NCBI GenBank assembly: GCA_017545165.1
Contig: JAFWQQ010000054.1
Span: forward strand, 10,279-74,278
Length of the DNA stretch: 64,000 nucleotides
Source of the DNA: Oscillospiraceae bacterium
GTDB taxonomy: Bacteria > Bacillota > Clostridia > Oscillospirales > Oscillospiraceae
Reading direction: 5' to 3'
In this document: positions 1 through 64,000 of the stretch, in pieces
How the letters are laid out: each line of letters opens with the position of its first letter
How positions within the stretch are numbered: position 1 is the first letter of the stretch
The notes under the pieces: model-generated
What the model saw: the letters and a program-made list of their open reading frames with translations, nothing else
Database searches by the model: none
What the model was told of the DNA's origin: nothing
Program-made: the position numbers and the translations under genes

Positions 1-341
1 CGCCTGTGGGCACCCTGGCCAGTTACCTGGTCATGGCGGGGATGAGCTATTTCTTTATCTGCCGCAGCCTGCCCCACCGCCCCAACCTGCTCCGGGTCTT
101 CAGCGGACCGCTGCTCTCCAGCGCCCTCATGGGCCTGGCAGCCTGGGCGCTGTATGGGCTCTGCTCCCGATTCCTGGGCGGCCGCGGCGGCCTGGGGACG
201 CTCCTGAGCCTGGCCGTCGCCATCCTGGCGGCGGTGCCGGTTTACGCGATCGCGGCGATTTACTCCCGTTCCATCACCAAGGAGGACATGCACCTGATCC
301 CGGGTGGTGAAAAAATCGCAAAAATCCTCCATCTCCGCTGA
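1..341 (+). CDS. C-terminal part of a MOP-superfamily flippase-like membrane protein (YabM/SpoVB/MurJ-like); 5' end lies outside the window
   Basis: The frame is open to the left edge. The tail is hydrophobic and TM-rich, ending ...IPGGEKIAKILHLR. It lies upstream of hup and an S4-domain gene, as in Firmicutes yabM-yabO neighbourhoods. Confidence 0.55.
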   Translation, partial: PVGTLASYLVMAGMSYFFICRSLPHRPNLLRVFSGPLLSSALMGLAAWALYGLCSRFLGGRGGLGTLLSLAVAILAAVPVYAIAAIYSRSITKEDMHLIPGGEKIAKILHLR

Positions 342-369
342 AAAAAACATCAAAAATCGGAAATAATAC

Positions 370-398
370 TTGATAAACGCTTGTGTTTATGGTAAATT
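370..398 (+). promoter_or_regulatory. sigma-A type promoter for hup
   Basis: TTGATA (370-375), 17 nt spacer, TAAATT (393-398) preceded by TGg (extended -10), about 75 nt upstream of the hup ATG. Confidence 0.4.
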
Positions 399-472
399 GG
401 AATCGCTGGAAAGCCCGGCAGAAAAAGAAAAAAATGGCCTTGTGCCAAAGATTTATTTAGGAGGAAACAAAC

Positions 473-748
473 ATGAATAAGGCAGAACTCGTTACTGCTG
501 TCGCCAAGAAGACCGGCCTGTCCAAGAAGGAAAGCGAGCAGGCTGTCAACGCCACTTTTGACGCCATTACCGAGACCCTGGTCGCCGGCGAGAAGGTCCA
601 GCTGGTTGGCTTTGGCGCTTTTGAAGTCAAGGAGCGCGGCGCCCGCGTTGGCCGCAACCCCCAGACCAAGGAAGAGATCGAGATCCCCGCGACCCGCGTC
701 GCTGGTTTCAAGGTCGGCAAGGCTCTGAAGGACGCCGTTGCCAAGTAA
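473..748 (+). CDS. hup: DNA-binding protein HU
   Basis: 91 aa: MNKAELV...[28 protein letters not shown], a canonical HU/IHF signature. GGAGGA RBS. Confidence 0.95.
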
Positions 749-767
749 GGGAAGCTTCTGATAGAAA

Positions 768-800
768 ACTGCGCAGCCGGAAACAGGCTGCGCAGTTTTC
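768..800 (+). terminator. rho-independent terminator after hup
   Basis: ACTGCGCAGCC / GGCTGCGCAGT 11-bp stem followed by TTTTC. Confidence 0.7.
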
Positions 801-826
801 AGTTTCCCCCGGAAAGGAGAAAAGAC

Positions 827-1069
827 ATGCGATTGGACAAGTATCTGAAGGTCTCTCGCCTCATCAAGCGCCGCACCGTGGCCAACGAGGCCTGCGACGG
901 GGAGCGGGTCTCCGTCAACGGCCGCCAGGTCAAGGCCAGCTACCAGGTGAAAGAGGGGGACCTTATCGAGATCGCCTTCGGCAACCGGACGCTGAAGGTG
1001 GAGGTCACCCGGGTCAGCGAGACCGCCAACAAGGCCGACGCTCCCGCCATGTACCGGGAAATCGAATAA
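827..1069 (+). CDS. yabO: S4-domain RNA-binding protein (YabO/Hsp15-like)
   Basis: 80 aa starting MRLDKYLKVSRLIKRRT..., a typical S4 alpha-L motif. GGAGA RBS. Confidence 0.8.
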   Translation: MRLDKYLKVSRLIKRRTVANEACDGERVSVNGRQVKASYQVKEGDLIEIAFGNRTLKVEVTRVSETANKADAPAMYREIE

Positions 1070-1080
1070 AGGAATACAGA

Positions 1081-1110
1081 AAAAACGGACTGCCGAGGCA
1101 GTCCGTTTTT
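1081..1110. terminator. bidirectional terminator between convergent genes
   Basis: AAAAACGGACTGCC-gag-GGCAGTCCGTTTTT, with an A-run and a T-run on either side. Confidence 0.7.
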
Positions 1111-1113
1111 GTA

Positions 1114-1641
1114 TCATCGTGCATGATCCCGGAAGCGATCCGGCGTCAGCGCGTAATCCACGGAGGACTGGGATTCGCCCAGCTGATCCCGCCAGGAATT
1201 CTCGTTCACCCGGAGCTTCTCAAAGCCCAGGAGCTCGTAGACATGCTGGGCTCTGACGTTTTTGAGGTTCGTATCCAGAACGATCCGGGAATAGCCCCGC
1301 TCGAACAGCGCCCGGATCAGCAGGCTCAGGAGCGCCCGGCCCAGGCCCCTGTTCTGAAAAGCGGACTCGCAGATCTTGATCCCGATCTCGGCGGTCCCGT
1401 CTCCCAGGTTCCGGTAGTTCATCTCGCCGATGGGCCGATCCTGATACGCGATGAGCAGGACGCGCCCGCTCTCCTCGCGGCCGGAGGCGAGCTGTTTTGC
1501 CACCTCTTCTTCGCTGACGCCCAGACCCAGGGGGAAGCCGGCGTGGGCCATGACCCGCCCGTCGTTCCACCAGGCCGCCAGCCGGGCGGCGTCCCTCGGC
1601 TCCGCGTTCCGGATGCAGAGCTCCCCGTGTCGAAGCAACAT
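1114..1641 (-). CDS. GNAT family N-acetyltransferase
   Basis: 175 aa. The motif-A-like QNRGLGRALLSLLI and overall layout are typical of GNAT acetyltransferases. Confidence 0.85.
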   Translation of the reverse strand: MLLRHGELCIRNAEPRDAARLAAWWNDGRVMAHAGFPLGLGVSEEEVAKQLASGREESGRVLLIAYQDRPIGEMNYRNLGDGTAEIGIKICESAFQNRGLGRALLSLLIRALFERGYSRIVLDTNLKNVRAQHVYELLGFEKLRVNENSWRDQLGESQSSVDYALTPDRFRDHAR

Positions 1642-1662
1642 GGTTTCGTCCCTGTGCGTTTC

Positions 1663-2598
1663 TCAGTACTCGTAGACGCCGCCGCCGATGAACTCCCGCA
1701 CCAGGGAGTCGGGGGACACGTCCTCGTCCGCAATGTCGCCGAAAAGCTGCAGGGCGGGGAGCACGGCCCGCAGCTCGTCGAAGCGCTCCACCCCCTCGGG
1801 CACGGAGCGGAAGAGCTGGGTGGCCGTCTTGTTGTACACCGCCAGCTCATAGGGCAGGCTGGTGTCGAACTGGTAGTTGGCCTTGTCCTTGTAGGGGGAG
1901 ATGTGCAGCTTTTCGCCCCGGCGGACGTTGGCCCACATGCCCATGGTCTCCGCCGGGTCGGAGCCCCGGAACAGATAGTCCCGCACGGTGCGCCGCACCA
2001 GTCGGATCCAGGTGGCCTTGAAGACCTCGCGCCCCTGGAAAAGGACGTTGCTGCGGGCGGAGATGTAGAGCTTGAAGGCCTCCGGGTGCCGGTCGGTGAT
2101 GCTGTCGTTCAGGGCGTGGATGCCCTCGAAGATCACGATCTCGTCGCCCTTGAGCTTGATGGACTTGGAGGGCTCCTGGATGCGCATTTTCCGGGAGAAC
2201 TCGTATTTGGGCACGTAGATGCGCTTCCCCTCGCTCAGCTCGGTGAAGTGCCGGTTCAGCAGCTCCATGTCCAGGCAAAGGGGGCTCTCATAGTCGATAT
2301 CGCCCTCGGGGGTGCGGGGGCTGGTGGCCGGGTCCACGGTCTGAAAATAGTCGTCCATGGCCACATAGTGGGTGCGGACGCCGTGCTGCTCCAGCGCCTC
2401 GGCGATCTTCATGGCGGTGGTGGTCTTGCCGGAGCCGGAGGGCCCGGAGAGCAGCACGATGGGGCTCTGCTTCCGGTTTTCCAGGATCTTCAGCGCCGCC
2501 TGCTCCACCTTGGCATGATAGACCGCGTCGCACTCCTGCACGAAGCCCCTGGGGTCGGTGACAGTCTTATAGTTGATCTCACTCAGCTGATAGCTCAT
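1663..2598 (-). CDS. uridine kinase-family P-loop nucleoside kinase-like protein
   Basis: 311 aa. Walker A LSGPSGSGKTTTA. Its length and its position directly downstream of hemZ fit Clostridia udk-like genes. Confidence 0.65.
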   Translation of the reverse strand: MSYQLSEINYKTVTDPRGFVQECDAVYHAKVEQAALKILENRKQSPIVLLSGPSGSGKTTTAMKIAEALEQHGVRTHYVAMDDYFQTVDPATSPRTPEGDIDYESPLCLDMELLNRHFTELSEGKRIYVPKYEFSRKMRIQEPSKSIKLKGDEIVIFEGIHALNDSITDRHPEAFKLYISARSNVLFQGREVFKATWIRLVRRTVRDYLFRGSDPAETMGMWANVRRGEKLHISPYKDKANYQFDTSLPYELAVYNKTATQLFRSVPEGVERFDELRAVLPALQLFGDIADEDVSPDSLVREFIGGGVYEY

Positions 2599-4077
2599 TT
2601 ATAGAACCTCCTTGCGGTAGAATTGCTGTATTTTTTCCTTGTCTGCGCAGGTTTCGCCGATCTTCTGGATGTACTCCAGCGGATACTTCGGCGCCATCAG
2701 ACGGATGTTGCGCCCGTCCCCCGGGGCGATGAGCTTGGTGGAGCCGCCGCCGCCCATGGCCAGAATGCTGCACAGCTCCTCCATGATGCAGATGTTGTAG
2801 AGATTGGCGAAGCCCGGCTTGGTCCAGCCCACATTTTCAAAGCCGCCGGACATGAACTTCTGCCGGTAGAGGTAATAGGGCTCGTAGCCCGTGCCCCGCA
2901 GGCGCGCCGCCGCCTCGTCCAGCATGGCGGAGACCTCCGCCTCTCCGGGCAGGGGCGCCCCCTCCAGGGTGATGCGGCTGCCCTTCTTCAGGCTCAGGGT
3001 GTGGACCGTGATGTTTTCCGCCCCCAGGGCCAGCACCGCGTCCAGGGTCCGGGAAAAGCCCGCCGGATCATCCCCGGGCAGACCGGCGATCAGGTCCATG
3101 TTCACGGAAAAGCCGCCCACCCGGCGCACCTTCTCCAGGGCCGAGAGGATATCCTTTGCCGTGTGCCGGCGGCCGATGGTCTCCAGCACCGCGTCGGACA
3201 TGGTCTGGGGGTTCACGCTGACCCGGTCCACCCCGTGCCGGCGCAGGACCCGCAGCTTCTCCTCCGTGATGGTGTCGGGCCGGCCGGCCTCCACCGTGTA
3301 CTCCCGCAGGGCGGAGAGATCGAATTCCGCCTCCAGCAGGGAGCATACCCGCTCCAGCTGCTCCGGAGACAGGGTGGTGGGGGTGCCGCCGCCGAAGTAG
3401 ATCGACACGGGCCGAAGCCCCAGCGCCCGGACCTGGGCCGCGGTGGAGCGGATCTCCTGCTCCAGAGCGTCCACAAAGGGCGGGATCAGCTTCATGCTCT
3501 TCTCCACGGACTGGCTCACGAAGCTGCAGTAGGCGCAGCGGGTGGGGCAGAAGGGGATGCCCACATAGAGGCACAGGTCCCCGGGGCCCAGGCTGGCCTC
3601 GGCGCGCATGGTGTGGCGGGCGGCGTCCAGGCACAGGGCCGTGCGCTCCGGGGACACGTCGAACTCCTCCATGAAGCGCGCCGCCGCCTCCCGCTCACCG
3701 CAGCCCTGCCGCAGAAAGCCGCAGAGGAGCTTTCCCGGCCGCACGCCGGTGAGGGCGCCCCAGACGGGCTTGCGGCGTCCGGCCCGCAGCGCCGCCCGGT
3801 ACATGGCGTTTTTCACCAGACGCTGGCACTTCCGGTCGGTGACGAGGGGATCGGTCAGCGCCTCGCTGCGCACGGCGGCCCGGCCCCGGAAGCTGCCCGC
3901 TTCCGTGACCAGCAGACAGCCGGCGGTGGTGAAGGTCCCGCCCCGGCGGAGAGAGACCTCCAGCCGCGGCCCATGGGGCTTCCCCTCCGGGTATTCCGGC
4001 CGCTCCGAGGGAAACAGGGTCAGCAGCATCTGCTCTACCGCATATTTATATGTATGCCCGCTGAGATAGATCTTCAC
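2599..4077 (-). CDS. hemZ: radical SAM coproporphyrinogen-dehydrogenase-family protein (HemZ-like)
   Basis: CPTRCAYCSF (CxxxCxxC) and GGGTPT motifs. Start assigned to the GTG at 4077 (VKIYLSGHTYKY...) behind GGAAGGA. The 805-aa ORF upstream extension overlaps the CarD-family gene on the other strand and is not coding. Confidence 0.8.
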   Translation of the reverse strand: MKIYLSGHTYKYAVEQMLLTLFPSERPEYPEGKPHGPRLEVSLRRGGTFTTAGCLLVTEAGSFRGRAAVRSEALTDPLVTDRKCQRLVKNAMYRAALRAGRRKPVWGALTGVRPGKLLCGFLRQGCGEREAAARFMEEFDVSPERTALCLDAARHTMRAEASLGPGDLCLYVGIPFCPTRCAYCSFVSQSVEKSMKLIPPFVDALEQEIRSTAAQVRALGLRPVSIYFGGGTPTTLSPEQLERVCSLLEAEFDLSALREYTVEAGRPDTITEEKLRVLRRHGVDRVSVNPQTMSDAVLETIGRRHTAKDILSALEKVRRVGGFSVNMDLIAGLPGDDPAGFSRTLDAVLALGAENITVHTLSLKKGSRITLEGAPLPGEAEVSAMLDEAAARLRGTGYEPYYLYRQKFMSGGFENVGWTKPGFANLYNICIMEELCSILAMGGGGSTKLIAPGDGRNIRLMAPKYPLEYIQKIGETCADKEKIQQFYRKEVL

Positions 4078-4357
4078 AGTCTTATCCTTCCTGCGTGACG
4101 CGCTTCGGTTCCTAAACAAAAGCATTATACCAGAGCCCGGGCCGAAACACAATCCGCAATTGCGCCGGACGCGCAGAAGACAAAGTTCCCGGGCTGCCTG
4201 CCCCCCTGCGGGAGGGAGAGCGCTTCTCCCAGTTTTTTCCTGAAATGCCTGCCTCCCCCGGAGCGGGCAGTCTCCCCGCCCGTTGCCGCTTTCGGGTGAG
4301 CTTCCAGGGAATCCCAGGTAAAATTGCAAAAAAAGATGGAATTCTTCAAATTTTTTG

Positions 4358-4386
4358 TTGTTTTCTGGAAAAATATATTGTAAAAT
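4358..4386 (+). promoter_or_regulatory. sigma-A type promoter upstream of the CarD-family gene
   Basis: TTGTTT, 17 nt spacer, TG-TAAAAT (extended -10). Confidence 0.35.
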
Positions 4387-4419
4387 ACATATAGATATTT
4401 TATGTTGGGGAAATTTTAC

Positions 4420-4935
4420 ATGTTTGAAGTGGGGGAGAAAATCATATACGGAGAAAACGGCGTCTGTACGGTCGAAAAGATCGAGCCGCTGGCCATGTCC
4501 GGCGCGCCCAGGGATAAGCTGTATTATCATCTGATCCCGCTGATCGGCTCCGGCACGTACTATGCGCCGGTGGATTCCGGCGCCTATATGCGGCCGGTGA
4601 TGAGCCGGGAGGAGGCCGAGGCCCTCATCGACGCCATGCCGGGCATCGCTCCCGCCGTGTGTGATGACAATCGCTTCAACCACGTGGACGCCTATTACAA
4701 GGGCCTCTTCCGCCAGCACAGCTGTGAGGCGCTTGTGGCTATCGTCAAGGGCCTGCGCTGCCGTATCGCCAGCCGCAAGACCCGCAGCAGCCGCGCCGAG
4801 GCCACCATGAAGCGCGCAAGGGACATGCTGCACGGGGAGCTCTCCGTGGCCCTGGATCTGGACCTGAACGAGGTGGAGGGCTATATCGCCAGCCGCATCG
4901 GCGAGCTGGACCCGGACCCGGGCGCCAAGCAGTGA
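4420..4935 (+). CDS. CarD/CdnL/TRCF-domain transcriptional regulator
   Basis: MFEVGEKIIYGENGVCTVEKIE... is the CarD-like N-terminal RNAP-interacting domain. An alternative upstream ATG lies at 4402. Confidence 0.8.
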   Translation: MFEVGEKIIYGENGVCTVEKIEPLAMSGAPRDKLYYHLIPLIGSGTYYAPVDSGAYMRPVMSREEAEALIDAMPGIAPAVCDDNRFNHVDAYYKGLFRQHSCEALVAIVKGLRCRIASRKTRSSRAEATMKRARDMLHGELSVALDLDLNEVEGYIASRIGELDPDPGAKQ

Positions 4936-4965
4936 GCCCGCCGGAAAACAAGCAGAAAAACGATC

Positions 4966-4996
4966 CCGGAGACGGCAAGCCCGTCTCCGGATTTTT
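4966..4996 (+). terminator. rho-independent terminator
   Basis: CCGGAGACGG-caagc-CCGTCTCCGG followed by ATTTTT. Confidence 0.7.
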
Positions 4997-5122
4997 CTGC
5001 GCAAAAACGGCCGCATGCCGCTGCCGGCTTATGCCCGCCTTCCGGGACAACAAGGCAGAGGCCGGTCCCGGGCGACGCCGGGACCGGCCTGAACGGAAAT
5101 GGGGGGGACAGGACGGAAGGAT

Positions 5123-5977
5123 CTACAGATAGATGATGATCAGGCCGGTCAGCATGCCCAGGACCGCCAGGGCCGCCGGCAGCTTGGACTTCCACATCAG
5201 GATGGACTCGGGCAGCAGCTCGCCGAACACCACGTACAGCATGGCGCCGGAGGCGAAGCTCAGGGAGATCACCAGAGCGGTGGGACTGATGGCGCCCACG
5301 AGGAAGCCCAGCAGGGCCCCCAGGATGGTGGGCGCGCCGGACAGGGCCGTCACCCCCACGGAGTGCCATTTGTTCATGCCGCCGGAGATCAGCGGAACCG
5401 CCACGGCCATCCCCTCCGGGATGTTGTGCAGGCCGATGACCACGGCCATCACCAGGCCGCCCCGATTCGTCAGGATCTGATCCACAGTCTTGGCAAAGGA
5501 GGCGCCGATGACCATGCCCTCGGGCACGTTGTGCAGCGCGATGGCCGCGGCCATCACCAGCCCGGCCAGGAACAGTCCGCTGCGGGGCTGGCGGCCCTCC
5601 CGGTGCTCCTGCAGATGGTTGGCGTGGGTCAGCTCCTCCAGAGAGTCCGCGGTCTGGGGGTGGTTCTCGTCGATATGCGCCACCTCGTGGTTGGTGGCCT
5701 TGTCGATCCACTCGTTGAGCAGGGCGATGATCACAAAGCCGGCAGTCACGCCGCAGGCCACCAGCCAGACATTGGCGGCCTTCCCATCGGGGTGCAGCGC
5801 CTCCGTCAGCAGATCGAAGCAGACCACCGCGGTCATGACCCCGGCGGCAAAGGACAGCAGGAGGCTGACGGTTTTATCGGAATCCTTCCGGAACATGCAG
5901 GCGACCGCGCCGCCCAGGCCCGTTCCGCCCACGCCGGCCAGGGCGGTGATCCCCACCAAAAGCCAAATCGAATGCAT
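5123..5977 (-). CDS. ZIP family metal (zinc) transporter
   Basis: 284 aa, multi-TM, with duplicated HN(V/I)PEG(M)x motifs (LHNVPEGMVIG, LHNIPEGMAVA) typical of ZupT/ZIP proteins. Confidence 0.85.
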   Translation of the reverse strand: MHSIWLLVGITALAGVGGTGLGGAVACMFRKDSDKTVSLLLSFAAGVMTAVVCFDLLTEALHPDGKAANVWLVACGVTAGFVIIALLNEWIDKATNHEVAHIDENHPQTADSLEELTHANHLQEHREGRQPRSGLFLAGLVMAAAIALHNVPEGMVIGASFAKTVDQILTNRGGLVMAVVIGLHNIPEGMAVAVPLISGGMNKWHSVGVTALSGAPTILGALLGFLVGAISPTALVISLSFASGAMLYVVFGELLPESILMWKSKLPAALAVLGMLTGLIIIYL

Positions 5978-6053
5978 GCGTCTTTCCTCTGTTTTTCTTC
6001 AGAAAATACCATGATTCAATATTATAGCACAGCTTATGCGGGGATACAATCCG

Positions 6054-7244
6054 TTATCTGCAGATGCCGCCCGCCTTTGCCTTCCCTGGCAGCCTTCGAT
6101 AGGCCAGCTCCAGAAGGCCGATATTCATCAAGGCGAAGAGCAGCAGATAGGCCGGCATGATCCCGATCCCCACGGCCTGCTGGAGATGCCCGAAAACCAT
6201 GGGCATGAAGGTGCTGCCGATATAGGCGGAGGCCATCTGCAGGCCGATGACCGCGGCGCTGTACCGGGCCCCGAAATTGGTGGGCGCCATGTGCTGGATG
6301 GCGGGATACACCGGGCCCATGCCCGTCCCGATGACCACAAAGCCGACGGCGGCAGTCAGGAAGCCCTTTGTCGGAATGAAAACCAGCAGGATGCCGAGCA
6401 GCTCCACGGCGATGCCGATGCGGATCAGGCGCCGGTCCCCCAGCTTGTTGGAGATAAAGCCGGAGATCAGCCGGCCCAGCATCAGACCGCCGAAGATCAG
6501 CGATCCGAAGGCGGCGATGGTCTCCCGGCTCAGCCCCTCCCTGGTCCCCGCAAAGTAGCTGGGCGTCCACAGAAAGCAGGTGGCCTCGCCGGCACAGTAG
6601 GAAAAGAAGGCGATCAGCGTCAGGAGCACGCCCGGGACCTTGAGCGTTTCCGGGATCCCGGCGCTGTCCCGCTGCCGCTCCTCGTCCGCGGCCTCGTTCC
6701 GCTTCCACAGGGGGAGAGAGAGGACGACCACCAGGAGGATGCCCGTCTGGATATAAGCCGTCCAGCGGTAGCCCTCGTTCCACCGGGCGAGCTTCAGAGC
6801 CAGGGCCATGATGGCGGGGCTGATCACTGCGCCTACGCCATAGAAGCAGTGCAGGAAGTTCATGACGGAGGAGGAATAGTGGTTCGCCACGTAGTGGTTG
6901 ACCGAGGCGTCGATGGAGCCGGCGCCCAGCCCGTAGGGGACGGCGAACAGGAACAGCATCCAGTAGCGCTCGCAGATCGAGAAGCCCAGGAGACCCAGCA
7001 CCGTCAGGGCGATGGAGACGATCACGATCCACTTGGTATGGAAGCGGCGGATCATTCCCGGGCTGAGCAGGGCGGAGAGGATGGTCATGAAGGAGATGGT
7101 CATCGACACATAGCCCGCCCAGGAGGAGGGGACGCCGAAGACCGTCTGCATGGTGGGCCAGCCGGAGCCCAGCAGGGAATCCGGCAGACCGAGACTGATG
7201 AAAATGAGATAGATGACAGCCAGAAGGAAAGAAGCCATTTGCAC
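6054..7244 (-). CDS. MFS transporter
   Basis: 396 aa with a 12-TM-like hydrophobic pattern. Divergent from an AraC regulator. Confidence 0.8.
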   Translation of the reverse strand: MQMASFLLAVIYLIFISLGLPDSLLGSGWPTMQTVFGVPSSWAGYVSMTISFMTILSALLSPGMIRRFHTKWIVIVSIALTVLGLLGFSICERYWMLFLFAVPYGLGAGSIDASVNHYVANHYSSSVMNFLHCFYGVGAVISPAIMALALKLARWNEGYRWTAYIQTGILLVVVLSLPLWKRNEAADEERQRDSAGIPETLKVPGVLLTLIAFFSYCAGEATCFLWTPSYFAGTREGLSRETIAAFGSLIFGGLMLGRLISGFISNKLGDRRLIRIGIAVELLGILLVFIPTKGFLTAAVGFVVIGTGMGPVYPAIQHMAPTNFGARYSAAVIGLQMASAYIGSTFMPMVFGHLQQAVGIGIMPAYLLLFALMNIGLLELAYRRLPGKAKAGGICR

Positions 7245-7374
7245 TGTTCTCCCATACCAAACGGATTTTGTTCTTGACGAGTAGGATTATATCGTATAAG
7301 CTGCCTTTCGTATAGGATTATTTCCCCTTCTTTTGCACAAACGATAGGATTATTTCTTCAAAACGGGGGACAAC

Positions 7375-8277
7375 ATGGCTTTTTCTCTTTCTGTGGACAG
7401 CGTAGACGAGACCGGGCGGGAGCTTCTCTCCTACGGAACGGAGAATTTCCCGATCGCGTTTTTCGACGATGATTTGAAGGTGGTATCCGTTCCGTATCAC
7501 TGGCATGATGAATTCGAGATCGTCATCCTCACAGAGGGCTGCGTTCGGGTGCGGATCGCGGGGAGCGAATTTGTCTTAAGCGCCGGAGACGGCTATTTTA
7601 CAAACAAGGGGATCCTTCACGGGGCCGTGTTGGAGACGCCCGCCGGGCATCAGCACGCGCTGGTTTTCAGCCCGAAGCTCCTGTCCCGGGACGAGGATCT
7701 GATCTGGGAGCGCTATGTGGCTCCCATACTCGAAAACCGACGGTTTCCCTTCCTCCGTTTGTCGGCCTCCGTTTCGTGGCAGAGGGAGATCCTGCGCCTG
7801 GCGGAGACCGCCTGGCAAAGCGGCGGGTATGAGAGCGAGGATTACCCTCTGGTGGTCCGAGGCTGCCTGAGCAGGGCGTTCTCGCTGCTGGTGAGCCATA
7901 TGGAGGATCCGGAAAACGCTTTCCGCTTCTCGAGCAGATTTCAGAGAGACGAGGAGCGGATCAAAAAGGCGCTGGTCTTTATTGAGAAAAATTATGATGA
8001 AGCCCTGAGCATCGAGGAGATAGCCGCAAGCGCAAGCGTCAGCACCAGCGCCTGCCTTCGCCTGTTCCGCAGCGCGCTCGATACGACACCGATGGCGTAT
8101 CTGCGGGAGCTTCGTCTCCAGAAGGCCCAGGAGGAGCTGAAGGCGGCGGACGGGCGGACGATCGCCGAGATCGCGTATGCCTGCGGCTTTTCGGACGCCA
8201 GCTACTTCAACCGCTGCTTCCGAAGGGCCCTGGGCATGACGCCGACGGAATATGTCTCGAAGCAGCGGGGGAGATAG
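7375..8277 (+). CDS. AraC family transcriptional regulator (cupin N-domain plus HTH)
   Basis: The C-terminal IEEIAASASVSTSACLRLFR...GFSDASYFNRCFRRALGMTPTEY is the AraC double HTH. Confidence 0.85.
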   Translation: MAFSLSVDSVDETGRELLSYGTENFPIAFFDDDLKVVSVPYHWHDEFEIVILTEGCVRVRIAGSEFVLSAGDGYFTNKGILHGAVLETPAGHQHALVFSPKLLSRDEDLIWERYVAPILENRRFPFLRLSASVSWQREILRLAETAWQSGGYESEDYPLVVRGCLSRAFSLLVSHMEDPENAFRFSSRFQRDEERIKKALVFIEKNYDEALSIEEIAASASVSTSACLRLFRSALDTTPMAYLRELRLQKAQEELKAADGRTIAEIAYACGFSDASYFNRCFRRALGMTPTEYVSKQRGR

Positions 8278-8332
8278 GGGGCAGATCGCCCGCTCAAATC
8301 ATACAGGGAGACGCTTTCCTACGCCAACGACT

Positions 8333-8960
8333 TCGGTGCTCCAGCGGGGATTCGCCCGCTCTGCGGAGCGGGCCGGGTCGCGGCTCTGACATGCCACCGG
8401 CATGTCATTCACTCCCGCTCCCCTCGAATCCCCTATGAGAGAAGAAAACCCGGAAGGCCTCCCGGGTTTTCTTGGTGCTCCAGCGGGGATTCGAACCCCG
8501 GCAAAGCCTGCCGCTGCGTGGCCTGCTTCGCCACCTGATCCGCTTCGCTCAAAAAACGCTTCGCGTTTTGGTGTCCGTGGGTTCGAATCACCTGACAACC
8601 ATGAAAAGCGAAACAGACCGCACGAAGCGGTCTGCTTTGCTTTTGGTGCTCCAGCGGGGATTCGCCCGCTCTGCGGAGCGGGCCGGGTCGCGGCTCTGAC
8701 ATGCCACCGGCATGTCATTCACTCCCGCTCCCTTCGAATCCCCGAGAAGAGAAGAAAACCCGAAAGGCCGATGGCCTCCCGGGTTTTCTTGGTGCTCCAG
8801 CGGGGATTCGAACCCCGGTGAAGCCTGCCGCTGCGCGGCCTGCTTCGCCGCTTGATCCGCTTCGCTCAAAAAACGCTTCGCGTTTTGGTGTCCGTGGGTT
8901 CGAATCTTCTGACGACCATAAAAAGCAAAACAGACCGCACAAGGCGGTCTGCTTTGCTTT
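8333..8960. repeat. two tandem units of about 309-317 bp, each carrying two truncated copies of the tRNA-Lys 3' end (with CCA) plus hairpin terminators
   Basis: (T/C)GGTGCTCCAGCGGGGATTCG occurs at 8335, 8473, 8644, 8790 and, in the real tRNA, at 8961. Spacings are 309 and 317 bp, and the sequence between copies is near-identical. Confidence 0.85.
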
Positions 8961-9036
8961 TGGTGCTCCAGCGGGGATTCGAACCCCGGACACCCTGCTT
9001 AAAAGGCAGGTGCTCTGCCTACTGAGCTACTGGGGC
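8961..9036 (-). tRNA. tRNA-Lys (anticodon TTT)
   Basis: Reverse complement GCCCCAGTAGCTCAGTAGGCAGAGCACCTGCCTTTTAAGCAGGGTGTCCGGGGTTCGAATCCCCGCTGGAGCACCA folds as a cloverleaf with encoded CCA. There is one C3-A70 mismatch in the acceptor stem. Confidence 0.9.
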
Positions 9037-9037
9037 G

Positions 9038-9111
9038 TGGCTGGGATGGCGGGACTCGAACCCACTATATCGGAGTCAAAGTCCGGTGTGTTACCATTAC
9101 ACTACATCCCA
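9038..9111 (-). tRNA. tRNA-Gln (anticodon TTG)
   Basis: Reverse complement TGGGATGTAGTGTAATGGTAACACACCGGACTTTGACTCCGATATAGTGGGTTCGAGTCCCGCCATCCCAGCCA. Confidence 0.85.
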
Positions 9112-9141
9112 ATATACAGGCCGCCCCAACAGGGGCTTTCT

Positions 9142-9170
9142 GCTAAAACAGGCCGGCACTGCCGGCCTGT
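9142..9170 (-). terminator. hairpin plus T-run inside the tRNA cluster (between tRNA-His and tRNA-Gln)
   Basis: On the minus strand, ACAGGCCGGC-agt-GCCGGCCTGT is followed by TTTTAGC. Confidence 0.5.
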
Positions 9171-9180
9171 TGCTTGCTTG

Positions 9181-9257
9181 TGGGGTGGGATATGGGGCTC
9201 GAACCCACGACACCCGGAACCACAATCCGGTGCTCTACCAACTGAGCTAATCCCACC
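9181..9257 (-). tRNA. tRNA-His (anticodon GTG)
   Basis: Reverse complement GGTGGGATTAGCTCAGTTGGTAGAGCACCGGATTGTGGTTCCGGGTGTCGTGGGTTCGAGCCCCATATCCCACCCCA, with the extra 5' G(-1) typical of tRNA-His. Confidence 0.9.
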
Positions 9258-9323
9258 ATATCAGTTTCTCCGCCGGGAGGGTGGACAAAGTGCTGCGCCA
9301 AATCTGCTGCCACCCTCTGGCGT

Positions 9324-9400
9324 TGGCACGCCAAGAGGGATTCGAACCCCCGACCTACTGCTTAGAAGGCAGTTGCTCTATCCTGCTGAGCTATTGGCGC
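9324..9400 (-). tRNA. tRNA-Arg (anticodon TCT)
   Basis: Reverse complement GCGCCAATAGCTCAGCAGGATAGAGCAACTGCCTTCTAAGCAGTAGGTCGGGGGTTCGAATCCCTCTTGGCGTGCCA. Confidence 0.9.
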
Positions 9401-9422
9401 ATATGCGCTGTACCCGCTCATG

Positions 9423-9496
9423 TGGAGCGGGTGATGGGAATCGAACCCACGTATCCAGCTTGGAAGGCTGGTGTTCTACCATTGAACTACACCCGC
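9423..9496 (-). tRNA. tRNA-Gly (anticodon TCC)
   Basis: Reverse complement GCGGGTGTAGTTCAATGGTAGAACACCAGCCTTCCAAGCTGGATACGTGGGTTCGATTCCCATCACCCGCTCCA. Confidence 0.9.
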
Positions 9497-9523
9497 ATGG
9501 CCGGTTCCTCATTCAGCCAAGAG

Positions 9524-9553
9524 ATAATACCATACAAGTCCCGGGCCTGTCAA
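9524..9553 (-). promoter_or_regulatory. sigma-A promoter of the tRNA operon
   Basis: On the minus strand, TTGACA, 18 nt spacer, TATTAT (with an upstream TGg), ending about 27 nt before the tRNA-Gly 5' end. Confidence 0.6.
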
Positions 9554-9573
9554 CATTTTTTTCGCGCCCGGGA

Positions 9574-9607
9574 GAAAAAAACCGGAGCGGACGGCTGCCC
9601 GCTCCGG
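9574..9607 (-). terminator. rho-independent terminator of the surface-protein gene
   Basis: On the minus strand, CCGGAGCGG...CCGCTCCGG is followed by TTTTTTT. Confidence 0.7.
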
Positions 9608-9781
9608 CTGAGGGCACTTATGCTGTTTTTCGATAGAAACACTTGAATCCTTCCGGCTGGATTTGTGCCATGCATCGTTGGCGGCCTTGATCATATAGAT
9701 CCATTATGCTCTGCGGCTACCGCTTCGCCTGACGCAAATCCACCTCGGAATTCTATCAAGCTCTCTTATCGAAGAGTAGTA

Positions 9782-11374
9782 TCAGCGTTTCTTGCGGAAA
9801 AGCTCCTTGAACAAATCAGAGAAATACTCTCTCCCGCTGCGGTTGACAAAGAACAGGTAGACGCCCAGAACAGCCAGGGCGGCCAGGGCAGCGATCACAA
9901 CGATGGCAATGATCGTTTTCCCGGAGTGGACCTGCTTCTCTTCGGCTTCCCGGGAATCCGCCCCGTCCAGGGGGACGATCGCCGGATCCGAAGGCTCCAG
10001 CTCGGGCGTGGGCTCCAGGCTGGGCTCGGGCGTAGGTTCCGGCGTCGGCTCGGGGGTGGGCTCCGGCGTCGGCTCCGGCGTAGGCTCAGGCGTAGGCTCT
10101 GGAGTAGGCTCCGGCGTCGGCTCCGGCGTGGGCTCGGGTGTGGGCTCCGGCGTGGGCTCGGGTGTGGGCTCGGGCGTCGGCTCCGCTGCGGGCATGGACG
10201 CGGACTCGGCCGTGGGCTTTGCCGTGGGCATCGGGACAGGCGCGGGAAGAGGCTTGGGCGAAGGCTCGGGCACAGGCTCGGGCTCCGGTGCGGACTCGGA
10301 CACAGACTCGGGCTCCGGCATAGACTCGGGCACAGGCTCGGGCTCGGTCAAGGCCACAGGCTCAGGCGAAGGTTCCGGCAGAAGGTCGGGCAGCGAGTCC
10401 GGCGAAACAATGGATCTATCGACGGAGTCTGCGGAGAGGAGAGCCGACAGGAAACTGCTGCCGAGCTCATGGATGTATGAGGAGAACCCTTCTCCTACAA
10501 GATTCGTAAGTTGAACGGGAAGGCGGAAGCCGAGGAAGCCGGAGGGGCGCTCAAGCTCCAGGACCTGGACGGTAAAGACGCAGCTCTGGTCCTTGTACAG
10601 GACGGTGATTTCCGTCTCTCCCGGCTCGTCCAGTTTGTCGGGAAAGCACAACAGATCCTCATATACAGACCGGGTCCCGCTCTCGGTAAACACCCGGATC
10701 AGGAGGCCCGACGCGTCCAGATCCTCTCCCACGCGGTAGATCCTTTTGTCGGGAGGCCGCTGGACGGTAATACTTTTGATCAGCTCCGGCAGAGGTTCTA
10801 CGTCCACATCGAAGGAGCACATCAGGCCCTCGTAGCTGACGGTGATGCTCTGGACGCCGGGTTCCTCCAGCAGCGTGGGGGCGAGCGCATAGCCTTCGGT
10901 CACCACATAATCGCTGCTGTCGCTCAGCTCCACTTTCAGGCTGAGGCCATCGGCGTCAAGCGTCTCGCCGGCGGTGTATTCGGTGATCAGGGGCAGCGTT
11001 TCCACAGACAGGGCCACCGGCACGGGCTCCTGGCTTTCGTCTGCCAGGATGGTGACGGTGCAGAGACTGTCCGTATCATTATAGCGGAAAAGCAGGTCAT
11101 AAACGCCGGGGGTGGTGGGGAAGCCGCGCAGATAAACGTCGACGCCCTGTTCGCTCTCCTCGGTCTCCAGGCGCAGCCCGTCCGGCAGCAGCTCCAGATC
11201 GGTCCAGACCGTGCCGCCGGGGTCCAGGGTGGCCAGCAGGTGGTTCACCTCGACGCCCACGGTAAAGTCATCCGGCGCGGGATAGATCACATCCGCGCAG
11301 GCTGAGACCGGTATCAAAAGCACCAGCAGCAGCACCAGCAGCGCTGATAATCCTTTGCGTTTCATGGTTCTCAA
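9782..11374 (-). CDS. surface protein: signal peptide, Ig-like repeat region, long (PEPT)n linker and C-terminal TM anchor
   Basis: 530 aa. N-terminus [24 protein letters not shown]. Repeated ...ITV.Y....C.F.V.V modules. About 13 PEPT repeats. C-terminal [22 protein letters not shown] followed by basic residues. The start is TTG at 11374 or ATG at 11365. Confidence 0.75.
10003..10185. repeat. 12-bp-period tandem repeat encoding (PEPT)n
   Basis: GGCTC(C/G)GG(C/T)GT(C/G/A)G iterated. Lies inside CDS 9782-11374. Confidence 0.85.
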
Positions 11375-11574
11375 TACCCTCTCCTGTATCTCAACGCCCG
11401 AGGGCGTGGGGATAGTAATCCACGGTATACGAGGTTACCATAACACATCTTTACCGTTTTGTCAACATTTGAAAACTTTCTGGAATCCCGTCGACGCTTT
11501 TGCCGCTTTTGGTTGCACGAGAAACGGGGCTGTGGTAAACTGGAAAAAACATGAATCAAAAGGGAGGAATACCC

Positions 11575-13802
<2,228 letters not shown>

Positions 13803-13806
<4 letters not shown>

Positions 13807-14693
13807 GAGAAAGCGTCGAGAGAGCCTATGGCAAGCTGAACCTGTCCCTGGACGTGACCGGGCGGCGGGAGGACGGCTATCACGATCTGGCTATGCTGAT
13901 GCAGACGGTCTCCCTCTGCGACGAGCTGCGCCTGCGCTTCCGGGAGGACGGACAGGTCCGGGCAAGCTCCAACCTGCGCTTTATCCCGGGAGATGAGCGG
14001 AACCTGGCCGTCCGGGCCGCCCTGCGCTTTCTGGAGGCGGTGGGAGATCCGGGCCGGGGCGTACAGATCGAGCTGCGCAAGCAGATCCCGGTGGGCGCCG
14101 GGATGGGCGGAGGCTCGGCGGACGCCGCGGCGGTGCTGCGCTGCCTCAACCGGCTCTATGACCGGCCCTTCGGGCGGCGGGAGCTGGAGCAGCTGGCCCA
14201 GCAGATCGGCTCGGACGTGGCCTTCTGCGTGGCGGGGGGCACCGCCCTGGCGGAGGGCCGGGGCGAAAAGCTCACCGACCTGCCGGACCTTCCGGCGTGC
14301 AGCTTTGTGATCTGCAAGCCCTCCTTCTCCATCTCCACGCCGGAGCTCTACCGGAAGCTGGACAGCGCCCCCGTGCGCATCCATCCGGACACCCAGGGGA
14401 TCCTGGCCGGGGTCCGGGAGGGGGATCTGCGGGCCGTGTGCCGCCGGATGTACAACGTCTTTGAAGAGGTGGACGATCGGCGGCTGCGCACCGTGGCCGA
14501 GATCAAGGGCCGCCTCCTCGATCACCGGGCCCTGAGCGCCATGATGACCGGCACCGGCTCCGCGGTATTCGGCGTGTTTGAGCGTCCGGAGGCCGCGGAG
14601 GCCGCCGTCGCCGCCCTGCGAGGCAGCGTACCCTTCTGCTGCGCGGCCCGACCCGTGGGACGCATCGAAGAATATGCCGGGAGCACGAATTGA
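13803..14693 (+). CDS. ispE: 4-diphosphocytidyl-2-C-methyl-D-erythritol kinase
   Basis: 296 aa. KLNLSLDV, and the IPVGAGMGGGSADAAA GHMP-kinase motif. The start overlaps the upstream stop (ATGA). Confidence 0.9.
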
Positions 14694-14766
14694 GCTTGCG
14701 CGGCAAGACAGATCGTCCCGCTATCATCTTTTGACTTCAAAATTAATAAATTTGGAGGAAAATGAA

Positions 14767-16419
14767 ATGAAAAAACGGATCCTTTGCCTGCTGCTGGCCC
14801 TGCTTATCCCCTGCCTGGCCGCCTTTGACACGGCCGGAGAAGCGCAGCCCCTTCGGAGCACGACCGTTACCGTCGAAGGAGAGACAACGCCGAACCCCTT
14901 TTATACCTATGAGATCCTGCCTGACGGTACGGCGAAGATCCTCCGGTTTCGTGGAAATGCCGTGAACAGGCTGGCGCTCCCTGAGAGGATCGACGGGTAT
15001 CCGGTCTCCACGTTGGGGACGGAGACCTTCCAGGGCAGATGCCTGGATTTGAAGATATTCATCCCGGAGACGCTGACGGTGGTGGAGGGAAATCCGTTTG
15101 ACTTCGAGGGCGGGCTGTTGGGAATCGAGCTGCCAGCTTCCCATCCCAGCCTGGAGCTGGTGGACAATATGCTGTTCAGCAAAGCGGATCACCGCCTGAT
15201 CTGCGCCTGGGGTATGTTACATCAGGTCAGTATCCCGGAAGGAACGCTGAGCGTTGAGGACCATGCTTTTCGCCATGCCGAGATCGAATATGCCCCTTAT
15301 GCGCCCTTTCAAATCCCGGCCAGTGTGACCCATTTGGGAAAAAACCCCTTCTGCAATCGGGAAACCTACATTTCCTATACCCTCAGCGTGGCGGAGGGGA
15401 ATAAGGCGCTGATCATTGTGGACGGCATGCTTTTCAGCCTGGAAGACAAAAGACTGGTCTGCTGCGCAGACAGCATGGCGGTTCCTGACGACTATCAAAT
15501 TCCAAATGGGACGGAGATCCTGGACGATTACGCCTTTGTCAACGCGCGCGTCTGGTCCGCAAAAGCTGTCAACATTCCGAGCAGCGTGAGATCCGTTGGT
15601 GACAATCCCTTTTATGGCTGCAAGTGGCTGGAACAGATCGTCGTGGATAAAAACAACGAAAGCCTGGAATACAAAGACGGCGCGCTGTACAGCAGGGAGG
15701 ATCAGCGGCTCGTCTGCGCCATCGCCACGGATGACAGACAGCTTGTCATCCAGGAGGGAACGCGTATTATCGGCGATAACGCTTTTTGTATCCATATGGT
15801 GCCGGAATGGGACATTGTCCTTCCGGACAGTGTGGAGACGATCGGAGACGCTGCCGCGTGTGGACAGCGCATAATCACCAGCAATATCCCAAGACATGTT
15901 CGTCGGGTTGGGGCCAAGGCGTTCTACGGATGCTTTTTGAACTGTGATCTGGTCTTTTTGGATCCGGTTGAGCTGGGCGATTATGCCTTTGCCCAGCAGA
16001 GCAACGGCGGGATCCAAAGCCTGACCGCCCCTGCCGGGGCGTGCATCGGCAATTGTGCGTTTTCCAGCAATCACGCCCTGGAGAATGTGACTGTCTTCGG
16101 AGAAAACAGCTGCATCGGTCAAGGCGCATTCAATCGCTGCAGCACGCTTCGGGAGGTTTTTCTGGGCGAGGGCGTCTACGCTGTCGACAGCTGGCCTTTC
16201 GCCGATTGTTCGGAACTGGACCGGATTACCCTGCCCGAGAGCCTGACGTATATTGGAGACAAAGGCCTGCTGAACGCGGAGGAAAAAGGCTATGACGAGG
16301 TGTACGACTCGTTTTACACAAGATCCATCTGCACGATGACCGTGACCGTCGCCCCCGGCTCCTATGCCGAGAAGTACTGTCAGGAAAACGGGATCGACTG
16401 CTGCTATCCCGGGGCCTGA
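14767..16419 (+). CDS. BspA-type leucine-rich-repeat surface protein with signal peptide
   Basis: MKKRILCLLLALLIPCLAAF signal. Repeated ...IP.SV..IG..AF..C..L... modules. GGAGGA RBS before 14767. Confidence 0.8.
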   Translation: MKKRILCLLLALLIPCLAAFDTAGEAQPLRSTTVTVEGETTPNPFYTYEILPDGTAKILRFRGNAVNRLALPERIDGYPVSTLGTETFQGRCLDLKIFIPETLTVVEGNPFDFEGGLLGIELPASHPSLELVDNMLFSKADHRLICAWGMLHQVSIPEGTLSVEDHAFRHAEIEYAPYAPFQIPASVTHLGKNPFCNRETYISYTLSVAEGNKALIIVDGMLFSLEDKRLVCCADSMAVPDDYQIPNGTEILDDYAFVNARVWSAKAVNIPSSVRSVGDNPFYGCKWLEQIVVDKNNESLEYKDGALYSREDQRLVCAIATDDRQLVIQEGTRIIGDNAFCIHMVPEWDIVLPDSVETIGDAAACGQRIITSNIPRHVRRVGAKAFYGCFLNCDLVFLDPVELGDYAFAQQSNGGIQSLTAPAGACIGNCAFSSNHALENVTVFGENSCIGQGAFNRCSTLREVFLGEGVYAVDSWPFADCSELDRITLPESLTYIGDKGLLNAEEKGYDEVYDSFYTRSICTMTVTVAPGSYAEKYCQENGIDCCYPGA

Positions 16420-16459
16420 GCTTGGGCGGGAAATCAAAACATAAAACGGGAGGAAGATT

Positions 16460-16978
16460 ATGAAAACTAATGCGAGCGTCAAGGTGCTGAATGGGCTCCT
16501 GCTGGCAAACGGACTGCTATTCCTGTTGATGGGGTGCATGAAACTGGGAGAGGATCTGGACCAGACCCTTTTGGGCTTCGGGCTCGGGCTTCCCCTGGCG
16601 GCGGCCTACATCTGGCGAAAGATCCGCCAGCATCGAGGCAAGAGCGTACTGATCGGTCTGGGGACGATTCTGCTGTTTTTGGGAGCGCTGCTTTTCCTCG
16701 TGATGGGCATTACCAGCATCCCCGACGGCAATGACACCGTCCGGTTGGGCTTTGTGCTCGGCGTGCCCCTGGCGGCGCTCTATCTCTGGCGTCGGATCCG
16801 GGAGCTGCGGGAGCTTGACGCACAGAAGGCCGCTGTGCCGGCGCAGGAAATCAATCCGGATCGCGGCGCCGAGCCCGCGCCTGCCTCCGCCAAGGAGGAG
16901 GTCCCCGTCACGGTCTGCCCCCACTGCGGAGCGCCCAGCAAGGGAGAGGTCTGCTCCTACTGCGGCATGACAAAGTAA
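16460..16978 (+). CDS. membrane protein with internal duplication and C-terminal zinc-ribbon (CPHCG...CSYCG)
   Basis: 172 aa. Two similar TM hairpins (LGFGLGLPLAAAYIWRKIRQHR and LGFVLGVPLAALYLWRRIRELR). GGGAGGAAG RBS. Confidence 0.6.
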   Translation: MKTNASVKVLNGLLLANGLLFLLMGCMKLGEDLDQTLLGFGLGLPLAAAYIWRKIRQHRGKSVLIGLGTILLFLGALLFLVMGITSIPDGNDTVRLGFVLGVPLAALYLWRRIRELRELDAQKAAVPAQEINPDRGAEPAPASAKEEVPVTVCPHCGAPSKGEVCSYCGMTK

Positions 16979-17109
16979 TAATTAACCAATAAGACGGCTC
17001 AGAAAGATTTCAAGCTGTTCTATTGGTTGATCGTATAAAGCGAAAAGCGTATAAAACACGAAAACACCGTCCATACTATGCGCATCTACATAGAATGGAC
17101 GGTGTTTTT

Positions 17110-17703
17110 ATGCAAAATCGACGCTTTCGGCCCTGGGAGACGGCGGCGCTGCTCTCCCTGTGCCTGACGCTGCTGTGGGGGGCCTGGGCCAACGCCCGGC
17201 AGCAGAGCATCGCTTCGGGCCTGGTGCGCCTGCACGTGATCGCTTCCTCCGACGACGCGGAGGAGCAGGCCCTGAAGCTCCGGGTGCGGGACGCGGTGCT
17301 GGCCTGGCTGCGGCCCCGGCTGGCGGAGGCCGGGAGCGCCGGAGAGGCGGAGGAGATCCTGCGCCGGGAGCTGCCCGGGATCCGGGAGGCCGCCGCCGGA
17401 GCCAGCGAGGGCCGGGCGGTGACCGTGTCCCTGGGAGAGGAGTGCTATCCCCTCCGGCGCTACGGGGGCTTTGCCCTTCCCGCCGGACGCTATAAGTCCC
17501 TGCGGGTGGTCCTGGGGGAGGGAGCCGGGCACAACTGGTGGTGCGTGATCTTTCCCACCCTCTGCCTGGACGCGGCGGAAACCGACGCCCTGCAGGAAGC
17601 CCTGCGCGAGGAGGACTATGCCCTCGTCACCGGCGAGGGGGACAGGGAGCTGCGCTTCTGGCTGGTGGAGCTCTGGGGCGAGCTGCGAAACGCCTTGGGC
17701 TGA
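17110..17703 (+). CDS. spoIIR: stage II sporulation protein R
   Basis: LVRLHVIASSDDAEEQALKLRVRDAVL and NWWCVIFPTLC are SpoIIR hallmarks. The start is uncertain (ATG at 17095 or 17110). Confidence 0.85.
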   Translation: MQNRRFRPWETAALLSLCLTLLWGAWANARQQSIASGLVRLHVIASSDDAEEQALKLRVRDAVLAWLRPRLAEAGSAGEAEEILRRELPGIREAAAGASEGRAVTVSLGEECYPLRRYGGFALPAGRYKSLRVVLGEGAGHNWWCVIFPTLCLDAAETDALQEALREEDYALVTGEGDRELRFWLVELWGELRNALG

Positions 17704-17959
17704 GGCGTCCGGAGCGGCAGGGGAGGAGCGGAACGGGGAGAGCCCGCAAAGCCTTGATAATCAAGGGGTTCTACGCAGCGTAGAGCGCCGTTTCCCGCCG
17801 CTCTACCCCGCGGAGAGGGCCCGGTAGGGCGGGGAGAAGCATATGTAGCGCCTTTGGTGAAGGCAGTAGCTTGCCTTTTTCCCGCCGGCTGCGCTAAGAT
17901 ATGCACAAGGGCTCCGCTGCGCAAGCGGGGCCGAGCTTTGCAGACTGGAGGACAGAAAA

Positions 17960-18841
17960 ATGCGTTTTGTCGCCGTCACCGACACCTCGGGAAATCTTCC
18001 CACCCGGCGGATCCGGAAGGCGGATCTGAAGATCATTGCTTTCCCCTATTTTATCGATGGGCAGGAGTACACCTGCCTGGACACCGACAGCTTTCACGGG
18101 GACGAGTTTTATGCCCGCATCAAGGAGGGCCTGAAGGTCACCACCTCTCAGATCTCGCCCCAGCAATATATGGAATTCTACGAGCCCTGGCTGAAGCAGG
18201 GCCTGGACATCGTGTTCGTTTGCATGTCCTCGGGCATCAGCGGCTCCTGCAACTCTGCCCGCATCGGAGCGGAGATGATCCTGGAGCAGTACCCGGAGCG
18301 CCGCATCGAGGTCATCGACACCCTGGGCGCTTCCCTGGGCGAGGGCCTGGTGGCGCTGGAGGCTGCCCGCCTGCGGGACATGGACCTGAGCGCGGAGGCC
18401 GCCGCCCTGCGGCTGCGCAGCCTGTCCCAGCGGATGTACAATGTCTTTACCGTGGACGATCTGATGCACCTGCGCCGGGGCGGCCGTCTCAGCAACATGG
18501 CGGCCATCGTGGGCATGGTGCTGAACATCAAGCCCCTGCTCAAGGGCAACGAGGAGGGCAAGATCGTCTCCTTCGCCAAGGTCCGGGGCCGGAAGAAGTC
18601 CATCGAGGAGCTGGCCGCCCGCTACGATAAGCTTGCCGTGGACCCGGAGCACCAGACCGTGGGCATCGCCCAGGCCGGCTGCCGGGAGGACGCGGAGTAT
18701 CTGGCAAGCCTTCTGCGGAAAAACCGCCCGCCCAAGGAGATCCTTACCGTGGAGTACGAGCCGGTCACCGGTTCCCACGTGGGCCCCGGGGCCCTGGCCC
18801 TGTTCTTCGCCAGCCACAAGCTGGTCCGCTCCGAGGTCTGA
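17960..18841 (+). CDS. DegV family fatty-acid-binding protein
   Basis: 293 aa. The pattern MRFVAVTDTSGNLP...TSQISPQQY...VIDTLGASLGEG...GGRLS is typical of DegV. Confidence 0.85.
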   Translation: MRFVAVTDTSGNLPTRRIRKADLKIIAFPYFIDGQEYTCLDTDSFHGDEFYARIKEGLKVTTSQISPQQYMEFYEPWLKQGLDIVFVCMSSGISGSCNSARIGAEMILEQYPERRIEVIDTLGASLGEGLVALEAARLRDMDLSAEAAALRLRSLSQRMYNVFTVDDLMHLRRGGRLSNMAAIVGMVLNIKPLLKGNEEGKIVSFAKVRGRKKSIEELAARYDKLAVDPEHQTVGIAQAGCREDAEYLASLLRKNRPPKEILTVEYEPVTGSHVGPGALALFFASHKLVRSEV

Positions 18842-19478
18842 GGGGGAGCAGTCCAGCGGGCGAACGCCCCTACGGCGGGGGACGGGCATGGGCGCGGGGC
18901 GGCGGGCGCTTCGTGAAGCGCCCCTACGGCGGGAGACGGGGGTCGCCGAGCGATGCTCGGCGCTACGGGACAGTGGACGAAGAAAACGGATTGCCACACC
19001 AGTGACTCGGTCACAGCAGAGCTGGGATCGTCGCACGATTCTCGTGCGTCGCTATGTTCGCAATGACAGGATGGGGAAGGCGGGAGCGCCACACCCAAGA
19101 CCCTCTGAGAGGGAGACAAAGACACGCCGAAATCCCGTCTCGCGCTGTAGGGGCCGACGCCCAGCCCATGACCGGGCCCGCCGTTCCGTGCCTGCGCCCC
19201 GTTCCCTGCCAATTCGCACCGAAACGAGAGGGACAACCCCTCCGTCATCCGCCTCGCGGGGGATCGGCGGACGACACCTCCCCTTGCACAGGGGAGGTTG
19301 ACGGGAGAAACACCTCATCCGTCACGGTGCTTGCGGGCGAAGGGGACGCACCGCGCCACCTTCCCCTCAAGGGAAAGGCAAAGGGGCGCCGAGCGATGCT
19401 CGGCGCTACGGACGAGCTTCTTCCGGGGGGTAAGCGAGGGCGCAGGCGCCCTCCGCCGTTCCCCACTGCGCACTTCAC
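18842..19478. repeat. ORF-poor tract packed with short GC-rich palindromes (REP-like elements)
   Basis: Examples are GGCGCTTCGTGAAGCGCC and GTCGCACGATTCTCGTGCGTCGC. CGCCGAGCGATGCTCGGCGCTACGG occurs twice (18944, 19387). One copy of the GCCGAAATCCCG-N10-GTAGGGGCCGACGCCC element lies at 19126. Confidence 0.75.
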
Positions 19479-19527
19479 ACTACAAACTACGAACTACGAA
19501 CTACGAACTGCGAACTGCGAACTCAGC
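19479..19527. repeat. 7-bp microsatellite (ACTACGA/ACTGCGA), 7 units
   Basis: ACTACAA ACTACGA ACTACGA ACTACGA ACTGCGA ACTGCGA ACTCAGC, read directly from the sequence. Confidence 0.9.
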
Positions 19528-19531
19528 AACG

Positions 19532-19565
19532 AAAAACCGGGAAGTCATTCGACTTCCCGGTTTTA
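19532..19565. terminator. bidirectional terminator downstream of iorB
   Basis: AAAAACCGGGAAGTC-attc-GACTTCCCGGTTTT. Confidence 0.75.
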
Positions 19566-19584
19566 TGTTGGTGATACTGCGCGC

Positions 19585-20160
19585 TCAGACGGCCTCGTAG
19601 CCGGCGCGATAGGCTTTCAGGTTCAGCTCCCGGAACTTGGGAGGCACGGTTTCGGCAATGACGGTCTCCCAGTCGATATCGTCCATGTGCAGGGCTTTTA
19701 CCATGCCGCCGAAGAGGACGATGTTCATGCACTTGGCGTTGCCCAGGTCCTCGGCGATCTTCTCGGCGTTCAGCACCAGGCAGCGGTAGTGCTTCTGCAT
19801 GGCCTCCAGGCAGCCCTGGGGGTACTCGCAGAGGCCCGCGGCGATGCTGGAGGAGGCCATCTCGTAATCGTTGATGACGGCGACCCCGTCGGGCTTCAGG
19901 AAGTCGGCATAGCGGACGGCTTCCATCTTCTCAAAGGCCACGATGATATCCGCCGCACCCTTGCCGATGACCGGGGACCAGACCTTCTCGCCCCAGTGGA
20001 CCTGGGTGGAGACGCTGCCGCCCCGCTGGCTCATGCCGTGGACCTCAGACATCTTCACATCGTAGCCGGCCTTCATGAGGCCGTTCACCAGCACCTTGGC
20101 GGTGAGGATGGCGCCCTGGCCGCCAACGCCGACCAGCAGCGCGCTCTTGCTCTCTTTCAT
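19585..20160 (-). CDS. iorB: indolepyruvate:ferredoxin oxidoreductase subunit beta
   Basis: 191 aa starting MKESKSALLVGVGGQGAILTAKVL...HGMSQRGGSV. GAGGAAGGAG RBS. Lies 5 nt after the iorA stop. Confidence 0.85.
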   Translation of the reverse strand: MKESKSALLVGVGGQGAILTAKVLVNGLMKAGYDVKMSEVHGMSQRGGSVSTQVHWGEKVWSPVIGKGAADIIVAFEKMEAVRYADFLKPDGVAVINDYEMASSSIAAGLCEYPQGCLEAMQKHYRCLVLNAEKIAEDLGNAKCMNIVLFGGMVKALHMDDIDWETVIAETVPPKFRELNLKAYRAGYEAV

Positions 20161-20165
20161 GCCGC

Positions 20166-21914
20166 TCACTCCTTCCTCGTAATGGCGCCCATCGGGCAGA
20201 CCTGGGCGCAGACGGTGCAGCCCACGCACTGGTTCTGGTCGATCTTGGCCTTCTTGTTCTCCACCAGGATGGCGGGGCAGCCCACCCGCAGGCAGCTCTT
20301 GCAGCCGATGCACTTGTCGGTGTCCACCACGCATTTGCCGATGTCGTGCTTGATGCCCTTGATGAGCAAGCAGGGGCGGCGCACCACGATGGCGGCGGGG
20401 ACTTCGGAGGCGGCGGCCTTCACCACGGCCTCGTCCATGGCCTTCAGATCCTGGGGATCCACGATCTGGATGAACTGGTAGCCCATGGACTCCAGCACCT
20501 TCTCGATGCGGATCTTCTCGGCGATCTCGCCCTGGAGGGTCTTGCCGGAGCCGGGGTTGTCCTGGTGGCCGGTCATGCCGGTGATGGAGTTATCCAGCAC
20601 CACGGGGACCATGTTGCCCTTGTTGTAGATGATCTCGGCTGCGCCGGTCATGCCGCTGTGGAAGAAGGTGGAGTCGCCCACCACGCCGAAGACCTTCCGG
20701 GGGTCGCCGGTGAGGGCCAGGGTCTTGGCGATGCCCATGCCCACGGTGAAGCCGCCGCCCATGCACACGCAGCTGTCCACCGCGTTCAGCGGCGCGGCGC
20801 CGCCCAGGGTGTAGCAGCCGATGTCGCCGGTGACGATGAAGTTCTTATGCTTGGACATGGTGTAGAAGAAGCCGCGGTGGGGGCAGCCGGGACACAGAGC
20901 GGGGGGACGGGACACGGCGGCCACGCCCAGCTCGGGGGCCTGGGGCTTTTCGCCGAAGAGCCGCTCCTTCAGCAGCTGGGGGTTGAACTCATACAGCTTG
21001 CCGGTGAGCTCCTTGCCGATGCAGTCGATGCCGGCGGCCTTGATCTGCTCCTCCATGAAGGGATCCAGCTCCTCGATGACGTAGAGCTTCTCCACCTGGG
21101 AGGCGAATTCGCGGATGAGTTTCATGGGCAGGGGGTTGGTGAGACCCAGCTTCAGGAAAGAAGTGTCCTCGGGGAACACGTCCTTGGCGTAGAGATAGGC
21201 GATGGAGGCGGTGATGACGCCCACCTTGTGGCCACGGATCTCCATCTTGTTCAGCGGGCAGGTGTTGCCGTACTCCTCCAGCTCCGCCATGTGAAGTTCC
21301 ACCTTGGGGTGGTTGCGGTAGGCCGCGGCGGGGGTGCAGCTGAACTTCGCCGGGTTGCGGACGTAGGGCTTCAGCTCCGGCTCCTCCCGCTCGCCCAGGG
21401 TCACCAGGCTCTTGGAGTGGGACACGCGGGTGGTGGTGCGGAAGAGCACCGGCGCGTCAAACAGCTCGGAGATCTTGTAGGCCTCCTTCATGAAGTCCTT
21501 GCACTCCTGGGAGTCGGCGGGCTCCACCATGGGGATCTTGGCGGAGCGGGCGTAGTGCCGGTTATCCTGCTCGTTCTGGGAGGAGTGCATGCTGGGATCG
21601 TCGGCGCTGACGATGACCATGCCGCCGTTGACGCCGTTGTAGGCGGCGGTGAACATGGGGTCGGCGGCCACGTTCAGACCCACGTGCTTCATGGCGCAGA
21701 GGCTGCGGGCGCCGGCGATGCTGGCGCCGTAGGCGACCTCCACGGCCACCTTCTCGTTGGGCGCCCACTCGCAGTAGAGCGCGTCCTTGTACTGGGGAAG
21801 ATTCTCGAAGATTTCGGTGCTGGGGGTGCCAGGGTAGGCCGAGCAGATCCGCACGCCGGCCTCATAGGCGCCGCGGGCGATGGCCTCGTTCCCGGAATAC
21901 AGAACCTTGTCCAT
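20166..21914 (-). CDS. iorA: indolepyruvate:ferredoxin oxidoreductase subunit alpha
   Basis: 582 aa. MDKVLYSGNEAIARGAYEAGV..., a TPP-binding GDIGCYTLG motif, and two C-terminal 4Fe-4S motifs (CIGCKSCLRVGCP, CVGCTVCAQVCP). Confidence 0.9.
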   Translation of the reverse strand: MDKVLYSGNEAIARGAYEAGVRICSAYPGTPSTEIFENLPQYKDALYCEWAPNEKVAVEVAYGASIAGARSLCAMKHVGLNVAADPMFTAAYNGVNGGMVIVSADDPSMHSSQNEQDNRHYARSAKIPMVEPADSQECKDFMKEAYKISELFDAPVLFRTTTRVSHSKSLVTLGEREEPELKPYVRNPAKFSCTPAAAYRNHPKVELHMAELEEYGNTCPLNKMEIRGHKVGVITASIAYLYAKDVFPEDTSFLKLGLTNPLPMKLIREFASQVEKLYVIEELDPFMEEQIKAAGIDCIGKELTGKLYEFNPQLLKERLFGEKPQAPELGVAAVSRPPALCPGCPHRGFFYTMSKHKNFIVTGDIGCYTLGGAAPLNAVDSCVCMGGGFTVGMGIAKTLALTGDPRKVFGVVGDSTFFHSGMTGAAEIIYNKGNMVPVVLDNSITGMTGHQDNPGSGKTLQGEIAEKIRIEKVLESMGYQFIQIVDPQDLKAMDEAVVKAAASEVPAAIVVRRPCLLIKGIKHDIGKCVVDTDKCIGCKSCLRVGCPAILVENKKAKIDQNQCVGCTVCAQVCPMGAITRKE

Positions 21915-22050
21915 AAGCGGTACTTCCTTTCTCACGATTGATTCACAGGGTATTCCGAAGGATATTTTACTAAGGCTCTTGAAATGTGTAAACCATTTCC
22001 TTATAATAGGGATATAAGCAAAACTTATCGCAATAAGAGGAGATGATCCC

Positions 22051-22956
22051 ATGACCACCACCCAGGCCCTCTATGTGCTGGAGGTGGCCGCCTGCCGCAG
22101 CATGTCCCAGGCGGCCCAGCGGCTCTACGTGTCCCAGTCCGCCATCTCCCAGCAGATCCAGAAGCTGGAGCAGGAGCTGGGCTGCGCCCTCTTCACCCGC
22201 ACGGTGGAAGGGCCGCGCCTCACCACAGCAGGGGAGGACTTCTGCCGCCAGGCCAGGCCGGTGATCGACGCCTGGCAGAAGCTCTGCCGGGACGTGCAGG
22301 CCAGCAATCCCACCGCCAAAAAGCAGCTGCGCATCGGCCTGGGCTCCCGGGTCTACTCCAACAGCCTGTTTGAGGATATCGTGCGCTATTTCGACGCGCA
22401 GCCGGAGATCGAGGTCTCCTTTTACACCGAGGCGGGCATGGACTTTCTCACGGCCCTGCGGCAGCAGCAGGTGGACCTGGTGCTGGACCGGCTGCCCACG
22501 GAGGACTATCTGGACCGGCAGAGCGAGTATTACAGCATCCCCCTGGTGCGGGAGAGGCAGTGCGTGCTCCTGTCCCGCCGGGATCCTCTGGCAGGACGGG
22601 AGCGGCTCTCTCTCCGGGAGCTGGAGGGGGCCACGGTGATCTCCGGGCTGGAGAACTCCGCCGAGGACCGGCAGCTCAAGGAGCTCTGCAGCCGCCACGG
22701 CTTCACGCCCCAGCGGATCTACCGCTCCGACAGCATTGAGACCAACATGAGCCTGGTGCGCAGCGGCGTGGGCGTTGTGCTGGGACCCCAGTCCTTTTCC
22801 CGCTACTACAATGTGGCGGCCCTGCCCCTGGAGCCGGAGACGGAGGCAAGTCTCCGCTTCGTGTGCCTGAAAAACCTGCTCCAGCGCCGGGAGATCCGCC
22901 AGATGCGGGACTTTCTGCTCCGGGTCTGCCGGGAGCACAGGCTTCTGGCGGAGTGA
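22051..22956 (+). CDS. LysR family transcriptional regulator
   Basis: N-terminal MTTTQALYVLEVAACRSMSQAAQRLYVSQSAISQQIQKLEQELG is the LysR HTH. Divergent from iorAB. Confidence 0.85.
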   Translation: MTTTQALYVLEVAACRSMSQAAQRLYVSQSAISQQIQKLEQELGCALFTRTVEGPRLTTAGEDFCRQARPVIDAWQKLCRDVQASNPTAKKQLRIGLGSRVYSNSLFEDIVRYFDAQPEIEVSFYTEAGMDFLTALRQQQVDLVLDRLPTEDYLDRQSEYYSIPLVRERQCVLLSRRDPLAGRERLSLRELEGATVISGLENSAEDRQLKELCSRHGFTPQRIYRSDSIETNMSLVRSGVGVVLGPQSFSRYYNVAALPLEPETEASLRFVCLKNLLQRREIRQMRDFLLRVCREHRLLAE

Positions 22957-22977
22957 TAGACAGATCGTCGATACGAA

Positions 22978-23008
22978 CAAGGACGCAGCGAAAACCGCTG
23001 CGTCCTTG
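22978..23008. terminator. hairpin between convergent genes
   Basis: CAAGGACGCAGCG-aaaac-CGCTGCGTCCTTG (13-bp stem). Confidence 0.6.
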
Positions 23009-23051
23009 TGCCGTCCTTGCGGCTGTATTCTTTTTTCCTCATTCCGAATCA

Positions 23052-24017
23052 TCACGGTCCGCAGCGGCCGCAGGGGCTGTAGCCCTGCTCCAGGAGCTCT
23101 TCCCGGCTGCCCCGGAACTCCACCCGGTTCCCCTCGGAGATCTCCTCGGCGGAGGGGCAGCCCGGCCGGTGAAAGCGCAGGGTCCGGGTATTCAGCACAT
23201 AGAGTTCCTCCTGGACGGCGTCGGTGGGAGCGGGGCAGCTTTGCAGTTCGCTATCGGGGTCGGCGTCTGCCGGGGGCGCCGGACGCTCAGTGCTTGGGGC
23301 GGTCCAGGAAGGGTCGGCCCGGCTCTCGCCGTCAGCATAGTCGATGAGGACGCCGGGCTGGACGTTGAAGACGTAGCGGCAGAGCTGCAGACTCCTGCCC
23401 CCGTCCTCCAGGGACCGGGCCTCCAGCAGCACGCCCCGGGCCAGCAGCTCCCGGCCCAGAAAGACCGGCGTTACCCGATAGAGCACGTGCCGGCCGCTGG
23501 CTTCGATATAATCACCCACCTGGATCTCGAGTGGCAGCATCCCCTCGATGTTCATATACCGGGTGCCGGTGATCAGGTTGCGGGGGTCCGCGTTTTCGCC
23601 GCAGAGCTGGTAGGCCACCAGATGGCAGCGGTTGTAGAGGTAGCGGTCCTCGATCCGGTCGTCATAGCGGACCGTGTGCCAGCCGCTGGGGCGCAGATCC
23701 CCGATGGGGCTACGCTTCTCCGTGGCCAGGGTCTCCGGCCCCAGCAGGGCCAGGGCGGGACCGCTGCGGCCCAGAGCGTCCTGCTCGCTGAATCGGAGGC
23801 CCCGGGCTTCCCGCAGCTCCTCCGCTGTGAAGAAGGGCCGGTCTCCGTTGACGACGCAGCCGGGCTCGCGCGCATAATCCGGAGGAGAGGCCAGGAAGGT
23901 CTCTTGCGTGAGGGGCGTTTTCTTCGCGCCCAAGGGAAAGACGAGGGCCAGCAGCAGCGCCAGACCCAGCAGCAGCGCGGTCAGGACGCCGAGCCAGAGC
24001 CAGGTTTTTTTCCGCAC
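23052..24017 (-). CDS. membrane-anchored DNA/RNA non-specific endonuclease (DNA-entry nuclease-like) with C-terminal Cys-rich metal-binding motif
   Basis: GTG start at 24017 behind GGGAGGGG. N-terminal TM LWLGVLTALLLGLALLLALVF. YNRCHLVAYQLCGENADPRNLITGTRYMN nuclease core. C-terminal FHRPGC...YSPCGRCGP. Confidence 0.7.
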   Translation of the reverse strand: MRKKTWLWLGVLTALLLGLALLLALVFPLGAKKTPLTQETFLASPPDYAREPGCVVNGDRPFFTAEELREARGLRFSEQDALGRSGPALALLGPETLATEKRSPIGDLRPSGWHTVRYDDRIEDRYLYNRCHLVAYQLCGENADPRNLITGTRYMNIEGMLPLEIQVGDYIEASGRHVLYRVTPVFLGRELLARGVLLEARSLEDGGRSLQLCRYVFNVQPGVLIDYADGESRADPSWTAPSTERPAPPADADPDSELQSCPAPTDAVQEELYVLNTRTLRFHRPGCPSAEEISEGNRVEFRGSREELLEQGYSPCGRCGP

Positions 24018-24102
24018 GGGTTTCCCCTCCCTTCGTCGATTCCGGTGTGAAAGCCGGCCTCCGACGCGCCTGCGCGCCGGAGACCGGCAAAATCCTTCTT
24101 TA

Positions 24103-26538
24103 TCAGCCCAGAACCACGCGGACCTGAGCCGTCTCGCCGGGTGCGCGGAGGGGCAGGAGCCTGCCGTCCAGACGCTCCCCGTCCACCCAGAGCTCCCGCA
24201 CGCCGTGCTGCACGCCCGCGGGGTTTTCCACGCGGATCTCGTACCAGGCACCCCGGTAGAAGCGCCGGACCCGGTAGCTCTTGACAGAAGCGGGGACGCA
24301 GGGGTCGATCTCCAGCCCGTCCAGGGTGGGCTTTACGCCCAGGATGGCCTGGGAGATGCTCAGGAAGGTCCAGGCGGCGGTGCCGGTGAGCCAGCTGTTC
24401 TTGCCCTCGCCGAAGCTGGGGGCGTCCCGCCCGGCGATCATCTGGCTGTAGACATAGGGCTCGGTGCGGTGAATCTCGCTGATGTCCTCGATGTAGGCCG
24501 GTGCGGTGCGGCGGTAGACCTCAAAGGCCCGGTCCCCGTGGCCCAGCTCTGCCTCGGCGCAGACGATCCAGGGGTTGTTGTGGCAGAAGATGCCGGCGTT
24601 TTCCTTGTATCCGGGGGGATAGCTGGAGATTTCGCCCAGCTCCAGATGATAGCGGGTGTAGGCCGGCTGCAGCAGCACGATGCCGTACTTGGTGTCCAGC
24701 CGCTCCTTCACGCTCTCCAGGGCCTTGGCCGCCTGGCCGCTCTCTTTGCCGATGCCGGCCATGACACACATGCCCTGGGGCTCGATGAAGATCTGGCCCT
24801 CCTCGCAGTCCTTGCCGCCCACCACGTTCCCGAAGGCGTCATAGGCCCGGCGGAACCAGGCCCCGTCCCAGCCGGCGGTCAGGGCGGCCTCTTCCATGGC
24901 GGAGACGGCTTCCTCGGCCTCCGCCGCTTCGTCGGTCAGACCCAGATGGCGGCAGATCTCCGCCCAGGCCCGGCCGTACTTCACGAACATGCCGGCGATG
25001 AACACGCTCTCGGCCACGGGACCCTCGCTGGGGCCGGTGATCTGGAAGCTTTCGCCGGGCTCCTCGGAGAAGCAGTTCAGGTTCAGGCAGTCGTTCCAGT
25101 CCGCCCGGCCGATCAGGGGCAGACCGTGAGGACCCAGGTGGGTCCGGGTATAGGCGAAGCTGCGGCGCAGATGCTCCAGCAGGGGCCGGGCCAGGCTGGG
25201 ATTGTTGTCAAAGTCCACATTCTCGTCCAGGATGCTCCAGTCTCCGGTCTCCCGCAGATAGGCGTCGGTCCCGGCGATGAGCCAGAGGGGATCGTCGTTG
25301 AAGCCGCTGCCCACGGCCAGATTGCCCTTCTTGGTCAGGGGCTGGTACTGGTGATAGGCGCTGCCGTCAGGGAATTGGGTGGCTGCAATGTCCAGGATCC
25401 GCTCCCGGGCCCGCTCGGGGATCATGTGCACGAAGCCCAGCAGGTCCTGGCAGGAGTCCCGGAAGCCCATGCCCCGGCCCATGCCGCTTTCAAAATAGCT
25501 GGCGGAGCGGCTCATGTTGAAGGTGACCATGCACTGATACTGGTTCCAGATGTTCACCATCCGGTCCAGCTTCTCCGCGCCGGTCTCGACCTGGTAGCGG
25601 TCCAGCAGGCGAGCCCAGTGCTCCCGCAGGGCGGAGAGCGCTTCGTCAAAAGCGGCGTCATCGGCATAGCGGGCCATCATGGCCTCGGCCCGGGTCCTGT
25701 TCAGGCTGCCGTCGGCAAGGAACTTCTCCGGGCGGGGGTTTTCCACATAGCCCAGACCGAAGTGCAGGCAGACGCTCTCGCCGGGGGCCAGCTTGAGATC
25801 GTGCTGCTGGGCGGCCACGGGCTGCCAGCCGTGGGCCACGCTGCCGGTGCAGCCGCCGCCGAAAACGGCCTCCGGCCGGGCGGGGCTGCCGTAAACGCCC
25901 AGGAAAGCCTCCCGCTGGGTGTCAAAGGCCTCCGGCTGCCGGTCGGACCAGAACAGGGCGTAATGATCCCGGCGCTCCCGGTACTCCGTCTTATGATAGA
26001 TGGCGGCGCCGTGGATCTCCACCTCGCCGGTGGAATAGTTGCGCTGGAAGTTGGAGCTGTCGTCCATGGCGTCCCAGAGGCAGAACTCCACATAGGGGAA
26101 GAGCCGGATCGACTTGGCCGCCGCGCTGTCGTTGCGAAGGGTGAGACGGATCAGCAGGCAGTCGTCCCCCTGGGGAACGAAGAGCTCCTGGACGGCGGTG
26201 AGGCCGTTTTTCGCGCCCTCGATGACGGTATAGCCCAGGCCGTGGCGGCAGGTATAGGCGTCCAGCTCCGTCTGGCAGGGCTGCCAGCCGGGGTTCCAGA
26301 CCTGCGCGCCGTCTTTTATATAGAAGCGGAAGCCCTCAGAGTCCAGAGGCGCGTTGTTGTAGCGATAGCGGGTCAGCCTCCGGAGCCGGGCGTCCCGAAA
26401 GAAGGCGTAACCGCCGGCGGTGTTGGAGCAGAGCGCGAAAAATGCCTCGCTGCCCAGGTAGTTGATCCAGGGCAGAGGCGTCCGGGGCGTGGTGATCACA
26501 TATTCCCGGCGCTGATCATCAAAAAATCCGTACTGCAT
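24103..26538 (-). CDS. GH94 glycoside phosphorylase (cellobiose/chitobiose phosphorylase family)
   Basis: 811 aa. [29 protein letters not shown]..., a typical GH94 N-terminus, with matching length. No signal peptide. Confidence 0.85.
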
Positions 26539-26596
26539 GAGAGGACTCCTTTTCAGCTGTTTCAGTCCCGAAATGGGAAGGCCAGTCTGTTACTAA

Positions 26597-26608
26597 AACG
26601 ATTTCGTT
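26597..26608. promoter_or_regulatory. candidate LacI-type operator half-palindrome (AACGA-tt-TCGTT) in the GH94 5' region
   Basis: Inverted 5-mers around a CG-containing core, between the GH94 start and the divergent lacI-family gene. Confidence 0.25.
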
Positions 26609-26656
26609 CAATTTCTCCCCTATAAAGTAGCGGATTTCAGCGCAAAATGCAAGCGT

Positions 26657-26666
26657 TTTTTCGAAA
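26657..26666. promoter_or_regulatory. perfect palindrome TTTTCGAAAA (candidate operator), copy 1
   Basis: The same 10-mer recurs at 26804-26813 in the same divergent intergenic region. Confidence 0.3.
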
Positions 26667-26797
26667 ATTTCATGAAAAAATGGATGAGCTTTCCAAATGG
26701 AGAACGGAGACTTGGCAATATGCACAAAAATAGGGGTGGACAATTGGCAGTTTATACAAAAAATAGAAAAGAATACGATTTCTTTACGAAGAACACT

Positions 26798-26826
26798 TGC
26801 AATTTTTCGAAAACGGGTGTATTTTC
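26798..26826 (+). promoter_or_regulatory. putative promoter of the LacI-family gene, overlapping TTTTCGAAAA copy 2 (26804-26813)
   Basis: TTGCAA, 17 nt spacer, TG-TATTTT. The palindrome sits in the spacer, as expected for autorepression. Confidence 0.35.
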
Positions 26827-26862
26827 TAGACGCGAAAACGATTAAGTGAGGAGCTGACGAAA

Positions 26863-27879
26863 GTGACATCCCTGAAAGACATTGCGCTGCAGTGCGGGGT
26901 TTCTGTCGCGACCGTCAGCAAGGCGCTGAACGACCAGCAGGATATCGGCGAGGAGACCCGCCGGAAGATCCGGCAGAAGGCGGAAGAGCTGGGCTACACC
27001 ACCAACGCGGCCGCCCGGGCGCTGAAAACCAAGCGCACCTATAATCTCGGCGTGCTGTTCGTGGACCCCACCCACGGAGGCCTGGCCCATGAGTTCTTCT
27101 CCACGGTGCTGGACGGGATCCGCGCCGAGGCGGAGCGCAGCGGCTACGATATCACCTTTATCAACTGCAATATCGGCAAACAGGAGACCAGCTATCTGCA
27201 GCACTGCCTCTACCGTGGCGTGGACGGCGTGGTGATCGCCTCGGCGGATTTCAAGGCACCCATGGTGCTGGAACTGGTGAATTCCTCTCTGCCGGTGGTC
27301 ACCCTGGACCATGTGTTCAACGACCACATCGCCGTGATGTCCGACAACATCCGGGGGATGGAGGAGCTGACGCGCTATGTGATCTCCAAGGGTCACCGCC
27401 GCCTGGCCTTTATCCACGGGGAGAAAACCAGCGTCACCGTGAACCGGCTTTCGGGTTTTTACCGGGTCTGCGAAGAGCTGGGCGTGAGCGTAAAGGACAA
27501 GTGGATCCGGGAGAGCGTGTATCACGACTCCGAGGGCTGCTACCGGATGACCGGGGAGCTGCTGGCCGACAAGGACCGGCCCAGCTGCATCTTCTTCCCG
27601 GACGACTATTCCTTCATCGGCGGTTCCAACGCCATTCGGGAGGCGGGCCTGCGGATCCCGGAGGATATTTCCGCCGTGGGCTACGACGGGATCCCTCTTT
27701 CCCGGGTGATGAGCCCGGTGCTGACCACCTGGCGCCAGGACACCACGGGCCTGGGCAGGACGGCTGCGGAAAAGCTCATCGGCCTGATCGAGCGGCCCAA
27801 GACCGCCATCTTTGACCGGGTGGTCGTCAAGGGAAGCCTCCAGGAGGGCGGCACCGTCGCCCCGATCGCTTCTGTGTGA
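26863..27879 (+). CDS. LacI family transcriptional regulator
   Basis: (V)TSLKDIALQCGVSVATVSKALN HTH plus a periplasmic-binding-protein-like sugar-binding domain. GTG start. Confidence 0.85.
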   Translation: MTSLKDIALQCGVSVATVSKALNDQQDIGEETRRKIRQKAEELGYTTNAAARALKTKRTYNLGVLFVDPTHGGLAHEFFSTVLDGIRAEAERSGYDITFINCNIGKQETSYLQHCLYRGVDGVVIASADFKAPMVLELVNSSLPVVTLDHVFNDHIAVMSDNIRGMEELTRYVISKGHRRLAFIHGEKTSVTVNRLSGFYRVCEELGVSVKDKWIRESVYHDSEGCYRMTGELLADKDRPSCIFFPDDYSFIGGSNAIREAGLRIPEDISAVGYDGIPLSRVMSPVLTTWRQDTTGLGRTAAEKLIGLIERPKTAIFDRVVVKGSLQEGGTVAPIASV

Positions 27880-27935
27880 TAAGCGGGGAAACCCGCAAAA
27901 AATAACATCACAAACATTTTTAAGGAGGAAAAACC

Positions 27936-29267
27936 ATGAAAAAGACTCTCGCAATCCTTCTGACCCTCTGCATGGTGTTCGCCCTGTGCGCCCCCATGGC
28001 TATGGCAGAAGAGGCCGCCGAAGAGACCTACCGCACCGAGCCCATTGAACTGCCCGAGGGCGAAGGCAAGGTCCTGAACATCTACGCCTGGAACGAGGAG
28101 TTCAAGGGCTTCTTCGAGAAGTACTACACCGTTCCCGAAGGCGTGACCGTCAACTGGATCATCACCCCCAGCGACAACGGCGCTTACCAGCAGAAGCTGG
28201 ACCTGGCTCTGCTGAACCAGGAGAGCGCTGAGACCGACGAGAAGGTCGACCTGTTCCTGGCCGAAGCCGACTACATCCAGAAGTACGTGGACAGCCCCTA
28301 CACCCAGGACATCACCGCCATGGGCGTGACCGACTTCACCAATGCTTACAAGTACACCGTGCAGGCCGCCACTGACGCCGACGGCGTCATCAAGGGCGTT
28401 TCCTTCCAGTGCTGCCCCTCCGCTCTGATCTACCGCCGCTCCATCGCCAAGGACGTTCTGGGCACCGACGATCCCGCCGAGGTCCAGGAGCTGCTGGGCA
28501 GCTGGGAGCAGTTCAATGCCGTCGCCGCTGACGCCAAGGAAAAGGGCTACCTGATGACCGGCTCCTTTGCCGAGACCTACCGTCCCTTCTCCAACAACTG
28601 CACCATGCCCTGGGTCGATGAGGACGAGAATCTGCAGTTCGACCCCCAGATCGAGGCCTGGATCGAGCAGACCGAGGAATTCGTGGCCAACGGCTACACC
28701 CTGACCGCCGGCATTTGGGATCAGGAGAAGAACAACGAGATGTTTGCCGACGGCAAGGTCATGTGCTTCTTCGGACCTGCCTGGTACTTCAACTTCTGCA
28801 TGGGCAATGCCATGGATCCTGAGAACGGCTGCATCGGCGACTGGGCCATCTGCGAAGGCCCCGCTGCTCACTTCTGGGGCGGCACCTGGCTGCTGGCTCC
28901 CACCGGCGGCGACAATGACGCTCTGGTTGCCGACATCATGAACGCTTTCATCAACGACGAAGAGCTCTGCTCCGCTCTGGTCGTGAACGAGGCTCAGTTC
29001 TCCAACAACATGGTCGTCAACGCCAAGTTCGCCGAGGATCCTGACTTCGGTTCCGAGTTCCTGGGCGGCCAGAACCCCGTGGCCGTGTTCTCCACCATGA
29101 CCGACAACATCAAGTGGGAGAACCACACCATCTATGACCAGCTGCTGAACGAGGGTCTGCAGAACAACCTGCGCGAGTACTTCCAGGGCACTGTCGACAA
29201 GGAGACCGCTCTCGATAACTTCTACCGCTTCGTTAACGAGACCTATCCCGAAATCGTCACTCCCTGA
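27936..29267 (+). CDS. carbohydrate ABC transporter substrate-binding lipoprotein
   Basis: 443 aa with MKKTLAILLTLCMVFALCAP signal and SBP family-1-like composition. AAGGAGGA RBS. Confidence 0.8.
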   Translation: MKKTLAILLTLCMVFALCAPMAMAEEAAEETYRTEPIELPEGEGKVLNIYAWNEEFKGFFEKYYTVPEGVTVNWIITPSDNGAYQQKLDLALLNQESAETDEKVDLFLAEADYIQKYVDSPYTQDITAMGVTDFTNAYKYTVQAATDADGVIKGVSFQCCPSALIYRRSIAKDVLGTDDPAEVQELLGSWEQFNAVAADAKEKGYLMTGSFAETYRPFSNNCTMPWVDEDENLQFDPQIEAWIEQTEEFVANGYTLTAGIWDQEKNNEMFADGKVMCFFGPAWYFNFCMGNAMDPENGCIGDWAICEGPAAHFWGGTWLLAPTGGDNDALVADIMNAFINDEELCSALVVNEAQFSNNMVVNAKFAEDPDFGSEFLGGQNPVAVFSTMTDNIKWENHTIYDQLLNEGLQNNLREYFQGTVDKETALDNFYRFVNETYPEIVTP

Positions 29268-29527
29268 ACGCGAGGCTGACAAAGCATAAAAGCAAACTTA
29301 AACCCCTGGGGCAAGGCGTTTTGCCTTGCCCCAGGTTCTTTTCAAATGGCAAAAGGCCCTTCGGAGCGCACCGGTACGGCGCGCTGCGAAGCGCTTTTTG
29401 GAGCGAGAACCGGAAAACCGACTGCCCGAAGAAGCGGAGCATCGCCCCGGCGGGGCTGCTTTTCGGACGCCATTCCCGGGGACGCGTCTGCAATTCAGAT
29501 TTTTACGAAAAAGAGAGGTAATGTCGG

Positions 29528-30859
29528 ATGAGCTGGGACAGATTGGTCTGGCCGATCGCATTGACCCTGCTGCTTTCGTGGCTTCCGGGGATCCTTGCGA
29601 TGAACAAAGGCCGTTCTTTTTTGAAGTACTACTTCATTTGTCTGGTCAGCGGACTGGCGCTGGTACTGCTGCAGCCGAAACTTGCGGAGATCCTGACGAG
29701 CGCCGTCCAAAACGCTTTGAGCGGAGCAGAGAAAGACGCTTTCGAGAAGAGCGGCCTCCTGCGCTTTTACAGGACGCTGGATGAAAACAAAACGATTTCC
29801 AGGGTCCTGCCGGTCATCAGTGTGCTTTTGGCGCCGGTCGTAATGACGATCGCTGTGATCCTGAAGAAGGATCTCTACCATTCCGGCAAGGATGCCGCCG
29901 AGCTGAAAGCCTCCGGCAAACGCCGCACGGGCGTCAGCTATGCCAAATGGGGCTATGCGCTGATCTTCCCCTTCTTTGTGAGCTATCTCATCTTTTCCCT
30001 GGTCCCGCAGTTCACGACGATCTACAACAGTTTCTTCGAAAACCGGATGAAGGGCATGCAGCAGATCGGGCCGAACTATGTGGGGGTGGACAACTTTGTG
30101 AAGCTCTTCACACCCAACAAGAACGGCAGCATCGATATCCTCCAGTATTTCGGAAATACCGTGATCATGTGGGTCCTGGGCGCGGTTCCCCAGATCCTGA
30201 TCGCCCTGCTGCTGGCGGTGTTCTTCACCAGCTACCGGCTGAATCTGAAGGGACAGCAGTTCTTCAAAACCGTGATCTATATGCCCAACCTGATCATGGC
30301 CTCCGCTTTCGCCATGCTGTTCTCGGTGCTGTTCTCCAAGGTCGGACCGGTGAACCAGATCCTGACCGCTTCCGGCATGATCGATGAGGTCATAGATTTT
30401 CTGGCCTTGAAAATTCCGGTACGCTCGCTGGTCGCCCTGATGAATTTCCTGATGTGGTTCGGCAATACCACCATCCTGCTGATGGCGGGCATCCAGGGCA
30501 TCGACCAGAACATGTTCGAGGCGGCGGAGATCGACGGGGCCAACTCCCTGCAGGTCTTCTTCCGGGTGACCCTGCCGCTGCTCTCGCCGATTCTGGTCTA
30601 CACGATCATTACCGCCATGATCGGCGGCCTGCAGATGTTCGACGTTCCGCAGGTCCTGACGAACGGGAGAGGCAGCCCGGACTACTCCACGATGACCGTT
30701 GTGATGAATCTGAATACATACCTCGGTCGAAAGAACTACGGCATGGCCGGCGCTGTCAGCGTGGTCCTGTTCATCATCTCCGCGGTGCTGAGTCTCTTCG
30801 TGTATCGGATGCTCAGCCGTCAGTATTCGGAAACTGCCCGCAAGCGGGATCGGGTCTAA
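29528..30859 (+). CDS. carbohydrate ABC transporter permease (MalF-like) with an extra N-terminal TM extension of about 130 aa
   Basis: EAA-loop region AAEIDGANSLQVFFRVTLPLL. An alternative internal start lies at 29600. Confidence 0.75.
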   Translation: MSWDRLVWPIALTLLLSWLPGILAMNKGRSFLKYYFICLVSGLALVLLQPKLAEILTSAVQNALSGAEKDAFEKSGLLRFYRTLDENKTISRVLPVISVLLAPVVMTIAVILKKDLYHSGKDAAELKASGKRRTGVSYAKWGYALIFPFFVSYLIFSLVPQFTTIYNSFFENRMKGMQQIGPNYVGVDNFVKLFTPNKNGSIDILQYFGNTVIMWVLGAVPQILIALLLAVFFTSYRLNLKGQQFFKTVIYMPNLIMASAFAMLFSVLFSKVGPVNQILTASGMIDEVIDFLALKIPVRSLVALMNFLMWFGNTTILLMAGIQGIDQNMFEAAEIDGANSLQVFFRVTLPLLSPILVYTIITAMIGGLQMFDVPQVLTNGRGSPDYSTMTVVMNLNTYLGRKNYGMAGAVSVVLFIISAVLSLFVYRMLSRQYSETARKRDRV

Positions 30860-30869
30860 GGAGGCGGAC

Positions 30870-31733
30870 ATGGATAACAGAGAGAATACCAAGGGCCGCG
30901 TCCAGCTCATTGCGGCGCGGACGGTGGCATACATCATACTTGTCTTCCTGGCACTGCTGTGTCTGTTCAGCTTTCTGATGCTGATCATCAATGCTACCCG
31001 TGACAACAATCAGCTCCAGGCAGGCTTCACGCTGATCCCCGGCGGCCATTTCAAGGACAATCTGTCGAATGCCTGGACAGACGCTTCCATCGACATTCCC
31101 CGAGGCATGCTGAACTCGTTTCTTGTTGCCACCTGCAGCTCCCTGCTCACCGCCTATTTCTCGGCGCTGACGGCCTACGGCATCCATGTCTATCGGTTCA
31201 AGATGAAGCGCTTCGCTTTCTACTTCATCATGGCCGTGATGATGATCCCGCCCCAGGTTTCCGCGGTGGGCTTCATCCAGCTGGCATACAAGTTCCACCT
31301 GACGGACAGCTATCTTCCCCTGATCCTGCCCAGCGTCGCGGCGCCCGTGGTGTTCTTCTACATGAAGCAATACCTGGAGAGCGTGCTGCCCATGGAGATG
31401 GTGGAGGCCGCGCGGATGGACGGCTCCGGCGAGTTTCATACGTTCAACACCATTGTGCTGCCCATCATGAAGCCCGCCATCGCCGTGCAGATGATCTTCT
31501 CCTTCGTGGGCTCCTGGAACAACTACTTCATTCCGGCCCTGCTGCTGAACAAGAAGGAAATGAAGACGGTGCCCATCATGATCGCCCAGCTGCGCGCGGC
31601 AGACTATTCCAAGTTCGATATGGGCAAGGTTTATATGTTTGTCCTGCTGGCCATTCTGCCGGTATTGCTGGTTTACATCTTCCTGTCCAGAAGCATCATC
31701 AAGGGCGTCACCGCCGGCTCCGTCAAGGGCTGA
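30870..31733 (+). CDS. carbohydrate ABC transporter permease (MalG-like)
   Basis: 287 aa. EAARMDGSGEFHTFNTIVLPIMKP EAA loop. AAGGAGG RBS. Confidence 0.85.
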   Translation: MDNRENTKGRVQLIAARTVAYIILVFLALLCLFSFLMLIINATRDNNQLQAGFTLIPGGHFKDNLSNAWTDASIDIPRGMLNSFLVATCSSLLTAYFSALTAYGIHVYRFKMKRFAFYFIMAVMMIPPQVSAVGFIQLAYKFHLTDSYLPLILPSVAAPVVFFYMKQYLESVLPMEMVEAARMDGSGEFHTFNTIVLPIMKPAIAVQMIFSFVGSWNNYFIPALLLNKKEMKTVPIMIAQLRAADYSKFDMGKVYMFVLLAILPVLLVYIFLSRSIIKGVTAGSVKG

Positions 31734-31752
31734 TAAGCGACAGAATCCATAC

Positions 31753-32030
31753 AGCGGCCCTCCCTGTGGAGGGCCGCTTGAGATTGAAGACAAAGCTTTC
31801 GAAAGGCCGAACAGGGATAGAGAAGCCTCGCAGAGTTCGCGCCCGCAGGCGCGAAGAAAGTACAATCTGTCTTTTGCGAGGCGTGTACCTCGCAAAAGAC
31901 ACCGCTCGCCCCGCAAGTGTGCGAGCGTCTCACGCAAGCGAGTGCGCGCAGCGGGGTGCAAGCTCTCTGTCGGCAAAGCCCTATGGGCTTTGCCGACAGC
32001 TTAAAGCGGCCCTCCCTGTGGAGGGCCGCT
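31753..32030. repeat. palindrome cluster bounded by two identical 26-nt hairpins
   Basis: AGCGGCCCTCCCTGTGGAGGGCCGCT lies at 31753-31778 and 32005-32030. Internal palindromes include GTCTTTTGCGAGG...CCTCGCAAAAGAC and CTGTCGGCAAAGCCC...GGGCTTTGCCGACAG. Confidence 0.8.
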
Positions 32031-32048
32031 ATTCTAAAAGAAAGGGAT

Positions 32049-33008
32049 ATGACCATGCTGAAAGAGAGAGGCTTTTACAAGGGCGTGAACCTGGGAGGCT
32101 GGTTCTCCCAGTGCGATTACAGCCCCGAGCGGCTGGATACCTTCATCACCGAGCCGGACTTTGCGCAGATCGCCCGCTGGGGCTTTGACCACGTGCGCAT
32201 CCCCATCGACTACAACGTGATCCAGAACGCGGACGGCTCCATGAAGGAGGAGGGGCTGCGGCGCATCGACGGCGCCCTGGCGCTCTGTGACAAGTACGGC
32301 CTGCACGCGGTGCTGGATCTGCACAAGACCCAGGGCTTTTCCTTCGACAAGGGAGAAAAGGAGGCCGGCTTCTTCGAGAGCGAGGAGTATCAGGAGAAGT
32401 TCTACGCCATCTGGGAGTGCTTCGCCCGCCGCTGGGGCGATCGGGCGGAGCGGGTGATGTTCGAGCTGCTGAACGAGGTGACCTTTCAGGAGTATCTGCC
32501 CGCCTGGAAGCGGATCTCCCGGGAGTGCGTGCGCCGGATCCGGGCATACGCGCCGGAGGTCACAGTACTGCTGGGCAGCTACAACTGGAACAGCGCCAAA
32601 ACCCTGCCGGAGCTTGACGCGCCCTATGACGAGCATGTGATCTACAACTTCCACTTTTATGAGCCCCATTTCTTCACCCACCAGGGGGCCTACTGGATGG
32701 CGGACACCCTGGATCTGAGCCTGCGCTATCCCTACGCCCGGATCGGCGTGGACCAGGCCTGGTTCGAGGACTTCCTGCGCCCGGCCCTGGAGAAGGCGGA
32801 GCAGGAGGGGACAGAGCTCTACTGCGGCGAGTACGGCGTCATCGACGTGGTGCCGCCGGAGGAGGCCGTCAAGTGGTTCCGGGACCTCCACGCGGTCTTC
32901 GAGCGTCACGGCATCGCCCGCAGCGTCTGGAGCTACAAGGAGATGGACTTCGGCCTGCAGGACAAGCGCATGGACGGCGTGCGGGAGGAGCTGCTGGGCC
33001 TGCTGTGA
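32049..33008 (+). CDS. GH5 glycoside hydrolase (cellulase family), cytoplasmic
   Basis: GVNLGGWFSQ, FELLNEV (acid/base Glu) and YCGEYGV (nucleophile Glu). No signal peptide. The start is ATG at 32049 or 32055. Confidence 0.8.
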   Translation: MTMLKERGFYKGVNLGGWFSQCDYSPERLDTFITEPDFAQIARWGFDHVRIPIDYNVIQNADGSMKEEGLRRIDGALALCDKYGLHAVLDLHKTQGFSFDKGEKEAGFFESEEYQEKFYAIWECFARRWGDRAERVMFELLNEVTFQEYLPAWKRISRECVRRIRAYAPEVTVLLGSYNWNSAKTLPELDAPYDEHVIYNFHFYEPHFFTHQGAYWMADTLDLSLRYPYARIGVDQAWFEDFLRPALEKAEQEGTELYCGEYGVIDVVPPEEAVKWFRDLHAVFERHGIARSVWSYKEMDFGLQDKRMDGVREELLGLL

Positions 33009-33059
33009 GGCGTGGATCGGGGGGGCACAAAAAACTTTTGCTTTTCCATAGAAAAGACT

Positions 33060-33088
33060 TGACAAACACGGGAAACGGGTGTATTCTA
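33060..33088 (+). promoter_or_regulatory. sigma-A promoter of tRNA-Val
   Basis: TTGACA, 17 nt spacer, TG-TATTCT, ending 12 nt before the tRNA 5' end. Confidence 0.55.
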
Positions 33089-33100
33089 TCCAAGCTGACG

Positions 33101-33176
33101 GACGATTGGCGCAGCTGGTAGCGCATCCGCTTGACGTGCGGGAGGTCACAAGTTCGAGTCTTGTATCGTCCACCAT
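33101..33176 (+). tRNA. tRNA-Val (anticodon GAC)
   Basis: GGACGATTGGCGCAGCTGGTAGCGCATCCGCTTGACGTGCGGGAGGTCACAAGTTCGAGTCTTGTATCGTCCACCA folds as a cloverleaf with encoded CCA. Confidence 0.9.
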
Positions 33177-33179
33177 AGG

Positions 33180-33209
33180 AACTGCACTGAAAAGTGCAGT
33201 TCTTTTTTG
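33180..33209 (+). terminator. rho-independent terminator after tRNA-Val
   Basis: GAACTGCAC-tgaaaa-GTGCAGTTC followed by TTTTTT. Confidence 0.75.
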
Positions 33210-33303
33210 CTTTCAAACAAATTCGACGTAATTTCAGCTGGAAAAGTGACGGCTCCATGCCTGCGATTTTCGTTTGGCCACTTTTTTGACCCTTTATGGG
33301 TTA

Positions 33304-34482
33304 TCACAGCTTGAGTACATTGGATATAAATACTTCCATTCTGTTCGAGCTGGCTTGGCGCATATCATCCGTATAGTGCCCATAAAAGTCCAGCGTAAAC
33401 GCTGCCGTGGCATGGCCGAGATTCTCCTGCACGGTCTTGATGTCGTCCCCCGCGCGTATCGAATTGACAGCATAGGTGTGGCGCAAGTCATGGATCCGTG
33501 CGTCCGGAAGACCGATCTGATTGACGATGCGCTTAAAGCTGTCATAGACAGCGCGGTAGGAAACATAGCGCCCCAATTCCGTTGTAAACACCAATCCGCT
33601 TTCATACCAGGCCGGCCCAGCCGCTTGCTTTTGCCGCTCCTGGACATGTTTCTGTTCTTTCAGCAGATTCATCACAAACGGCGCAGGGGTCAGCGTACGG
33701 CTTTTCCCATTTTTAGGCGGGGTGAACTGATATGTGCCGCCTTTCCGCTGGCTTTTGTTCAGCTGCTTGTTGATGAGCACGGTTCCCTTTGCAAAATCTA
33801 CGCAGTTCCGCATCAGACCCAGCAATTCGCACTCCCGCATTCCGGTAAACAGATAGACCATGAACAGAAGGCGATATTGGCTGTTTTGAATAGCGGCCAA
33901 GAAATGGCTTGTCTGCTCATCGGACAACGGATGGATTTCCTTTTTTATCGCTCTCGGCAAAACACAGGCCTCTGTTGGATTGTGTCGGATATATCCGAGA
34001 AGCACCGCCTGTTTCAGGGCCTCATGCAAAATGCCGTGCACATTCTTGATGGTCTTCGCTGAAAGCTTTTTCCTGCCATTCTGCTCTTTGCCCAGCGAAT
34101 TGTACAAGTGCTGTATCGTATGGCTGTCCAACTGATCCAATCTGGTTGCGCCAAGGGCAGGGCGAAGATAGAGGTCAATCCGACGTTGATAAAGATACGC
34201 TGTGGAGTCCTTGACGCCATTCAGATAGTCTTCAAGCCAGATATTGAACCATTCATTCAGTTTCATCTTACACGGTTCAACGTAGCTGCCGTCATCGATT
34301 TGAGTCGTGATCACGGATAGTTTCTGGCGCACTTCCTTTTGCGTCGCTCCATAGACTGACTTTTGGATCTGCTTTCCGGTCTTAGGATCAAAACCGATAC
34401 TGTAGCGGCCCTCCCAACGGCCATCGGAGCGTTTGCGGATGGTTCCGCCGCCTTTTGCATTTTTGGTAGATTTCTTGGACAA
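33304..34482 (-). CDS. tyrosine-type site-specific integrase
   Basis: 392 aa. N-terminal SAM-like/arm-binding region (RKRSDGRWEGRY), and C-terminal HDLRHTYA...LGHATAAFTLDFYGH catalytic motifs. Confidence 0.9.
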   Translation of the reverse strand: MSKKSTKNAKGGGTIRKRSDGRWEGRYSIGFDPKTGKQIQKSVYGATQKEVRQKLSVITTQIDDGSYVEPCKMKLNEWFNIWLEDYLNGVKDSTAYLYQRRIDLYLRPALGATRLDQLDSHTIQHLYNSLGKEQNGRKKLSAKTIKNVHGILHEALKQAVLLGYIRHNPTEACVLPRAIKKEIHPLSDEQTSHFLAAIQNSQYRLLFMVYLFTGMRECELLGLMRNCVDFAKGTVLINKQLNKSQRKGGTYQFTPPKNGKSRTLTPAPFVMNLLKEQKHVQERQKQAAGPAWYESGLVFTTELGRYVSYRAVYDSFKRIVNQIGLPDARIHDLRHTYAVNSIRAGDDIKTVQENLGHATAAFTLDFYGHYTDDMRQASSNRMEVFISNVLKL

Positions 34483-34636
34483 ATGTTCCTCGCTTTCTAC
34501 AGTTTGAACCCGTACTTGTCAGTTCGGTTCAATTAATATTATACCATACGGGCTCTATTTTCGCTTCACGGTACTGTTAATTTTTCAGGATCTCCGCCGG
34601 ATTCGCTCCGGCGGAGACCGTTTTATCAGGGACTTA

Positions 34637-34831
34637 TCACTTTGTGCTGTCGTTGATCCACTGAATGAATTTGTCCCTAGGCACCAGCAGACGCTTGCCG
34701 ATGTGCAGCGTCGGGAAGTCCTCCTGATGGAGCAGGGCATAGGCGTTCGTGCGGGAGATCCCCAGCACGGCAGCCACATCCTCAGCACAGAGCGTCAGCG
34801 GGAGCTCTTCATAGCTGTTCATCTGTTTCAT
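34637..34831 (-). CDS. excisionase-family helix-turn-helix DNA-binding protein
   Basis: 64 aa. LTLCAEDVAAVLGISRTNAYALLHQEDFPTLHIGKRLLVPRDKFIQWI matches the MerR/Xis-type HTH_17 pattern. Overlaps the upstream recombinase stop by 4 nt. Confidence 0.8.
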   Translation of the reverse strand: MKQMNSYEELPLTLCAEDVAAVLGISRTNAYALLHQEDFPTLHIGKRLLVPRDKFIQWINDSTK

Positions 34832-35739
34832 TTGTCAGCCTCCTTCCAGACAGATGCCAGATAGATGTTCGTCACATCCGCACGCTCATGGCCAAGCAGC
34901 CGCGAAACAGTAAAGTGGGCGTCCAGCGCGCTCATGCCATTTTCGGTCAGCTGCCGGTATTTCTCCGCGGCATAGGTATGGCGAAGGCCGTGAAAGGTCA
35001 GCGGTCGGCTGTCGCAGGGATCCTGGATCTCCGTGCGATGCTTGAGAAGGAAAAGCTGCAGGCGGTTGATGGCCCGATCCGTCATTATATCGTCCGGAAC
35101 CAGCAGCTTATGCCCGCGCGACGTCCGGGCAAGCTGCTCCCGGAGCGCGATGGCAATGGGCTCGTTGATCGGAACCGTGCGGATCTTTCCGCCTTTCCCC
35201 TTGATCGTGATGGCCTTTTCCCGAAGAGCCTGTTCCGCAGTCGCCGTGTCGATCCGGAAGCATTCATGGATGCGCAATCCGGCATAACGGGCAAGGTACA
35301 TGGCAAGGATGTAGTCATAGTGCTGATCTTCCAGCGCAAAGCCAAGCATCCGGTTAAACTCGGTAACGCTCCAGGTCCTGTCCTCCTGGCCGAAGATCCG
35401 GCGCTGTAGTTCAACACCGAGTTCGCTGTTGTCCGGAAGCCGATATTTCGGGTTCGACATCTTGTCATGGAAAAAGCGAATGGCGGATAGGTCTGTTTTG
35501 ACGGTACTGGCAGACTTGTGCTGCTCCTGCAGATACTCCACATAGCTCACCAGGTGCTTGCCGCTGATATTCTCCAGCTTTTGCAGCCGATATTCCTCTG
35601 CAAGATAGCAGCAGAAACGTTTGACCGCTTCGTAATAGCGGTCCTTTGTCCGGAAGCTGCCTTGCCTGTTGTGCCTTGCCAGCTTATCCAGCTGAGCGAC
35701 AAGAGAGCGATAAATGCCCTCGTTATTTGTTTGCTTCAA
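34828..35739 (-). CDS. tyrosine recombinase (phage integrase family, XerC/D-like size)
   Basis: 303 aa. ...GLRIHECFRI..., HGLRHTYAAEKY and LLGHERADVTNIYL catalytic residues. Confidence 0.85.
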   Translation of the reverse strand: MKQTNNEGIYRSLVAQLDKLARHNRQGSFRTKDRYYEAVKRFCCYLAEEYRLQKLENISGKHLVSYVEYLQEQHKSASTVKTDLSAIRFFHDKMSNPKYRLPDNSELGVELQRRIFGQEDRTWSVTEFNRMLGFALEDQHYDYILAMYLARYAGLRIHECFRIDTATAEQALREKAITIKGKGGKIRTVPINEPIAIALREQLARTSRGHKLLVPDDIMTDRAINRLQLFLLKHRTEIQDPCDSRPLTFHGLRHTYAAEKYRQLTENGMSALDAHFTVSRLLGHERADVTNIYLASVWKEADK

Positions 35740-36689
35740 ATTGTATCCTCCTGAAGAATCATGATGCGTTCAGACATAGTTCACCCCTTGGCAGCCGGGC
35801 CCGTTTCCGCCCGATTTCTCCGAAATGAGAGGCACGTATTGCCGGAAAGCCTTGTGACCGGCGGCGTTTATGACTGCGCCCTTATGCCTGTCTCTTTTTC
35901 AATTGTGTCATGGTCAGTACGATGCAGTATGGAGAAAGCTCTCTGCCCAAAGGGCAACTGCGGACACCGCCGCTGAACTCGGCTGCGGCATCTCGCCGCA
36001 TGTGTCCTTTCGATCCGCCCGACTGCGGATCGGCGTGATGTTGCGATCCCTGCGCTGCCGGGACCATGCTGTTACATGGTGCGCAGGTCGGGAGTCTTGC
36101 CGCTCCCTTGACGGTTCTCGTACCGCCCAAACGGATCAGAGTGGATCAAATCAATTTACCCGCATCGCAAGTACCGCCGCTTGGCCGATGAACCGCAAAG
36201 CAAAAACATGTGCGGCTACACTGCGAAGAGGATCAGATTCTGATTCTGCCATACCGGGCGGCAAGAACCCGGATAAGAAGAAAAGGACACAGGCTGGATC
36301 GCGCATTTTTTCGCGCAGATCTCGCTTGTGTCCTTTTGACTTCCTGGCCTTATTCAGTTTTCCACAGAACTGTGGGCGTTGAGGCGACTGGCAGTTCTCA
36401 TCGCTGCCTAAACAATCGATTCTTCAGAAAAGGATTGAAGGGTTGTTCAAAGAGCAGGGGCACCTGATGTGCCAGCGTTCTGCATGAGAGTGGAAGAGTG
36501 GGGGCTTTGCAGCCGCGATAAACTATGAGGAAGAATCTGATCCTCATCAGAGACTATGCAATCGGGAAACTGTGACTGTTCAATAGCAGTCTGGATACCG
36601 TTGAGGCAACTATAGCATATGTCGATGAGCACGTCAAATTTCAGCGCTCGGCGGAGGGACAGGGAAGCCTTGGCATATCAAACATGCAG

Positions 36690-36786
36690 AATGCGCATTT
36701 CAGCCGGAATACGTATTCTGCTCAAAATGCGTATTTCTCACGGATAAAAGTACTCGGAATACGTATTTTCCCGCAAAATGCGTATT
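36690..36786. promoter_or_regulatory. array of five 10-bp dyads AAT(G/A)CG(C/T)ATT (operator- or iteron-like)
   Basis: Copies at 36690, 36708, 36726, 36758 and 36777 (spacings 18, 18, 32, 19). GAATACGTATTC is a perfect 12-bp palindrome. Confidence 0.6.
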
Positions 36787-36867
36787 CCGAGCAAATAATT
36801 ACCTTTTGACAACTATCTGCTAATTTCTGAGCGGAATTGAGAACCGGCAGAGGATAGAATAAAACCT

Positions 36868-36896
36868 TTGACGATACCGTGCGAAACCTATATAAT
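36868..36896 (+). promoter_or_regulatory. strong sigma-A promoter of the Bro-N gene
   Basis: TTGACG, 17 nt spacer, TATAAT, 30 nt upstream of the ATG at 36926. Confidence 0.6.
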
Positions 36897-36925
36897 TACA
36901 GCAGAACTATTGAGAGGTAAAGGTT

Positions 36926-37810
36926 ATGAGCAACGACAAACTGCAGAGGTTTGAAGATCAGCCTATCCGCACAGTTTGGGATGAAGAGACCGAGGAATGG
37001 TATTTCTCTGTTGTAGATGTGGTGAGCGTTTTAACTGATCAGGCCACAGCACGAAATGCAAGTACATACTGGGCAGTATTGAAAAAGAGGCTTAAAGAGG
37101 AAGGCGCCAACCAGTTGCTTACAAACTGTAAGCAACTGAAATTAAAATCGCATAAAGATGGCAAGCGCTATCTGACCGACGTTGCCACAACAGAACAGCT
37201 CCTTCGCATTATTCAGTCGATCCCTTCGCCCAAGGCCGAGCCTTTCAAGCTGTGGCTGGCGCAGGTAGGTACAGAACGGATTGAGGAGACCATTGACCCG
37301 GAGCAGGCGATCGACCGTGCGCTGGAAACCTATCTCAAAAAAGGTTATAGCCCGGACTGGGTGCATCAGCGGCTGCTGTCCATCCGTGTGCGAAAGGAAC
37401 TGACCGACGAATGGCAAACTCACGGTGTGGAACAGGGACGGGAATATGCGATTCTGACCGACGAGATCACGCGAGCATGGTCGGGTATGAATACCCGGCA
37501 GTACAAGCGTTTGAAAGGGCTGAAAAAAGAAAACCTCCGCGATAATATGAGCACCCTGGAACTGACGCTCAATATGCTGGCGGAAGCTACAACGACGGAG
37601 CTGACAAAAACGCGGAATCCTCAGGGACTGGCCGAGAACCAGGATGTCGCCAGGCGCGGCGGCCGCGTGGCCGGGGATGCTCGGAAGGCCATCGAAAAGG
37701 AGTCTGGCCGCCCCGTTATCACCTCTGAAAACGCAGCTCAGCTCAATACCGTTGTGACTGCGATGATCGAAGATGTGGCAGAGGCTACAGAAAAAGACAG
37801 CAAAGAATGA
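36926..37810 (+). CDS. Bro-N domain protein (DinD / prophage antirepressor-like)
   Basis: 294 aa. N-terminal FEDQPIRTVWDEETEEWYFSVVDVVSVLT is the Bro-N motif. The remainder resembles DNA-damage-inducible protein D family members. Confidence 0.7.
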   Translation: MSNDKLQRFEDQPIRTVWDEETEEWYFSVVDVVSVLTDQATARNASTYWAVLKKRLKEEGANQLLTNCKQLKLKSHKDGKRYLTDVATTEQLLRIIQSIPSPKAEPFKLWLAQVGTERIEETIDPEQAIDRALETYLKKGYSPDWVHQRLLSIRVRKELTDEWQTHGVEQGREYAILTDEITRAWSGMNTRQYKRLKGLKKENLRDNMSTLELTLNMLAEATTTELTKTRNPQGLAENQDVARRGGRVAGDARKAIEKESGRPVITSENAAQLNTVVTAMIEDVAEATEKDSKE

Positions 37811-37819
37811 TTAGGCTTA

Positions 37820-38098
37820 ATGAGCGATTCTTATGCCGGATTAGGTTTTCCAAAAGTGAGCGCTTTTGACCTTAGTTCTTCCATTGTGGCCAGTGACTTC
37901 TCGGCAAATTGGAGTGTCGAAATCAAAGGGAATACTGTAAAGATTTGGAGCCGAGACATACTCCATACATATGCAGAAACAACGGATTCCCTCTGTGTTA
38001 TTCCAATGCAGAAAGGAGCTTTCAACATAAAGGTTTCAATGATGTGCGAAGAATTTATTACGCCAGAAGAAAGTGAATTGGAGATCGATGTAAAATGA
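37820..38098 (+). CDS. hypothetical protein (92 aa), AT-rich cassette gene 1
   Basis: ORF 9 nt after the Bro-N stop. No recognisable motif. Its stop overlaps the next start (ATGA). Confidence 0.5.
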   Translation: MSDSYAGLGFPKVSAFDLSSSIVASDFSANWSVEIKGNTVKIWSRDILHTYAETTDSLCVIPMQKGAFNIKVSMMCEEFITPEESELEIDVK

Positions 38099-38610
38099 AT
38101 GAACGGGATTTTTTCGCTTATATTGATCATTTCAATATGCACTATAAGCTTTTATTACGCAGATATAAACGGTATACGGAGATTGATGATATCCACAACC
38201 TGGATATAGACGTCATTACGTATTTGGACATAATAATAGTTCAACTTCGAGCGATGTGTATTGAGAGTCCGAAATTGAAGAAAAATTATACTGCGCAAAA
38301 TTTACTGCGGCTTATGAAAAGGGATGATTTGGCACAGAAGATTGATGACATGCTCGCAGAACAATTCTTTTCATACAGAGATAATTGTGACATTAGGGAA
38401 GCCCTTAAAATAATGGCAGACAAATATATTTGCCATTATGACGCTATTGAAGATGACGGAATTGCTTGGGCGGAGATAATTGAGAAGCAATTAAGAAGCC
38501 CTTATGATGAGCATAACCTTGCTTACATCATGAAAACCGTCATTGACTGTATAGGTAAAGGATTATCAATAGAGTCATTTATGAATGTTGTCGAAGTAGT
38601 AGAGGAATAA
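38095..38610 (+). CDS. hypothetical all-alpha protein (171 aa), AT-rich cassette gene 2; contains an R-x5-H motif (RSPYDEH)
   Basis: Translationally coupled to the 92-aa ORF. Helix-prone and charged. The HEPN-like motif is only suggestive. Confidence 0.5.
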   Translation: MNERDFFAYIDHFNMHYKLLLRRYKRYTEIDDIHNLDIDVITYLDIIIVQLRAMCIESPKLKKNYTAQNLLRLMKRDDLAQKIDDMLAEQFFSYRDNCDIREALKIMADKYICHYDAIEDDGIAWAEIIEKQLRSPYDEHNLAYIMKTVIDCIGKGLSIESFMNVVEVVEE

Positions 38611-38751
38611 CGATTGCTTGAAGCCGAATAATGAGAAGGCAATTCTGAGAACAGGTTTAGAAGCCAACCTTAGTGCGCGGATAGACATGATAAAAGCTGC
38701 ATTTTATGATTGACCCTTGATTTATTATTCCTTTAAGAAAGAAGGAAAACC

Positions 38752-38916
38752 GTGGGAGCGCAAAAAGCAAATTGCAAAATCTTTACTCCACCGGATGCTG
38801 TTATTAGTATGATGGACATCCTTGGATATAAAGAAAACCTATATGGTCGTAAGATATTAGAGAATTCATGGCACAAATCCAGCCGCAAAGGTTGTCTGAT
38901 ATCTATTAGGTTTTAG
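38752..38916 (+). pseudogene. remnant of an N6-adenine DNA methyltransferase N-terminus
   Basis: The translation ...KIFTPPDAVISMMDILGYKENLYGRKILENS resembles the start of Eco57I/TaqI-like MTases. It breaks off where the SAM motif (ILEPSCGxG) should follow. Confidence 0.45.
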
Positions 38917-38985
38917 AATTATATGTGTTTTCTTCTCGATTCATGGTTTATGTGCCCTCATCGGTGGCATACTAGCCGAGAGGTG

Positions 38986-39168
38986 ATGATCATGAGGTAT
39001 GTCCCAAACGCGTCCGAGGATTTCCTGGCGGAGCTGGATCGGCACGAACCGGCCAGAAACAGGTTTTATGCGCTGAGCCAGCAGGAACAGCAGCGAATCA
39101 TCGAGCAGGCACGCTCCGTCAAGGATGTTTATGAAATGCGCGCTCTCGTAAACAGTATCCGGGCTTGA
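38986..39168 (+). CDS. small hypothetical protein (60 aa)
   Basis: GAGAGGTG RBS, and a terminator directly downstream. Confidence 0.4.
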   Translation: MIMRYVPNASEDFLAELDRHEPARNRFYALSQQEQQRIIEQARSVKDVYEMRALVNSIRA

Positions 39169-39178
39169 CCCTACAGTC

Positions 39179-39208
39179 CAGAGCGGTCGTTGACCGCTCT
39201 GTTTTTTT
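39179..39208 (+). terminator. rho-independent terminator
   Basis: AGAGCGGTC-gttg-ACCGCTCT followed by GTTTTTTT. Confidence 0.7.
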
Positions 39209-39282
39209 GCCCTTTTTGAAACAGCGATAGTGCGAGTATTGCTTGAAAGACCGGGAAAGATAGGACTGAGGTGATCAAAACA

Positions 39283-39546
39283 ATGGCAAAGAAAGGCATG
39301 AAGCGTCCTGACCGGACGCACACACAGCCCCGCAATGAGCTTGCCCCCGTCCCGGAGCTGCAGGGAGCGGCAAAGCAGTCAAAAGAAAAAGCAAAACCCA
39401 TCATCAGCGGTACCAAGGGCTCGGGCCAAAAGGTCTATCACACAGACAAGCCCATCCCATCGGATGTGTATCCCGTCATCGACACCGATCTGGCGCGGGA
39501 CAATTTAGAAAATGATCTCACCGCCGCTGACCGTGAGGATCTGTGA
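39283..39546 (+). CDS. small hypothetical basic protein (87 aa)
   Basis: GAGGTG RBS 9 nt before the ATG. Coupled to the next ORF. Confidence 0.4.
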   Translation: MAKKGMKRPDRTHTQPRNELAPVPELQGAAKQSKEKAKPIISGTKGSGQKVYHTDKPIPSDVYPVIDTDLARDNLENDLTAADREDL

Positions 39547-40175
39547 TGGAATCGATCTGGTCTGAGAGCTGCTGTTTCAAAGAACGAGAGCAGCTGTTCG
39601 GCGATATCCAGGCGGGAATCGCCGTCATCGGCGCGGGGATCGCAGGGCTCTTGACTGCCTCCGCGCTTCAGAAGGCCGGGCGTCAGGTCGTGGTTCTGGA
39701 AGCCAATCGGATCGCAAGCGGTCAGACCCGGAATACAACAGCGAAGATCACTTCCCAGCACGGGCTGATCTACCGCAGACTGATCGACACCCTTGGCAGG
39801 GACAAAGCAAAGCAGTACGCCATGGCAAACGAGGCGGCGATCGAAGCGTATCGGCGCCTGATCACATCGGAGCATATCGACTGCTCCTTTGAGGAGCGAA
39901 ACGCCTATGTCTATGGCTCTGACAGCGAGCAGCTTCAGAAGGAGGCGGAGGCCGCCGCGTCGCTGGGGCTGCCGGCCTCCTTCGTACGGGAGACGGCGCT
40001 GCCCTTTTCCACCGCCGGGGTGGTCTGCTGTGCCCTCGGCGGTACGGACAAATACTCCATGCCGTATATCGTCTACGAGACGCCGACGGCCTACGTCCTG
40101 ATCATCCCGAACAATCCAAGCGTGTACTCTCTTCAGGCTATCGCGTGGAATATAGACTTTACGCAGTTTCGATAA
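39546..40175 (+). CDS. FAD-dependent oxidoreductase, N-terminal fragment (probably truncated or decayed)
   Basis: IAVIGAGIAGLLTASALQKAGRQVVVLEA Rossmann GxGxxG motif. At about 209 aa it is only around half the usual length, and the C-terminal 50 aa look unrelated. Confidence 0.55.
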   Translation: MESIWSESCCFKEREQLFGDIQAGIAVIGAGIAGLLTASALQKAGRQVVVLEANRIASGQTRNTTAKITSQHGLIYRRLIDTLGRDKAKQYAMANEAAIEAYRRLITSEHIDCSFEERNAYVYGSDSEQLQKEAEAAASLGLPASFVRETALPFSTAGVVCCALGGTDKYSMPYIVYETPTAYVLIIPNNPSVYSLQAIAWNIDFTQFR

Positions 40176-40183
40176 CGAACAAA

Positions 40184-40213
40184 AACGCAGGAGCGGATAT
40201 CCGTTCCTGCGTT
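40184..40213. terminator. hairpin AACGCAGGAGCGG/CCGTTCCTGCGTT, copy 1
   Basis: 13-bp imperfect stem. Nearly identical to the copy at 40946-40976. Confidence 0.5.
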
Positions 40214-40232
40214 GCCATATCTGCGATAACAA

Positions 40233-40847
40233 TCATTTTGCTTTCTGAACTTCAAGCAAAACCCTTGCGAGTGAAACGCCGCAATTTTTTGCATGAAAAG
40301 TGGCTCTCATCAGTCCATTACAAAGCCCAGCGTTTACTGAACTCACTTGTATATCGGTTTTTCCTTTACGAAAAGAGCCCATTTCTTTCTTTTCTTCACC
40401 CATAAGCAGCAGTCTGATGCATTCCTCAAGCTGGATTTCCCAAACCGGGTAATCTGTGGGGAGGCCGCAGAGATCAAGCAATTCTTTTGCGTCCTCTTGC
40501 AGCAGATCCGCATAGGGTGAAGGCACTATAGCTTCGTTTCCGTAGCGATCAGAGCAAATTGATAATAGTTCGTCTATTCTTCCATAATCCACTCCGCAGC
40601 TTCGGTAGACATTACCCATAAAATCGACCAGGAACTCATCACCAGCGCAAGCACGCATTATGTTTTCATACTGATCGATGTCGCTAATGCTGAACGAATC
40701 ATCTGCCAGTGAAAAGCGGAGCACGATTTGTCCATAGCACGGGCAGGCGACGAATTCTTCATATTTGAGCTTTCCACTGCTCTTTGTGGCAATCTCTTCG
40801 CTGATAGTAAGTATTCTTTTGTTAAGCTGTTCACTCGTGATGAACAT
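40233..40847 (-). CDS. hypothetical protein (204 aa)
   Basis: Intact ORF with no motif I can name. Bracketed by the two near-identical hairpins. Confidence 0.5.
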   Translation of the reverse strand: MFITSEQLNKRILTISEEIATKSSGKLKYEEFVACPCYGQIVLRFSLADDSFSISDIDQYENIMRACAGDEFLVDFMGNVYRSCGVDYGRIDELLSICSDRYGNEAIVPSPYADLLQEDAKELLDLCGLPTDYPVWEIQLEECIRLLLMGEEKKEMGSFRKGKTDIQVSSVNAGLCNGLMRATFHAKNCGVSLARVLLEVQKAK

Positions 40848-40945
40848 GGCTGAGCGATCCTTTCATCTTTGCTTTCATCACATGGTTTATCAGAGCAACT
40901 TCGCTTTGTCAAGCGCTGCTTACATTAAGCAATCGCACATAGTCA

Positions 40946-40976
40946 AACGCAGGAGCGGTTGATCCGTTCCTGCGTT
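40946..40976. terminator. hairpin AACGCAGGAGCGG/CCGTTCCTGCGTT, copy 2
   Basis: Same arms as 40184-40213, with a different loop. Confidence 0.45.
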
Positions 40977-41088
40977 GCTTCATAAAGAGCAAGAAAAAAA
41001 CATCGAAAAGAGTCAGTCTACCAACGGTGGATTGCCTTTTTGCTCCCGTTGGCGGTATAATCGTGTTGCAATACAGGAGGGCAACGCA

Positions 41089-41724
41089 ATGGATCAACAA
41101 CGGATCGGACAATTCATACAGGAACAGCGAAAGACTCGCGGTATGACGCAGCAGGAGCTGGCCGATCAGCTGGGCGTCACCAATAAGGCGGTTTCCAAGT
41201 GGGAAAAAGGACACTCTATGCCGGATGTCGCGCTGTTTGAGCCGCTATGCAAAGAGTTGGAGATCAGCATCCCGGAGCTGTTGTCCGGTCGAAGAATTGA
41301 CGCTGAGGATCAGCAGCAAACTGCGGAACAGTTGCTGATGGAGTCGATCAGTATGCGAAAGTTGATCGGCCTTTCCGTTTTCCTTCAGCTCAACAGCATC
41401 ATTGGTGTGCTGCTCGTGATCAGTCCCTTCCTGTTTCACCCGGAACGCCCCTTGAATCTATTGCTGGTCGTCCTGGGATTTGTAGAATGTGCCATGGTCG
41501 TCTATTTTGACAGCACATTGCCCGGCAAGGAAGCGCGGCGGCAATCGCTGACCGTGCGCTTCGTCTACACGATTTGCCTGTTTCTGACCATCGCGGCGAT
41601 CAACTATCCCGCGTCCGTGCGCGAGGGAGTCCCGCTCACCACGGAGATCCTGGTTTTCCTGATTCCCTGTGTCCTTGCGCTTTTGATTCAGTTTTTCATC
41701 TGGCGATCCCACAGGAACAAATAA
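41089..41724 (+). CDS. XRE-family HTH regulator fused to a multi-TM C-terminal domain
   Basis: MDQQRIGQFIQEQRKTRGMTQQELADQLGVTNKAVSKWEKGHSMPD HTH_3 motif, followed by about 4 hydrophobic segments. GGAGGG RBS. Confidence 0.8.
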   Translation: MDQQRIGQFIQEQRKTRGMTQQELADQLGVTNKAVSKWEKGHSMPDVALFEPLCKELEISIPELLSGRRIDAEDQQQTAEQLLMESISMRKLIGLSVFLQLNSIIGVLLVISPFLFHPERPLNLLLVVLGFVECAMVVYFDSTLPGKEARRQSLTVRFVYTICLFLTIAAINYPASVREGVPLTTEILVFLIPCVLALLIQFFIWRSHRNK

Positions 41725-41782
41725 GCGAAAATGCGAAAAAGAGCCTGTTGCCCGACAGCAAGGGCAACAGGCTCAGTTCGTT

Positions 41783-41971
41783 TTATTCTTCTGTGACCAC
41801 GATTTTGAATTTGATGACGCCGAGCTTTGTTTCCTTCCCACATTCCGGGCAACAAAGCGGGAAATTCAGCAGAACGGTGTCCTCATAGAGCTTGATATCC
41901 GTTTTCGTCCCACATTTCGGGCACGGCAGCCATAGGGTCTTTTTCTCTTGTTCGTCCATAAACGTCTTCAC
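41783..41971 (-). CDS. cysteine-rich KTR-type small protein
   Basis: 62 aa. CPKCGTKT...CCPECGKETK are two CxxC pairs with the KT(R/K) signature. Confidence 0.65.
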   Translation of the reverse strand: MKTFMDEQEKKTLWLPCPKCGTKTDIKLYEDTVLLNFPLCCPECGKETKLGVIKFKIVVTEE

Positions 41972-41976
41972 CTCCC

Positions 41977-44217
41977 TCAGCCGTAATGTTCTGACATGTA
42001 AAGGCTCAGTTTGCTTTGAATCAGCCTCGCCGCTTCCTCGGCGCTCTCTTTCCCGGCAAGGAAAGCGTTGATTTCGGTTTTCAGCGTGTCGATCACCACA
42101 TCGTCCCGGATCACCAGTCGATCAGTCCCGTAGACCAGCTCGCGCATCACAGCAGCGTCTTTCTCGTTAAAGGATTCATAGTCGTTCACATTGCTCTGCT
42201 GCCGCTGCATACTATTCTCTACTGCTCGCTCAAAGCCAGCGCGTAACACGGGGATACCATCAGTCAGATACGGCTCGTCCTCTCCCTGCATAAAGGTCTT
42301 GACGAAGCGCCAGGCACCGTCTTTGTTTTCACTGGAGGCCAGAACGCCAAGGCTCGTATTGCAGCCAGACGTCCACATCATGCCGTCTCCCAGCATAAGT
42401 TGACCGCTATGTCCCATTCCTTCCGCAGGCAACAGCTTCATGAAGTAGGTTCCTGTACCCGTTGAGCCGGGGAAGCCGAGAACAGCCGCTTCATCCTTGA
42501 AGGTCATGCGTGGACGGTAGCCTGCCTCGGAAGCAAAGTCATAGGAGATCAGCCAGTCGCAGCCGGGACTAAAGAAGGATGCTCCTTCCGGTGAAATGAC
42601 CGGGAGGCGTTTCATCAGCTCCAGCCAGCCGACAAAGGCGGGGCTGTCGAAGCAGCAAGTACCGCTGCTCCGGTCCATAAACTCTGCCGTAGCCGCCCAG
42701 GAGAACAGTATTATCATTTGCTCCTGTGTCATGTAGGGCGCGCCATCTTCCTGCGTGAGCACTTCTATTGCTTTTTCGGGCGTCCATTCCTCCCGGCTGA
42801 TTCCAAGATGCTCTGCGCCAAGTATAGTCAGCAGAGTGAATTTGTCCGTGTACTCATACAGGCCGCCTCTCTCGGTCAGCGCGGAAAAGAGACTGGGAAT
42901 GAAATCTTCCCGGCTGATATCCGGATCAGCGTCGATATAGGGCAGAAGATCGACCAAAAGCTGCCGATCCACCGCGCCGGGCGGGAGCAAGCTGGTGTCC
43001 AGCACATCAATCTCGTTCTCTGTCGCAAGCTGGATCATCAGCTTGTTCCGCTCCGCTTCGTCATGCCACACCATAGGCTTGATGGCAATGCGGTATTCCG
43101 GGTCCGTCTGATTGAAACGCATGATCGCATCCAGCAGCACCTCCGGGCAGGTGTAGTCGGTTTCGCTGTACTCATAGCCCTGGGCCGTGGCATCGGCAAA
43201 GCAGCCCAGCGTCAGCGTCTTCTTCACCGGCACCATGCCGGGACTTACTTTTGTGAGCTTGTTGTTCGCCAAATAGAATAGGTCACCGTTAGAATTCTCC
43301 AGCCCGAGGTAGGCGCTGTAGCCCTGCAGACTCGCGTAATTAAGGGCGACATCCATCCAGTTGAAAATCGGGCTCATGCTTCCGGTGCCCGGGTCGTATT
43401 CCTGCAGCTTCCGCTCCTTTGTGACCAGGATGCGGCCCCGCTGACTGCTGTAAACCGGCTCCCACAGAAGGCCCTCCAAGGGCTTTCCGCATTGGAGCGT
43501 GTCCGGATCAAAAGGGCAATACCCGTCATAGGTGGATAAATAGAGCGCATCGCTGATCCAAATGCATTGTGTAAAACCCATCAACGGCAGATCGAGCTTA
43601 TCGAGTATCTGTGCGTCCCGGTTGATGAGACGCACGGTCTCGTCGTCGTTCAGGATCGCTCGCTCTTTGTCCAGAGCGACAAGCCCGGTCAGATAGGGGT
43701 CGCTGTCATTCCCATTTCTCCAGAAGTCGATGCATGTGCAGGTCTGTGCGCCGCTTTGCGTATCCAGCACGATCAGGAAATAATGCAGCTTGCGAGAGAA
43801 ATCCCGCCTGACCATTTCCTCATCGGAATAGCCCTCCATCAGTCGTACCCAGACGGCGCCATCTGCCACGGAGAATGCTTCGATCCGCGGGTACTTTGCA
43901 TCGCCTGTTTCCAGTTCCCAGCTTTGCCACTCGTCAGCAAGGGTATCATAGCGCAGCACAGCAAATCCGCCGTCTGGCGTCTCTGCATGAAGGTACAGAC
44001 TGTCACCTAAGCTTTGCAGTCCACCAAAGTCTTGATAGCCCTCCGGCATGGGCAACTCGGTAGTGATAAAGCCCTGTTCTGTCTCAGCAGAGATTTGCGG
44101 CTCACCGATCACAATAACCTCGGCATCTTCTCCCAATGTAAGCTTCCCACAGGCGCAGAGCGAGGCAAGCATAGCCAGCGTCAGCAGAAAACCCAATATT
44201 CTGTTTGTTTTACTCAT
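41977..44217 (-). CDS. large lipoprotein: N-terminal beta-rich domain of about 330 aa plus C-terminal extracellular solute-binding-protein-like domain (paralog 1)
   Basis: MSKTNRILGFLLTLAMLASLCACG lipobox. The C-terminal half has SBP-like features (...GFPGSTGTGTYF..., ...AEEAARLIQSKLSLYMSE). Paralogous to 56858-59032 and 62186-64000. Confidence 0.75.
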   Translation of the reverse strand: MSKTNRILGFLLTLAMLASLCACGKLTLGEDAEVIVIGEPQISAETEQGFITTELPMPEGYQDFGGLQSLGDSLYLHAETPDGGFAVLRYDTLADEWQSWELETGDAKYPRIEAFSVADGAVWVRLMEGYSDEEMVRRDFSRKLHYFLIVLDTQSGAQTCTCIDFWRNGNDSDPYLTGLVALDKERAILNDDETVRLINRDAQILDKLDLPLMGFTQCIWISDALYLSTYDGYCPFDPDTLQCGKPLEGLLWEPVYSSQRGRILVTKERKLQEYDPGTGSMSPIFNWMDVALNYASLQGYSAYLGLENSNGDLFYLANNKLTKVSPGMVPVKKTLTLGCFADATAQGYEYSETDYTCPEVLLDAIMRFNQTDPEYRIAIKPMVWHDEAERNKLMIQLATENEIDVLDTSLLPPGAVDRQLLVDLLPYIDADPDISREDFIPSLFSALTERGGLYEYTDKFTLLTILGAEHLGISREEWTPEKAIEVLTQEDGAPYMTQEQMIILFSWAATAEFMDRSSGTCCFDSPAFVGWLELMKRLPVISPEGASFFSPGCDWLISYDFASEAGYRPRMTFKDEAAVLGFPGSTGTGTYFMKLLPAEGMGHSGQLMLGDGMMWTSGCNTSLGVLASSENKDGAWRFVKTFMQGEDEPYLTDGIPVLRAGFERAVENSMQRQQSNVNDYESFNEKDAAVMRELVYGTDRLVIRDDVVIDTLKTEINAFLAGKESAEEAARLIQSKLSLYMSEHYG

Positions 44218-44224
44218 TCTTCTC

Positions 44225-45016
44225 CTATCCGATGTAGATATCACAAAAGTCGTATTTGCCGTCAAAATCCTTCTTGTGGATGGTTCTCCCGGTTGGCTCC
44301 ACTGTCAGTCCACGGGCGATCCCTTCGATGTTCTCCATACTGTCATAGCCCCGGACGCCGATGATCCAGCCTTCCTCCGGATGGAACAGGATCACAAAGT
44401 TCCCGGTGGGGAACTGCGTTTGCTCCCGGTCGATGGCGTGGGTGGCCGTGGCCTGGAACTTGTAGACCTCTACGTCACCCCAGGTCTCACGGGTGATCTC
44501 ACCGGGCTGGAAACCCAGGAGGATCATGGCACCGCCATCCACAAACTGAGGCGCGTACATGATATCTACGACGCAAGAGGGCATATAGACACCGAATTCC
44601 TCGTTGTAGATCTCCCGCCCCTCTACCAGCTTCGTCCTGCCGACGGCCCAGCTCGCAGGATACCAGTAGTCCTCGCTCGGCGACCATGTGACGCGAAAGC
44701 GTACCTCCGGGCATTCTTCCGGACCTTCAAACTCAAAGGCGTATTCTCCCTTCCACTCGACCTGCTGCTCGCCGATGGTGGCCGTATAGGTCTCCCTACT
44801 GCCATGGCGGCTCATTTGAAACCAACCCAGGGCATAAGCGGTCACGGTAAAGAGAGAGACGATGATCGCCGCAACAAGCAAGGTGCTCCACAGCTTGCGG
44901 TGAACGCGGAATGGAGGTGTCGCTTCTTCCGCGTACCCGAGAAAAGCCTCTGCCTTTTTTACGTTTTCCAAACGGATACCCTGCATGGCATCCAACAGCA
45001 GTTCCTCGTTCAGCAT
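44225..45016 (-). CDS. single-pass membrane protein, putative anti-sigma partner (pair 1), unique ectodomain
   Basis: The ATG overlaps the sigma gene stop. Short cytoplasmic N-terminus, TM LWSTLLVAAIIVSLFTVTAYAL, ectodomain of about 200 aa. Confidence 0.6.
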   Translation of the reverse strand: MLNEELLLDAMQGIRLENVKKAEAFLGYAEEATPPFRVHRKLWSTLLVAAIIVSLFTVTAYALGWFQMSRHGSRETYTATIGEQQVEWKGEYAFEFEGPEECPEVRFRVTWSPSEDYWYPASWAVGRTKLVEGREIYNEEFGVYMPSCVVDIMYAPQFVDGGAMILLGFQPGEITRETWGDVEVYKFQATATHAIDREQTQFPTGNFVILFHPEEGWIIGVRGYDSMENIEGIARGLTVEPTGRTIHKKDFDGKYDFCDIYIG

Positions 45017-45567
45017 AAGCCCTCCTCCTGTAGTCTGTCGCGCAGCTTTTTCCGCAGGCGAAACAGGGTGGTTTTCACCTTGCTTTGGGTGCAACCGCTT
45101 TTCTTAGCGATCTCCGCGACGGTTGCGAGAAACCAATAGCGAGAGATAAAGATGATCTGATCCTTCTCCGGCAGCTCATTGACAAAACGGTCGATGGCTT
45201 CTTCCAGTTCTCGGGCTTCTACTTCACGTTCCGGATCTGACTGGCCCATCACGCAATCACTCAGCTCGTCCAGCGCCAGAGGAACCTCACCGCCTCCACG
45301 CTTGAGACTATGTTTCGCGCGGTAGCGATCCAGAGCAAGATGCCGGGTGATCGTCCCCAAAAACCCGGAAAGGATTGCAGGGCGTTCGGTAGGCATCAGA
45401 TTCCATGCTCGAAACCAGGTGTCGTTCACACATTCCTCCGCATCTTCGTTGTCTGTACAGATATTCATGGCGATCCGGTGGCAGTATCTGCCGTACTTCC
45501 GGTCAGTCTCGGATATGGCCTGGTCCGAGCGCTGCCAGTACAGATCAATGATTGCAGTGTCTTCCAT
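45010..45567 (-). CDS. sigma-70 family (ECF-like) RNA polymerase sigma factor, pair 1
   Basis: MEDTAIIDLYWQRSDQAI...EDAEECVNDTWFRAWN (region 2) and ...ATVAEIAKKSGCTQSKVKTTLFRLRKKL (region 4 HTH). AAGGAGG RBS. Confidence 0.85.
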   Translation of the reverse strand: MEDTAIIDLYWQRSDQAISETDRKYGRYCHRIAMNICTDNEDAEECVNDTWFRAWNLMPTERPAILSGFLGTITRHLALDRYRAKHSLKRGGGEVPLALDELSDCVMGQSDPEREVEARELEEAIDRFVNELPEKDQIIFISRYWFLATVAEIAKKSGCTQSKVKTTLFRLRKKLRDRLQEEGLC

Positions 45568-45595
45568 GGGAAAACCTCCTTGAGAGCTCTCATCC

Positions 45596-45626
45596 CTATA
45601 GACGGAAAGCATTTCGACGGGTTACA
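45596..45626 (-). promoter_or_regulatory. ECF-type bipartite promoter motif TGTAACC-N15-CGTCTATAG upstream of sigma gene 1
   Basis: The same motif with the same spacing occurs at 59052-59082 upstream of lipoprotein paralog 2. Confidence 0.5.
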
Positions 45627-45668
45627 AGAAAAGCTGCTATTTCTTCACTGAGTATAGCACATAGATGC

Positions 45669-45702
45669 AAAAAGAGCCCGCCGCAACATTGAGCGGCGGG
45701 CT
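45669..45702 (-). terminator. rho-independent terminator after the blaR1-like gene
   Basis: On the minus strand, AGCCCGCCGC...GCGGCGGGCT is followed by CTTTTT. Confidence 0.7.
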
Positions 45703-45714
45703 ATTTTCATGATG

Positions 45715-48477
45715 TTATCGTTCCGGAATCTCCAGCCAGAAATAGCAATCGTCGCCCAGGCGGTCAAACAACCCTTCGCCTTCGTTGACAATGCAGGCTT
45801 GGACGAAATAGAAATAGCAGAGATACTTGCCCGGAGCAAGGCCGTCAAGCAGCGAAATGTCGGACACGATCGATGATTGCTGCCTTGTTTCGTTATACAG
45901 CGTTTCGCTCTTCAGCTGTTCCCCTGTCTTCCCATCGAGTAAATAGAAGACAAGTGTGATCGTGTTCTCCGGCATCCGGACCCGCAGTTCGCCGGCCATC
46001 CGCAGCGTGGGAATCTCGTCCGCATGTTCCTCAAGCGCCAACACAATCGTTTCGCCAGAATGCAGAATCGGATAGGGATCGACAGTGATGTTTCCGCTGG
46101 TGACCGACAGCTTTGGCCGTTCATTCTCCCCTTGCCATAAGGCGACCGGCACCCCATTCTCGGCGAAGTACACCGCCGCCGCTCCACGCTCAAGGGGGAC
46201 AATCACCGCCCAAACCGGACTTGCGCCATCGACGATCCAAACGACGCTATCGGGCAGCTCCGAACTGAAGAAATGGAGCTGCATATCTGCCACGCGAGGG
46301 GCAATTTGTTCATACTGCTCGCCCCACTGCAGGTGGACAACACTTGCAAGGTCCACGTAGATTTGGTTGAGAACGACCAACTCTTGATCCAGTGAGAAAC
46401 CGGACTCGGCAAAGCTTAACAGGTCATTCGGTCTGTTATCGCCGCTCTGATCCTCATAGCGGGCCAGAGCTATATCGAACGGCGCGGGGTAGAGCCGGTG
46501 CAGCTTGGAAAGCAGCGCTGCAAAAGCCTCGGCATTGGCACCGTCGAGGTCGTGGATCAGCGGAAGCAGTTTCTCGATTTGCCCGCAGTCCAAGCGGTGT
46601 GTTTCTGCGTATTGGCCGATCAATTCACACAGTCGAACGACTCCACCGGGGTCCTGATCCGCCCAGCGTGTCAGAGATAGCGGTACAGATCCGCTGTTCT
46701 GATTGGCCTCATCCAATTCGCTGAACATCTGTTCAATCCTTATTTCATCGTCCGCAGTCAAGCCTGTTTCTACCGGCTTTCCCGCTTCGTATGTCGCCCA
46801 GGCCATCAGTTCGTCCATCAGGTTTTTGCCGCAGTCGAAGGAAACCACCATTGACTGGGAAGATAGCAAATTGTGTGCATAGCAGTTCATTTCTGAATCC
46901 GGGGCAGTTTGCTCAAAGCTCAGACACCAATAGTCATCTCCGCGCAGGTATATCTGCCGCGATGGCTCAACTGTCGTAAACCCTTGAATGGCCTGTGCAG
47001 TCCATGTCTGTGAACTAATGATTTCATGAAAGCTCTTGCCGGATTTCTCGTAAGAACGGCCTGTATTGTCAATCAGAGTGACAATTTCAGCATTGGAGAA
47101 GCTGAGAAGAAAGCTCAGAGGATCGGAGAGAATGAGTTCGGTATCGAAAGTCTGCTCCGGCCTGCGATCCGGCTCCGTGGAGGGGGCGGGGATGAAGGTC
47201 GCCAGCGCCGCCTCATAGTCCCCGGCGCCAGTGCGGTAATATCGTATATCGTTGCCGAAGCGGACGGCGGCGAGGCGCTCGGACTGATAAACGATGATCC
47301 GGTAATCGTCCTCGATCACGAACTCAAGATAGCCGCGCGGTTCGGGAGACGACGACGGCGCACGCCGCTTCGTCCATTCCGCGCTCTCCAAAAACTGCGC
47401 CAGCGCCTTGCTGTCCGCGACGCCGGGCTGAACGCCGTCAGAGTCTGCCGGGTACAGATTGGCGTAGGGCGCGGTGTCGTTCTGCCCGATCAGAGTGATC
47501 GCGTTTTTGTAGTTTAGGAAGGAAAGGTCCGGGCCGTCGTCCTTCGGGTTCGTCAGGAAGCAGACCGCAATGACCGCACAGGCAATCAGCGCCGCGACGA
47601 TTATCCAGAACGCGGGCTTTCTATAATTCAGCACGCCCTTCACCCGCTCCTTCACGCCGACTTCCCCGAAAGCAAGCGGGCAGGCCAGGATCAGCCGCCG
47701 CTGCATGCTGCACGAGACAAGCGCGTTGGCATAGGCTTTCTTTTCAGCCATTGCCATGTCGGAGATTACTTTCTCGTCGCAAGCCGCTTCAATATCCCGG
47801 CAAAGCAGGATGTAGGCGACCCAGACCAGAGGATTAAAACAATACACGGTGAGAAGAAGAAAACCGAGTGGCTTCCAAAGGTGGTCTTTTCGCTTCAGAT
47901 GGGAGCGCTCATGGGCCAGAACGTAGGCGGTTTCTTTTTCGTTCAAGCCGGAGGGCAGATAGATTCGCGGACGGAACACGCCCAAAATGAACGGCGTTTT
48001 CACTTGATCGCAAAGCCAAGTGTTTTTCTCATACGGGATCGCTTCCGTAACCTTACGACGCAGGCGGAGATAGCTGATAAGCCCGTATAAAAGAAGGATA
48101 ACTATGCCACCTACCCATACAAGGCCGCCCAGATACAGAACGATTTGCATGGGATTCACGCTGTTCATGGGAGTCGCGGCCAGGGAGGTTCCGAGCGTCG
48201 GATTGACCGCGTTGTCAATGACGGAAACGCCGCTGTTGATCTCGGGATGCTGGGCGTAGCCGATCGACGGGCTGATCACCTCTGCGCTCGGGATCAAGCT
48301 GAGAACCGACTGCAAAGAAAACGGGAATACAAGCCGCAAGCCCACGAGACCCCAGAGTACGACGGAGATCCATTTCGGTGCTTTCTTCAGAAGAAGGCGC
48401 AACAGCATGACCGCGAGGATCAGCCATCCTGCGGAGATGCTCATATTCAAAACTTTTATGAATACGGCTTCCATCAT
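45715..48477 (-). CDS. BlaR1-like M56 metallopeptidase signal transducer with a C-terminal extracellular region of about 600 aa that is not penicillin-binding-like
   Basis: N-terminal TM region with the LAHERSHLKRKDH (HExxH) motif and ...CDEKVI. After a further TM segment (FWIIVAALIACAVIAVCF) the remainder has no SxxK/PBP motifs. Confidence 0.8.
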   Translation of the reverse strand: MMEAVFIKVLNMSISAGWLILAVMLLRLLLKKAPKWISVVLWGLVGLRLVFPFSLQSVLSLIPSAEVISPSIGYAQHPEINSGVSVIDNAVNPTLGTSLAATPMNSVNPMQIVLYLGGLVWVGGIVILLLYGLISYLRLRRKVTEAIPYEKNTWLCDQVKTPFILGVFRPRIYLPSGLNEKETAYVLAHERSHLKRKDHLWKPLGFLLLTVYCFNPLVWVAYILLCRDIEAACDEKVISDMAMAEKKAYANALVSCSMQRRLILACPLAFGEVGVKERVKGVLNYRKPAFWIIVAALIACAVIAVCFLTNPKDDGPDLSFLNYKNAITLIGQNDTAPYANLYPADSDGVQPGVADSKALAQFLESAEWTKRRAPSSSPEPRGYLEFVIEDDYRIIVYQSERLAAVRFGNDIRYYRTGAGDYEAALATFIPAPSTEPDRRPEQTFDTELILSDPLSFLLSFSNAEIVTLIDNTGRSYEKSGKSFHEIISSQTWTAQAIQGFTTVEPSRQIYLRGDDYWCLSFEQTAPDSEMNCYAHNLLSSQSMVVSFDCGKNLMDELMAWATYEAGKPVETGLTADDEIRIEQMFSELDEANQNSGSVPLSLTRWADQDPGGVVRLCELIGQYAETHRLDCGQIEKLLPLIHDLDGANAEAFAALLSKLHRLYPAPFDIALARYEDQSGDNRPNDLLSFAESGFSLDQELVVLNQIYVDLASVVHLQWGEQYEQIAPRVADMQLHFFSSELPDSVVWIVDGASPVWAVIVPLERGAAAVYFAENGVPVALWQGENERPKLSVTSGNITVDPYPILHSGETIVLALEEHADEIPTLRMAGELRVRMPENTITLVFYLLDGKTGEQLKSETLYNETRQQSSIVSDISLLDGLAPGKYLCYFYFVQACIVNEGEGLFDRLGDDCYFWLEIPER

Positions 48478-48836
48478 TTGTCCTCCGCTTCGTCGATCAT
48501 CCTGCGGATCGCAGCCGCTTCCTCCGCAGACAGTCTTCCGTTTTTGGTAAAAGCCGCGATGAACGCGGGCAGCGACCCATCAAAGGAATCCTCCACGAAC
48601 TGCCTCGACTGCAGCGCGTAAAACTGTTCTCTCGAGATAAGGGAAGTAACCGTCCCCTTGTTATTCACGAACAGTCCCTTATCGCACAGGCGCTTGATGA
48701 CGGTATGCGTCGTCGTGCGCTTCCAACTAAATGCTTTTTCTGCTAAATTGACAAGCTCCGTAGAAGTGACAGGCTCATTTGCCCAGATCAAATCCGCAAA
48801 ACGGCTTTCAATGATGCCCAATTGGATATCGGCCAT
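48474..48836 (-). CDS. BlaI/MecI/CopY family transcriptional repressor
   Basis: 120 aa with a winged-helix N-terminus (...TSTELVNLAEKAFSWKRTTTHTVIKRLCDKG). 4-nt overlap with the M56 gene. Confidence 0.85.
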   Translation of the reverse strand: MADIQLGIIESRFADLIWANEPVTSTELVNLAEKAFSWKRTTTHTVIKRLCDKGLFVNNKGTVTSLISREQFYALQSRQFVEDSFDGSLPAFIAAFTKNGRLSAEEAAAIRRMIDEAEDK

Positions 48837-48852
48837 AGGTGTCGCTCCTTTC

Positions 48853-48906
48853 GGACTACATTTTGTAGTCCGCCTTTATACTACAGCTTGTAGTCTCGCC
48901 TGTCAA
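48853..48906 (-). promoter_or_regulatory. promoter with two TACA-N4-TGTA dyads (BlaI-type operators)
   Basis: GGACTACATTTTGTAGTCC (48853-48871) and ACTACAGCTTGTAGT (48880-48894). On the minus strand the -35 TTGACA lies at 48901-48906, followed by a 17 nt spacer and TAGTAT. Confidence 0.6.
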
Positions 48907-48924
48907 GGGTTTTTCAAAGAATGC

Positions 48925-48953
48925 AAAACCCGCCGTTCATGGTGAGCGGCGGG
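48925..48953 (-). terminator. rho-independent terminator after pair 2
   Basis: On the minus strand, CCCGCCG...CGGCGGG is followed by TTTTG. Confidence 0.55.
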
Positions 48954-48977
48954 CGATTGTGACGTTAACTGCGCTAC

Positions 48978-50036
48978 TTAGCCTATTTCAAAGGTCTTTC
49001 CACCTACGGTGATGCTGACCACCTGATCAAGATTGATCGTGCCGTTTTTGAACAGATACACATCATAGACCGTTCCGTTCCAATATTCCGACCGATCTGC
49101 AGCCAAATTGGTTCGAACACTTCCGTTGGTGAAATGGAGCTGCGCCTCCAGTTCGAGCTTGTCCCTTGCTCTTGCCCATGGGAGCCAGCGAAGGTCATCT
49201 TGTGATGCAACGGGGTAAACGCTTTCCATGTCGTCGTGCGTGACGAGCCATGTGATACCTTCGGCATAAATATCCGCCCCGATAATCTGACCCGCGCCTC
49301 CGGTCTCAGGGTTTTCAAAAGGAACCGGCTCTGGGAACCGAACGCTTATTACGCGTTGCTGTGTTAAGGGGATGGAAACTGGGCCGTAGCTCGCGCTTTC
49401 ATGGATCTGCGCATTATTATCTGTATAGCCCAGCGCAACACGGATTTCCACTGCTTCATTGTCTCTGAACTTTATGTTCGGCAGCGAAGCGCGAAGCGTC
49501 AGCGTTTGTGTTTCGGGATCGTACTCATCCCGATAGAGTGTAAGCAGATTGACAAGAATGCCATAGTATTCCCCGTCCACATAAAGATAGGGCCAGAACA
49601 CACGATCATCCCGGTTCTCCCTGTCTCTCAGATTTTCACGATCCAAACAGGCAATCATGTCTTCTGAAACGGGGCTGATGTTGAAAAACATAATTTGATA
49701 GTCGCCGTTATTCATGGTGGACAGGAGCGTTAGGCCGCCTTCCGCAGCACCCTCCTCCGGCACCGCAAACTCCACATAGTCTGTCACATTGTTTTCATCA
49801 ATCTGCAGTTCATAACGCAACTTTTCCTGCCGCTTCCGATGGATGCTTATGCCGATGGCATAAGCCACGGCGCTCAGGCCGAGGATCAGCGCGGCAGCGA
49901 GGGCAAAGGTGATGATGCGTTTCGCTTGCAGATGCTTTGTCGTCACTCTGCCTTGAAGCATGTCTTCCATGCTCCGCAGATATTCGTCCTGCGCGTCGTT
50001 CAGGTTCGTCAGAAAATCAAGCCTTGTCATAGTCAT
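48978..50036 (-). CDS. single-pass membrane protein, putative anti-sigma partner (pair 2), shared ectodomain family
   Basis: MTMTRLDFLTNLNDAQDEYL..., TM RIITFALAAALILGLSAVAYA. The ectodomain is homologous to 52595-53611 and 61025-62134 (LLSTMNNGDYQ...NISPVSED, YDPETQTLTL). The start overlaps the sigma gene end. Confidence 0.65.
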   Translation of the reverse strand: MTMTRLDFLTNLNDAQDEYLRSMEDMLQGRVTTKHLQAKRIITFALAAALILGLSAVAYAIGISIHRKRQEKLRYELQIDENNVTDYVEFAVPEEGAAEGGLTLLSTMNNGDYQIMFFNISPVSEDMIACLDRENLRDRENRDDRVFWPYLYVDGEYYGILVNLLTLYRDEYDPETQTLTLRASLPNIKFRDNEAVEIRVALGYTDNNAQIHESASYGPVSIPLTQQRVISVRFPEPVPFENPETGGAGQIIGADIYAEGITWLVTHDDMESVYPVASQDDLRWLPWARARDKLELEAQLHFTNGSVRTNLAADRSEYWNGTVYDVYLFKNGTINLDQVVSITVGGKTFEIG

Positions 50037-50583
50037 AGCCCTCCCTGGCAAGAAATACGTTGAATCTTTGTCGGGTACGATAGAGCATGGTCTTGATTTT
50101 ACTGGCTGAAAAACCGGTATGCTTGCTGATCTCTTCGACGGACGCAAAAGCCCAATAGCGGGCCAGAAACACATCCCTCTCCGATTTCGTCAGCGTGTCC
50201 AGAAAGGCCCGGATCAGTTCTCTCAGGGCGGCCGATTCTTCGATTTGATCCGCCCCTTCGTCCGGCAGACAGTCCGAAAGCTCCTCAAAAGCCAGCGTGA
50301 CCTGACCGCCGCCGCGCTTGATGCGGTTTTCGCGGCGAAGGATACTAAGCGCCAGACGGCGTGTAATCTTGCCGAGGAAAACGGAAAGAGGATCGGGGCG
50401 GTGCGGCGGAATCGCGTTCCACGCGCCAAGCCAGGTGTCATTGACGCATTCCTCCGAATCCTCCCGGTTGTTGACGATGCGGTGAGCGACGCTGTAGCAG
50501 TAGTGCCCGTATTTTGAGGCTGTCTCCGGGATGGCCTGTTCCGATCTTTGCCAGTAAAGATCCACGATTGTGGCATCATCCAT
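50017..50583 (-). CDS. sigma-70 family (ECF-like) sigma factor, pair 2
   Basis: MDDATIVDLYWQRSEQAI...EDSEECVNDTWLGAWN. The region 4 HTH is ...SVEEISKHTGFSASKIKTMLYRTRQRF. Confidence 0.85.
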   Translation of the reverse strand: MDDATIVDLYWQRSEQAIPETASKYGHYCYSVAHRIVNNREDSEECVNDTWLGAWNAIPPHRPDPLSVFLGKITRRLALSILRRENRIKRGGGQVTLAFEELSDCLPDEGADQIEESAALRELIRAFLDTLTKSERDVFLARYWAFASVEEISKHTGFSASKIKTMLYRTRQRFNVFLAREGYDYDKA

Positions 50584-50682
50584 GTTCTATCTCTCCTTGT
50601 TGTTGAGCGCTCTCACCCATATACTTGCCGTTTGCGGCGCTGCGGTTGCAGGTTTTTCTTTTTTTATATCATATTTTCGGAG

Positions 50683-50721
50683 AAAAACACAGCCCGCCGC
50701 TCCGGGAGGAGGCGGCGGGCT
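50683..50721 (-). terminator. rho-independent terminator after pair 3
   Basis: On the minus strand, AGCCCGCCGC...GCGGCGGGCT is followed by GTGTTTTTCT. Confidence 0.65.
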
Positions 50722-50745
50722 TGGCGTCAATGATTGCTTTTTCGA

Positions 50746-51882
50746 TCAACGGATCGTGCTGAAATCCACCATGTCCAGAACGGCGTCGATTTCCGCGTCA
50801 CTCATTCCAACGGCCCGCGAGATGTGCAGCGTGACGAAGGAATTATCCAGATAGATGTAAGCGAAAGCCTCAGTACCGTTCTGCAAGACGGTCAGCTCCG
50901 CGCCATCGGGAGTGGTGTGGCTCCTGACCGTAAAAGCGTTGGCGTCCTTGACCACATCGAAGATCTCATAACCACTGGACAGGGTGCCATAGGGGGAATT
51001 ATAGAGATAGCAGTTGGTTCCGGTGTAGCTCTGATCCTCGCCGGTGTAGAAACTGACGGCGAAAGTCCCCTCGTCGAAATAGTAGAACTTGTCGTAGCCG
51101 GTGGGCTCGGTGCGGAAGAAGCTCTTCCCTCCGGCGCAAATCTCATTGATCTTCGATGTTATTTCTTCAAAAGAATAGAAATCCGTCTGCTCATCGAAAT
51201 CCTGAAGCATCACTTCCTGCTTATGGCGGAGTTTCAGGCCATAGCGTGCTGCGATCTCTTCCAGCTTATCGGCCATTTCTTTGGTATAAATGTGATAGTT
51301 AAAGTCGTAGCCGGAGAATCCCCGGGCTCTGAGATCCCAATACTCCTTGAAAAGCTGGTAGTCCTCGGCAGAGATGATGCGCCGCTCGATCTCTTGTTCA
51401 CCGTTCAGGAAGATAAAGGTCACTGTGCCATCTTCGTTTTTCTCTTCAATGATACCACTCGCATTTTCTGGCGCGCGGCAGCTCTCCGGCTCGCGTGGTG
51501 CGTTCTCTTCACACCAGGCGCGCCACTCCGCCCAGGCTTTGGCAGAGTTGTCGATCTTTTCTCTGATCGCGCTGTCCATTTCCTCCGGCACAGCCTGAGG
51601 CTGGGTGATTGACAGGCGGCCGCCGTCGACGTTATCGGGAGATGATAAGCTTCCGTTTGTAATCAGCAGTGCTTTCAGGCCGAAGAGATCTGTGGCATAT
51701 GCAACGGCCCCCAGAGCCAGAATCAGCGCTGCCGCGAGGGCAAAGGTAATGATCCGTTTCTTATTCATGTGGACGATCCTTTCCGGGCTTTCCTGTATGG
51801 ACGCCGGGCAAAAGGCCGCCGCTTCGCTGATATATTCGTCGGCCAGACCGTTCAGCATCAAAGTGATCGATTCCCGCTTCAT
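50746..51882 (-). CDS. single-pass membrane protein, putative anti-sigma partner (pair 3), unique ectodomain
   Basis: MKRESITLMLNGLADEYISEAAAF..., TM RIITFALAAALILALGAVAYA. ATGA overlap with the sigma gene. Confidence 0.65.
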   Translation of the reverse strand: MKRESITLMLNGLADEYISEAAAFCPASIQESPERIVHMNKKRIITFALAAALILALGAVAYATDLFGLKALLITNGSLSSPDNVDGGRLSITQPQAVPEEMDSAIREKIDNSAKAWAEWRAWCEENAPREPESCRAPENASGIIEEKNEDGTVTFIFLNGEQEIERRIISAEDYQLFKEYWDLRARGFSGYDFNYHIYTKEMADKLEEIAARYGLKLRHKQEVMLQDFDEQTDFYSFEEITSKINEICAGGKSFFRTEPTGYDKFYYFDEGTFAVSFYTGEDQSYTGTNCYLYNSPYGTLSSGYEIFDVVKDANAFTVRSHTTPDGAELTVLQNGTEAFAYIYLDNSFVTLHISRAVGMSDAEIDAVLDMVDFSTIR

Positions 51883-52436
51883 ACAAGCAATCCCTCCTTC
51901 ACAAGATAGCGTCTGAGTTTTTCTCGAATACGGAAAAGGCGGACAGTCACACTGTTGGGGGTTGAATCTGCCATTTTGGCAATGTCCCGCACCGGATCGG
52001 AATACCAGTAACGCCTCGTAAAGATAAACCTGTCAGAATAATTCAAAGTTGCCATAAAGCCGTTGATCGCCTCTGCGAGTTCTTTCGCTTCATACGCTTC
52101 TTCTACGCCATTACTATCAGCAAGATATTCTTCCAATTCATCAAGCGCAAGGTCGTACTGGCTGTTTCTGATCATAGCTGTGTTGGAATGATACTTCATT
52201 GTCGCAAGATTGCGCGCGATCTTGCATACAAATGTCCGCAACGGGCTTGGCCTGTGGGGCGGGATAGCGTTCCAGGCTCCGAGGTATGTATCGTTCACGC
52301 ATTCCTCAACATCCTGGGTGTTGCCAAGAATATTCCGCGCCACTCTTGCCACGGCGTTGCCGTGTTTTTTGGCAAGCTCTTCGATCGCCTGTTCTGAGCG
52401 CTCAAAGAACAGGTTGATGATCTCCGTGTCTGTCAT
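51879..52436 (-). CDS. sigma-70 family (ECF-like) sigma factor, pair 3
   Basis: MTDTEIINLFFERSEQAIEEL...QDVEECVNDTYLGAWN. Region 4 is ...VRDIAKMADSTPNSVTVRLFRIREKL. Confidence 0.85.
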   Translation of the reverse strand: MTDTEIINLFFERSEQAIEELAKKHGNAVARVARNILGNTQDVEECVNDTYLGAWNAIPPHRPSPLRTFVCKIARNLATMKYHSNTAMIRNSQYDLALDELEEYLADSNGVEEAYEAKELAEAINGFMATLNYSDRFIFTRRYWYSDPVRDIAKMADSTPNSVTVRLFRIREKLRRYLVKEGLLV

Positions 52437-52535
52437 AGGCTGTCACCTCTTTCCGCCTTCACTTATGTACTATGGTTTCGCGCGCGGACATTAACAAAAG
52501 AAGCGATATTTTTCTACATTATAGCACGCAAGTGC

Positions 52536-52569
52536 AAAAACGCAGAGCCCGCTTGACGCGGACTCTGCG
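52536..52569 (-). terminator. rho-independent terminator after pair 4
   Basis: 12-bp stem with one mismatch (CGCAGAGTCCGC/GCGGGCTCTGCG) followed by TTTTT on the minus strand. Confidence 0.6.
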
Positions 52570-52594
52570 CATGACAGAAATTGCTGTTTTTAAT

Positions 52595-53611
52595 TTAGCG
52601 GATTTTGTAGGTCTGCCCGTTCATTTCAATACTTACGACCTGGGACACATCAATGGCAAGGCGATCATAGTCCACATGTGGGCTAACCAGGTTTCCGTTC
52701 ACGTCGCTGAATTCGTGGCCGTTGAAGGAGCAGCTTGAACCGTCGGTAAAATTCAGCTTCATGGCCCGGAATTGCTCGTCCAGCCAATTGATCCAAGTGA
52801 CGATATTGTCCTGGCGGAGCTTTGCATCAGCTTTGCTGTCGCTGCTGTGGTCACCGTAGAAATAGGCTGCGTCCTCGGTCTCCAGCATCCAGATGGCCTG
52901 ATTGCCGCGAAGCTCCATGCCGATTAAAGTGACAGGCTTTTCTGTGACAGGGTTCGTCAGGACGATCGGCTCCGAGAGTTGGACAAGGCGTGTATCCGGA
53001 TCTGTGATCTTTACTGCGAGACTGCCCAAATCAAGCGAGCCATTGACATTGAACAGAACGGTGATTTCTTCGCCGGGCTGTTTTCCGTCCGTGCCAAACA
53101 TGACACTCACAGTCAGCGTCTGACTTTCTGCGTCGTAGGCGCTGTTTTCATCGCCTGCGGTCATGGCCTGTTCCCAGGTCTGCCCGCCGTCGATGGAAAA
53201 CATCACCGGGTGCTGGGTCAAGGCCAGATCATCTCTTGTAACGGGTGCCACATTTACGATGATACGCTGACTGCCGCCGTTATTGATGGCGGACAGAAGC
53301 GTGACGCCGCTGGTGTTTTCTTCCGGCACATCATATTCCTCATAGGCCGGTGCGCTGCCGCCCTCCATACCGAAGCTTTCTCTCATTTCAGCCTGTCGCT
53401 GCCGATGAATACCCATGCCTACGGCATAGGCTGTAACGCCCAGCGCCAGGATCAGCGCTGCGGCCAGGGCGAAGGTGATCAAACGCTTTTTGCTCATGAC
53501 TCCGATCCTTTCCGGGGAGCGGCTGCGCTGTTTGGGATCGTACTGAGCCGCCTCGGCAATAAACCGATCGTCAATATCGCCGATGATGTCCCAAAGCTGT
53601 TCCCGTGTCAT
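52595..53611 (-). CDS. single-pass membrane protein, putative anti-sigma partner (pair 4), shared ectodomain family
   Basis: MTREQLWDIIGDIDDRFIAEAAQY..., TM RLITFALAAALILALGVTAYA. The ectodomain carries LLSAINNGGSQ...NVAPVTRD and YDAESQTLTV. Confidence 0.65.
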   Translation of the reverse strand: MTREQLWDIIGDIDDRFIAEAAQYDPKQRSRSPERIGVMSKKRLITFALAAALILALGVTAYAVGMGIHRQRQAEMRESFGMEGGSAPAYEEYDVPEENTSGVTLLSAINNGGSQRIIVNVAPVTRDDLALTQHPVMFSIDGGQTWEQAMTAGDENSAYDAESQTLTVSVMFGTDGKQPGEEITVLFNVNGSLDLGSLAVKITDPDTRLVQLSEPIVLTNPVTEKPVTLIGMELRGNQAIWMLETEDAAYFYGDHSSDSKADAKLRQDNIVTWINWLDEQFRAMKLNFTDGSSCSFNGHEFSDVNGNLVSPHVDYDRLAIDVSQVVSIEMNGQTYKIR

Positions 53612-54165
53612 TCCAGCAAACCCTCCTCTTTCAAATAGCGATATAGTCTTTCACGAGTACGGAAAAGACGGACGGAGATCCGGCGGCTGTTGCCGTTGAT
53701 TTGTTCGGCAATATCTGAAACGGAATCCGCATACCAATAGCGCCGCACAAAGCAAAATCGATCCTCATAGCTGAGGGTATCCAAAAAGCGGTTGACTGCA
53801 GCGGAGAGCTCCTTTGCCTCAAGCTCCGATTCCACATTGACGGAAGACGGGATACACTCCGCCAGCTCATCCAAAACAAGATCGAATTGACCGTTGCGCT
53901 TGCGTGCGGTGTTGCTGCGGTACTTCACAGACGCAAGATTGCGGGCGATGCGGCAAACATAACTGATCAGGGAATTTGGATTCTGAGGCGGGATCGTATT
54001 CCATACTCCCAGCCAGGTATCGTTCGTACACTCTTCCACGTCCTGCGTGCGTCTCAGAATATTGGCTGCCGTATTTCTTACAGCCGCGCCGTATTTTCGA
54101 TCCAGCTCTTCAATGGCCTGTTCCGAGCGCTCATAGAACAGGTTGATGATCTGTCTGTCCTCCAA
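53608..54165 (-). CDS. sigma-70 family (ECF-like) sigma factor, pair 4 (TTG start)
   Basis: (M)EDRQIINLFYERSEQAIEEL...QDVEECTNDTWLGVWN. A TTG at 54165, 8 nt after AAGGAAG, gives an N-terminus collinear with the paralogs. There is no in-frame ATG nearby. Confidence 0.8.
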   Translation of the reverse strand: MEDRQIINLFYERSEQAIEELDRKYGAAVRNTAANILRRTQDVEECTNDTWLGVWNTIPPQNPNSLISYVCRIARNLASVKYRSNTARKRNGQFDLVLDELAECIPSSVNVESELEAKELSAAVNRFLDTLSYEDRFCFVRRYWYADSVSDIAEQINGNSRRISVRLFRTRERLYRYLKEEGLLE

Positions 54166-54261
54166 TTTCGTCACTTCCTTTCCGCCTCGCCCTACAAGTA
54201 TGGATTCGGGTGTGGATATTTCATGAGATGAAAAAATTTTAGCAAAAAATTTTACGGGAGA

Positions 54262-54296
54262 CAAGAAACAGCCCGCCGCTCCGGAGAGTGGCGGGC
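54262..54296 (-). terminator. hairpin terminator after the C39-like gene
   Basis: GCCCGCCACTC/GAGCGGCGGGC stem (one mismatch) followed by a T-rich tract on the minus strand. Confidence 0.45.
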
Positions 54297-54311
54297 ACAT
54301 AGTAATGATTC

Positions 54312-55100
54312 TTATGACAAGATAAAAGCAATGTAGTCTTTCGCCGCAAATTGGAGGTCGGGCAATGAGAGTGCGTCACAGAGCTTTCCGCTGCGATCAC
54401 CCCGAAGAAAGCCCATAAGATTCTCTTGCAAGGATCGAAGCTTATCAGCCAAATCTTGCTTGCCTGCCAGTTCCATCATTGTGATACCATCGAGAAGCAA
54501 CGGGCGGAACAGTGTGTTCAAGACGGCGAGATATTCTTCCGGCGGATGCACCGACTCTGCGAACCGGACAATAGCGTCGACGTTTTCCTGAAGAATTAAA
54601 GCCGACATCTCTTTGATGGGAGTCAAGTCAACAGAGTGCGAGAGCGTCGGTTGAACACTGCCAACCGCTGCCCTTGAATCTACGGATGCAAGAAGCTCTC
54701 CTTCATCCAATAATAGTTCCGTTTTCTCTCCGCTGTCTTTGTATGTGGGATTTAGAAAATGAAATTCACCGTCATATCCTGTAAATACAACCGCGTGTTT
54801 TCCATACGGTGTACGAATCCCAAGCATGGCTGGCCCACCGCTAATGAGCTCCTGACAAAGTGAGCTTTTGCTGATTGATGCTTCCATCATGGTAAAACCA
54901 TGCGGTAGGAGCCAGAGATTAAACCATTTTGCTCCCTGCAGCATAGGCCCCGAAAGGAAAGCGCCGTCTTCTTTGGAAAACAGTTTCGGAAGCTCCATTT
55001 CCAACGCAATGATAGTATCTTCGGTATCATAGCCCTGCATTTCCAGCAGATTCGCTAACGCAGCATAGGAACAGGAAGCCTTGAAGTGCATATATTTCAC
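54312..55100 (-). CDS. hypothetical protein with C39/BtrH-like cysteine-peptidase features
   Basis: 262 aa. N-terminal ...KASCSYAALANLLEMQGY (Cys) and later YGKHAVVFTGYDGEFHFLNP (His) resemble papain-like C39/BtrH_N folds. Assigned from motifs only. Confidence 0.45.
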   Translation of the reverse strand: MKYMHFKASCSYAALANLLEMQGYDTEDTIIALEMELPKLFSKEDGAFLSGPMLQGAKWFNLWLLPHGFTMMEASISKSSLCQELISGGPAMLGIRTPYGKHAVVFTGYDGEFHFLNPTYKDSGEKTELLLDEGELLASVDSRAAVGSVQPTLSHSVDLTPIKEMSALILQENVDAIVRFAESVHPPEEYLAVLNTLFRPLLLDGITMMELAGKQDLADKLRSLQENLMGFLRGDRSGKLCDALSLPDLQFAAKDYIAFILS

Positions 55101-55118
55101 TCGATTTGCACCCTTCTT

Positions 55119-55439
55119 TCATTCTACCCAATAGCCTTTGCCCCAGGCGGTTTTGACCATGGCAAAGGGCTTGTGGTCGTGCAGCTTTTCCCGGATATGC
55201 CGGACGTGAACCGCCAAGCAGTCGTTGCGTCCGATGGATACCTCGTCTTGCCAGACTGCGTCAGACAGCTCCTGCGCGGGCACAACACGCCCTCTGTTTT
55301 CCATAAGAAAGCGGAGAATGGCAAACTCCGTGTTGGTCAGAGGGACAGGCTCTCCGCGAAGAGTGCATCTTTGCCTGAGTGGATCAAGTGTGATATCTCT
55401 GTGTCGTAAGCTGTTGGTTGAGCAAAGCATGGTATCCAA
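55119..55439 (-). CDS. stand-alone OmpR/PhoB-type winged-helix DNA-binding protein (no receiver domain)
   Basis: 106 aa. ...LTNTEFAILRFLMENRGRVVPAQELSDAVW...VHVRHIREKL...VKTAWGKGYWVE is a Trans_reg_C domain. Confidence 0.8.
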   Translation of the reverse strand: MDTMLCSTNSLRHRDITLDPLRQRCTLRGEPVPLTNTEFAILRFLMENRGRVVPAQELSDAVWQDEVSIGRNDCLAVHVRHIREKLHDHKPFAMVKTAWGKGYWVE

Positions 55440-55454
55440 GCAAAATCATTCCTT

Positions 55455-56786
55455 TCAAAAGGCCGGGGCGAGGATTTGGCTCGGCTCCCCGTCGATCAGG
55501 CAGTCAATCCGAAGAAGTGGATGATAATAGCCTTTCCCGTCAATGCTCCATGTGAGTTCAGCACTCCGACATTCGAGCTGACGGATCTGCGCAGCATATG
55601 TTCCATCCAGGATAGAGAAGCGACCTTGTCGCAGCGCTTTTTCCAGCCCTGCTGTATCCAAGGCAGCACAGTCCGAGCCACGCTGGAGAGCGTTGACCTT
55701 CATTGATATCTTAGTGATGCTGTCTGCACCGCTTGTTACCTGGATCATCCCATCATAGAGCATGCCGCTTGATGGGACGAAGTGCCAGACAAGACTGTTT
55801 TCTCCCACTTCACTTGGCTCCGGGAACGAATAACCCGCATGTTCCAGTACCTGCAAAGCCGTATCTGCTGCGGTCCCCTCTGTAGGCAGCCCGTTCGGAA
55901 TGTACAGATCAAACTGACCGGTGTAATAGTACCAAAGGTACTCGTTAGAGCCTTCAGCCCGGTAGACCGCAAGATCGTCATAGGCATCCGAAGAGTCCGC
56001 TTTCCTTGCCCGGCCGAGCGCTTCAAGCAGGCGATCGGCAGTCGCTTCTGCCTCGCTTCTCGGCGGGCTGAAAAGCTGATAGACGGTCACGCTCGCGGGC
56101 AGCTGCCCGTCCAGTGCCTCAAGCTTAACCTCCTGCGGCTTCCCGTGTGTATGGTCAGGGAAATCCTGCCGCACGAATCCATAGGGGCGCGCAGACAGCC
56201 ATAGCAGTCCGGCAGCAAGGACAGCTACAGGCAGTATCGCTGCGAAGGCTGAAGTCAGCACCGGCTTTCGGCTCTTGAGGTTTGTATAGCACTCTCCGAG
56301 GCATAATCCCCAGATCGCACCGAGGCTGTTTGCGAGCAGGTCGTCGATGTCCATCGCGCCAAGCCGTGCAACGTACTGTGTGCATTCGATCAGCGAAGGA
56401 AACAGAATCGCCAGCAAATAGAGCCGCTTTCCCTTCTTTATGCCCTGCGCGTGCCAAACGAGAAGCAATCCAAGCGGAACAAAGGCAAGAATATTGAGGG
56501 CTAGCTGGATTGCCGCATGCCTGTCAGCGCTGGTAAGGGCCTCATGGAGCGCTTCAAACGGATGTATATTACTTGCATGAATCAAAGGCGAGCGGTTGCC
56601 GAACACAACAAGTGCCAGAATGCAAAGATACCACAGTGTCAAAAACCACTTGATTCGAAAAGACTTATCCAGTTCTCGCTTTTTCCAAGGCCGCAGCACA
56701 AAAAGAACATAAAGCAGTCCGGACAGCAGCAGAGAAAGGAGGCCGTATTTCCCGCCGATCTGCAAATAGTGTTTCAAAGAAGCCAT
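55455..56786 (-). CDS. VanZ-like membrane protein fused to an extracytoplasmic domain of about 250 aa
   Basis: The N-terminal 190 aa have the VanZ pattern (NILAFVPLGLLL...DIDDLLANSLGAIWG). A further TM segment and an uncharacterised domain follow. GGGGTGAAGG RBS before 56786. Confidence 0.7.
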   Translation of the reverse strand: MASLKHYLQIGGKYGLLSLLLSGLLYVLFVLRPWKKRELDKSFRIKWFLTLWYLCILALVVFGNRSPLIHASNIHPFEALHEALTSADRHAAIQLALNILAFVPLGLLLVWHAQGIKKGKRLYLLAILFPSLIECTQYVARLGAMDIDDLLANSLGAIWGLCLGECYTNLKSRKPVLTSAFAAILPVAVLAAGLLWLSARPYGFVRQDFPDHTHGKPQEVKLEALDGQLPASVTVYQLFSPPRSEAEATADRLLEALGRARKADSSDAYDDLAVYRAEGSNEYLWYYYTGQFDLYIPNGLPTEGTAADTALQVLEHAGYSFPEPSEVGENSLVWHFVPSSGMLYDGMIQVTSGADSITKISMKVNALQRGSDCAALDTAGLEKALRQGRFSILDGTYAAQIRQLECRSAELTWSIDGKGYYHPLLRIDCLIDGEPSQILAPAF

Positions 56787-56857
56787 ACCTTCACCCCTTT
56801 TTCTGCTGTATTTTACCATATCTGGCACGAGACTGTCTCTTAAGCTTTCTTAACGGC

Positions 56858-59032
56858 TCAGCCCTGTTCGGCGACGTAGAGCCTTGCGCTGCTTTGGATA
56901 CGGTCGGCTGCCTCGTCAAGGCTGATCTGGCCGCCGAAGTAGGCCCGCGCGTTCGTTTTGATCATGTCAAGCAGCGTTTCGTCGCAGCGCACCAGCTTGT
57001 CCGTCGCATACACAAGCTCCCGCAGTCTTTGCGCGTCGTCGGCGTTGAAGTTATCAAAGCCCTGCACGATCTGATCCGAGATGCTTGCCTGCAAAGCGGC
57101 CTCAAAGCTGCTTTGCAGCACGGGAATTCCGTTCATGATATCACTCTCCGCGGCGTTTGTCAGCAGCAGACGGATGAGCTGCCACGCGCCGTTCGGGTGC
57201 TGAGAGGAAGCCATAATGCCGAGGCGCGTCGCCGCGCCTGCCGTTGTCCGAAATTGATCCGGGCCGGTTCCGAGCTGGATGAAATAACAGCCGCTGCCGC
57301 TCGTGCCGGGGAAGCCGCAATAAACGTAATCGTCCTGCAGCGCCATGCGGATCGTCGCCCCGGTGTTCGCGGCAAGATCCCAGCTCATATAGAGAAGCTG
57401 CGGATCTTCAGTATATTCGGCACTGTAAGGCGCGTCCTTCACGAGCTGCAACCATGCCTTGAATTCCGGGCTGTCGAAGGAACTGCTGCCGTTTTCCCAA
57501 TCCACGAACTCCGCCGTGGCCATCTTGGCCAGCATGTCCAGAAGAACCTCCCGGTCCTGCCATGAGGGGAAAAGCTGCCAGTTGTCCGGCATTTCCCGCA
57601 TCTGCTCTGTCGCTTCCTCCACCGTCCAGGCGTCGCGTCCTGGGAAGCGATCCGGGTGCGCGGCAAAGCCGATGAGAGTGACCCGCGCAGTCAGTTCATA
57701 GAGCCCGCCGTTTTTCAGCATGGCGTTCAGCAGGGGCTGAATGAAATCCTCCCGGCTCAGGTCAGGGTCTGCATCAAGATACGGAAGCATATCCAGGAGC
57801 AGGCCACTGTCCAGACTGAGCTCCGGCAGTCCGGCGGTGTCCAGAATGTCGATGCCGCTGCCTGTGGCAAGCTCAATGAGGCGCTTGTCTCGCTGTCCTT
57901 CAGCGTCGAAATCGAGCTTCCGGATCTCCACCTTGTAGTCGGGATTCGTATTGTTGAAGCGGATCACGGCGTCCAGCAGGTCACGGGAAATGCCGGTTTC
58001 CGGATCTATCAAAAAGCCAGCCTGCGCACCGCCAAAGCTGCCCAGAACGAGCGTCTGCCGCTCCTTGATCATTCCTTGCGTAACTTTGATCACGGATTTT
58101 CCATCCATGACAGGATAGAAAAAGTCCCCGGCGCTGTTTTCAAACAGCGCATACCCACCCTTGCTGGCATAGCTCAATGCCACGTCGATCCAGCGGAAAA
58201 GCCGTTCCTTTACCGCACCGCTCTCCGGGTCGATCTCACAGACCGTACCATCCACGCTGTTGAGCCAGCGGCCGTTTTCACTGAAAAAGCTGCCTGCAAA
58301 CTCCAGCTCCCGCGCGGGACTGAAGCTCAGGGTTTCAGGGGAAAAGCTGCAGGTGCCCACGACATAGTTCTGCCCTTCCATGTGCCCCGTGTGATACAGG
58401 CGCTCCGTTCCGGAGCGTAGGCTGCTTTGAAAGACGGTGCCCTGCAGATCCAACTTCTGCTGCAGATTCATCTCTCGGTCTACGACATAGCCCTGTTCAC
58501 CGGCGCAGAGGATCGCCCGGTTTTCATCTAAAGCAAGGATTCCCGAAAAATACAGACCGGAAGCCTCTGTTGACTCGCCACCCGAAAATGGGATCACCTG
58601 TACGCTGCCGGTGCTGCCCTGCGTTCTGTCGCAGAAGTACATCCAATATTGAGACTCCATCGACTGCTCGGTTCGGCTCTCCAACAGCGCCCAGACCGCA
58701 TTGCCCGAGACGGACAGACCACGCAGCGCAACGGAACCGGGGATCGCGTTGCTGTCATAGGTAAGCAGCGTCCAATCGTCGTTTACGGTATCATAGCAGC
58801 CGATCAGGGCTTCGCCCGTATAGCCGGAGAGGAACAGCGTGTCTCCTTGCGCATCCCATTCGCTGTTTACCCTGCCGAGCTCTTTGGGGACGGAGATTTC
58901 TGAGGGGATGTAGCCGGGAACGGCGTTCCCCTCGACGACCAGTTCGGCAGGCTGTTCCGTCTGCTTGCCGCAGGCGGAAAGGGAGAGTATCATCAGGTAT
59001 GCAAGAAGCATGCAAATCAGTTTTTTGCTCAT
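56858..59032 (-). CDS. large lipoprotein, beta-rich N-domain plus SBP-like C-domain (paralog 2)
   Basis: MSKKLICMLLAYLMILSLSACG lipobox. Shares DPDYKVEIRK..IELATGSGIDILDT..DMLPYLDADPDLSREDFIQPL..GGLYELT with paralogs 1 and 3. Confidence 0.75.
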   Translation of the reverse strand: MSKKLICMLLAYLMILSLSACGKQTEQPAELVVEGNAVPGYIPSEISVPKELGRVNSEWDAQGDTLFLSGYTGEALIGCYDTVNDDWTLLTYDSNAIPGSVALRGLSVSGNAVWALLESRTEQSMESQYWMYFCDRTQGSTGSVQVIPFSGGESTEASGLYFSGILALDENRAILCAGEQGYVVDREMNLQQKLDLQGTVFQSSLRSGTERLYHTGHMEGQNYVVGTCSFSPETLSFSPARELEFAGSFFSENGRWLNSVDGTVCEIDPESGAVKERLFRWIDVALSYASKGGYALFENSAGDFFYPVMDGKSVIKVTQGMIKERQTLVLGSFGGAQAGFLIDPETGISRDLLDAVIRFNNTNPDYKVEIRKLDFDAEGQRDKRLIELATGSGIDILDTAGLPELSLDSGLLLDMLPYLDADPDLSREDFIQPLLNAMLKNGGLYELTARVTLIGFAAHPDRFPGRDAWTVEEATEQMREMPDNWQLFPSWQDREVLLDMLAKMATAEFVDWENGSSSFDSPEFKAWLQLVKDAPYSAEYTEDPQLLYMSWDLAANTGATIRMALQDDYVYCGFPGTSGSGCYFIQLGTGPDQFRTTAGAATRLGIMASSQHPNGAWQLIRLLLTNAAESDIMNGIPVLQSSFEAALQASISDQIVQGFDNFNADDAQRLRELVYATDKLVRCDETLLDMIKTNARAYFGGQISLDEAADRIQSSARLYVAEQG

Positions 59033-59051
59033 AGCAGAAACTCCTTCACTT

Positions 59052-59082
59052 CTATAAACGCTTTTTTCGTGCTTTGGTTACA
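59052..59082 (-). promoter_or_regulatory. ECF-type bipartite motif TGTAACC-N15-CGTTTATAG upstream of lipoprotein paralog 2
   Basis: Same half-sites and the same 15-nt spacing as 45596-45626. Lies 20 nt upstream of the ATG at 59032. Confidence 0.5.
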
Positions 59083-59096
59083 AATCATCTGTCGCT

Positions 59097-60344
59097 TCAG
59101 TCATGCTCGGCCACATACAGCCGGATCTTCGACTCCATCTGCATGACCGTCTCATCCAGATTGCGCTGTCCTGAAAAGTAGGCTTCGGCCAGCGGCAATA
59201 ATACGGTCAGAAGTCCTTCGTGTTTGAAGCTAGAAACGTCGATCCCATAGACGATTTCCCGCAGGCGCTGTGCGTCCTGCTCGGTGATCGGATTGTCCGT
59301 GTCTTCCAGTCCCTTTTGCAGATGTGCCTCGAAGCGATCCTTCAGCACGGGGAAATCGTTGAAGCCATCCGGCGCGTCCCGGCCAAAGATGTCGCCGTAA
59401 TAGGCGAAGAGAGCGTAGCGCATGAAGCGCCAGGCTTCCTCCTTGTGCGTGCTGTCAGCCAGCATACCGGTGTTAAAGAAACCCGCTCCCTGCATGACAT
59501 AAAAGCCGCTGCTTTTCTGCGCGGGCCAGCCGACCAGCTCGGCGTCATCGGAGATATAGGTGCGAATGGCCGGAAGCCGTCCGCAGGCGCCGATCTCTTC
59601 GTGCCGGACACCCAGCCCCGGCGCGTCCTTGCAAAACTGAAGCCATCCTCTCAGAACCGCTGTATCCACTTCATTTCCGTTCACCACGTCGTTTTCGATC
59701 ACCGGGAAAGCCTCACGGAAGTTCTGCATAGCACTGGGAACCGGAAAAATGTCGTCCACATCAGGGGCCGGGCCAAGAGCTCTTTCATAATCCTCAAAGC
59801 TCAAGCCCGACTGTGCCGCGCCATCATAATCCAGTACCGCACTGAGGAAGAAAGATGGCGTGAGCGTATAGAGCTTGCCGTCCTCCATCATGGCCTCCAG
59901 TACGGCGGGGATGAAGTCATCTGCGGAAAGCTCCGGGTCGCGTTCCATAAAAGGTAACAAATCTTCCAGATACAGCGACTGCTCTCCGCCCAGCGCGAGA
60001 GAAACCGTGTCGATCATATCCGGTCCCTGCCCGGCCATAATCTCCACGCGCAGCTTGTCCCAGGACCCGAATTCGTATACGCGGGTTTCCACCCGGCAGT
60101 CAGGGCATTGCTCGTTGAACTGCCGGATCATGGTGTACAGCGGCCCGTCCATATAAGCGGTCGCCAGCGTGATGACGGTTTTTTCTTCCTCCGGCAAAGG
60201 CGCAGGGCGCTCGGTTTCTTCCGCCGCTGCCGGAGCGGTTTCACCAGAGTTTGCCGCGACTGGCTTCTCGCTCCGCTTGCCGCAGGCGGCCAATGAGAGT
60301 ATCATGGAAAGCGAAAGAATCAGACATAGGATCTTTCTGGTCAT
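59097..60344 (-). CDS. SBP-like lipoprotein (415 aa, lacks the N-terminal beta-rich domain)
   Basis: MTRKILCLILSLSMILSLAACG lipobox. More distant homology to the C-domains of the large lipoproteins (...DLLPFMERDPELSADDFIPAVLEAM..GKLYTLT). Confidence 0.75.
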   Translation of the reverse strand: MTRKILCLILSLSMILSLAACGKRSEKPVAANSGETAPAAAEETERPAPLPEEEKTVITLATAYMDGPLYTMIRQFNEQCPDCRVETRVYEFGSWDKLRVEIMAGQGPDMIDTVSLALGGEQSLYLEDLLPFMERDPELSADDFIPAVLEAMMEDGKLYTLTPSFFLSAVLDYDGAAQSGLSFEDYERALGPAPDVDDIFPVPSAMQNFREAFPVIENDVVNGNEVDTAVLRGWLQFCKDAPGLGVRHEEIGACGRLPAIRTYISDDAELVGWPAQKSSGFYVMQGAGFFNTGMLADSTHKEEAWRFMRYALFAYYGDIFGRDAPDGFNDFPVLKDRFEAHLQKGLEDTDNPITEQDAQRLREIVYGIDVSSFKHEGLLTVLLPLAEAYFSGQRNLDETVMQMESKIRLYVAEHD

Positions 60345-60366
60345 GTTTACGACCTCCTTTCACGCA

Positions 60367-60450
60367 TAAGAACGCGGCATCAGAATGCTTTGTCGCACGA
60401 AAAATTTTTATTTTTCCTGTGCGACAAACTGCCGGGTGCGCGCGTTCTTA
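60367..60450. promoter_or_regulatory. mirror-symmetric divergent promoter region: GTGCGACAAA-N14-CGTTCTTA in both orientations
   Basis: Plus strand 60419-60450, minus strand 60398-60367. The two GTGCGACAAA boxes also form an 8-10 bp inverted repeat around an AT-rich 20-mer. Confidence 0.5.
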
Positions 60451-60486
60451 ATAGTGAGAGATCATATAGAAAGAGGGAATCTCAAG

Positions 60487-61044
60487 TTGAAAGAAGCAAG
60501 GCTACTGCGGCGCTTACAAAATGGAGAGAGCGCAGCCTTGGGCGAGATCATGAAGTTGTATACTCCATATGTCGCTGCCATCGTGAGGAATATCATCGAC
60601 CCGCCCCTGCAGGAAGAGGATGTAGAGGAGGTCGTAGCCGATGTGTATTTATCTCTTTGGAAGAATGCCGCTGATATAGAAGACGGCAAGCTCCGCCCCT
60701 GGCTCGCCGCCGTGACACGAAACCGCGCCAAAGATAAGCTCCGCGCGCTGCATCTGAATCTTCCGTTGGAGGATGATGCCCTGGAGCTGATCGCGGATGG
60801 ACCCGAAACCGAGGCCGTACGGCAGGAGGCCATTCAGGCGACAAAGGAGGCGGTAGACTCTCTCGGAGAGCCGGATCGCTCCATTTTCCTGCGATACTAT
60901 TACCTGTATCAAAAGACCGATGAGATCGCCGCAGCCATGGGCTTAAAGCCGTCCATCGTCCGGAACCGGCTCTCCCGGGGTCGGGAAAAGCTGAAAACAC
61001 GTTTGGTGGAAAGGGGGCTTTGCTATGAAGCTGAGTATTGCTGA
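60487..61044 (+). CDS. ECF sigma-70 family sigma factor, pair 5 (TTG start)
   Basis: (M)KEARLLRRLQNGESAALGEIMKLYTPYV...EDVEEVVADVYLSLW (region 2) and ...TDEIAAAMGLKPSIVRNRLSRGREKL (region 4). AGAGGGA RBS 7 nt before the TTG. Confidence 0.8.
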   Translation: MKEARLLRRLQNGESAALGEIMKLYTPYVAAIVRNIIDPPLQEEDVEEVVADVYLSLWKNAADIEDGKLRPWLAAVTRNRAKDKLRALHLNLPLEDDALELIADGPETEAVRQEAIQATKEAVDSLGEPDRSIFLRYYYLYQKTDEIAAAMGLKPSIVRNRLSRGREKLKTRLVERGLCYEAEYC

Positions 61045-62134
61045 TCTGGTGGAAAACTGCTCTGCGGAGGAACTCATGATCGGAAAAGAAGAAAGAGAAC
61101 TGACCGAGCGCGTCAAAGCGCGGGTGCTGGCCGAAATCGAAGCAGAAAGCAAAGCAGCCAAGCCGAAGAAAGAAATCGTGCATATCCGTTCCAGACGGGT
61201 CATACCCTTCGCCTTTGTCGCTGCGCTGCTTCTTTCTCTTGGCATCGTTGCCTATGCGATCAGCAGCATCCACGCGGCGCGGCAGCAGGAGCTGCGCGCA
61301 GAGAGGAATCTGAACGAGCACCAAACGGAAAGCTATGTGGAATATGAGACCCCCGATGAATCTACGCCTGGCGTCGTGCTGCTCTCGACCATCAACGATG
61401 GAGAGTTTCAGGAGGTCTATGTCAATGTGTCCCCGGTAACGGAGGAAGAGATTGCGGGTTACCCTGAGCAGCCAATCTCTTTCCGCTGGCAGATCGTGGG
61501 CTCAGATCTGAAAGGCTTTGCCGATCCCTGGATCAGACCGGGCAGCTCAGCACACACACCGGAGGCGCTCCGGGCCCTCGTTCAGCGGGATGCCTATGAT
61601 GCCGAGACACAGACGCTGACGCTTTGCTGCCATGTTCTCTCAGAATCGCTGGCTGCCTTTCTGGAAGACTGCGGCTCGGACACAGCCGAGCTTGAGTTGT
61701 TTCTGGCTGAGGACTATATCGCCACAAGGAGCTTTGGCAGCGTTTCGCTGACGCCGACAGACGAGGATCGCCGCAGCTTCGAATTCGGAAGCGTAAGCTG
61801 GAAAGACGATGAAAGCGGCAAGGAGGTCGAGCTGATCGGTCTGGAGCTCACACCGGTCAGCAGTGTCTGGCATCTTCGCTATCCGGCGGCTGAAGCTGTT
61901 TATACGGGCAGCGATCTTGAACTGCAGAAAGCCTGGCTGCGGGTGGAAGACCGCATCTGTATGAACGCGCGGATCATCTTTTCCGACGGCAGCAGCATGG
62001 TTACCAATGGTGCGCTGAGCGCCCGCTATGAAGATGGTGTGGTCAGCCTGTATACCGGATGGCCGCGCGCGATTGACATTACCGATGTACAGCAGATCGT
62101 CCTTGGTGATCTGGTTTTGTGGGAAAACAAATGA
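61025..62134 (+). CDS. single-pass membrane protein, putative anti-sigma partner (pair 5), shared ectodomain family
   Basis: The start overlaps the sigma gene end. TM VIPFAFVAALLLSLGIVAYA. The ectodomain carries LLSTINDGEFQ...NVSPVTEE and YDAETQTLTL, like pairs 2 and 4. Confidence 0.65.
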   Translation: MKLSIADLVENCSAEELMIGKEERELTERVKARVLAEIEAESKAAKPKKEIVHIRSRRVIPFAFVAALLLSLGIVAYAISSIHAARQQELRAERNLNEHQTESYVEYETPDESTPGVVLLSTINDGEFQEVYVNVSPVTEEEIAGYPEQPISFRWQIVGSDLKGFADPWIRPGSSAHTPEALRALVQRDAYDAETQTLTLCCHVLSESLAAFLEDCGSDTAELELFLAEDYIATRSFGSVSLTPTDEDRRSFEFGSVSWKDDESGKEVELIGLELTPVSSVWHLRYPAAEAVYTGSDLELQKAWLRVEDRICMNARIIFSDGSSMVTNGALSARYEDGVVSLYTGWPRAIDITDVQQIVLGDLVLWENK

Positions 62135-62147
62135 TGTAACGATGCAA

Positions 62148-62177
62148 CAAGCGGGAGCGATTCGTCGCTCCCGCTTG
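62148..62177. terminator. 13-bp hairpin between convergent genes
   Basis: CAAGCGGGAGCGA-ttcg-TCGCTCCCGCTTG. No clear T-run. Confidence 0.45.
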
Positions 62178-62185
62178 GACATTGG

Positions 62186-64000
62186 TCAACTATATTGTTC
62201 TGCCAAATACAGACTCAAACGACTTTGAATCTGTTTTGCGGCTTCCTCGGCAGACTTCTGTCCATCAAGAAAAGCGTTGATTTCGGACTGCATCACCAGC
62301 AGAATCTGCTTGTCTGTATGGATTAGCTTTGTGGCACCGTAGACCTGTTCACGCAGGCGTTGAGCGTCGTCGGCATTGAACATGGCAAGTCCCTGGAATT
62401 CTCCATTATTGGAAAGCGATGAGTCGATAACCCGTTCAAACCGTTCCCGGGACGCAGGAATGCCAAAGGAGATCGATTGATCTTCTTCGCTTTCGCTCAT
62501 CATTAGTGTTCGGACAAAGCGCCATGCGCCCTCTTGATGCTTGCTGGAAGCCATAATACCGATTCGGGTATTCTGTCCGACGGTGCTCCGGCTCTCTCCC
62601 GCACTGCTTCCTAACTTCAGCAAAAAGCTCCCCGTTCCTTCCGTGCTCGGAAAACCAGCGACAGCATAATCGCTTTGAAATGGGTAGCGGGAGCTGAAAC
62701 CGGCATCCGAGGCAAAATCATAGCAAAAAGCCATGAGTTTTTCTTCATCTTGCGGACTTTTATCATCCAGAAGTTCTTTGAGCAGACGAAGCCAATCCTG
62801 AAATGCACGGCTGTCAAAAGAGCAGCATGCGTTTTCCCAATCAATAAACTCTGCCGTTGCTGCCCAGCTTACAACAGTCACAATCATTTCTCTGTTCATG
62901 CTTTGCCAAAGCGGAGCATATTCAGGGTGCTGAGCAATTAATTCTTCGATTTGATTGACGGTCCAGCTTTCTCGTCCGGGGAACATCTCAGGACGTGCCA
63001 GCAGCGTCACCAGCGTAAATTTGTCGGTGTATTCATAGAGTCCGCCATGCTTCATCATGGCCTGAAGCAGCGAGGGAATAAAGTCCTCACGGCTGATGGT
63101 TTCGTCAGCATCGATCATGGGTAGCATGTCTGCAAGGAGACCAGCGTCCAGCGCGCCGTCAGGCAAAAAACTTGTGTCCAAAATGTCAATATCCTCGGAG
63201 GTGGCAAGCTCAATCAGCAGACGATCGCGCTCACTTTCGTTGTTGTACAGTAGGGGCTGGATTTCAATGCGGTATTCTGGGTCGCTGTTGTTAAAACGAA
63301 TGATCGAATCCCGAAGCTTTAAGCTCATGGAATAGGGAGGCGCACCGGCTTGTTGAAAATACTCGTAACTCTCCGCTCCGGTATCTCCAAAGCAGGCAAG
63401 AGTCAAAACTTTTTTGACCGGAACCATAGCGGGTGAAACTTTGACAAGACCATTCGATGTGATGTAAAAGAGTTCGCCCTTTGAGTTCTCAAGCCCAAAG
63501 GGACTGCCCATACTGCTGTAGCTCAGAGCAACATCCATCCAATCAAAACGCTCCGTCTCATTGCCTGTTGCCGGATTTACTTCAATGAGCCTGTTTTGCT
63601 TGTCATAAAGGAAATGCCCGTCGTTGCTGGAATAAACATGGCTTGCGTTCAACTCAAAGGCTTGTCCGAGCTGAAATGTTTCCAAGTCTAGCGGTGCAGC
63701 GCCTTCCTCGGTCATTAAGTATAATTGATCGTTTACCCGGAATCGAGGAAGACCGCCCAGGTCGGAAACATTTGGCTGATCTAAAACACTTAGCTTAGGG
63801 TCAATGAGATAGCAGGTTTCAGGTGTAGTCAAGAGAGCTTTCTCTCTATCAAGCCCGAGAAGGCTCATGCTACTTGTCTCGTTGTTGCTGCTGCTGCCTT
63901 CAAAGGGAATGCGTGTGCAACGCATTTCTCCGTCCTCTCGGCTACCCCACAGAATATAATGTCCAAGGTTTTCCAGAAACTTTCCGCTGCTTGCATCTTC
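62186..64000 (-). CDS. large lipoprotein family, paralog 3 (N-terminus beyond the right edge)
   Basis: The frame stays open to position 64000 (...EDASSGKFLENLGHYILWGSREDGEMRCTR...). Shares DPEYRIEIQP..IELATSEDIDILDT..DMLPMIDADETISREDFIPSL..GGLYEYTDKFTL with paralog 1. Confidence 0.75.
   Translation of the reverse strand, partial: EDASSGKFLENLGHYILWGSREDGEMRCTRIPFEGSSSNNETSSMSLLGLDREKALLTTPETCYLIDPKLSVLDQPNVSDLGGLPRFRVNDQLYLMTEEGAAPLDLETFQLGQAFELNASHVYSSNDGHFLYDKQNRLIEVNPATGNETERFDWMDVALSYSSMGSPFGLENSKGELFYITSNGLVKVSPAMVPVKKVLTLACFGDTGAESYEYFQQAGAPPYSMSLKLRDSIIRFNNSDPEYRIEIQPLLYNNESERDRLLIELATSEDIDILDTSFLPDGALDAGLLADMLPMIDADETISREDFIPSLLQAMMKHGGLYEYTDKFTLVTLLARPEMFPGRESWTVNQIEELIAQHPEYAPLWQSMNREMIVTVVSWAATAEFIDWENACCSFDSRAFQDWLRLLKELLDDKSPQDEEKLMAFCYDFASDAGFSSRYPFQSDYAVAGFPSTEGTGSFLLKLGSSAGESRSTVGQNTRIGIMASSKHQEGAWRFVRTLMMSESEEDQSISFGIPASRERFERVIDSSLSNNGEFQGLAMFNADDAQRLREQVYGATKLIHTDKQILLVMQSEINAFLDGQKSAEEAAKQIQSRLSLYLAEQYS

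Follow-up and report, generated by a model that had tools for sequence, protein, structure and literature searches.

An ECF sigma factor module with putative anti-sigma factors and orphan SBP-like lipoproteins in a gut Oscillospiraceae genome

By sequence comparison, the combination of an ECF sigma factor, a putative anti-sigma factor of one type (par1-type), and a lipoprotein that joins a propeller-like domain to an SBP domain, often with a Cys-rich KTR protein, is a lineage-conserved and previously undescribed module, whose genes form either a single operon or a divergent pair under mirrored promoters. It was found in the genome of an uncultured gut Oscillospiraceae bacterium near MAG UBA3758, within a window of 64,000 nucleotides (the whole stretch of DNA analysed) that contains five sigma/partner pairs (Table 1). 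With a probability of about 0.6, these pairs represent five paralogous sigmaV/RsiV-like switches operated by regulated proteolysis, with the lipoproteins as their main regulon. Of an earlier reading of this DNA, referred to here as the first-pass annotation, the ECF sigma factors, their adjacency to the lipoproteins, the promoter links, and the absence of permeases are retained, while the notion of one uniform array and the comparison with SigI/RsgI systems are given up.

Table 1. Positions of the features discussed, numbered from the first letter of the window
Feature	Position	Strand	Remarks
Permeases of the canonical operon (two)	29528-31730		LacI-SBP-two-permease operon
Tyrosine recombinases (two)	33307-34482 and 34831-35739		Left end of the island
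Intrinsic terminator	41736..41774	-	Hairpin and T-run, GAGCCTGTTGCCC...GGGCAACAGGCTC TTTTT, read from sequence; end of pair-1 operon
KTR	41783..41959	-	Cys-rich KTR zinc-ribbon protein, 58 aa; Pfam PF14205 (Cys_rich_KTR) E 8.1e-15; last operon gene
lip1	41977..44217	-	Lipoprotein, 746 aa; lipobox LASLCAC; all-beta N-domain and CUT1-like SBP C-domain
par1	44225..45016	-	Single-pass partner, putative anti-sigma, 263 aa; 7-nt overlap with sig1; TM helix ends TAYALG
sig1	45010..45567	-	ECF sigma factor, 185 aa; exceeds cut-offs of Sigma70_r2 and r4_2, also hits Sigma70_ECF
sig1 promoter	45596..45626	-	ECF-type, TGTAACC-N15-CGTCTATAG; 29 nt upstream of sig1 start codon
par2	48978..50036	-	Putative anti-sigma, 352 aa; 20-nt overlap with sig2; TM segment KRIITFALAAALILGLSAVAYA
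sig2	50017..50583	-	ECF sigma factor, 188 aa; Pfam r2, r4_2, Sigma70_ECF
par3	50746..51882	-	Putative anti-sigma, 378 aa; 4-nt overlap with sig3 via ATGA
sig3	51879..52436	-	ECF sigma factor, 185 aa; Sigma70_r2 E 1e-11
par4	52595..53611	-	Putative anti-sigma, 338 aa; 4-nt overlap with sig4
sig4	53608..54165	-	ECF sigma factor, 185 aa; Sigma70_r2 above cut-off
lip2	56858..59032	-	Lipoprotein, 724 aa; AlphaFold2 pLDDT 86, pTM 0.85
lip2 promoter	59052..59082	-	sig1-type, TGTAACC-N15-CGTTTATAG; 20 nt upstream of lip2 start codon
lip3	59097..60344	-	Lipoprotein, 415 aa; SBP domain only, without N-domain
lip3 promoter	60367..60398	-	sig5-type motif preceding lip3; back-to-back with sig5 promoter, on the other strand
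sig5 promoter	60419..60450	+	ECF-type, GTGCGACAAA-N13-GCGTTCTTA; upstream of sig5
sig5	60487..61044	+	ECF sigma factor, 185 aa; exceeds Pfam cut-offs of r2 and r4_2
par5	61025..62134	+	Putative anti-sigma, 369 aa; 20-nt overlap with sig5
lip4	62186..64000	-	Same lipoprotein family; N-terminus cut by window end, ORF reaches window edge

Genomic setting

The genes are located on an island whose left end, at ~33.2 kb, is marked by two tyrosine recombinases, a Bro-N gene, and a drop in GC content from ~0.6 to 0.5, and whose right end is beyond the window. Five sigma genes occur within 22 kb here, compared with ~0.035 per 2 kb in the outer flanks of related loci, even though those flanks are themselves enriched in sigma genes. 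The island also contains gene fragments, namely a response regulator and a DAO gene that are both truncated. The lack of ABC permeases and ATPases that had been noticed there was upheld: phmmer searches with the window's own two permeases as queries revealed no further permease copies in the window, and a Walker-A/LSGGQ pattern, applied without a positive control, yielded no ABC ATPase candidates in the island. The two query permeases belong to a canonical LacI-SBP-two-permease operon in the window.

ECF sigma factors and their membrane partners

All five genes that the first-pass annotation had assigned to the sigma-70 family exceeded the Pfam cut-off for Sigma70_r2. Three of them (sig1, sig2, and sig5) also passed Sigma70_r4_2 and exceeded NCBIfam TIGR02937 (sigma70-ECF; 75.9 bits for sig1 and 71.3 bits for sig5), while sig3 (20.9 bits) and sig4 (24.6 bits) fell just under the Sigma70_r4_2 cut-off of 25.7. 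Pairwise identities range from 28 to 60%, sig3 and sig4 being 60% identical. The assignment of all five proteins to ECF-type sigma factors is supported by these sequence matches. In agreement with the coupling proposed previously, each sigma gene overlaps by 4-20 nt the gene of a partner with one predicted transmembrane (TM) helix (5/5 pairs). This translational coupling is conserved in other genomes, and a sigma gene lies directly upstream of every par1-type gene having enough upstream sequence.

The partner ectodomains are of three unrelated types, represented by par1, by par3, and by par2/par4/par5; within the last type, ectodomain identity is 33% for par2 versus par4 and par5, and likewise 33% for par5 versus par2 and par4. 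A TM segment common to the five partners had been described, and this applies to par2, par3, and par4, which contain a near-identical KRIITFALAAALIL.LG..AYA (the par3 cassette is identical to that of par4); par5 has RVIPFAFVAALLLSLGIVAYA and par1 has KLWSTLLVAAIIVSLFTVTAYA. The par1 segment has little in common with the others beyond TAYA, but in a profile-profile comparison the N-terminus and TM of par1-type and par4-type proteins align up to AYAxG (probability 94.7%, E 5.6e-8). The cassette formed by the N-terminal helix and the TM is homologous among the partners and ends in A-Y-A, a signal-peptidase-type site, and a small-x-small site (AYA, GYA, or GFA) is conserved at the outer end of the TM. 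In >90 proteins whose ectodomains are unrelated, the same cassette recurs at 60-98% identity. Some of its relatives score as DUF4179 (RsiV-type domain) over the TM and juxtamembrane stretch, and par4 homologs sharing the first 65 residues match DUF4179 over residues 40-131. None of the five partners reached any Pfam/NCBIfam anti-sigma or DUF4179 threshold, the par5 match to an NCBIfam 'anti-sigma factor' being weak (E 1.4e-5, below cut-off). In an AlphaFold2 model of par4 (pLDDT 81.6), the N-terminal helix is followed by the TM helix, a further short helix, and two beta-sandwich domains; Foldseek matches of the model were weak (best 3fbq, E 5.5e-4). We infer that the partners are putative anti-sigma factors, which would bind sigma, be cleaved at AYA, and depend on a site-2 protease.

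Orphan lipoproteins

Lipoboxes are present in lip1-lip4, which share 30-47% identity. The values are 38-47% for lip1 versus lip2 and lip4, 47% for lip4 versus lip1, 43% for lip4 versus lip2, and 30-37% for lip3 versus the C-halves of the other three. The SBP-like nature suspected for these C-halves was corroborated by structure prediction and profile comparison. In the AlphaFold2 model of lip2, residues ~345-724 adopt a MalE/CbpC-like SBP fold, with 7x0o (CbpC) as the best Foldseek match (E 1.4e-15); the family profile matches CbpC with an E value of 2.7e-19, and lip3 scores 27.9 bits against Pfam SBP_bac_8 (cut-off 27). Residues ~37-332 of lip2 are modelled as an all-beta domain of 24 strands with no Pfam match. 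The strand count, with no structural match behind it, suggests a beta-propeller-like domain. This N-domain is confined to a narrow lipoprotein family (46 cluster representatives, mostly ~700-760 aa; alignment A1 of the family includes lip1).

Homologs of the lipoproteins are not encoded beside ABC permeases, an adjoining permease being present in 0/76 genome loci and 0/6 Pfam-annotated contigs. With regard to the window's canonical SBP, no relation to the lipoproteins was detected by phmmer. Judged from homology, the lipoproteins are most likely orphan CUT1-type sugar-binding proteins, homologous to CbpC and equipped with a lineage-specific all-beta N-domain; their putative ligand, from the fold and the distant homology, is a sugar.

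Promoter links and conservation

The operon order sig1-par1-lip1-KTR, opened by sig1, was confirmed, with gaps of ~5-8 nt and a closing terminator hairpin. A KTR gene is found at or just downstream of a lipoprotein-family gene in eight other loci. The promoter-like motifs that had been thought to link other lipoprotein genes to sigma genes proved to be exact pairs. In the window, the sig1-type pattern is matched at exactly two sites (sig1 and lip2), against 0 in 100 shuffles, and the sig5/lip3 motif likewise at exactly two, with none expected from shuffles. The back-to-back sig5/lip3 arrangement has orthologous counterparts in loci L007 and L009. Divergent sigma/lipoprotein pairs elsewhere also have mirrored, matching promoters, the within-pair box match being 12.45/14 versus 11.14 between motif classes (p = 2e-4). 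In addition, AAC-N16-20-CGTY occurs upstream of 27/74 lipoprotein genes versus 20/659 other genes. AAC and CGT boxes are reported to be the signature of Firmicutes ECF promoters; together with a T-tract adjoining the -35 box, they are typical of ECF and sigmaV promoters (PMC5758882). Most likely, as these motifs indicate, the sigma factor transcribes the lipoprotein gene.

The lipoprotein homologs are often neighbours of sigma genes of the same clade, one of which is located <=2 kb upstream in 24/68 decidable loci. ECF control appears frequent rather than family-wide, because ~60% of the homologs have no nearby sigma gene and just 36-41% match the simple promoter pattern. The sigma-partner-lipoprotein arrangement recurs in many genomic contexts that are not syntenic. 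Beside large lipoproteins, only par1-type or unclassifiable sigma-coupled partners were found, whether the survey was centred on the lipoproteins or on the partners, and a large lipoprotein was present in 9/9 metagenome loci that had enough flank and contained a close relative of the par1 type (HMM score >250). There are also more remotely related par1-type partners with no large lipoprotein beside them; downstream of one of these is a weakly related ~680-aa protein.

The five pairs do not form the one uniform array first envisaged, since only the par1-type partner is conserved beside large lipoproteins and pairs 2-4 stand alone. The latter (sig2/par2, sig3/par3, and sig4/par4) are self-contained two-gene units, each with its own promoter region and terminator, interleaved among the lipoprotein genes by position alone. 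They are probably independent two-gene sensors whose targets are located elsewhere.

Proposed mechanism and alternative explanations

In the proposed proteolytic switch, each partner consists of a short cytoplasmic N-terminal helix that presumably binds sigma, a signal-peptide-like TM segment (KKR, hydrophobic core, A-Y-A), and a variable ectodomain. Briefly, a signal acting at the ectodomain would make the A-x-A motif accessible to signal peptidase, which would cut at site 1. A second protease, acting within the membrane at site 2, would then free the sigma factor, and the latter would transcribe its own operon and genes with a matching AAC...CGT promoter. The principal targets, on the sequence evidence, are probably the large lipoproteins, with lip1 co-transcribed with sig1/par1, lip2 read from a sig1-type promoter, and lip3 from a sig5 promoter. 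The lipoproteins would then be induced surface glycan-binding proteins, i.e., outputs, and they may in addition signal back to the anti-sigma factor.

A tentative alternative, to which we give clearly less weight, is that the SBP-like lipoprotein is a co-sensor: after capturing its ligand, it would touch the ectodomain of the par1-type partner and thereby promote or prevent cleavage of this anti-sigma factor at site 1. The exclusive association of large lipoproteins with par1-type or unclassifiable partners, and their constant presence beside close par1-type relatives, would be expected from such contact, but are also explicable by a module duplicating as a unit. Co-expression through a shared operon or mirrored promoters agrees with co-sensing, and, with no permease nearby, a non-transport role of the SBP fold is plausible; PbpP acting with RsiP provides a precedent (PMC8844934). 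However, the sig1-type control of both lip1 and lip2 suggests that a single sigma factor can drive at least two lipoproteins, and distant par1-type partners do without a large lipoprotein. Most family members are far from any sigma/anti-sigma pair, which fits outputs better than one-to-one co-receptors. If true, co-sensing would represent an SBP-dependent ECF pathway, analogous to the action of PbpP on RsiP.

It is unlikely that the lipoproteins are just ordinary binding proteins of ABC importers, with a CUT1 permease encoded elsewhere and the sigma factors regulating nutrient uptake. The C-domain is indeed of the CUT1/MalE type with sequence homology to the sugar-binding protein CbpC of C. 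thermocellum, and the window's own LacI-SBP-two-permease operon indicates that the organism uses such systems. On the other hand, a neighbouring permease is missing from all 76 loci, the additional N-domain of ~300 aa is unique to the lipoprotein family, and phmmer detects no relationship between this family and the window's canonical SBP. Many distant orphan SBPs sharing permeases would also be unusual for CUT1 systems, which counts against a role in transport only. Very improbable is a meaningless adjacency, in which the island merely gathered unrelated sensory and lipoprotein genes. The low-GC segment beginning with two recombinases, the gene fragments, and the lack of a visible lipoprotein link for pairs 2-4 are compatible with it, but the arrangement is kept across many non-syntenic contexts and the common promoter motifs are unexpected by chance. 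It is contradicted for pair 1, pair 5, lip2, and lip3, and could apply solely to the placement of pairs 2-4.

Comparison with known systems

The SigI/RsgI systems, to which the pairs had been compared, are not their closest relatives, because the sigma factors are of the ECF type and the partner cassette, which includes an A-x-A site, resembles that of RsiV/DUF4179. The partners also differ from the class I anti-sigma domain, which is a four-helix domain, in that their cytoplasmic part is very short, with ~25 conserved residues. In RsiV and RsiP, signal peptidase cuts at small-x-small-type sites, and cleavage of RsiP is gated by PbpP, a separate ligand-binding protein (PMC6066255, PMC8844934). 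For the RsiV/DUF4179-like TM/juxtamembrane cassette of the partners and its A-x-A site, the sigmaV-RsiV system is a closer precedent; where a third sensing protein is concerned, the nearest one is sigmaP-RsiP-PbpP (PMC6066255, PMC8844934).

Sigma Factors and Membrane Partners

It had been read from the sequence that this segment carries five sigma factor genes, each coupled to a membrane protein gene, and both parts of this reading hold. The ORF map contains the five genes (sig1 to sig5, about 185 aa each) at the starts listed in the table, and each overlaps the next gene by 4-20 nt, whose product (partners par1 to par5) has one predicted transmembrane (TM) helix. In a Pfam scan of the proteins, Sigma70_r2 was passed by all five and Sigma70_r4_2 by sig1, sig2, and sig5, with sig3 and sig4 just under the cut-off; the three proteins scanned against TIGR02937 (sigma70-ECF, NCBIfam), again sig1, sig2, and sig5, exceeded it. 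With sigma2 and sigma4 domains in 185-188 aa, they have the domain composition of ECF (group 4) sigma factors, and their pairwise identity is 28-60%. The best SigV equivalog score was 30 bits against a cut-off of 190, and the best 25 NCBIfam matches listed all belong to ECF or sigma-70 families, none of them being a SigI model.

The partners have the layout of RsiV-type anti-sigma factors, i.e., a gene that directly follows its sigma gene in coupled arrangement, and a single TM helix (residues ~40-65 in each, by hydropathy prediction) with the N-terminus inside. The first-pass annotation had assigned one shared TM segment to all of them; this segment is exact in par2, par3, and par4, approximate in par5, and weak in par1. 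In a profile-profile comparison, the par2/4/5 type and the par1 type align over the N-terminus and TM as far as AYAxG and nowhere beyond (probability 94.7%, E 5.6e-8). The partners therefore consist of one common N-terminal module joined to three unrelated ectodomain types (par1, par3, and par2/4/5). Over the first ~65 residues (MxRExLxxxIGxIDDRFIAEA ... KKRIITFALAAALILALGVTAYA), identity is 60-98% among more than 90 Oscillospiraceae proteins whose ectodomains are unrelated.

None of the five partners has a Pfam match, the RsgI N-terminal domain (RsgI_N) included; none matches DUF4179 (PF13786) at E <= 0.01, and none reaches the curated anti-sigma or DUF4179 thresholds of Pfam and NCBIfam. On the other hand, two homologs with 60-98% identity over the first ~65 residues (P0161 and P0211) match DUF4179 over residues 40-131/147, and in some proteins sharing the cassette this match spans exactly the TM and juxtamembrane stretch. 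A PDB sequence search with the partner profile gave no match. The AlphaFold2 model of par4 (pLDDT 82) begins with short helices at the N-terminus, followed by a long TM helix (34-65), a short one (68-79), and two beta-sandwich domains. Foldseek found no convincing structural match for it (best 3fbq, E 5.5e-4) and, for the par4 ectodomain, the sole one modelled, neither an RsiV nor a lysozyme-binding structure.

Where the TM ends on the outer side, each of the five partners has AYA, an A-x-A motif of the signal-peptidase site-1 type, and homologs have AYA, GYA, or GFA at this position. The cassette as a whole resembles a signal peptide: its n-region is basic, its core hydrophobic, and its c-region of the small-x-small kind. 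The signal-peptidase site of RsiV is part of DUF4179 and becomes exposed upon ligand binding; RsiP is also cut by signal peptidase, and its ligand is sensed by the separate protein PbpP (PMC6066255, PMC8844934). On the basis of this anatomy and the two precedents, regulated proteolysis may be proposed, in which signal peptidase would cut at AYA and intramembrane cleavage would follow.

In another MAG (locus L006), the par3 ectodomain follows immediately on sig4 and the N-terminus of par4, and three parts are absent: the par4 ectodomain, sig3, and the N-terminus of par3. An origin of the hybrid anti-sigma by recombination across the near-identical N-terminus/TM cassette is suggested, with the cassette serving as a handle for ectodomain swapping.

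Lipoproteins and the KTR Protein

The array lipoproteins (lip1, 746 aa; lip2, 724 aa; lip3, 415 aa; and lip4, cut by the window end) share 30-47% identity. Their lipoboxes are of the L-[AS]-[AG]-C kind (LCAC in lip1, LSAC in lip2, and LAAC in lip3), and the lipobox cysteine occurs in nearly all sequences of the family alignment without standing among its listed invariant columns. The proposal that the C-terminal half resembles a substrate-binding protein (SBP) is supported, as to fold, by an AlphaFold2 model of lip2 built from 15 family members (pLDDT 86, pTM 0.85), in which residues ~345-724 adopt the two-lobed SBP fold. Foldseek matches this half to CUT1/MalE-type sugar-binding proteins, with Clostridium thermocellum CbpC (7x0o) at the top (E 1.4e-15), and the family profile matches CbpC by sequence (E 2.7e-19). 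Only lip3 exceeds a Pfam SBP cut-off (SBP_bac_8, 27.9 vs. 27); lip2 scores 23 against a cut-off of 26, and lip1 and lip4 have no Pfam SBP match.

Residues ~37-332 of lip2 are predicted to be all-beta with 24 strands, and the strand count, taken as six groups of four, suggests a propeller. This N-domain has no Pfam match, and Foldseek with the whole lipoprotein model returned SBP matches and none to the N-domain. The domain was found in 46 of 1.84 billion representative proteins, mostly of ~700-760 aa and in N-terminal position. All genome matches are from uncultured Oscillospiraceae or Clostridiales MAGs of gut and rumen, the closest being UBA3758. A further lipoprotein-like gene of weak relatedness (HMM scores ~60-200) frequently adjoins a large lipoprotein gene in tandem, as with lip3 and lip2; L124 has a sigma gene followed by a partner, a 714-aa protein, and a 728-aa lipoprotein.

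As had been described, lip1 is followed by a gene for a Cys-rich KTR protein (KTR); a terminator hairpin comes next. The product is a 58-aa zinc ribbon without a signal peptide, which scores 54.8 bits against Cys_rich_KTR (PF14205; gathering cut-off 25.5). At least eight other loci have a KTR gene 3′ of their lipoprotein gene. It occurs at or just downstream of lipoprotein-family genes in several unrelated contexts and looks like a fourth component of the module.

Positions of features in the window and in related loci
Feature	Location	Strand	Remark
LacI/SBP/two-permease operon	26863-31730		canonical ABC importer
Two tyrosine recombinases	33307-35739		begin low-GC segment
Left end of segment	33307-37807		two tyrosine recombinase genes and Bro-N gene
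DAO oxidoreductase fragment	39543-40172		truncated
KTR, window	41783-41959	-
sig1 start	45567	-
BlaI-type repressor and BlaR1-like protein	45715-48836	-	between pair 1 and pair 2
sig2 start	50583	-
sig3 start	52436	-
sig4 start	54165	-
sig5 start	60487	+
GC-rich hairpins	~45675-45702, ~48940-48970, ~50700-50735, ~54270-54300		precede sig1, blaI, sig2, sig4
Three genes directly 3′ of lip2	54312-56828	-	segment absent in L006
VanZ-family membrane protein, 457 aa	3′ of lip2	-	29-nt gap after lip2
Trans_reg_C fragment, 106 aa	3′ of lip2	-	truncated OmpR-type regulator, Trans_reg_C only
Peptidase_C39-like protein	3′ of lip2	-	weak
Synteny with UBA3758	62188-55291		96% identity
lip4 position	62186-64000; L007 2635-4845		unalignable at DNA level
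Hybrid anti-sigma	L006 3984-5775		compared with window 54248-53439 and 51787-50748
KTR	L008 10176-10367
KTR	L056 3129-3410
KTR	L071 3619-4008
KTR	L086 42-233
KTR	L098 4923-5045
KTR	L091 2468-2701		~460 nt 3′ of lipoprotein-family gene
KTR	L082 8764-8952		after weakly related family member
KTR	L040		fused read-through ORF
Tandem lipoprotein genes	L015, L026, L058, L059, L065, L066, L070, L076, L079, L124

Gene Neighbourhoods

A survey of 76 genome loci centred on lipoprotein homologs, 68 of them decidable (in eight the flank was too short), agrees with the expected co-occurrence of lipoprotein and sigma genes. A sigma gene lies within 2 kb upstream in 24/68 loci, in 12 as a co-directional gene of this clade (order sigma, partner, lipoprotein) and in 12 as a divergent gene; it is confined to the downstream side in two and is absent in 42. 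The background sigma density in the outer flanks of the loci is ~0.035 per 2 kb. With regard to permeases, which were detected by phmmer with the window's own two permeases as positive control (an EAA-motif regular expression flagged one of these two and was replaced), adjoining genes occur in 0/76 loci, and a plain ABC operon was rejected. Permease homologs appeared only in L064 and L072, on the opposite strand at a distance of ~5-7 kb. BPD_transp_1 is missing from all six contigs for which Pfam annotation was precomputed, and two of them show the sigma-partner-lipoprotein order. From the survey and these contigs, it follows that the lipoproteins are not normally encoded beside ABC permeases.

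Wherever a partner adjoins a large lipoprotein, it belongs to the par1 ectodomain type and is 263-292 aa long. No par2-, par3-, par4-, or par5-type partner was found beside a large lipoprotein, the adjacency of par5 to the short lip3 being a partial exception. In a reverse scan from par1-type partners, in which a closer subset was used because the full alignment was too diverse, a sigma gene lies directly upstream of every partner with sufficient upstream sequence, and a lipoprotein is present in 9/9 close relatives with sufficient flank. More distant par1-type partners have no lipoprotein; in one case, a ~680-aa protein of weak relationship is encoded downstream.

Promoters and Candidate Regulon

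The consensus promoter of Firmicutes ECF sigma factors has an AAC -35 box and a CGT -10 box, and sigmaV/ECF30 promoters typically add a T-tract beside the -35 box (PMC5758882). Both boxes are present upstream of sig1 (TGTAACC-N15-CGTCTATAG) and sig5 (GCGACAAA-N13-GCGTTCTTA), as in autoregulatory ECF promoters, and many related promoters have a T-tract adjoining the -35 box; candidates for sig2-sig4 were read by eye. Promoter-like motifs linking two other lipoprotein genes to sigma genes had been pointed out earlier; two such links were recovered, from the sig1-type motif to lip2 and between lip3 and sig5. TGTAACC-N15-CGTYTATAG has exactly two matches in the window (0 in 100 shuffles), one ending 29 nt ahead of sig1 and the other 20 nt ahead of lip2, and GTGCGACAAA-N13-GCGTTCTTA also has exactly two, one on each strand and back-to-back in the lip3/sig5 intergenic region.

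Mirrored promoters also accompany the divergent sigma/lipoprotein pairs of other genomes; their boxes vary between loci and match within a pair (12.45/14 within pairs vs. 11.14 between motif classes; Mann-Whitney p = 2e-4). Over all loci, AAC-N16-20-CGTY precedes 27/74 lipoprotein genes and 20/659 other genes. A naive search for bipartite motifs shared by sigma and lipoprotein upstream regions did no better than shuffled pairings; since overlapping divergent regions match themselves as palindromes, it was replaced by split-intergenic comparisons. The promoter sequences indicate that the lipoprotein genes are probably members of the regulons of these sigma factors, so that the module's own sigma factor would transcribe its lipoprotein gene.

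Each of sig2/par2, sig3/par3, and sig4/par4 has its own upstream region and GC-rich hairpin terminators on both sides; these are stand-alone two-gene units. Near-alike GC-rich hairpins (GCCCGCCGC...GCGGCGGGC plus a T-run) recur ahead of sig1, blaI, sig2, and sig4, which suggests that signalling units were duplicated along with their flanking terminators.

The Putative Island and Its Surroundings

Consistent with the earlier reading that the island lacks permease and ATPase genes, ABC importer genes occur in a single canonical operon of the window, which ends just outside the low-GC segment. Two tyrosine recombinases and a drop in GC mark the beginning of this segment, a candidate integrative genomic island whose right end lies beyond the window. 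Between the recombinases there is a small ORF, putatively excisionase-like from its N-terminal sequence read by eye. The BlaR1-like protein (920 aa) combines Peptidase_M56 with a ~640-aa C-terminal region without a Pfam match and, together with the BlaI-type repressor, is another membrane proteolytic signalling module of the island.

UBA3758 carries the array as well, in syntenic order, and 96% identity extends there as far as the par5 end. The gene at the lip4 position differs, which points to cassette replacement. In UBA3758, a divergent sigma and par1-type pair lies upstream of this gene; a sixth pair may therefore lie just past the right edge of the window.

Output or Co-sensor

The best-supported reading of the region is a set of ECF sigma/RsiV-like anti-sigma switches, of which one clade, composed of sigma, par1-type partner, propeller-SBP lipoprotein, and often KTR, forms a conserved module. 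Within it, the lipoprotein is taken as regulon output, possibly with feedback (probability about 0.6). It was also considered that the lipoprotein acts as co-sensor of the par1-type switch. The presence of par1-type ectodomains alone beside the large lipoproteins and the absence of transporter genes nearby speak for such a role, and PbpP with RsiP provides a precedent; yet the exclusive association could also come about if the whole module is duplicated as a unit, several lipoproteins are apparently driven by one sigma factor, and most family members are encoded far from any sigma/partner pair. A co-sensor role appears rather unlikely.

Taken jointly, the elements can be assembled into a tentative scheme, with the odds against it, in which the propeller-SBP lipoprotein, loaded with ligand, binds the par1-type ectodomain as a co-receptor and controls cleavage by signal peptidase at AYA, KTR is a fourth, cytoplasmic component, and the N-terminus/TM cassette is a recombination handle for ectodomain swaps between sigma factors. 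If the co-receptor reading were true, ECF sigma pathways dependent on an SBP would have their first example, and a co-sensor would add anti-sigma factors to the kinases and chemoreceptors through which SBPs signal. The interest of the system is moderate at present and would be high if the co-sensor step were real.

Conserved gene neighbourhood largely defines ECF sigma groups. The present one would be a Firmicutes group whose conserved neighbours are an orphan lipoprotein with a sugar-binding fold and a lineage-specific all-beta domain, and a small zinc-ribbon protein. It would offer a concrete handle on environmental sensing by abundant, uncultured Oscillospiraceae of gut and rumen, with promoter motifs, AYA site, and lipoprotein ligands testable in a heterologous host. 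In addition, the near-identical TM cassette across differing ectodomains suggests a simple evolutionary route to sensor rewiring.

Comparison with Known Systems

The C-terminal domain of the lipoproteins shares its fold, detectable sequence homology, and an N-terminal lipobox with SBPs of the CUT1/MalE cluster such as CbpC. Unlike these, the lipoproteins have no adjoining permease or ATPase gene in any locus, an extra ~300-aa all-beta N-domain, and ECF-type promoters upstream. Some envelope sensors have an accessory lipoprotein or secreted protein whose gene accompanies those of the membrane signalling pair (LpqB with MtrAB, CseA with sigE-cseABC, and RseB with RseA). A beta-propeller, suggested here for the N-domain, is found in LpqB; these partner systems are unlike those described here.

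The SigI/RsgI arrays of cellulolytic clostridia likewise comprise many paralogous pairs per genome with differing ectodomains and regulate carbohydrate-related extracellular proteins. However, the sigma factors here are of the ECF type (r2 and r4 only), not of the SigI family, and the targets are lipoproteins instead of cellulosomal enzymes. Membership in SigI/RsgI was rejected, as no SigI model stood among the listed matches and RsgI_N was absent, and the likeness is one of analogy only. Neither full-text searches nor the main text of the ECF classification contained a group with an SBP-fold lipoprotein as conserved neighbour. The nearest entry in that text is ECF258, in which DUF4179 anti-sigma factors are associated with ABC transporters, a different context since there is no transporter here.

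The closest known systems are sigmaV-RsiV and sigmaP-RsiP-PbpP. In sigmaV-RsiV (B. subtilis, C. difficile, E. faecalis; ECF30), an ECF sigma factor is co-transcribed, as is likely here, with a single-pass anti-sigma factor whose TM leads into an A-x-A signal-peptidase site and then a short helix, and the promoter is an autoregulated AAC...CGT promoter, often with a T-tract at -35. An output gene lies inside the operon in both (sigV-rsiV-oatA-yrhK there, sig1-par1-lip1-KTR here). A DUF4179 score is also common to both, here only in relatives with the same TM cassette, whereas the five partners fall under the threshold, and the outputs of sigmaV-RsiV are cell-wall-modifying enzymes in place of SBP-like lipoproteins. 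The sigmaP-RsiP-PbpP system of B. thuringiensis, in which RsiP has no DUF4179, follows a three-protein logic that is the precedent for the co-sensor reading, since the separate extracytoplasmic ligand-binding protein PbpP is needed for signal-peptidase cleavage of RsiP (PMC8844934). The sensor in that system is a penicillin-binding protein, whereas here its counterpart would be an SBP-fold lipoprotein.

Follow-up and report, generated by a model that had tools for sequence, protein, structure and literature searches.

A candidate ECF-type promoter shared by a sigma factor gene and a distant, paralogous lipoprotein gene in Candidatus Limivicinus (Oscillospiraceae)

Two copies of a bipartite ECF-type box, TGTAACC-N15-CGTYTATAG, were found in front of an ECF sigma factor gene (sigma 1) and of a distant lipoprotein gene (lipoprotein B) in a MAG of Candidatus Limivicinus (Oscillospiraceae). 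Judged from sequence and comparison with relatives, both boxes are probably promoters read by an ECF sigma factor of the sigma-1 orthogroup, which would place lipoprotein B under the same sigma as the sigma-1 operon (probability about 0.6). A sequence-only reading had previously proposed that sigma 1 is autoregulated and also controls the lipoprotein gene; the proposal is partly supported here, with sigma 1 as the best fit for the lipoprotein B box among several paralogous sigmas and not as its proven reader. The window is the whole stretch of DNA that was analysed (64,000 nucleotides), and the assembly from which it comes consists of 2.4 Mb in 121 contigs, with 74.6% completeness and a G+C content of 60.5%. 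The features of the window are shown in Table 1.

Table 1 Genes and predicted regulatory sites in the window, with the basis of each assignment
Feature	Position	Strand	Basis or remark
Cys-rich KTR mini-protein, last gene of the sigma-1 operon	41783..41971	-	Pfam Cys_rich_KTR 9.8e-15
Lipoprotein A, 746 aa, third gene of the sigma-1 operon, lipobox LASLCAC	41977..44217	-	Translation
Single-pass membrane partner of sigma 1, putative anti-sigma, 263 aa	44225..45016	-	Translation
ECF sigma factor 1, 185 aa	45010..45567	-	Pfam Sigma70_r2, Sigma70_r4_2, Sigma70_ECF; TIGR02937
Palindromic leader TGAGAGCTCTCA, at or near the predicted transcript start of sigma 1	45581..45592	-	Sequence reading
Predicted ECF-type promoter of the sigma-1 operon, TGTAACC cgtcgaaatgctttc CGTCTATAG	45626-45596	-	15-nt spacer
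Extended -10-like TGcTATACT, putative housekeeping-sigma promoter	45651..45659	-	Read from sequence
Predicted ECF-type promoter of sigma 2, TGCAACC-N16-CAAGTATAT, then leader TGAGAGCGCTCA	50619..50650	-	Matrix 1, 20.4 bits
C39-like protein	54312-55100	-	Weak Peptidase_C39_2 match
Receiver-less OmpR-type wHTH protein, behind the VanZ gene	55119-55439	-	Trans_reg_C 2e-20
VanZ-domain membrane protein, 29 nt downstream of lipoprotein B	55455..56828	-	Pfam VanZ
Lipoprotein B, 724 aa, signal peptide and lipobox	56858..59032	-	Translation, AlphaFold2 model
Second predicted sigma-1-type promoter copy, TGTAACC aaagcacgaaaaaag CGTTTATAG	59082-59052	-	15-nt spacer
SBP-like lipoprotein, 415 aa, directly upstream of lipoprotein B	59097..60344	-	Sequence search
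Predicted sigma-5-type promoter before the SBP-like gene, TGCGACA-N16-CGTTCTTAT	60366..60397	-	Mirrors the sigma-5 promoter
Predicted promoter of sigma 5, TGCGACA-N16-CGTTCTTAA	60420..60451	+	Sequence reading
ECF sigma factor 5, TTG start, divergent from the SBP-like gene	60487..61044	+	Pfam Sigma70_r2, Sigma70_r4_2

Both boxes lie on the minus strand where the sequence-only reading had placed them, each with a spacer of 15 nt, and its distances of about 30 and 20 nt to the start codons were measured as 28 nt (sigma-1 ATG at 45567) and 19 nt (lipoprotein B ATG at 59032). The second copy falls within the 64-nt intergenic spacer between an SBP-like gene and lipoprotein B, and a GGAG ribosome-binding site follows its predicted start. 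Each copy has an AAC core in the -35 element, CGT in the -10 element and a spacer within the range of 14-17 bp. ECF promoters have this AAC (-35) and CGT (-10) shape (PMC5758882), and the earlier description of the box as ECF-like agrees with this and with its position before an ECF sigma gene.

The box is rare. Allowing up to two mismatches, two matches were obtained in the window compared with 0.01 expected from dinucleotide-preserving shuffles. The relaxed patterns TGTAACC-N14-16-CGTYTA and GTAACC-N14-17-CGTYTA matched the 2.4-Mb assembly at the same two sites only, a rarity in keeping with an ECF-dependent promoter, and gave 0 matches in a reversed-sequence control of the assembly; from 15 fixed bases and one two-fold position, about 0.002 matches are expected by chance on both strands of 2.4 Mb. 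The spacers of the two copies have 1 of 15 bases in common and the flanks are unrelated, so that the half-sites alone are kept. Such conservation would fit selection by a common sigma, whereas a recent duplication predicts otherwise.

Sigma 1 is a genuine ECF (group 4) sigma-70 factor with regions 2 and 4 only. It scores above cutoff against Pfam Sigma70_r2 (40.7 bits), Sigma70_r4_2 (42.8 bits) and Sigma70_ECF (36.6 bits) and against TIGR02937 (sigma70-ECF; 75.9 bits, cutoff 42.9), while all NCBIfam equivalog and subfamily models scored below cutoff and gave no named equivalog. The start of the membrane partner gene overlaps the sigma-1 stop codon; its product matched no family in Pfam or NCBIfam and has no recognisable anti-sigma domain, and an anti-sigma role is suggested by gene position. 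A strong terminator (41774-41741) follows the KTR mini-protein gene, and another (45702-45675), directly upstream of the sigma-1 box, ends the preceding BlaR1-like gene. The sequence TGcTATACT is located about 25 nt upstream of the ECF -35 element and may be a housekeeping-sigma promoter; similar TGnTATAAT boxes occur upstream of the paralogous sigma genes and of sigma-1 orthologues.

Lipoprotein B is a paralogue of lipoprotein A of the sigma-1 operon (34% identity over the full length), which makes a shared regulator biologically sensible and adds to the functional link between the modules that the sequence-only reading had suggested. An AlphaFold2 model of lipoprotein B, based on 39 homologues (pLDDT 87.5), comprises two domains. 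The N-terminal domain (about residues 37-332) is predicted to be all-beta with roughly 28 strands, which would fit a seven-bladed propeller, and the C-terminal domain (about residues 345-724) is modelled with the two-lobed SBP fold of MalE and CbpC. The best Foldseek match was CbpC (7x0o, 5e-15), followed by 1eu8, 3uor and other sugar-binding proteins, and phmmer matched 7x0o at 3.5e-5. The score against Pfam SBP_bac_1 was 23.0 bits, below the cutoff of 26, and no NCBIfam model matched. Between 41 and 64 kb, 24 genes were scanned and none encodes a permease or an ATPase; lipoprotein B is therefore unlikely to belong to an importer, despite its SBP fold. The search for strong terminators gave none behind lipoprotein B, and the VanZ-domain gene is probably co-transcribed with it. 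The gene content downstream of lipoprotein B varies among near-identical relatives. Besides the wHTH protein, the modules encode an HTH protein of XRE type (41089-41724).

The lipoprotein B gene is not a free-standing unit, and a second ECF input is likely, since the SBP-like gene lies 64 nt upstream behind a predicted sigma-5-type promoter and no terminator was found in the 64-nt spacer. The SBP-like lipoprotein is 32% identical to residues 352-723 of lipoprotein B.

A tblastn search of the genome identified seven sigma-1-like genes (52-67% identity to sigma 1), five sigma-3/4-like genes and sigma 5. Each sigma-1-like gene is preceded, about 30-60 nt before the ATG, by an xxAACC or xxGACC-N15/16-CGTxTAT box, and these boxes differ among themselves by a few bases; the -10 element of sigma 2 is CAAGTAT. 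The TGCAACC-N16 site that had been described before sigma 2 is present at 50650 and ends at 50619, not 50617, so that the earlier coordinate ran 2 nt too far; the site had been called a weaker variant of the sigma-1 box and is instead the paralogue's own distinct promoter, one of seven such. The C106c orthogroup has the signature GACC-N15-(C/T)GTAATATAT, kept in G000 (the present genome) and in the relatives G017 and G010, and signatures are specific to the orthogroup, TGTAACC/CGTYTATAG for the sigma-1 group and GACC/(C/T)GTAATATAT for the C106c group. Small differences in either element set ECF specificity in Bacillus subtilis, where overlap between sigmas is common (PMC5758882).

Two position matrices were used to scan the genome. 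Matrix 1 was built from the seven sigma-1-like sigma promoter sites with the lipoprotein B site left out, and placed the lipoprotein B site at rank 2 with 23.5 bits, the best site outside the family scoring 18.1. Matrix 2 was built from the six other sigma-1-like sites, with both the sigma-1 and lipoprotein B sites left out, and placed the lipoprotein B site at rank 3 (21.0 bits) and the sigma-1 site at rank 5 (20.4 bits). The family sites score 17.2-21.3 bits with matrix 2, the low end being barely set apart from the best background site at 17.4 bits, from which the lipoprotein B site is clearly separated. Apart from sigma promoters, no site in the genome scores higher than the lipoprotein B site against a matrix from which that site was left out. 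Compared directly with individual sigma promoters, it differs from that of sigma 1 at 0 of 8 positions in the -35 and 1 of 9 in the -10 element, with the same spacer length of 15; from that of the contig C6 sigma, the next best, at 3 of 8 and 1 of 9 (spacer 15); and from that of sigma 5 at 4 of 8 and 3 of 9 (spacer 16). Among the sigma promoters of this genome, TGTAACC occurs at sigma 1 only.

The conserved leader reported earlier behind the sigma-2 box is real, reading TGAGAGCTCTCA at sigma 1 and TGAGAGCGCTCA as its counterpart at sigma 2. It is present in six of the seven sigma-1-like paralogues of the genome and in many in relatives, and the lipoprotein B promoter lacks it. Palindromes are enriched in 36 sigma leaders (4.47 compared with 3.33 +/- 0.16 nt per arm). 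Folding z-scores were unremarkable for three sigma leaders (-0.7, -1.1 and +0.2) and for the lipoprotein B leader (-0.15), leaving an RNA hairpin unsupported, and an Rfam scan of 41-62 kb returned nothing at the gathering threshold.

The genus Candidatus Limivicinus is represented by MAGs from rumen and from chicken and human gut. A search of 168 genomes of the genus with the strict sigma-1 promoter pattern recovered the promoter in G064, G131, G132, G141, G153 and G170, where the sigma-1 orthologues are 79-97% identical (the orthologue ORFs of G132 and G170 being incomplete in the stretch compared). A diverged copy is found in G076, before a sigma that is 64% identical, with a largely different spacer and a -10 element of CGTTTATAG; the C/T difference between the -10 elements of the two window copies is therefore also found inside the sigma-1 orthogroup. 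The box before sigma 1 is kept before seven orthologous sigma genes in all (64-97% identity), while the flanks diverge.

The lipoprotein B site is kept in G064 and G167 only, and these give no evolutionary test because they are 98-99% identical across the region. Their spacer is 16 nt long, A6 being replaced by A7, and the -35 half-site in G064 is TGTAACA; the A6/A7 tract shifts the distance between the -35 and -10 elements between 15 and 16 nt. Sigma 1 of G064 is located on the same contig as the lipoprotein B site, 23 kb away, and no sigma-1 orthologue was found in the contigs of G167 (83% complete MAG), whose best sigma is 67% identical. The five other genomes with a sigma-1 orthologue recovered by the strict search (G131, G132, G141, G153 and G170) contain no lipoprotein B orthologue, and no second sigma-1-type site except for one GTAAC-N17-CGTTTAT match in G153. 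Across nine genomes, a search for GTAAC-N16/17-CGTYTAT found the sigma's own site, and the lipoprotein B site wherever the gene is present. The same search returned an extra site in G172, which has no clear target, besides the one match in G153.

More distant lipoprotein B orthologues do not provide an independent conservation test of the promoter, the 86%, 72% and 44% orthologues all differing upstream. Upstream of the 86% orthologue (L112) the sequence differs and contains a 111-aa ORF and a hairpin. The 72% orthologue (L113) adjoins a sigma-5 orthologue and is flanked by a mirrored sigma-5-type pair with exact half-sites, and the 44% syntenic homologue (G004) has TGAAACG-N16-CGTTTATAA, a partial match to TGAAACA-N16-CGTTATTAT at its sigma-5 orthologue. 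Because the distant orthologues carry sigma-5-like boxes, the sigma-1-type box at lipoprotein B would be recent and lineage-specific. Lipoprotein B appears to be under the neighbouring sigma in other lineages, and the sigma-1-type box appears confined to the G000/G064/G167 lineage, where both inputs would act. The sigma and lipoprotein promoters of G007/G033 also show a partial likeness (TGCGACC...CGTCATTAT compared with TGCGACG...CGTCATATC) that is suggestive, not decisive; a pattern search for this pair found lipoprotein sites only.

Of 36 genomes sampled in the genus, 29 contain the lipoprotein family; 24 other families of the order, sampled at one genome each, gave no member. Lipoprotein paralogues of the present genome that lie behind a sigma and its partner in an operon have no box of their own, and the two stand-alone genes have one. 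For a wider survey, 76 family loci from public genomes were reduced to 61 non-redundant upstream regions. Among members without a closely preceding gene on the same strand, 23 of 48 carry an xxxRACx-N15/16-CGT box in the upstream 130 nt, most often at a distance of 45-50 nt from the ATG; this count is approximate and probably an underestimate, as start-codon calls are imperfect (at least L110 was mis-called). Among operon-like members the box was found in 3 of 13, and random 130-nt windows drawn from these loci have it in 6.9% of cases; the sequences are interrelated, so that 23 of 48 against 6.9% is a trend and not a formal test.

The following model is proposed. The membrane partner would hold sigma 1, which would become active on release and transcribe its own operon (sigma 1, membrane partner, lipoprotein A and KTR mini-protein) from the 45626-45596 box in a positive feedback. 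The 59082-59052 box would act as an internal promoter for lipoprotein B, and probably for the VanZ-like, wHTH and C39-like genes too, such that expression of the sigma-1 operon and of lipoprotein B would rise jointly on release of sigma 1. Transcripts reading through from the SBP-like gene's sigma-5-type promoter could also reach lipoprotein B, which would then combine two ECF inputs, and TGcTATACT (45659-45651) may give basal expression of sigma 1. Activity of the boxes and the involvement of sigma 1 are inferred. Transcription is predicted to start about 6-8 nt after CGTYTA, with short leaders of about 30 nt (sigma 1) and about 20 nt (lipoprotein B).

Other explanations concern which sigma reads the lipoprotein B box and whether the box is used. 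It could work and be read mainly by one or more of the other paralogous sigmas, for instance that of contig C6, whose promoter shares the -10 sequence CGTTTAT with the lipoprotein B site and differs from it at 1 of 9 positions in the -10 element. The closely related boxes of the seven sigma-1-like paralogues leave room for this, as do the B. subtilis findings that two to four ECF sigmas act on CGTC-type promoters and that the -10 box is a main specificity determinant (PMC5758882), and G167 keeps the site with no sigma-1 orthologue detected. The -10 C/T difference, however, is one that occurs within the sigma-1 orthogroup itself (G076), TGTAACC belongs to sigma 1 alone among the sigma promoters, the C6 -35 element departs from it at three positions, and autoregulatory promoters tend toward selectivity for their own sigma (PMC5758882). 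Reading mainly by another paralogue is rated unlikely.

It is less probable again that the box is silent or marginal and that lipoprotein B, lying second in an operon with the SBP-like gene, owes its expression to the promoter at 60397-60366. The terminator-free spacer would allow this, the 72% (exact half-sites) and 44% (partial match) orthologues stand beside a sigma-5 orthologue with boxes of its type, and the spacer length alternates between 15 and 16 nt among near-identical relatives; yet chance would not be expected to produce a 16-position match to the sigma-1 signature with the correct orientation and spacing to the ATG, operon-internal paralogues carry no such box, and read-through and an internal promoter are compatible with one another. 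Least credible, and in our view very improbable, is that the likeness of the two boxes is a chance match or a functionless relic of a duplicated sigma-1 upstream region. Duplicated fragments are plausible where modules are paralogous and the region rearranges often, but the chance expectations of about 0.002 in 2.4 Mb and 0.01 in window shuffles argue against coincidence, and a relic would retain spacer and flanks, which are unrelated between the copies apart from the single shared spacer base; a duplication relic was rejected for this last reason. Reading of both boxes by an ECF sigma of the sigma-1 orthogroup is preferred over these explanations.

A broader and rather doubtful interpretation is that the modules of sigma, membrane partner and lipoprotein with beta domain and SBP fold are genus-specific sensors of an extracellular ligand (probably a glycan), in which the SBP-fold lipoprotein serves signalling and not transport, and that they are cross-wired by promoter turnover. 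Such modules would number seven or more per Candidatus Limivicinus genome, with none found in the 24 other families of the order that were sampled. Lipoprotein B would in that case have moved from sigma-5 control, as at the 72% and 44% orthologues, to control by sigma 5 and sigma 1.

Autoregulation, small regulons and the AAC/CGT architecture are established features of ECF sigmas (PMC5758882, PMC7826278), and the mechanism itself, in which an ECF sigma controls its own gene and a few others in trans, is a textbook one. If the preferred assignment to the sigma-1 orthogroup is true, it would be the first regulon assignment in a large, uncharacterised ECF sigma expansion of an uncultured rumen and gut genus. 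The paralogous modules would then not be insulated from one another, two sigmas would act on a single stand-alone lipoprotein gene, and close relatives would differ in their wiring, providing a natural case for the evolution of ECF promoter specificity and regulon membership after gene duplication.

Three known systems are comparable. The ECF sigma/anti-sigma pairs of Bacteroidetes are linked to SusC/SusD polysaccharide utilisation loci. As in those sets, an ECF sigma, a membrane (putative) anti-sigma and a surface lipoprotein are encoded together here, and the higher NCBIfam scores of sigma 1 include TIGR02985 and sigma_PG0214, although both models remain below cutoff (70 compared with 126 bits, and 73 compared with 130). 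The present host is a Gram-positive-type Oscillospiraceae bacterium and, unlike the Bacteroidetes systems, has no outer membrane, TonB-dependent transporter or FecR-like partner.

In cellulolytic clostridia, sigma-I/RsgI pairs act as polysaccharide sensors and regulate cellulosome genes, and sigma-I-type factors have a sigma-I C-terminal domain in place of canonical region 4. The present modules resemble them in that many paralogous pairs of sigma and membrane partner occur per Clostridia genome, with different ectodomains and promoter variants of their own, and in the association of the pairs with carbohydrate-related extracellular proteins. They differ in that the sigmas here have an ordinary region 2 and region 4_2, and a carbohydrate-binding module was not detected in the partners. 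Cellulolytic clostridia likewise possess multiple sigma-I/RsgI pairs (mentioned in PMC7826278).

In promoter architecture the system resembles sigma-X, -W, -M and -V of B. subtilis, which recognise a TGnAAC -35 element and a CGTn -10 element with a hexamer-to-hexamer spacer of 16-17 nt (PMC5758882); in the same notation the present sites read TGTAAC-N16-CGTC/T. Sigma 1 scores far below cutoff against the models of such factors (46.9 bits against SigW, cutoff 209, and 38 bits against SigX, cutoff 260), its membrane partner has no recognisable anti-sigma domain, and its putative targets are SBP-fold lipoproteins and not cell-envelope stress genes. Like the B. subtilis ECF sigmas, it has its own box before the sigma gene and the same box at a remote putative target, with paralogues whose boxes are a few bases apart.

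ECF sigma genes number at least 13 in this genome and fall into two main clades; about 25 kb of contig C106, which contains the window, accommodates seven of them. Five congeners that were sampled have 7-9 matches apiece. The genes between the modules (VanZ-like, C39-like and BlaI/BlaR1-like) vary even between relatives that are 98-99% identical, and G064, one of these relatives, has another, diverged BlaI/BlaR1 pair downstream of the lipoprotein B operon.

Features of the ECF sigma modules and related sites
Feature	Position	Remark
ECF sigma genes	window 41000-64000 and C106 beyond; contigs C6, C15, C18, C27, C50, C72	
Short palindrome after the -10 box	window 45592-45581 and 50617-50606; also loci L041-L070	most sigma-1-like sigma genes
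BlaI-type repressor and 920-aa BlaR1/M56 protein	window 45715-48836	between sigma modules 1 and 2
Receiver-less OmpR-type winged-helix protein	window 55119-55439	Trans_reg_C 2e-20
A6 run in the lipoprotein B promoter spacer	window 59058-59063	
Sigma-5-type boxes, TGCGACA-N16-CGTTCTTAW, mirrored pair face to face	window 60366-60451	between the SBP-like gene and sigma 5
Sigma-1-type site, TGTAACC-N15-CGTCTATAG	G172:C53 (locus L080), about 3824-3853	distant congener

The palindrome takes several forms at the sigma-1-like genes, including TGAGAGCTCTCA, TGAGAGCGCTCA, GAAAGGCCTTTC and CGAAGGGCCCTTCG, and both of its arms vary in concert between paralogues. The best palindrome arm averaged 4.47 nt in 36 leaders, compared with 3.33 +/- 0.16 nt in shuffled sequences, and RNA folding gave nothing notable. 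A dimeric factor might use the palindrome as its operator; alternatively, the palindrome may be characteristic of the initially transcribed region. It is absent from the lipoprotein B promoter, in which the A6 run is replaced by A7 in the near-identical relatives G064 (locus L111) and G167 (locus L110), extending the spacing between the -35 and -10 boxes from 15 to 16 nt. This difference could reflect slippage that tunes the promoter, or could be an assembly error.

The sigma-1-type site in G172 is immediately preceded by a terminator and followed, about 190 nt downstream, by a membrane-protein gene with a housekeeping-type promoter of its own; neither a sigma gene nor a lipoprotein gene was found downstream of the site at this locus. 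At locus L113, a 72% orthologue of lipoprotein B is flanked by a mirrored sigma-5-type pair like that in the window.

In several relatives, at loci L117, L121, L143, L144, L169 and L170, TTCTTAAK direct repeats lie upstream of stand-alone lipoprotein genes and adjoin the -35 box of their promoters. Receiver-less OmpR-type winged-helix proteins occur in the sigma-module arrays, and the repeats are candidate sites for these proteins.

Follow-up and report, generated by a model that had tools for sequence, protein, structure and literature searches.

Gene content of the locus

The window, by which we mean the whole 64-kb stretch of DNA that was analysed (G000:C106:10279-74278), belongs to an Oscillospiraceae-type MAG of 2.4 Mb that is ~75% complete and has a G+C content of 60.5%. 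Within positions 55455-64000, genes were found for a VanZ-like protein, two solute-binding-protein (SBP)-like lipoproteins, an ECF sigma factor (sigma 5), a putative anti-sigma factor and a third lipoprotein, and no ABC permease or ATPase gene was matched in the same interval. The genes around the region under study, together with a promoter lying between the two SBP-like lipoprotein genes, are as follows.

56858..59032, minus strand: 724-aa lipoprotein with an N-terminal all-beta domain and a C-terminal oligosaccharide-type SBP fold (AlphaFold model and Foldseek search)
59052..59082, minus strand: ECF-type promoter TGTAAC-N16-CGTTTATAG before the 724-aa lipoprotein gene, of the sigma-1 type and not of the sigma-5 type
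59097..60344, minus strand: 415-aa lipoprotein with lipobox LAAC and a solute-binding-protein domain (Pfam SBP_bac_8, 27.9 bits, cutoff 27), its gene lying 3′ of the leftward promoter described below
60487..61044, plus strand: ECF sigma factor gene (sigma 5), 185 aa, TTG start, identified by Pfam and NCBIfam
61025..62134, plus strand: putative single-pass membrane anti-sigma factor, 369 aa, its gene overlapping the sigma gene by 20 nt

Sigma 5 was classified as an ECF (group 4) sigma factor by its matches to Pfam Sigma70_r2 (35.5 bits) and Sigma70_r4_2 (37.5 bits), both over cutoff, and to NCBIfam TIGR02937 (sigma70-ECF; 71.3 bits, cutoff 42.9). The assignment holds at the superfamily level, with all NCBIfam subfamily and equivalog models, SigW, SigM and SigX included, scoring far under their cutoffs. 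The genome encodes at least 13 ECF paralogues, and sigma 5 is only ~30% identical to the rest of them. Homologues of sigma 5 align from residues 1-3, and the two translation starts proposed by an earlier sequence-only reading of this DNA, the ATG of the 415-aa lipoprotein gene at 60344 (minus strand) and the TTG of the sigma gene at 60487 (plus strand), were both retained; a 142-bp intergenic region separates them. For the product of 61025-62134 we infer an anti-sigma function: the protein is matched weakly by NF052375 "anti-sigma factor", at 25 bits where the cutoff is 100, and by no Pfam model, and its gene stays beside the sigma gene in orthologous loci at 96-43% identity.

Two exact copies of a bipartite motif are mirrored in the intergenic region

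Direct reading and a pattern search of the intergenic region located GTGCGACAAA-N14-CGTTCTTA with 0 mismatches at 60419-60450 on the plus strand and at 60398-60367 on the minus strand, so that the motif, its positions and its equal 14-nt spacing are exactly those of the sequence-only reading. The two decamers make up a perfect 10-nt inverted repeat, TTTGTCGCAC-N20-GTGCGACAAA, with a 20-nt AT-rich stretch in between, which bears out the long inverted repeat that had been described across an AT-rich 20-mer. Mirror similarity reaches outward to 60357-60460 and includes a third shared block, GTGA(A/G)AG; the two 14-nt spacers are identical at 3 of 14 positions only. The chance expectation for the motif is 0.04 copies, two or more copies occurred in none of 100 shuffles, and no third copy was found in the 64-kb window at up to 3 mismatches. 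A genome-wide search, which had been suggested as a check, returned no site besides the local two in the MAG (2.4 Mb, ~75% complete) when spacings of 13-15 and up to 2 mismatches were allowed, and only scattered weak matches beyond the local pair at up to 4 mismatches. The pair is thus unique in the MAG at the former stringency.

Each copy can be read as an ECF promoter of the form TGCGAC-N17-CGTTCTTA followed by GTGA(A/G)AG, in which the -35 hexamer ends with AC, the spacer is 17 nt long and the -10 element begins with CGT. The rightward copy ends 36 nt before the TTG start of the sigma gene and has the bipartite -35/-10 arrangement with a spacer inside the 16-18 bp range. Among the 13 ECF paralogues of the genome, sigma 5 alone carries the TGCGAC-N17-CGTTCTTA signature upstream of its gene. 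The parts of the two putative promoters, from left to right, are listed below.

60357..60363, minus strand: GTGAAAG block and predicted leftward start region, overlapping the Shine-Dalgarno sequence AAGGAGG (60359-60353)
60367..60374, minus strand: -10 element CGTTCTTA of the leftward promoter, 17 nt past the -35 element; invariant in orthologues though the adjoining 14-nt spacer is almost wholly different in the 97% orthologue
60392..60397, minus strand: -35 element TGCGAC of the leftward promoter (415-aa lipoprotein gene); invariant in orthologues
60399..60418, no strand: AT-rich 20-mer between the decamers, a candidate shared UP-element-like tract
60420..60425, plus strand: -35 element TGCGAC of the rightward promoter (sigma 5/anti-sigma operon); GCGAC invariant in the 97%, 96% and 83% orthologues and aligning with the clade's (T/C)GnnAC boxes
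60443..60450, plus strand: -10 element CGTTCTTA of the rightward promoter, 17 nt past the -35 element; invariant in orthologues, with N17 kept in 8 of 8 lineages examined
60454..60460, plus strand: GTGAGAG block and predicted transcription start region, from the mirror alignment and from G(T/C)GAAAG-like blocks after the -10 element in homologues

ECF geometry would place the rightward transcription start at about 60453-60457. AT-rich tracts also lie upstream of the -35 element in homologues and in two other loci with a long gap between the promoters (L055 and L059).

Other kinds of element were sought in the same region. A consensus scan of 60345-60486 gave no sigma-70 promoter site, and manual placements had 18-21-nt spacers and poor -10 hexamers. 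An RNA-element reading of the leaders was rejected, the folding z-scores being just -0.9 and -1.9 and no Rfam family being assigned; the sole Rfam match, RAGATH-21 at 60437-60518 (plus strand), reached 22.7 bits where the gathering score is 70.3 (E 0.2) and was taken as chance.

The proposed promoter boxes are conserved in orthologous loci while the spacers drift

The region was compared with a series of orthologous loci from rumen and gut Oscillospiraceae/Ruminococcaceae MAGs, in which the identity of the sigma factor is 97, 96, 83, 73, 60, 51 and 51%. The 97%, 96% and 83% loci show no change in either -35 block or either -10 block. The left 14-nt spacer (60375-60388) is almost wholly different in the 97% orthologue (L033), with its length unchanged, and this keeping of the boxes while the spacer was replaced points to selection on the boxes and not to the leftover of a recent inverted duplication. 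Absence of the motif from orthologous loci had been named beforehand as an outcome that would speak against a promoter; the motif is present in orthologues, with its boxes conserved and its spacers drifting.

The number of copies differs with the gene lying upstream. In the 73% and 60% orthologues, the gene upstream runs in the same direction and a terminator-like hairpin follows it; each of these loci holds exactly one forward copy, TGTGAC-N17-CGTTCTTA and TGAAAC-N17-CGTTATGA, respectively. One of the 51% orthologues lies within an operon and has no copy of the motif. By locus number, one forward and no reverse copy was found in L056 and L057, where the upstream gene is co-directional, and no copy in L039. 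A divergent lipoprotein gene goes together with a mirrored pair in the remaining 51% orthologue (L038) and at a second paralogue in L036.

Searched across 185,579 species genomes, the exact motif was found only in two close relatives and on one Carnobacteriaceae MAG contig (L043:781-812), and the latter match is taken as chance because homologues of the local proteins are absent from that contig. Inside three orthologue genomes, the matches at up to 1 mismatch are the two local sites only, and those at 2 mismatches stay at the level of a reversed-pattern control. Because only the local sites are found in these genomes, the regulon appears, as far as sequence searches go, to be strictly local, though the genome under study, its MAG being ~75% complete, may hold further members.

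Two further details were noted in the closest orthologues. The flanking genes of L033 are 93-97% identical to those of the window and the other intergenic sequence is nearly identical, the replacement being sharply confined to the left spacer. The likeness of the lipoprotein gene in the 96% orthologue (L034:1-55, CAMHMZ010000078.1) ends right after the left GTGAAAG, and the contig stops ~50 nt on; this loss of likeness could be due to an assembly break or to a different downstream gene.

Of 200 genomes sampled from the same family, 46 hold more distant homologues of sigma 5 (40-50% identity). A single forward motif of like architecture lies directly upstream of them, TGAAAC, TGTAAC or TGCAAC followed after 16-17 nt by CGTAT or GTGATAT, often with an AT-rich tract 5′ of the -35 element and with a G(T/C)GAAAG block 3′ of the -10 element.

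A feature of another kind was seen in the autoregulatory promoters of the sigma family, most of which have a short perfect palindrome right after the -10 element (GAGAGCTCTC, GAGAGCGCTC, GAAAGCAGCTTTC, GAACCGGTTC or GAACGGCCGTTC; for example at window 45575-45590 on the minus strand, on contigs C27, C6 and C15 of the same genome, and in L009-L015, L019 and L024). It is absent from the lipoprotein-side promoters, and it could be a 5′-terminal mRNA hairpin or a protein binding site.

The mirrored pair accompanies a divergent lipoprotein gene

The relation between gene orientation and the mirrored pair was assessed in a larger sample of 80 loci obtained by an alignment-based scan. Inspection with flexible spacing indicated a mirrored pair in 10 of 10 loci with a divergent lipoprotein gene (~8 lineages), the -35/-10 spacer always being 17 nt. 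A score for inverted bipartite repeats, by which upstream regions were tested for a back-to-back repeat with no sequence presupposed, was higher than in all 40 shuffles for 5 of 9 divergent-lipoprotein loci vs 1 of 69 others. The generic clade pattern [TC]GnnAC-N17-[CT]GTT, which has a shuffle rate of ~1%, occurred on the forward strand of 9/9 and the reverse strand of 6/9 divergent loci, and on the forward strand of 3/70 and the reverse strand of 0/70 of all other loci (Fisher p 3e-7, the related loci being non-independent). The three divergent loci that fail the strict pattern on the reverse strand (L058, L059 and L084) have degenerate left copies. What is shown directly is the motif, together with its uniqueness and conservation and with its coupling to gene orientation.

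The box variants of the two copies also co-vary. The boxes matched at 13.1 of 17 positions within loci vs 11.3 between loci, and 179 of 40,320 permutations reached the observed sum, for sites that were chosen partly by regex and partly by eye and for related loci that are not statistically independent. The spacers lack such co-variation (4.4 matches within loci vs 5.4 between). Across eight lineages of related loci, the inverted -35 hexamers stand 0, 4, 4, 5, 6, 20, 22 and 22 nt apart.

By this distance the mirrored pairs fall into a short class with the -35 hexamers 0-6 nt apart (L058, L062, L069, L070, L081 and L036:1360-1508) and a long class with 20-22 nt of AT-rich filler (the window, L055 and L059). 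Each spacer of the short class begins with a T-rich stretch that reads as an A-tract upstream of the opposite -35 element and may serve as a shared UP-like element.

The proposed lipoprotein target, its paralogues and their array

The AlphaFold2 model of the 724-aa lipoprotein (pLDDT 81.7, pTM 0.80) has an all-beta domain at about residues 37-332. Foldseek matched the model best to Clostridium thermocellum CbpC (7x0o; E 1.9e-16) and then to MalE and GltA, down to ~1e-11, and the SBP fold also had a match at the sequence level. The 415-aa protein is ~33% identical to the SBP half of this paralogue, and the VanZ-like gene lies beyond the 724-aa gene on the left. With no importer genes nearby, a target with an SBP fold may not be a transporter component.

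The divergent gene in the 83% (L035) and 51% (L038) orthologues is the orthologue of the 724-aa gene (72% and 37% identity, respectively) and not of the 415-aa gene. As the mirrored promoter elsewhere faces the 724-aa orthologue, the 415-aa gene would seem to be an SBP-only paralogue that has come to occupy the sigma-5 promoter in this lineage, and it looks like a later insertion that rewired the array. The 724-aa gene of the window is preceded by the ECF-type promoter at 59052-59082, which matches the autoregulatory promoter of sigma 1, TGTAAC-N16-CGTCTATAG, at 45626-45596 (minus strand).

The lipoprotein family has nine paralogues in this genome. Four sigma-1-type modules (window 41977-45612; G000:C106:72467-76167 and 76922-80709; G000:C27:44228-47890) have a big SBP-like lipoprotein gene that is co-directional with and downstream of the sigma and anti-sigma genes, apparently in one operon. 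The lipoprotein gene of the sigma-5 clade is always divergent, and the same three components thus come in two gene orders.

Two probable back-to-back promoters and the alternatives to them

The arrangement is most likely that of two back-to-back ECF promoters, and we consider it highly probable that sigma 5 would read both of them, one serving its own operon and the other the divergent lipoprotein gene. Position and co-variation point to the dependence of both promoters on sigma 5. That a single sigma factor drives its own operon and the divergent lipoprotein gene had been proposed in the sequence-only reading, and the ECF geometry, the conservation of the boxes, the co-variation and the occurrence of the mirror only with a divergent lipoprotein gene favour this proposal. 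RNA polymerase with sigma 5 would recognise both TGCGAC-N17-CGTTCTTA promoters, the rightward one providing autoregulation of the sigma/anti-sigma operon and the leftward one driving the gene of the 415-aa SBP-type lipoprotein. Release of sigma 5 by the putative membrane anti-sigma factor would then induce both units together, and the outcome would be positive feedback plus one local target. The inverted-repeat look of the region is explained by two asymmetric promoter copies that oppose each other around a shared AT-rich, possibly UP-like spacer.

The perfect 10-nt inverted repeat stands centrally between two divergent genes, as would be expected if TTTGTCGCAC-N20-GTGCGACAAA were the operator of a dimeric transcription factor controlling both units, the alternative that the sequence-only reading had offered as a repressor site. 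An operator would have a fixed half-site spacing, but the gap between the inverted -35 hexamers varies over 0-22 nt across loci while the -35/-10 spacing is always 17, and this variable gap argues against a dimeric-repressor operator. Orthologues without the divergent gene keep one non-palindromic copy, the reverse copy occurring in none of the 70 non-divergent loci, and CGTTCTTA, the second box, is mirrored as well and keeps a constant distance, for which an operator has no need. No classical repressor gene flanks the region either, and the operator is highly improbable. The degenerate left copies in the distant loci L058, L059 and L084 would suit a different view, in which the sigma-proximal promoter alone works and an inverted duplication has left behind a leftward copy that is now decaying. 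In this lineage, however, the boxes do not differ between left and right, while the spacer between them was almost fully replaced in the closest orthologue, which indicates selection; the left copy also lies at a sensible distance from the Shine-Dalgarno sequence and ATG of the lipoprotein gene, for which no other promoter was detected, and a relic is very unlikely.

Both promoters could also be real and be read by another ECF paralogue. The genome holds at least 13 ECF paralogues with related promoters, and the sigma-1-type promoter before the neighbouring 724-aa gene indicates that cross-wiring occurs in this array. Against such cross-regulation, TGCGAC-N17-CGTTCTTA is missing upstream of every other paralogue's gene, and, from one genome to the next, the motif follows the sigma-5 orthologues, altering with their divergence; we hold it to be unlikely, and sigma 5 remains the preferred reader of the two promoters.

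Discussion

Promoters of Bacillus subtilis sigma W, X and M have TGAAAC or TGTAAC at -35, a spacer of 16-17 nt and CGTA or CGAC at -10. The AAC at -35 and the CGT at -10 of this Firmicute ECF consensus recur in homologues of sigma 5, which have TGAAAC-N16/17-CGTAT; sigma 5 itself differs from it in the -35 box, which is GCGAC and not GAAAC.

ECF sigma factors usually autoregulate, and this is the standard route to their promoters (Casas-Pastor et al. 2021, PMC7826278); a standard place to look for ECF promoters is the DNA upstream of divergent genes, and the scoring of such promoters uses spacers of 16-18 bp (Todor et al. 2020, PMC7776599). The elements described here are like those mined in both studies (PMC7776599, PMC7826278), with a two-block -35/-10 structure and a 16-18 bp spacer upstream of an ECF gene. 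A close parallel for the proposed circuit is BcrS/AbcS of Brucella melitensis (ECF16). As reported (PMC8315932), its promoters PbcrS and PbcrXQP are near-identical, (T/C)GTAAC-N17-CGAA, and serve the sigma factor's own operon and an "adjacent" target operon; the transcription start sites were experimentally mapped, and the targets are a methionine sulfoxide reductase system. The present system is like BcrS/AbcS in having an ECF sigma factor with a co-encoded membrane anti-sigma factor (putative here), in serving its own operon plus one target, and in its 17-nt spacer and similar -35 element. It is unlike the proteobacterial BcrS in its CGTT at -10 and its SBP-type lipoprotein target, and in being known, in an uncultured rumen Bacillota, from sequence alone. 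An autoregulated sigma operon with a divergent target on the same kind of promoter is ordinary wiring, already known for ECF sigma factors. As the logic is that of validated ECF circuits such as BcrS/AbcS and divergent upstream promoters are routine, the circuit is therefore of a known kind. What is gained is a clean and testable promoter definition for an uncultured rumen bacterium, with (T/C)GnnAC at -35, a 17-nt spacer and (C/T)GTT(C/T/A)T at -10, and the lesson that the palindromic look of such regions is not to be taken for an operator.

In Gram-negative bacteria, FecA-FecR-FecI signalling and the SusC-like/anti-sigma/ECF signalling of Bacteroides involve outer-membrane TonB-dependent transducers. 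The resemblance of the present locus to these systems is one of analogy only, and it is unlike them in that its third partner is an SBP-fold lipoprotein and its host a Bacillota (Oscillospiraceae-type) MAG. As a tentative and rather speculative extension, the ECF sigma factor, the single-pass anti-sigma factor and an importer-less lipoprotein with a beta domain and an oligosaccharide-type SBP fold, serving the anti-sigma factor as its extracellular ligand receptor, might form an undescribed three-component surface-signalling module of rumen Oscillospiraceae/Ruminococcaceae. The lipoprotein family is tied to two ECF clades that are ~30% identical to each other, through two genetic solutions, which lends support to such a module. 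No description of an ECF/anti-sigma/SBP-lipoprotein module was found in a full-text literature search or in the main text of the ECF re-classification paper, and the main texts of PMC7776599 and PMC7826278 hold no mention of a solute-binding-protein context for ECF sigma factors. If the three-component module is real, it would be a counterpart, in Gram-positive bacteria, of trans-envelope signalling by FecA-FecR-FecI or of the SusC type. The repeated tie of importer-less SBP-fold lipoproteins to ECF sigma/anti-sigma pairs in fibre-degrading gut Clostridia hints at an undescribed route of carbohydrate sensing.
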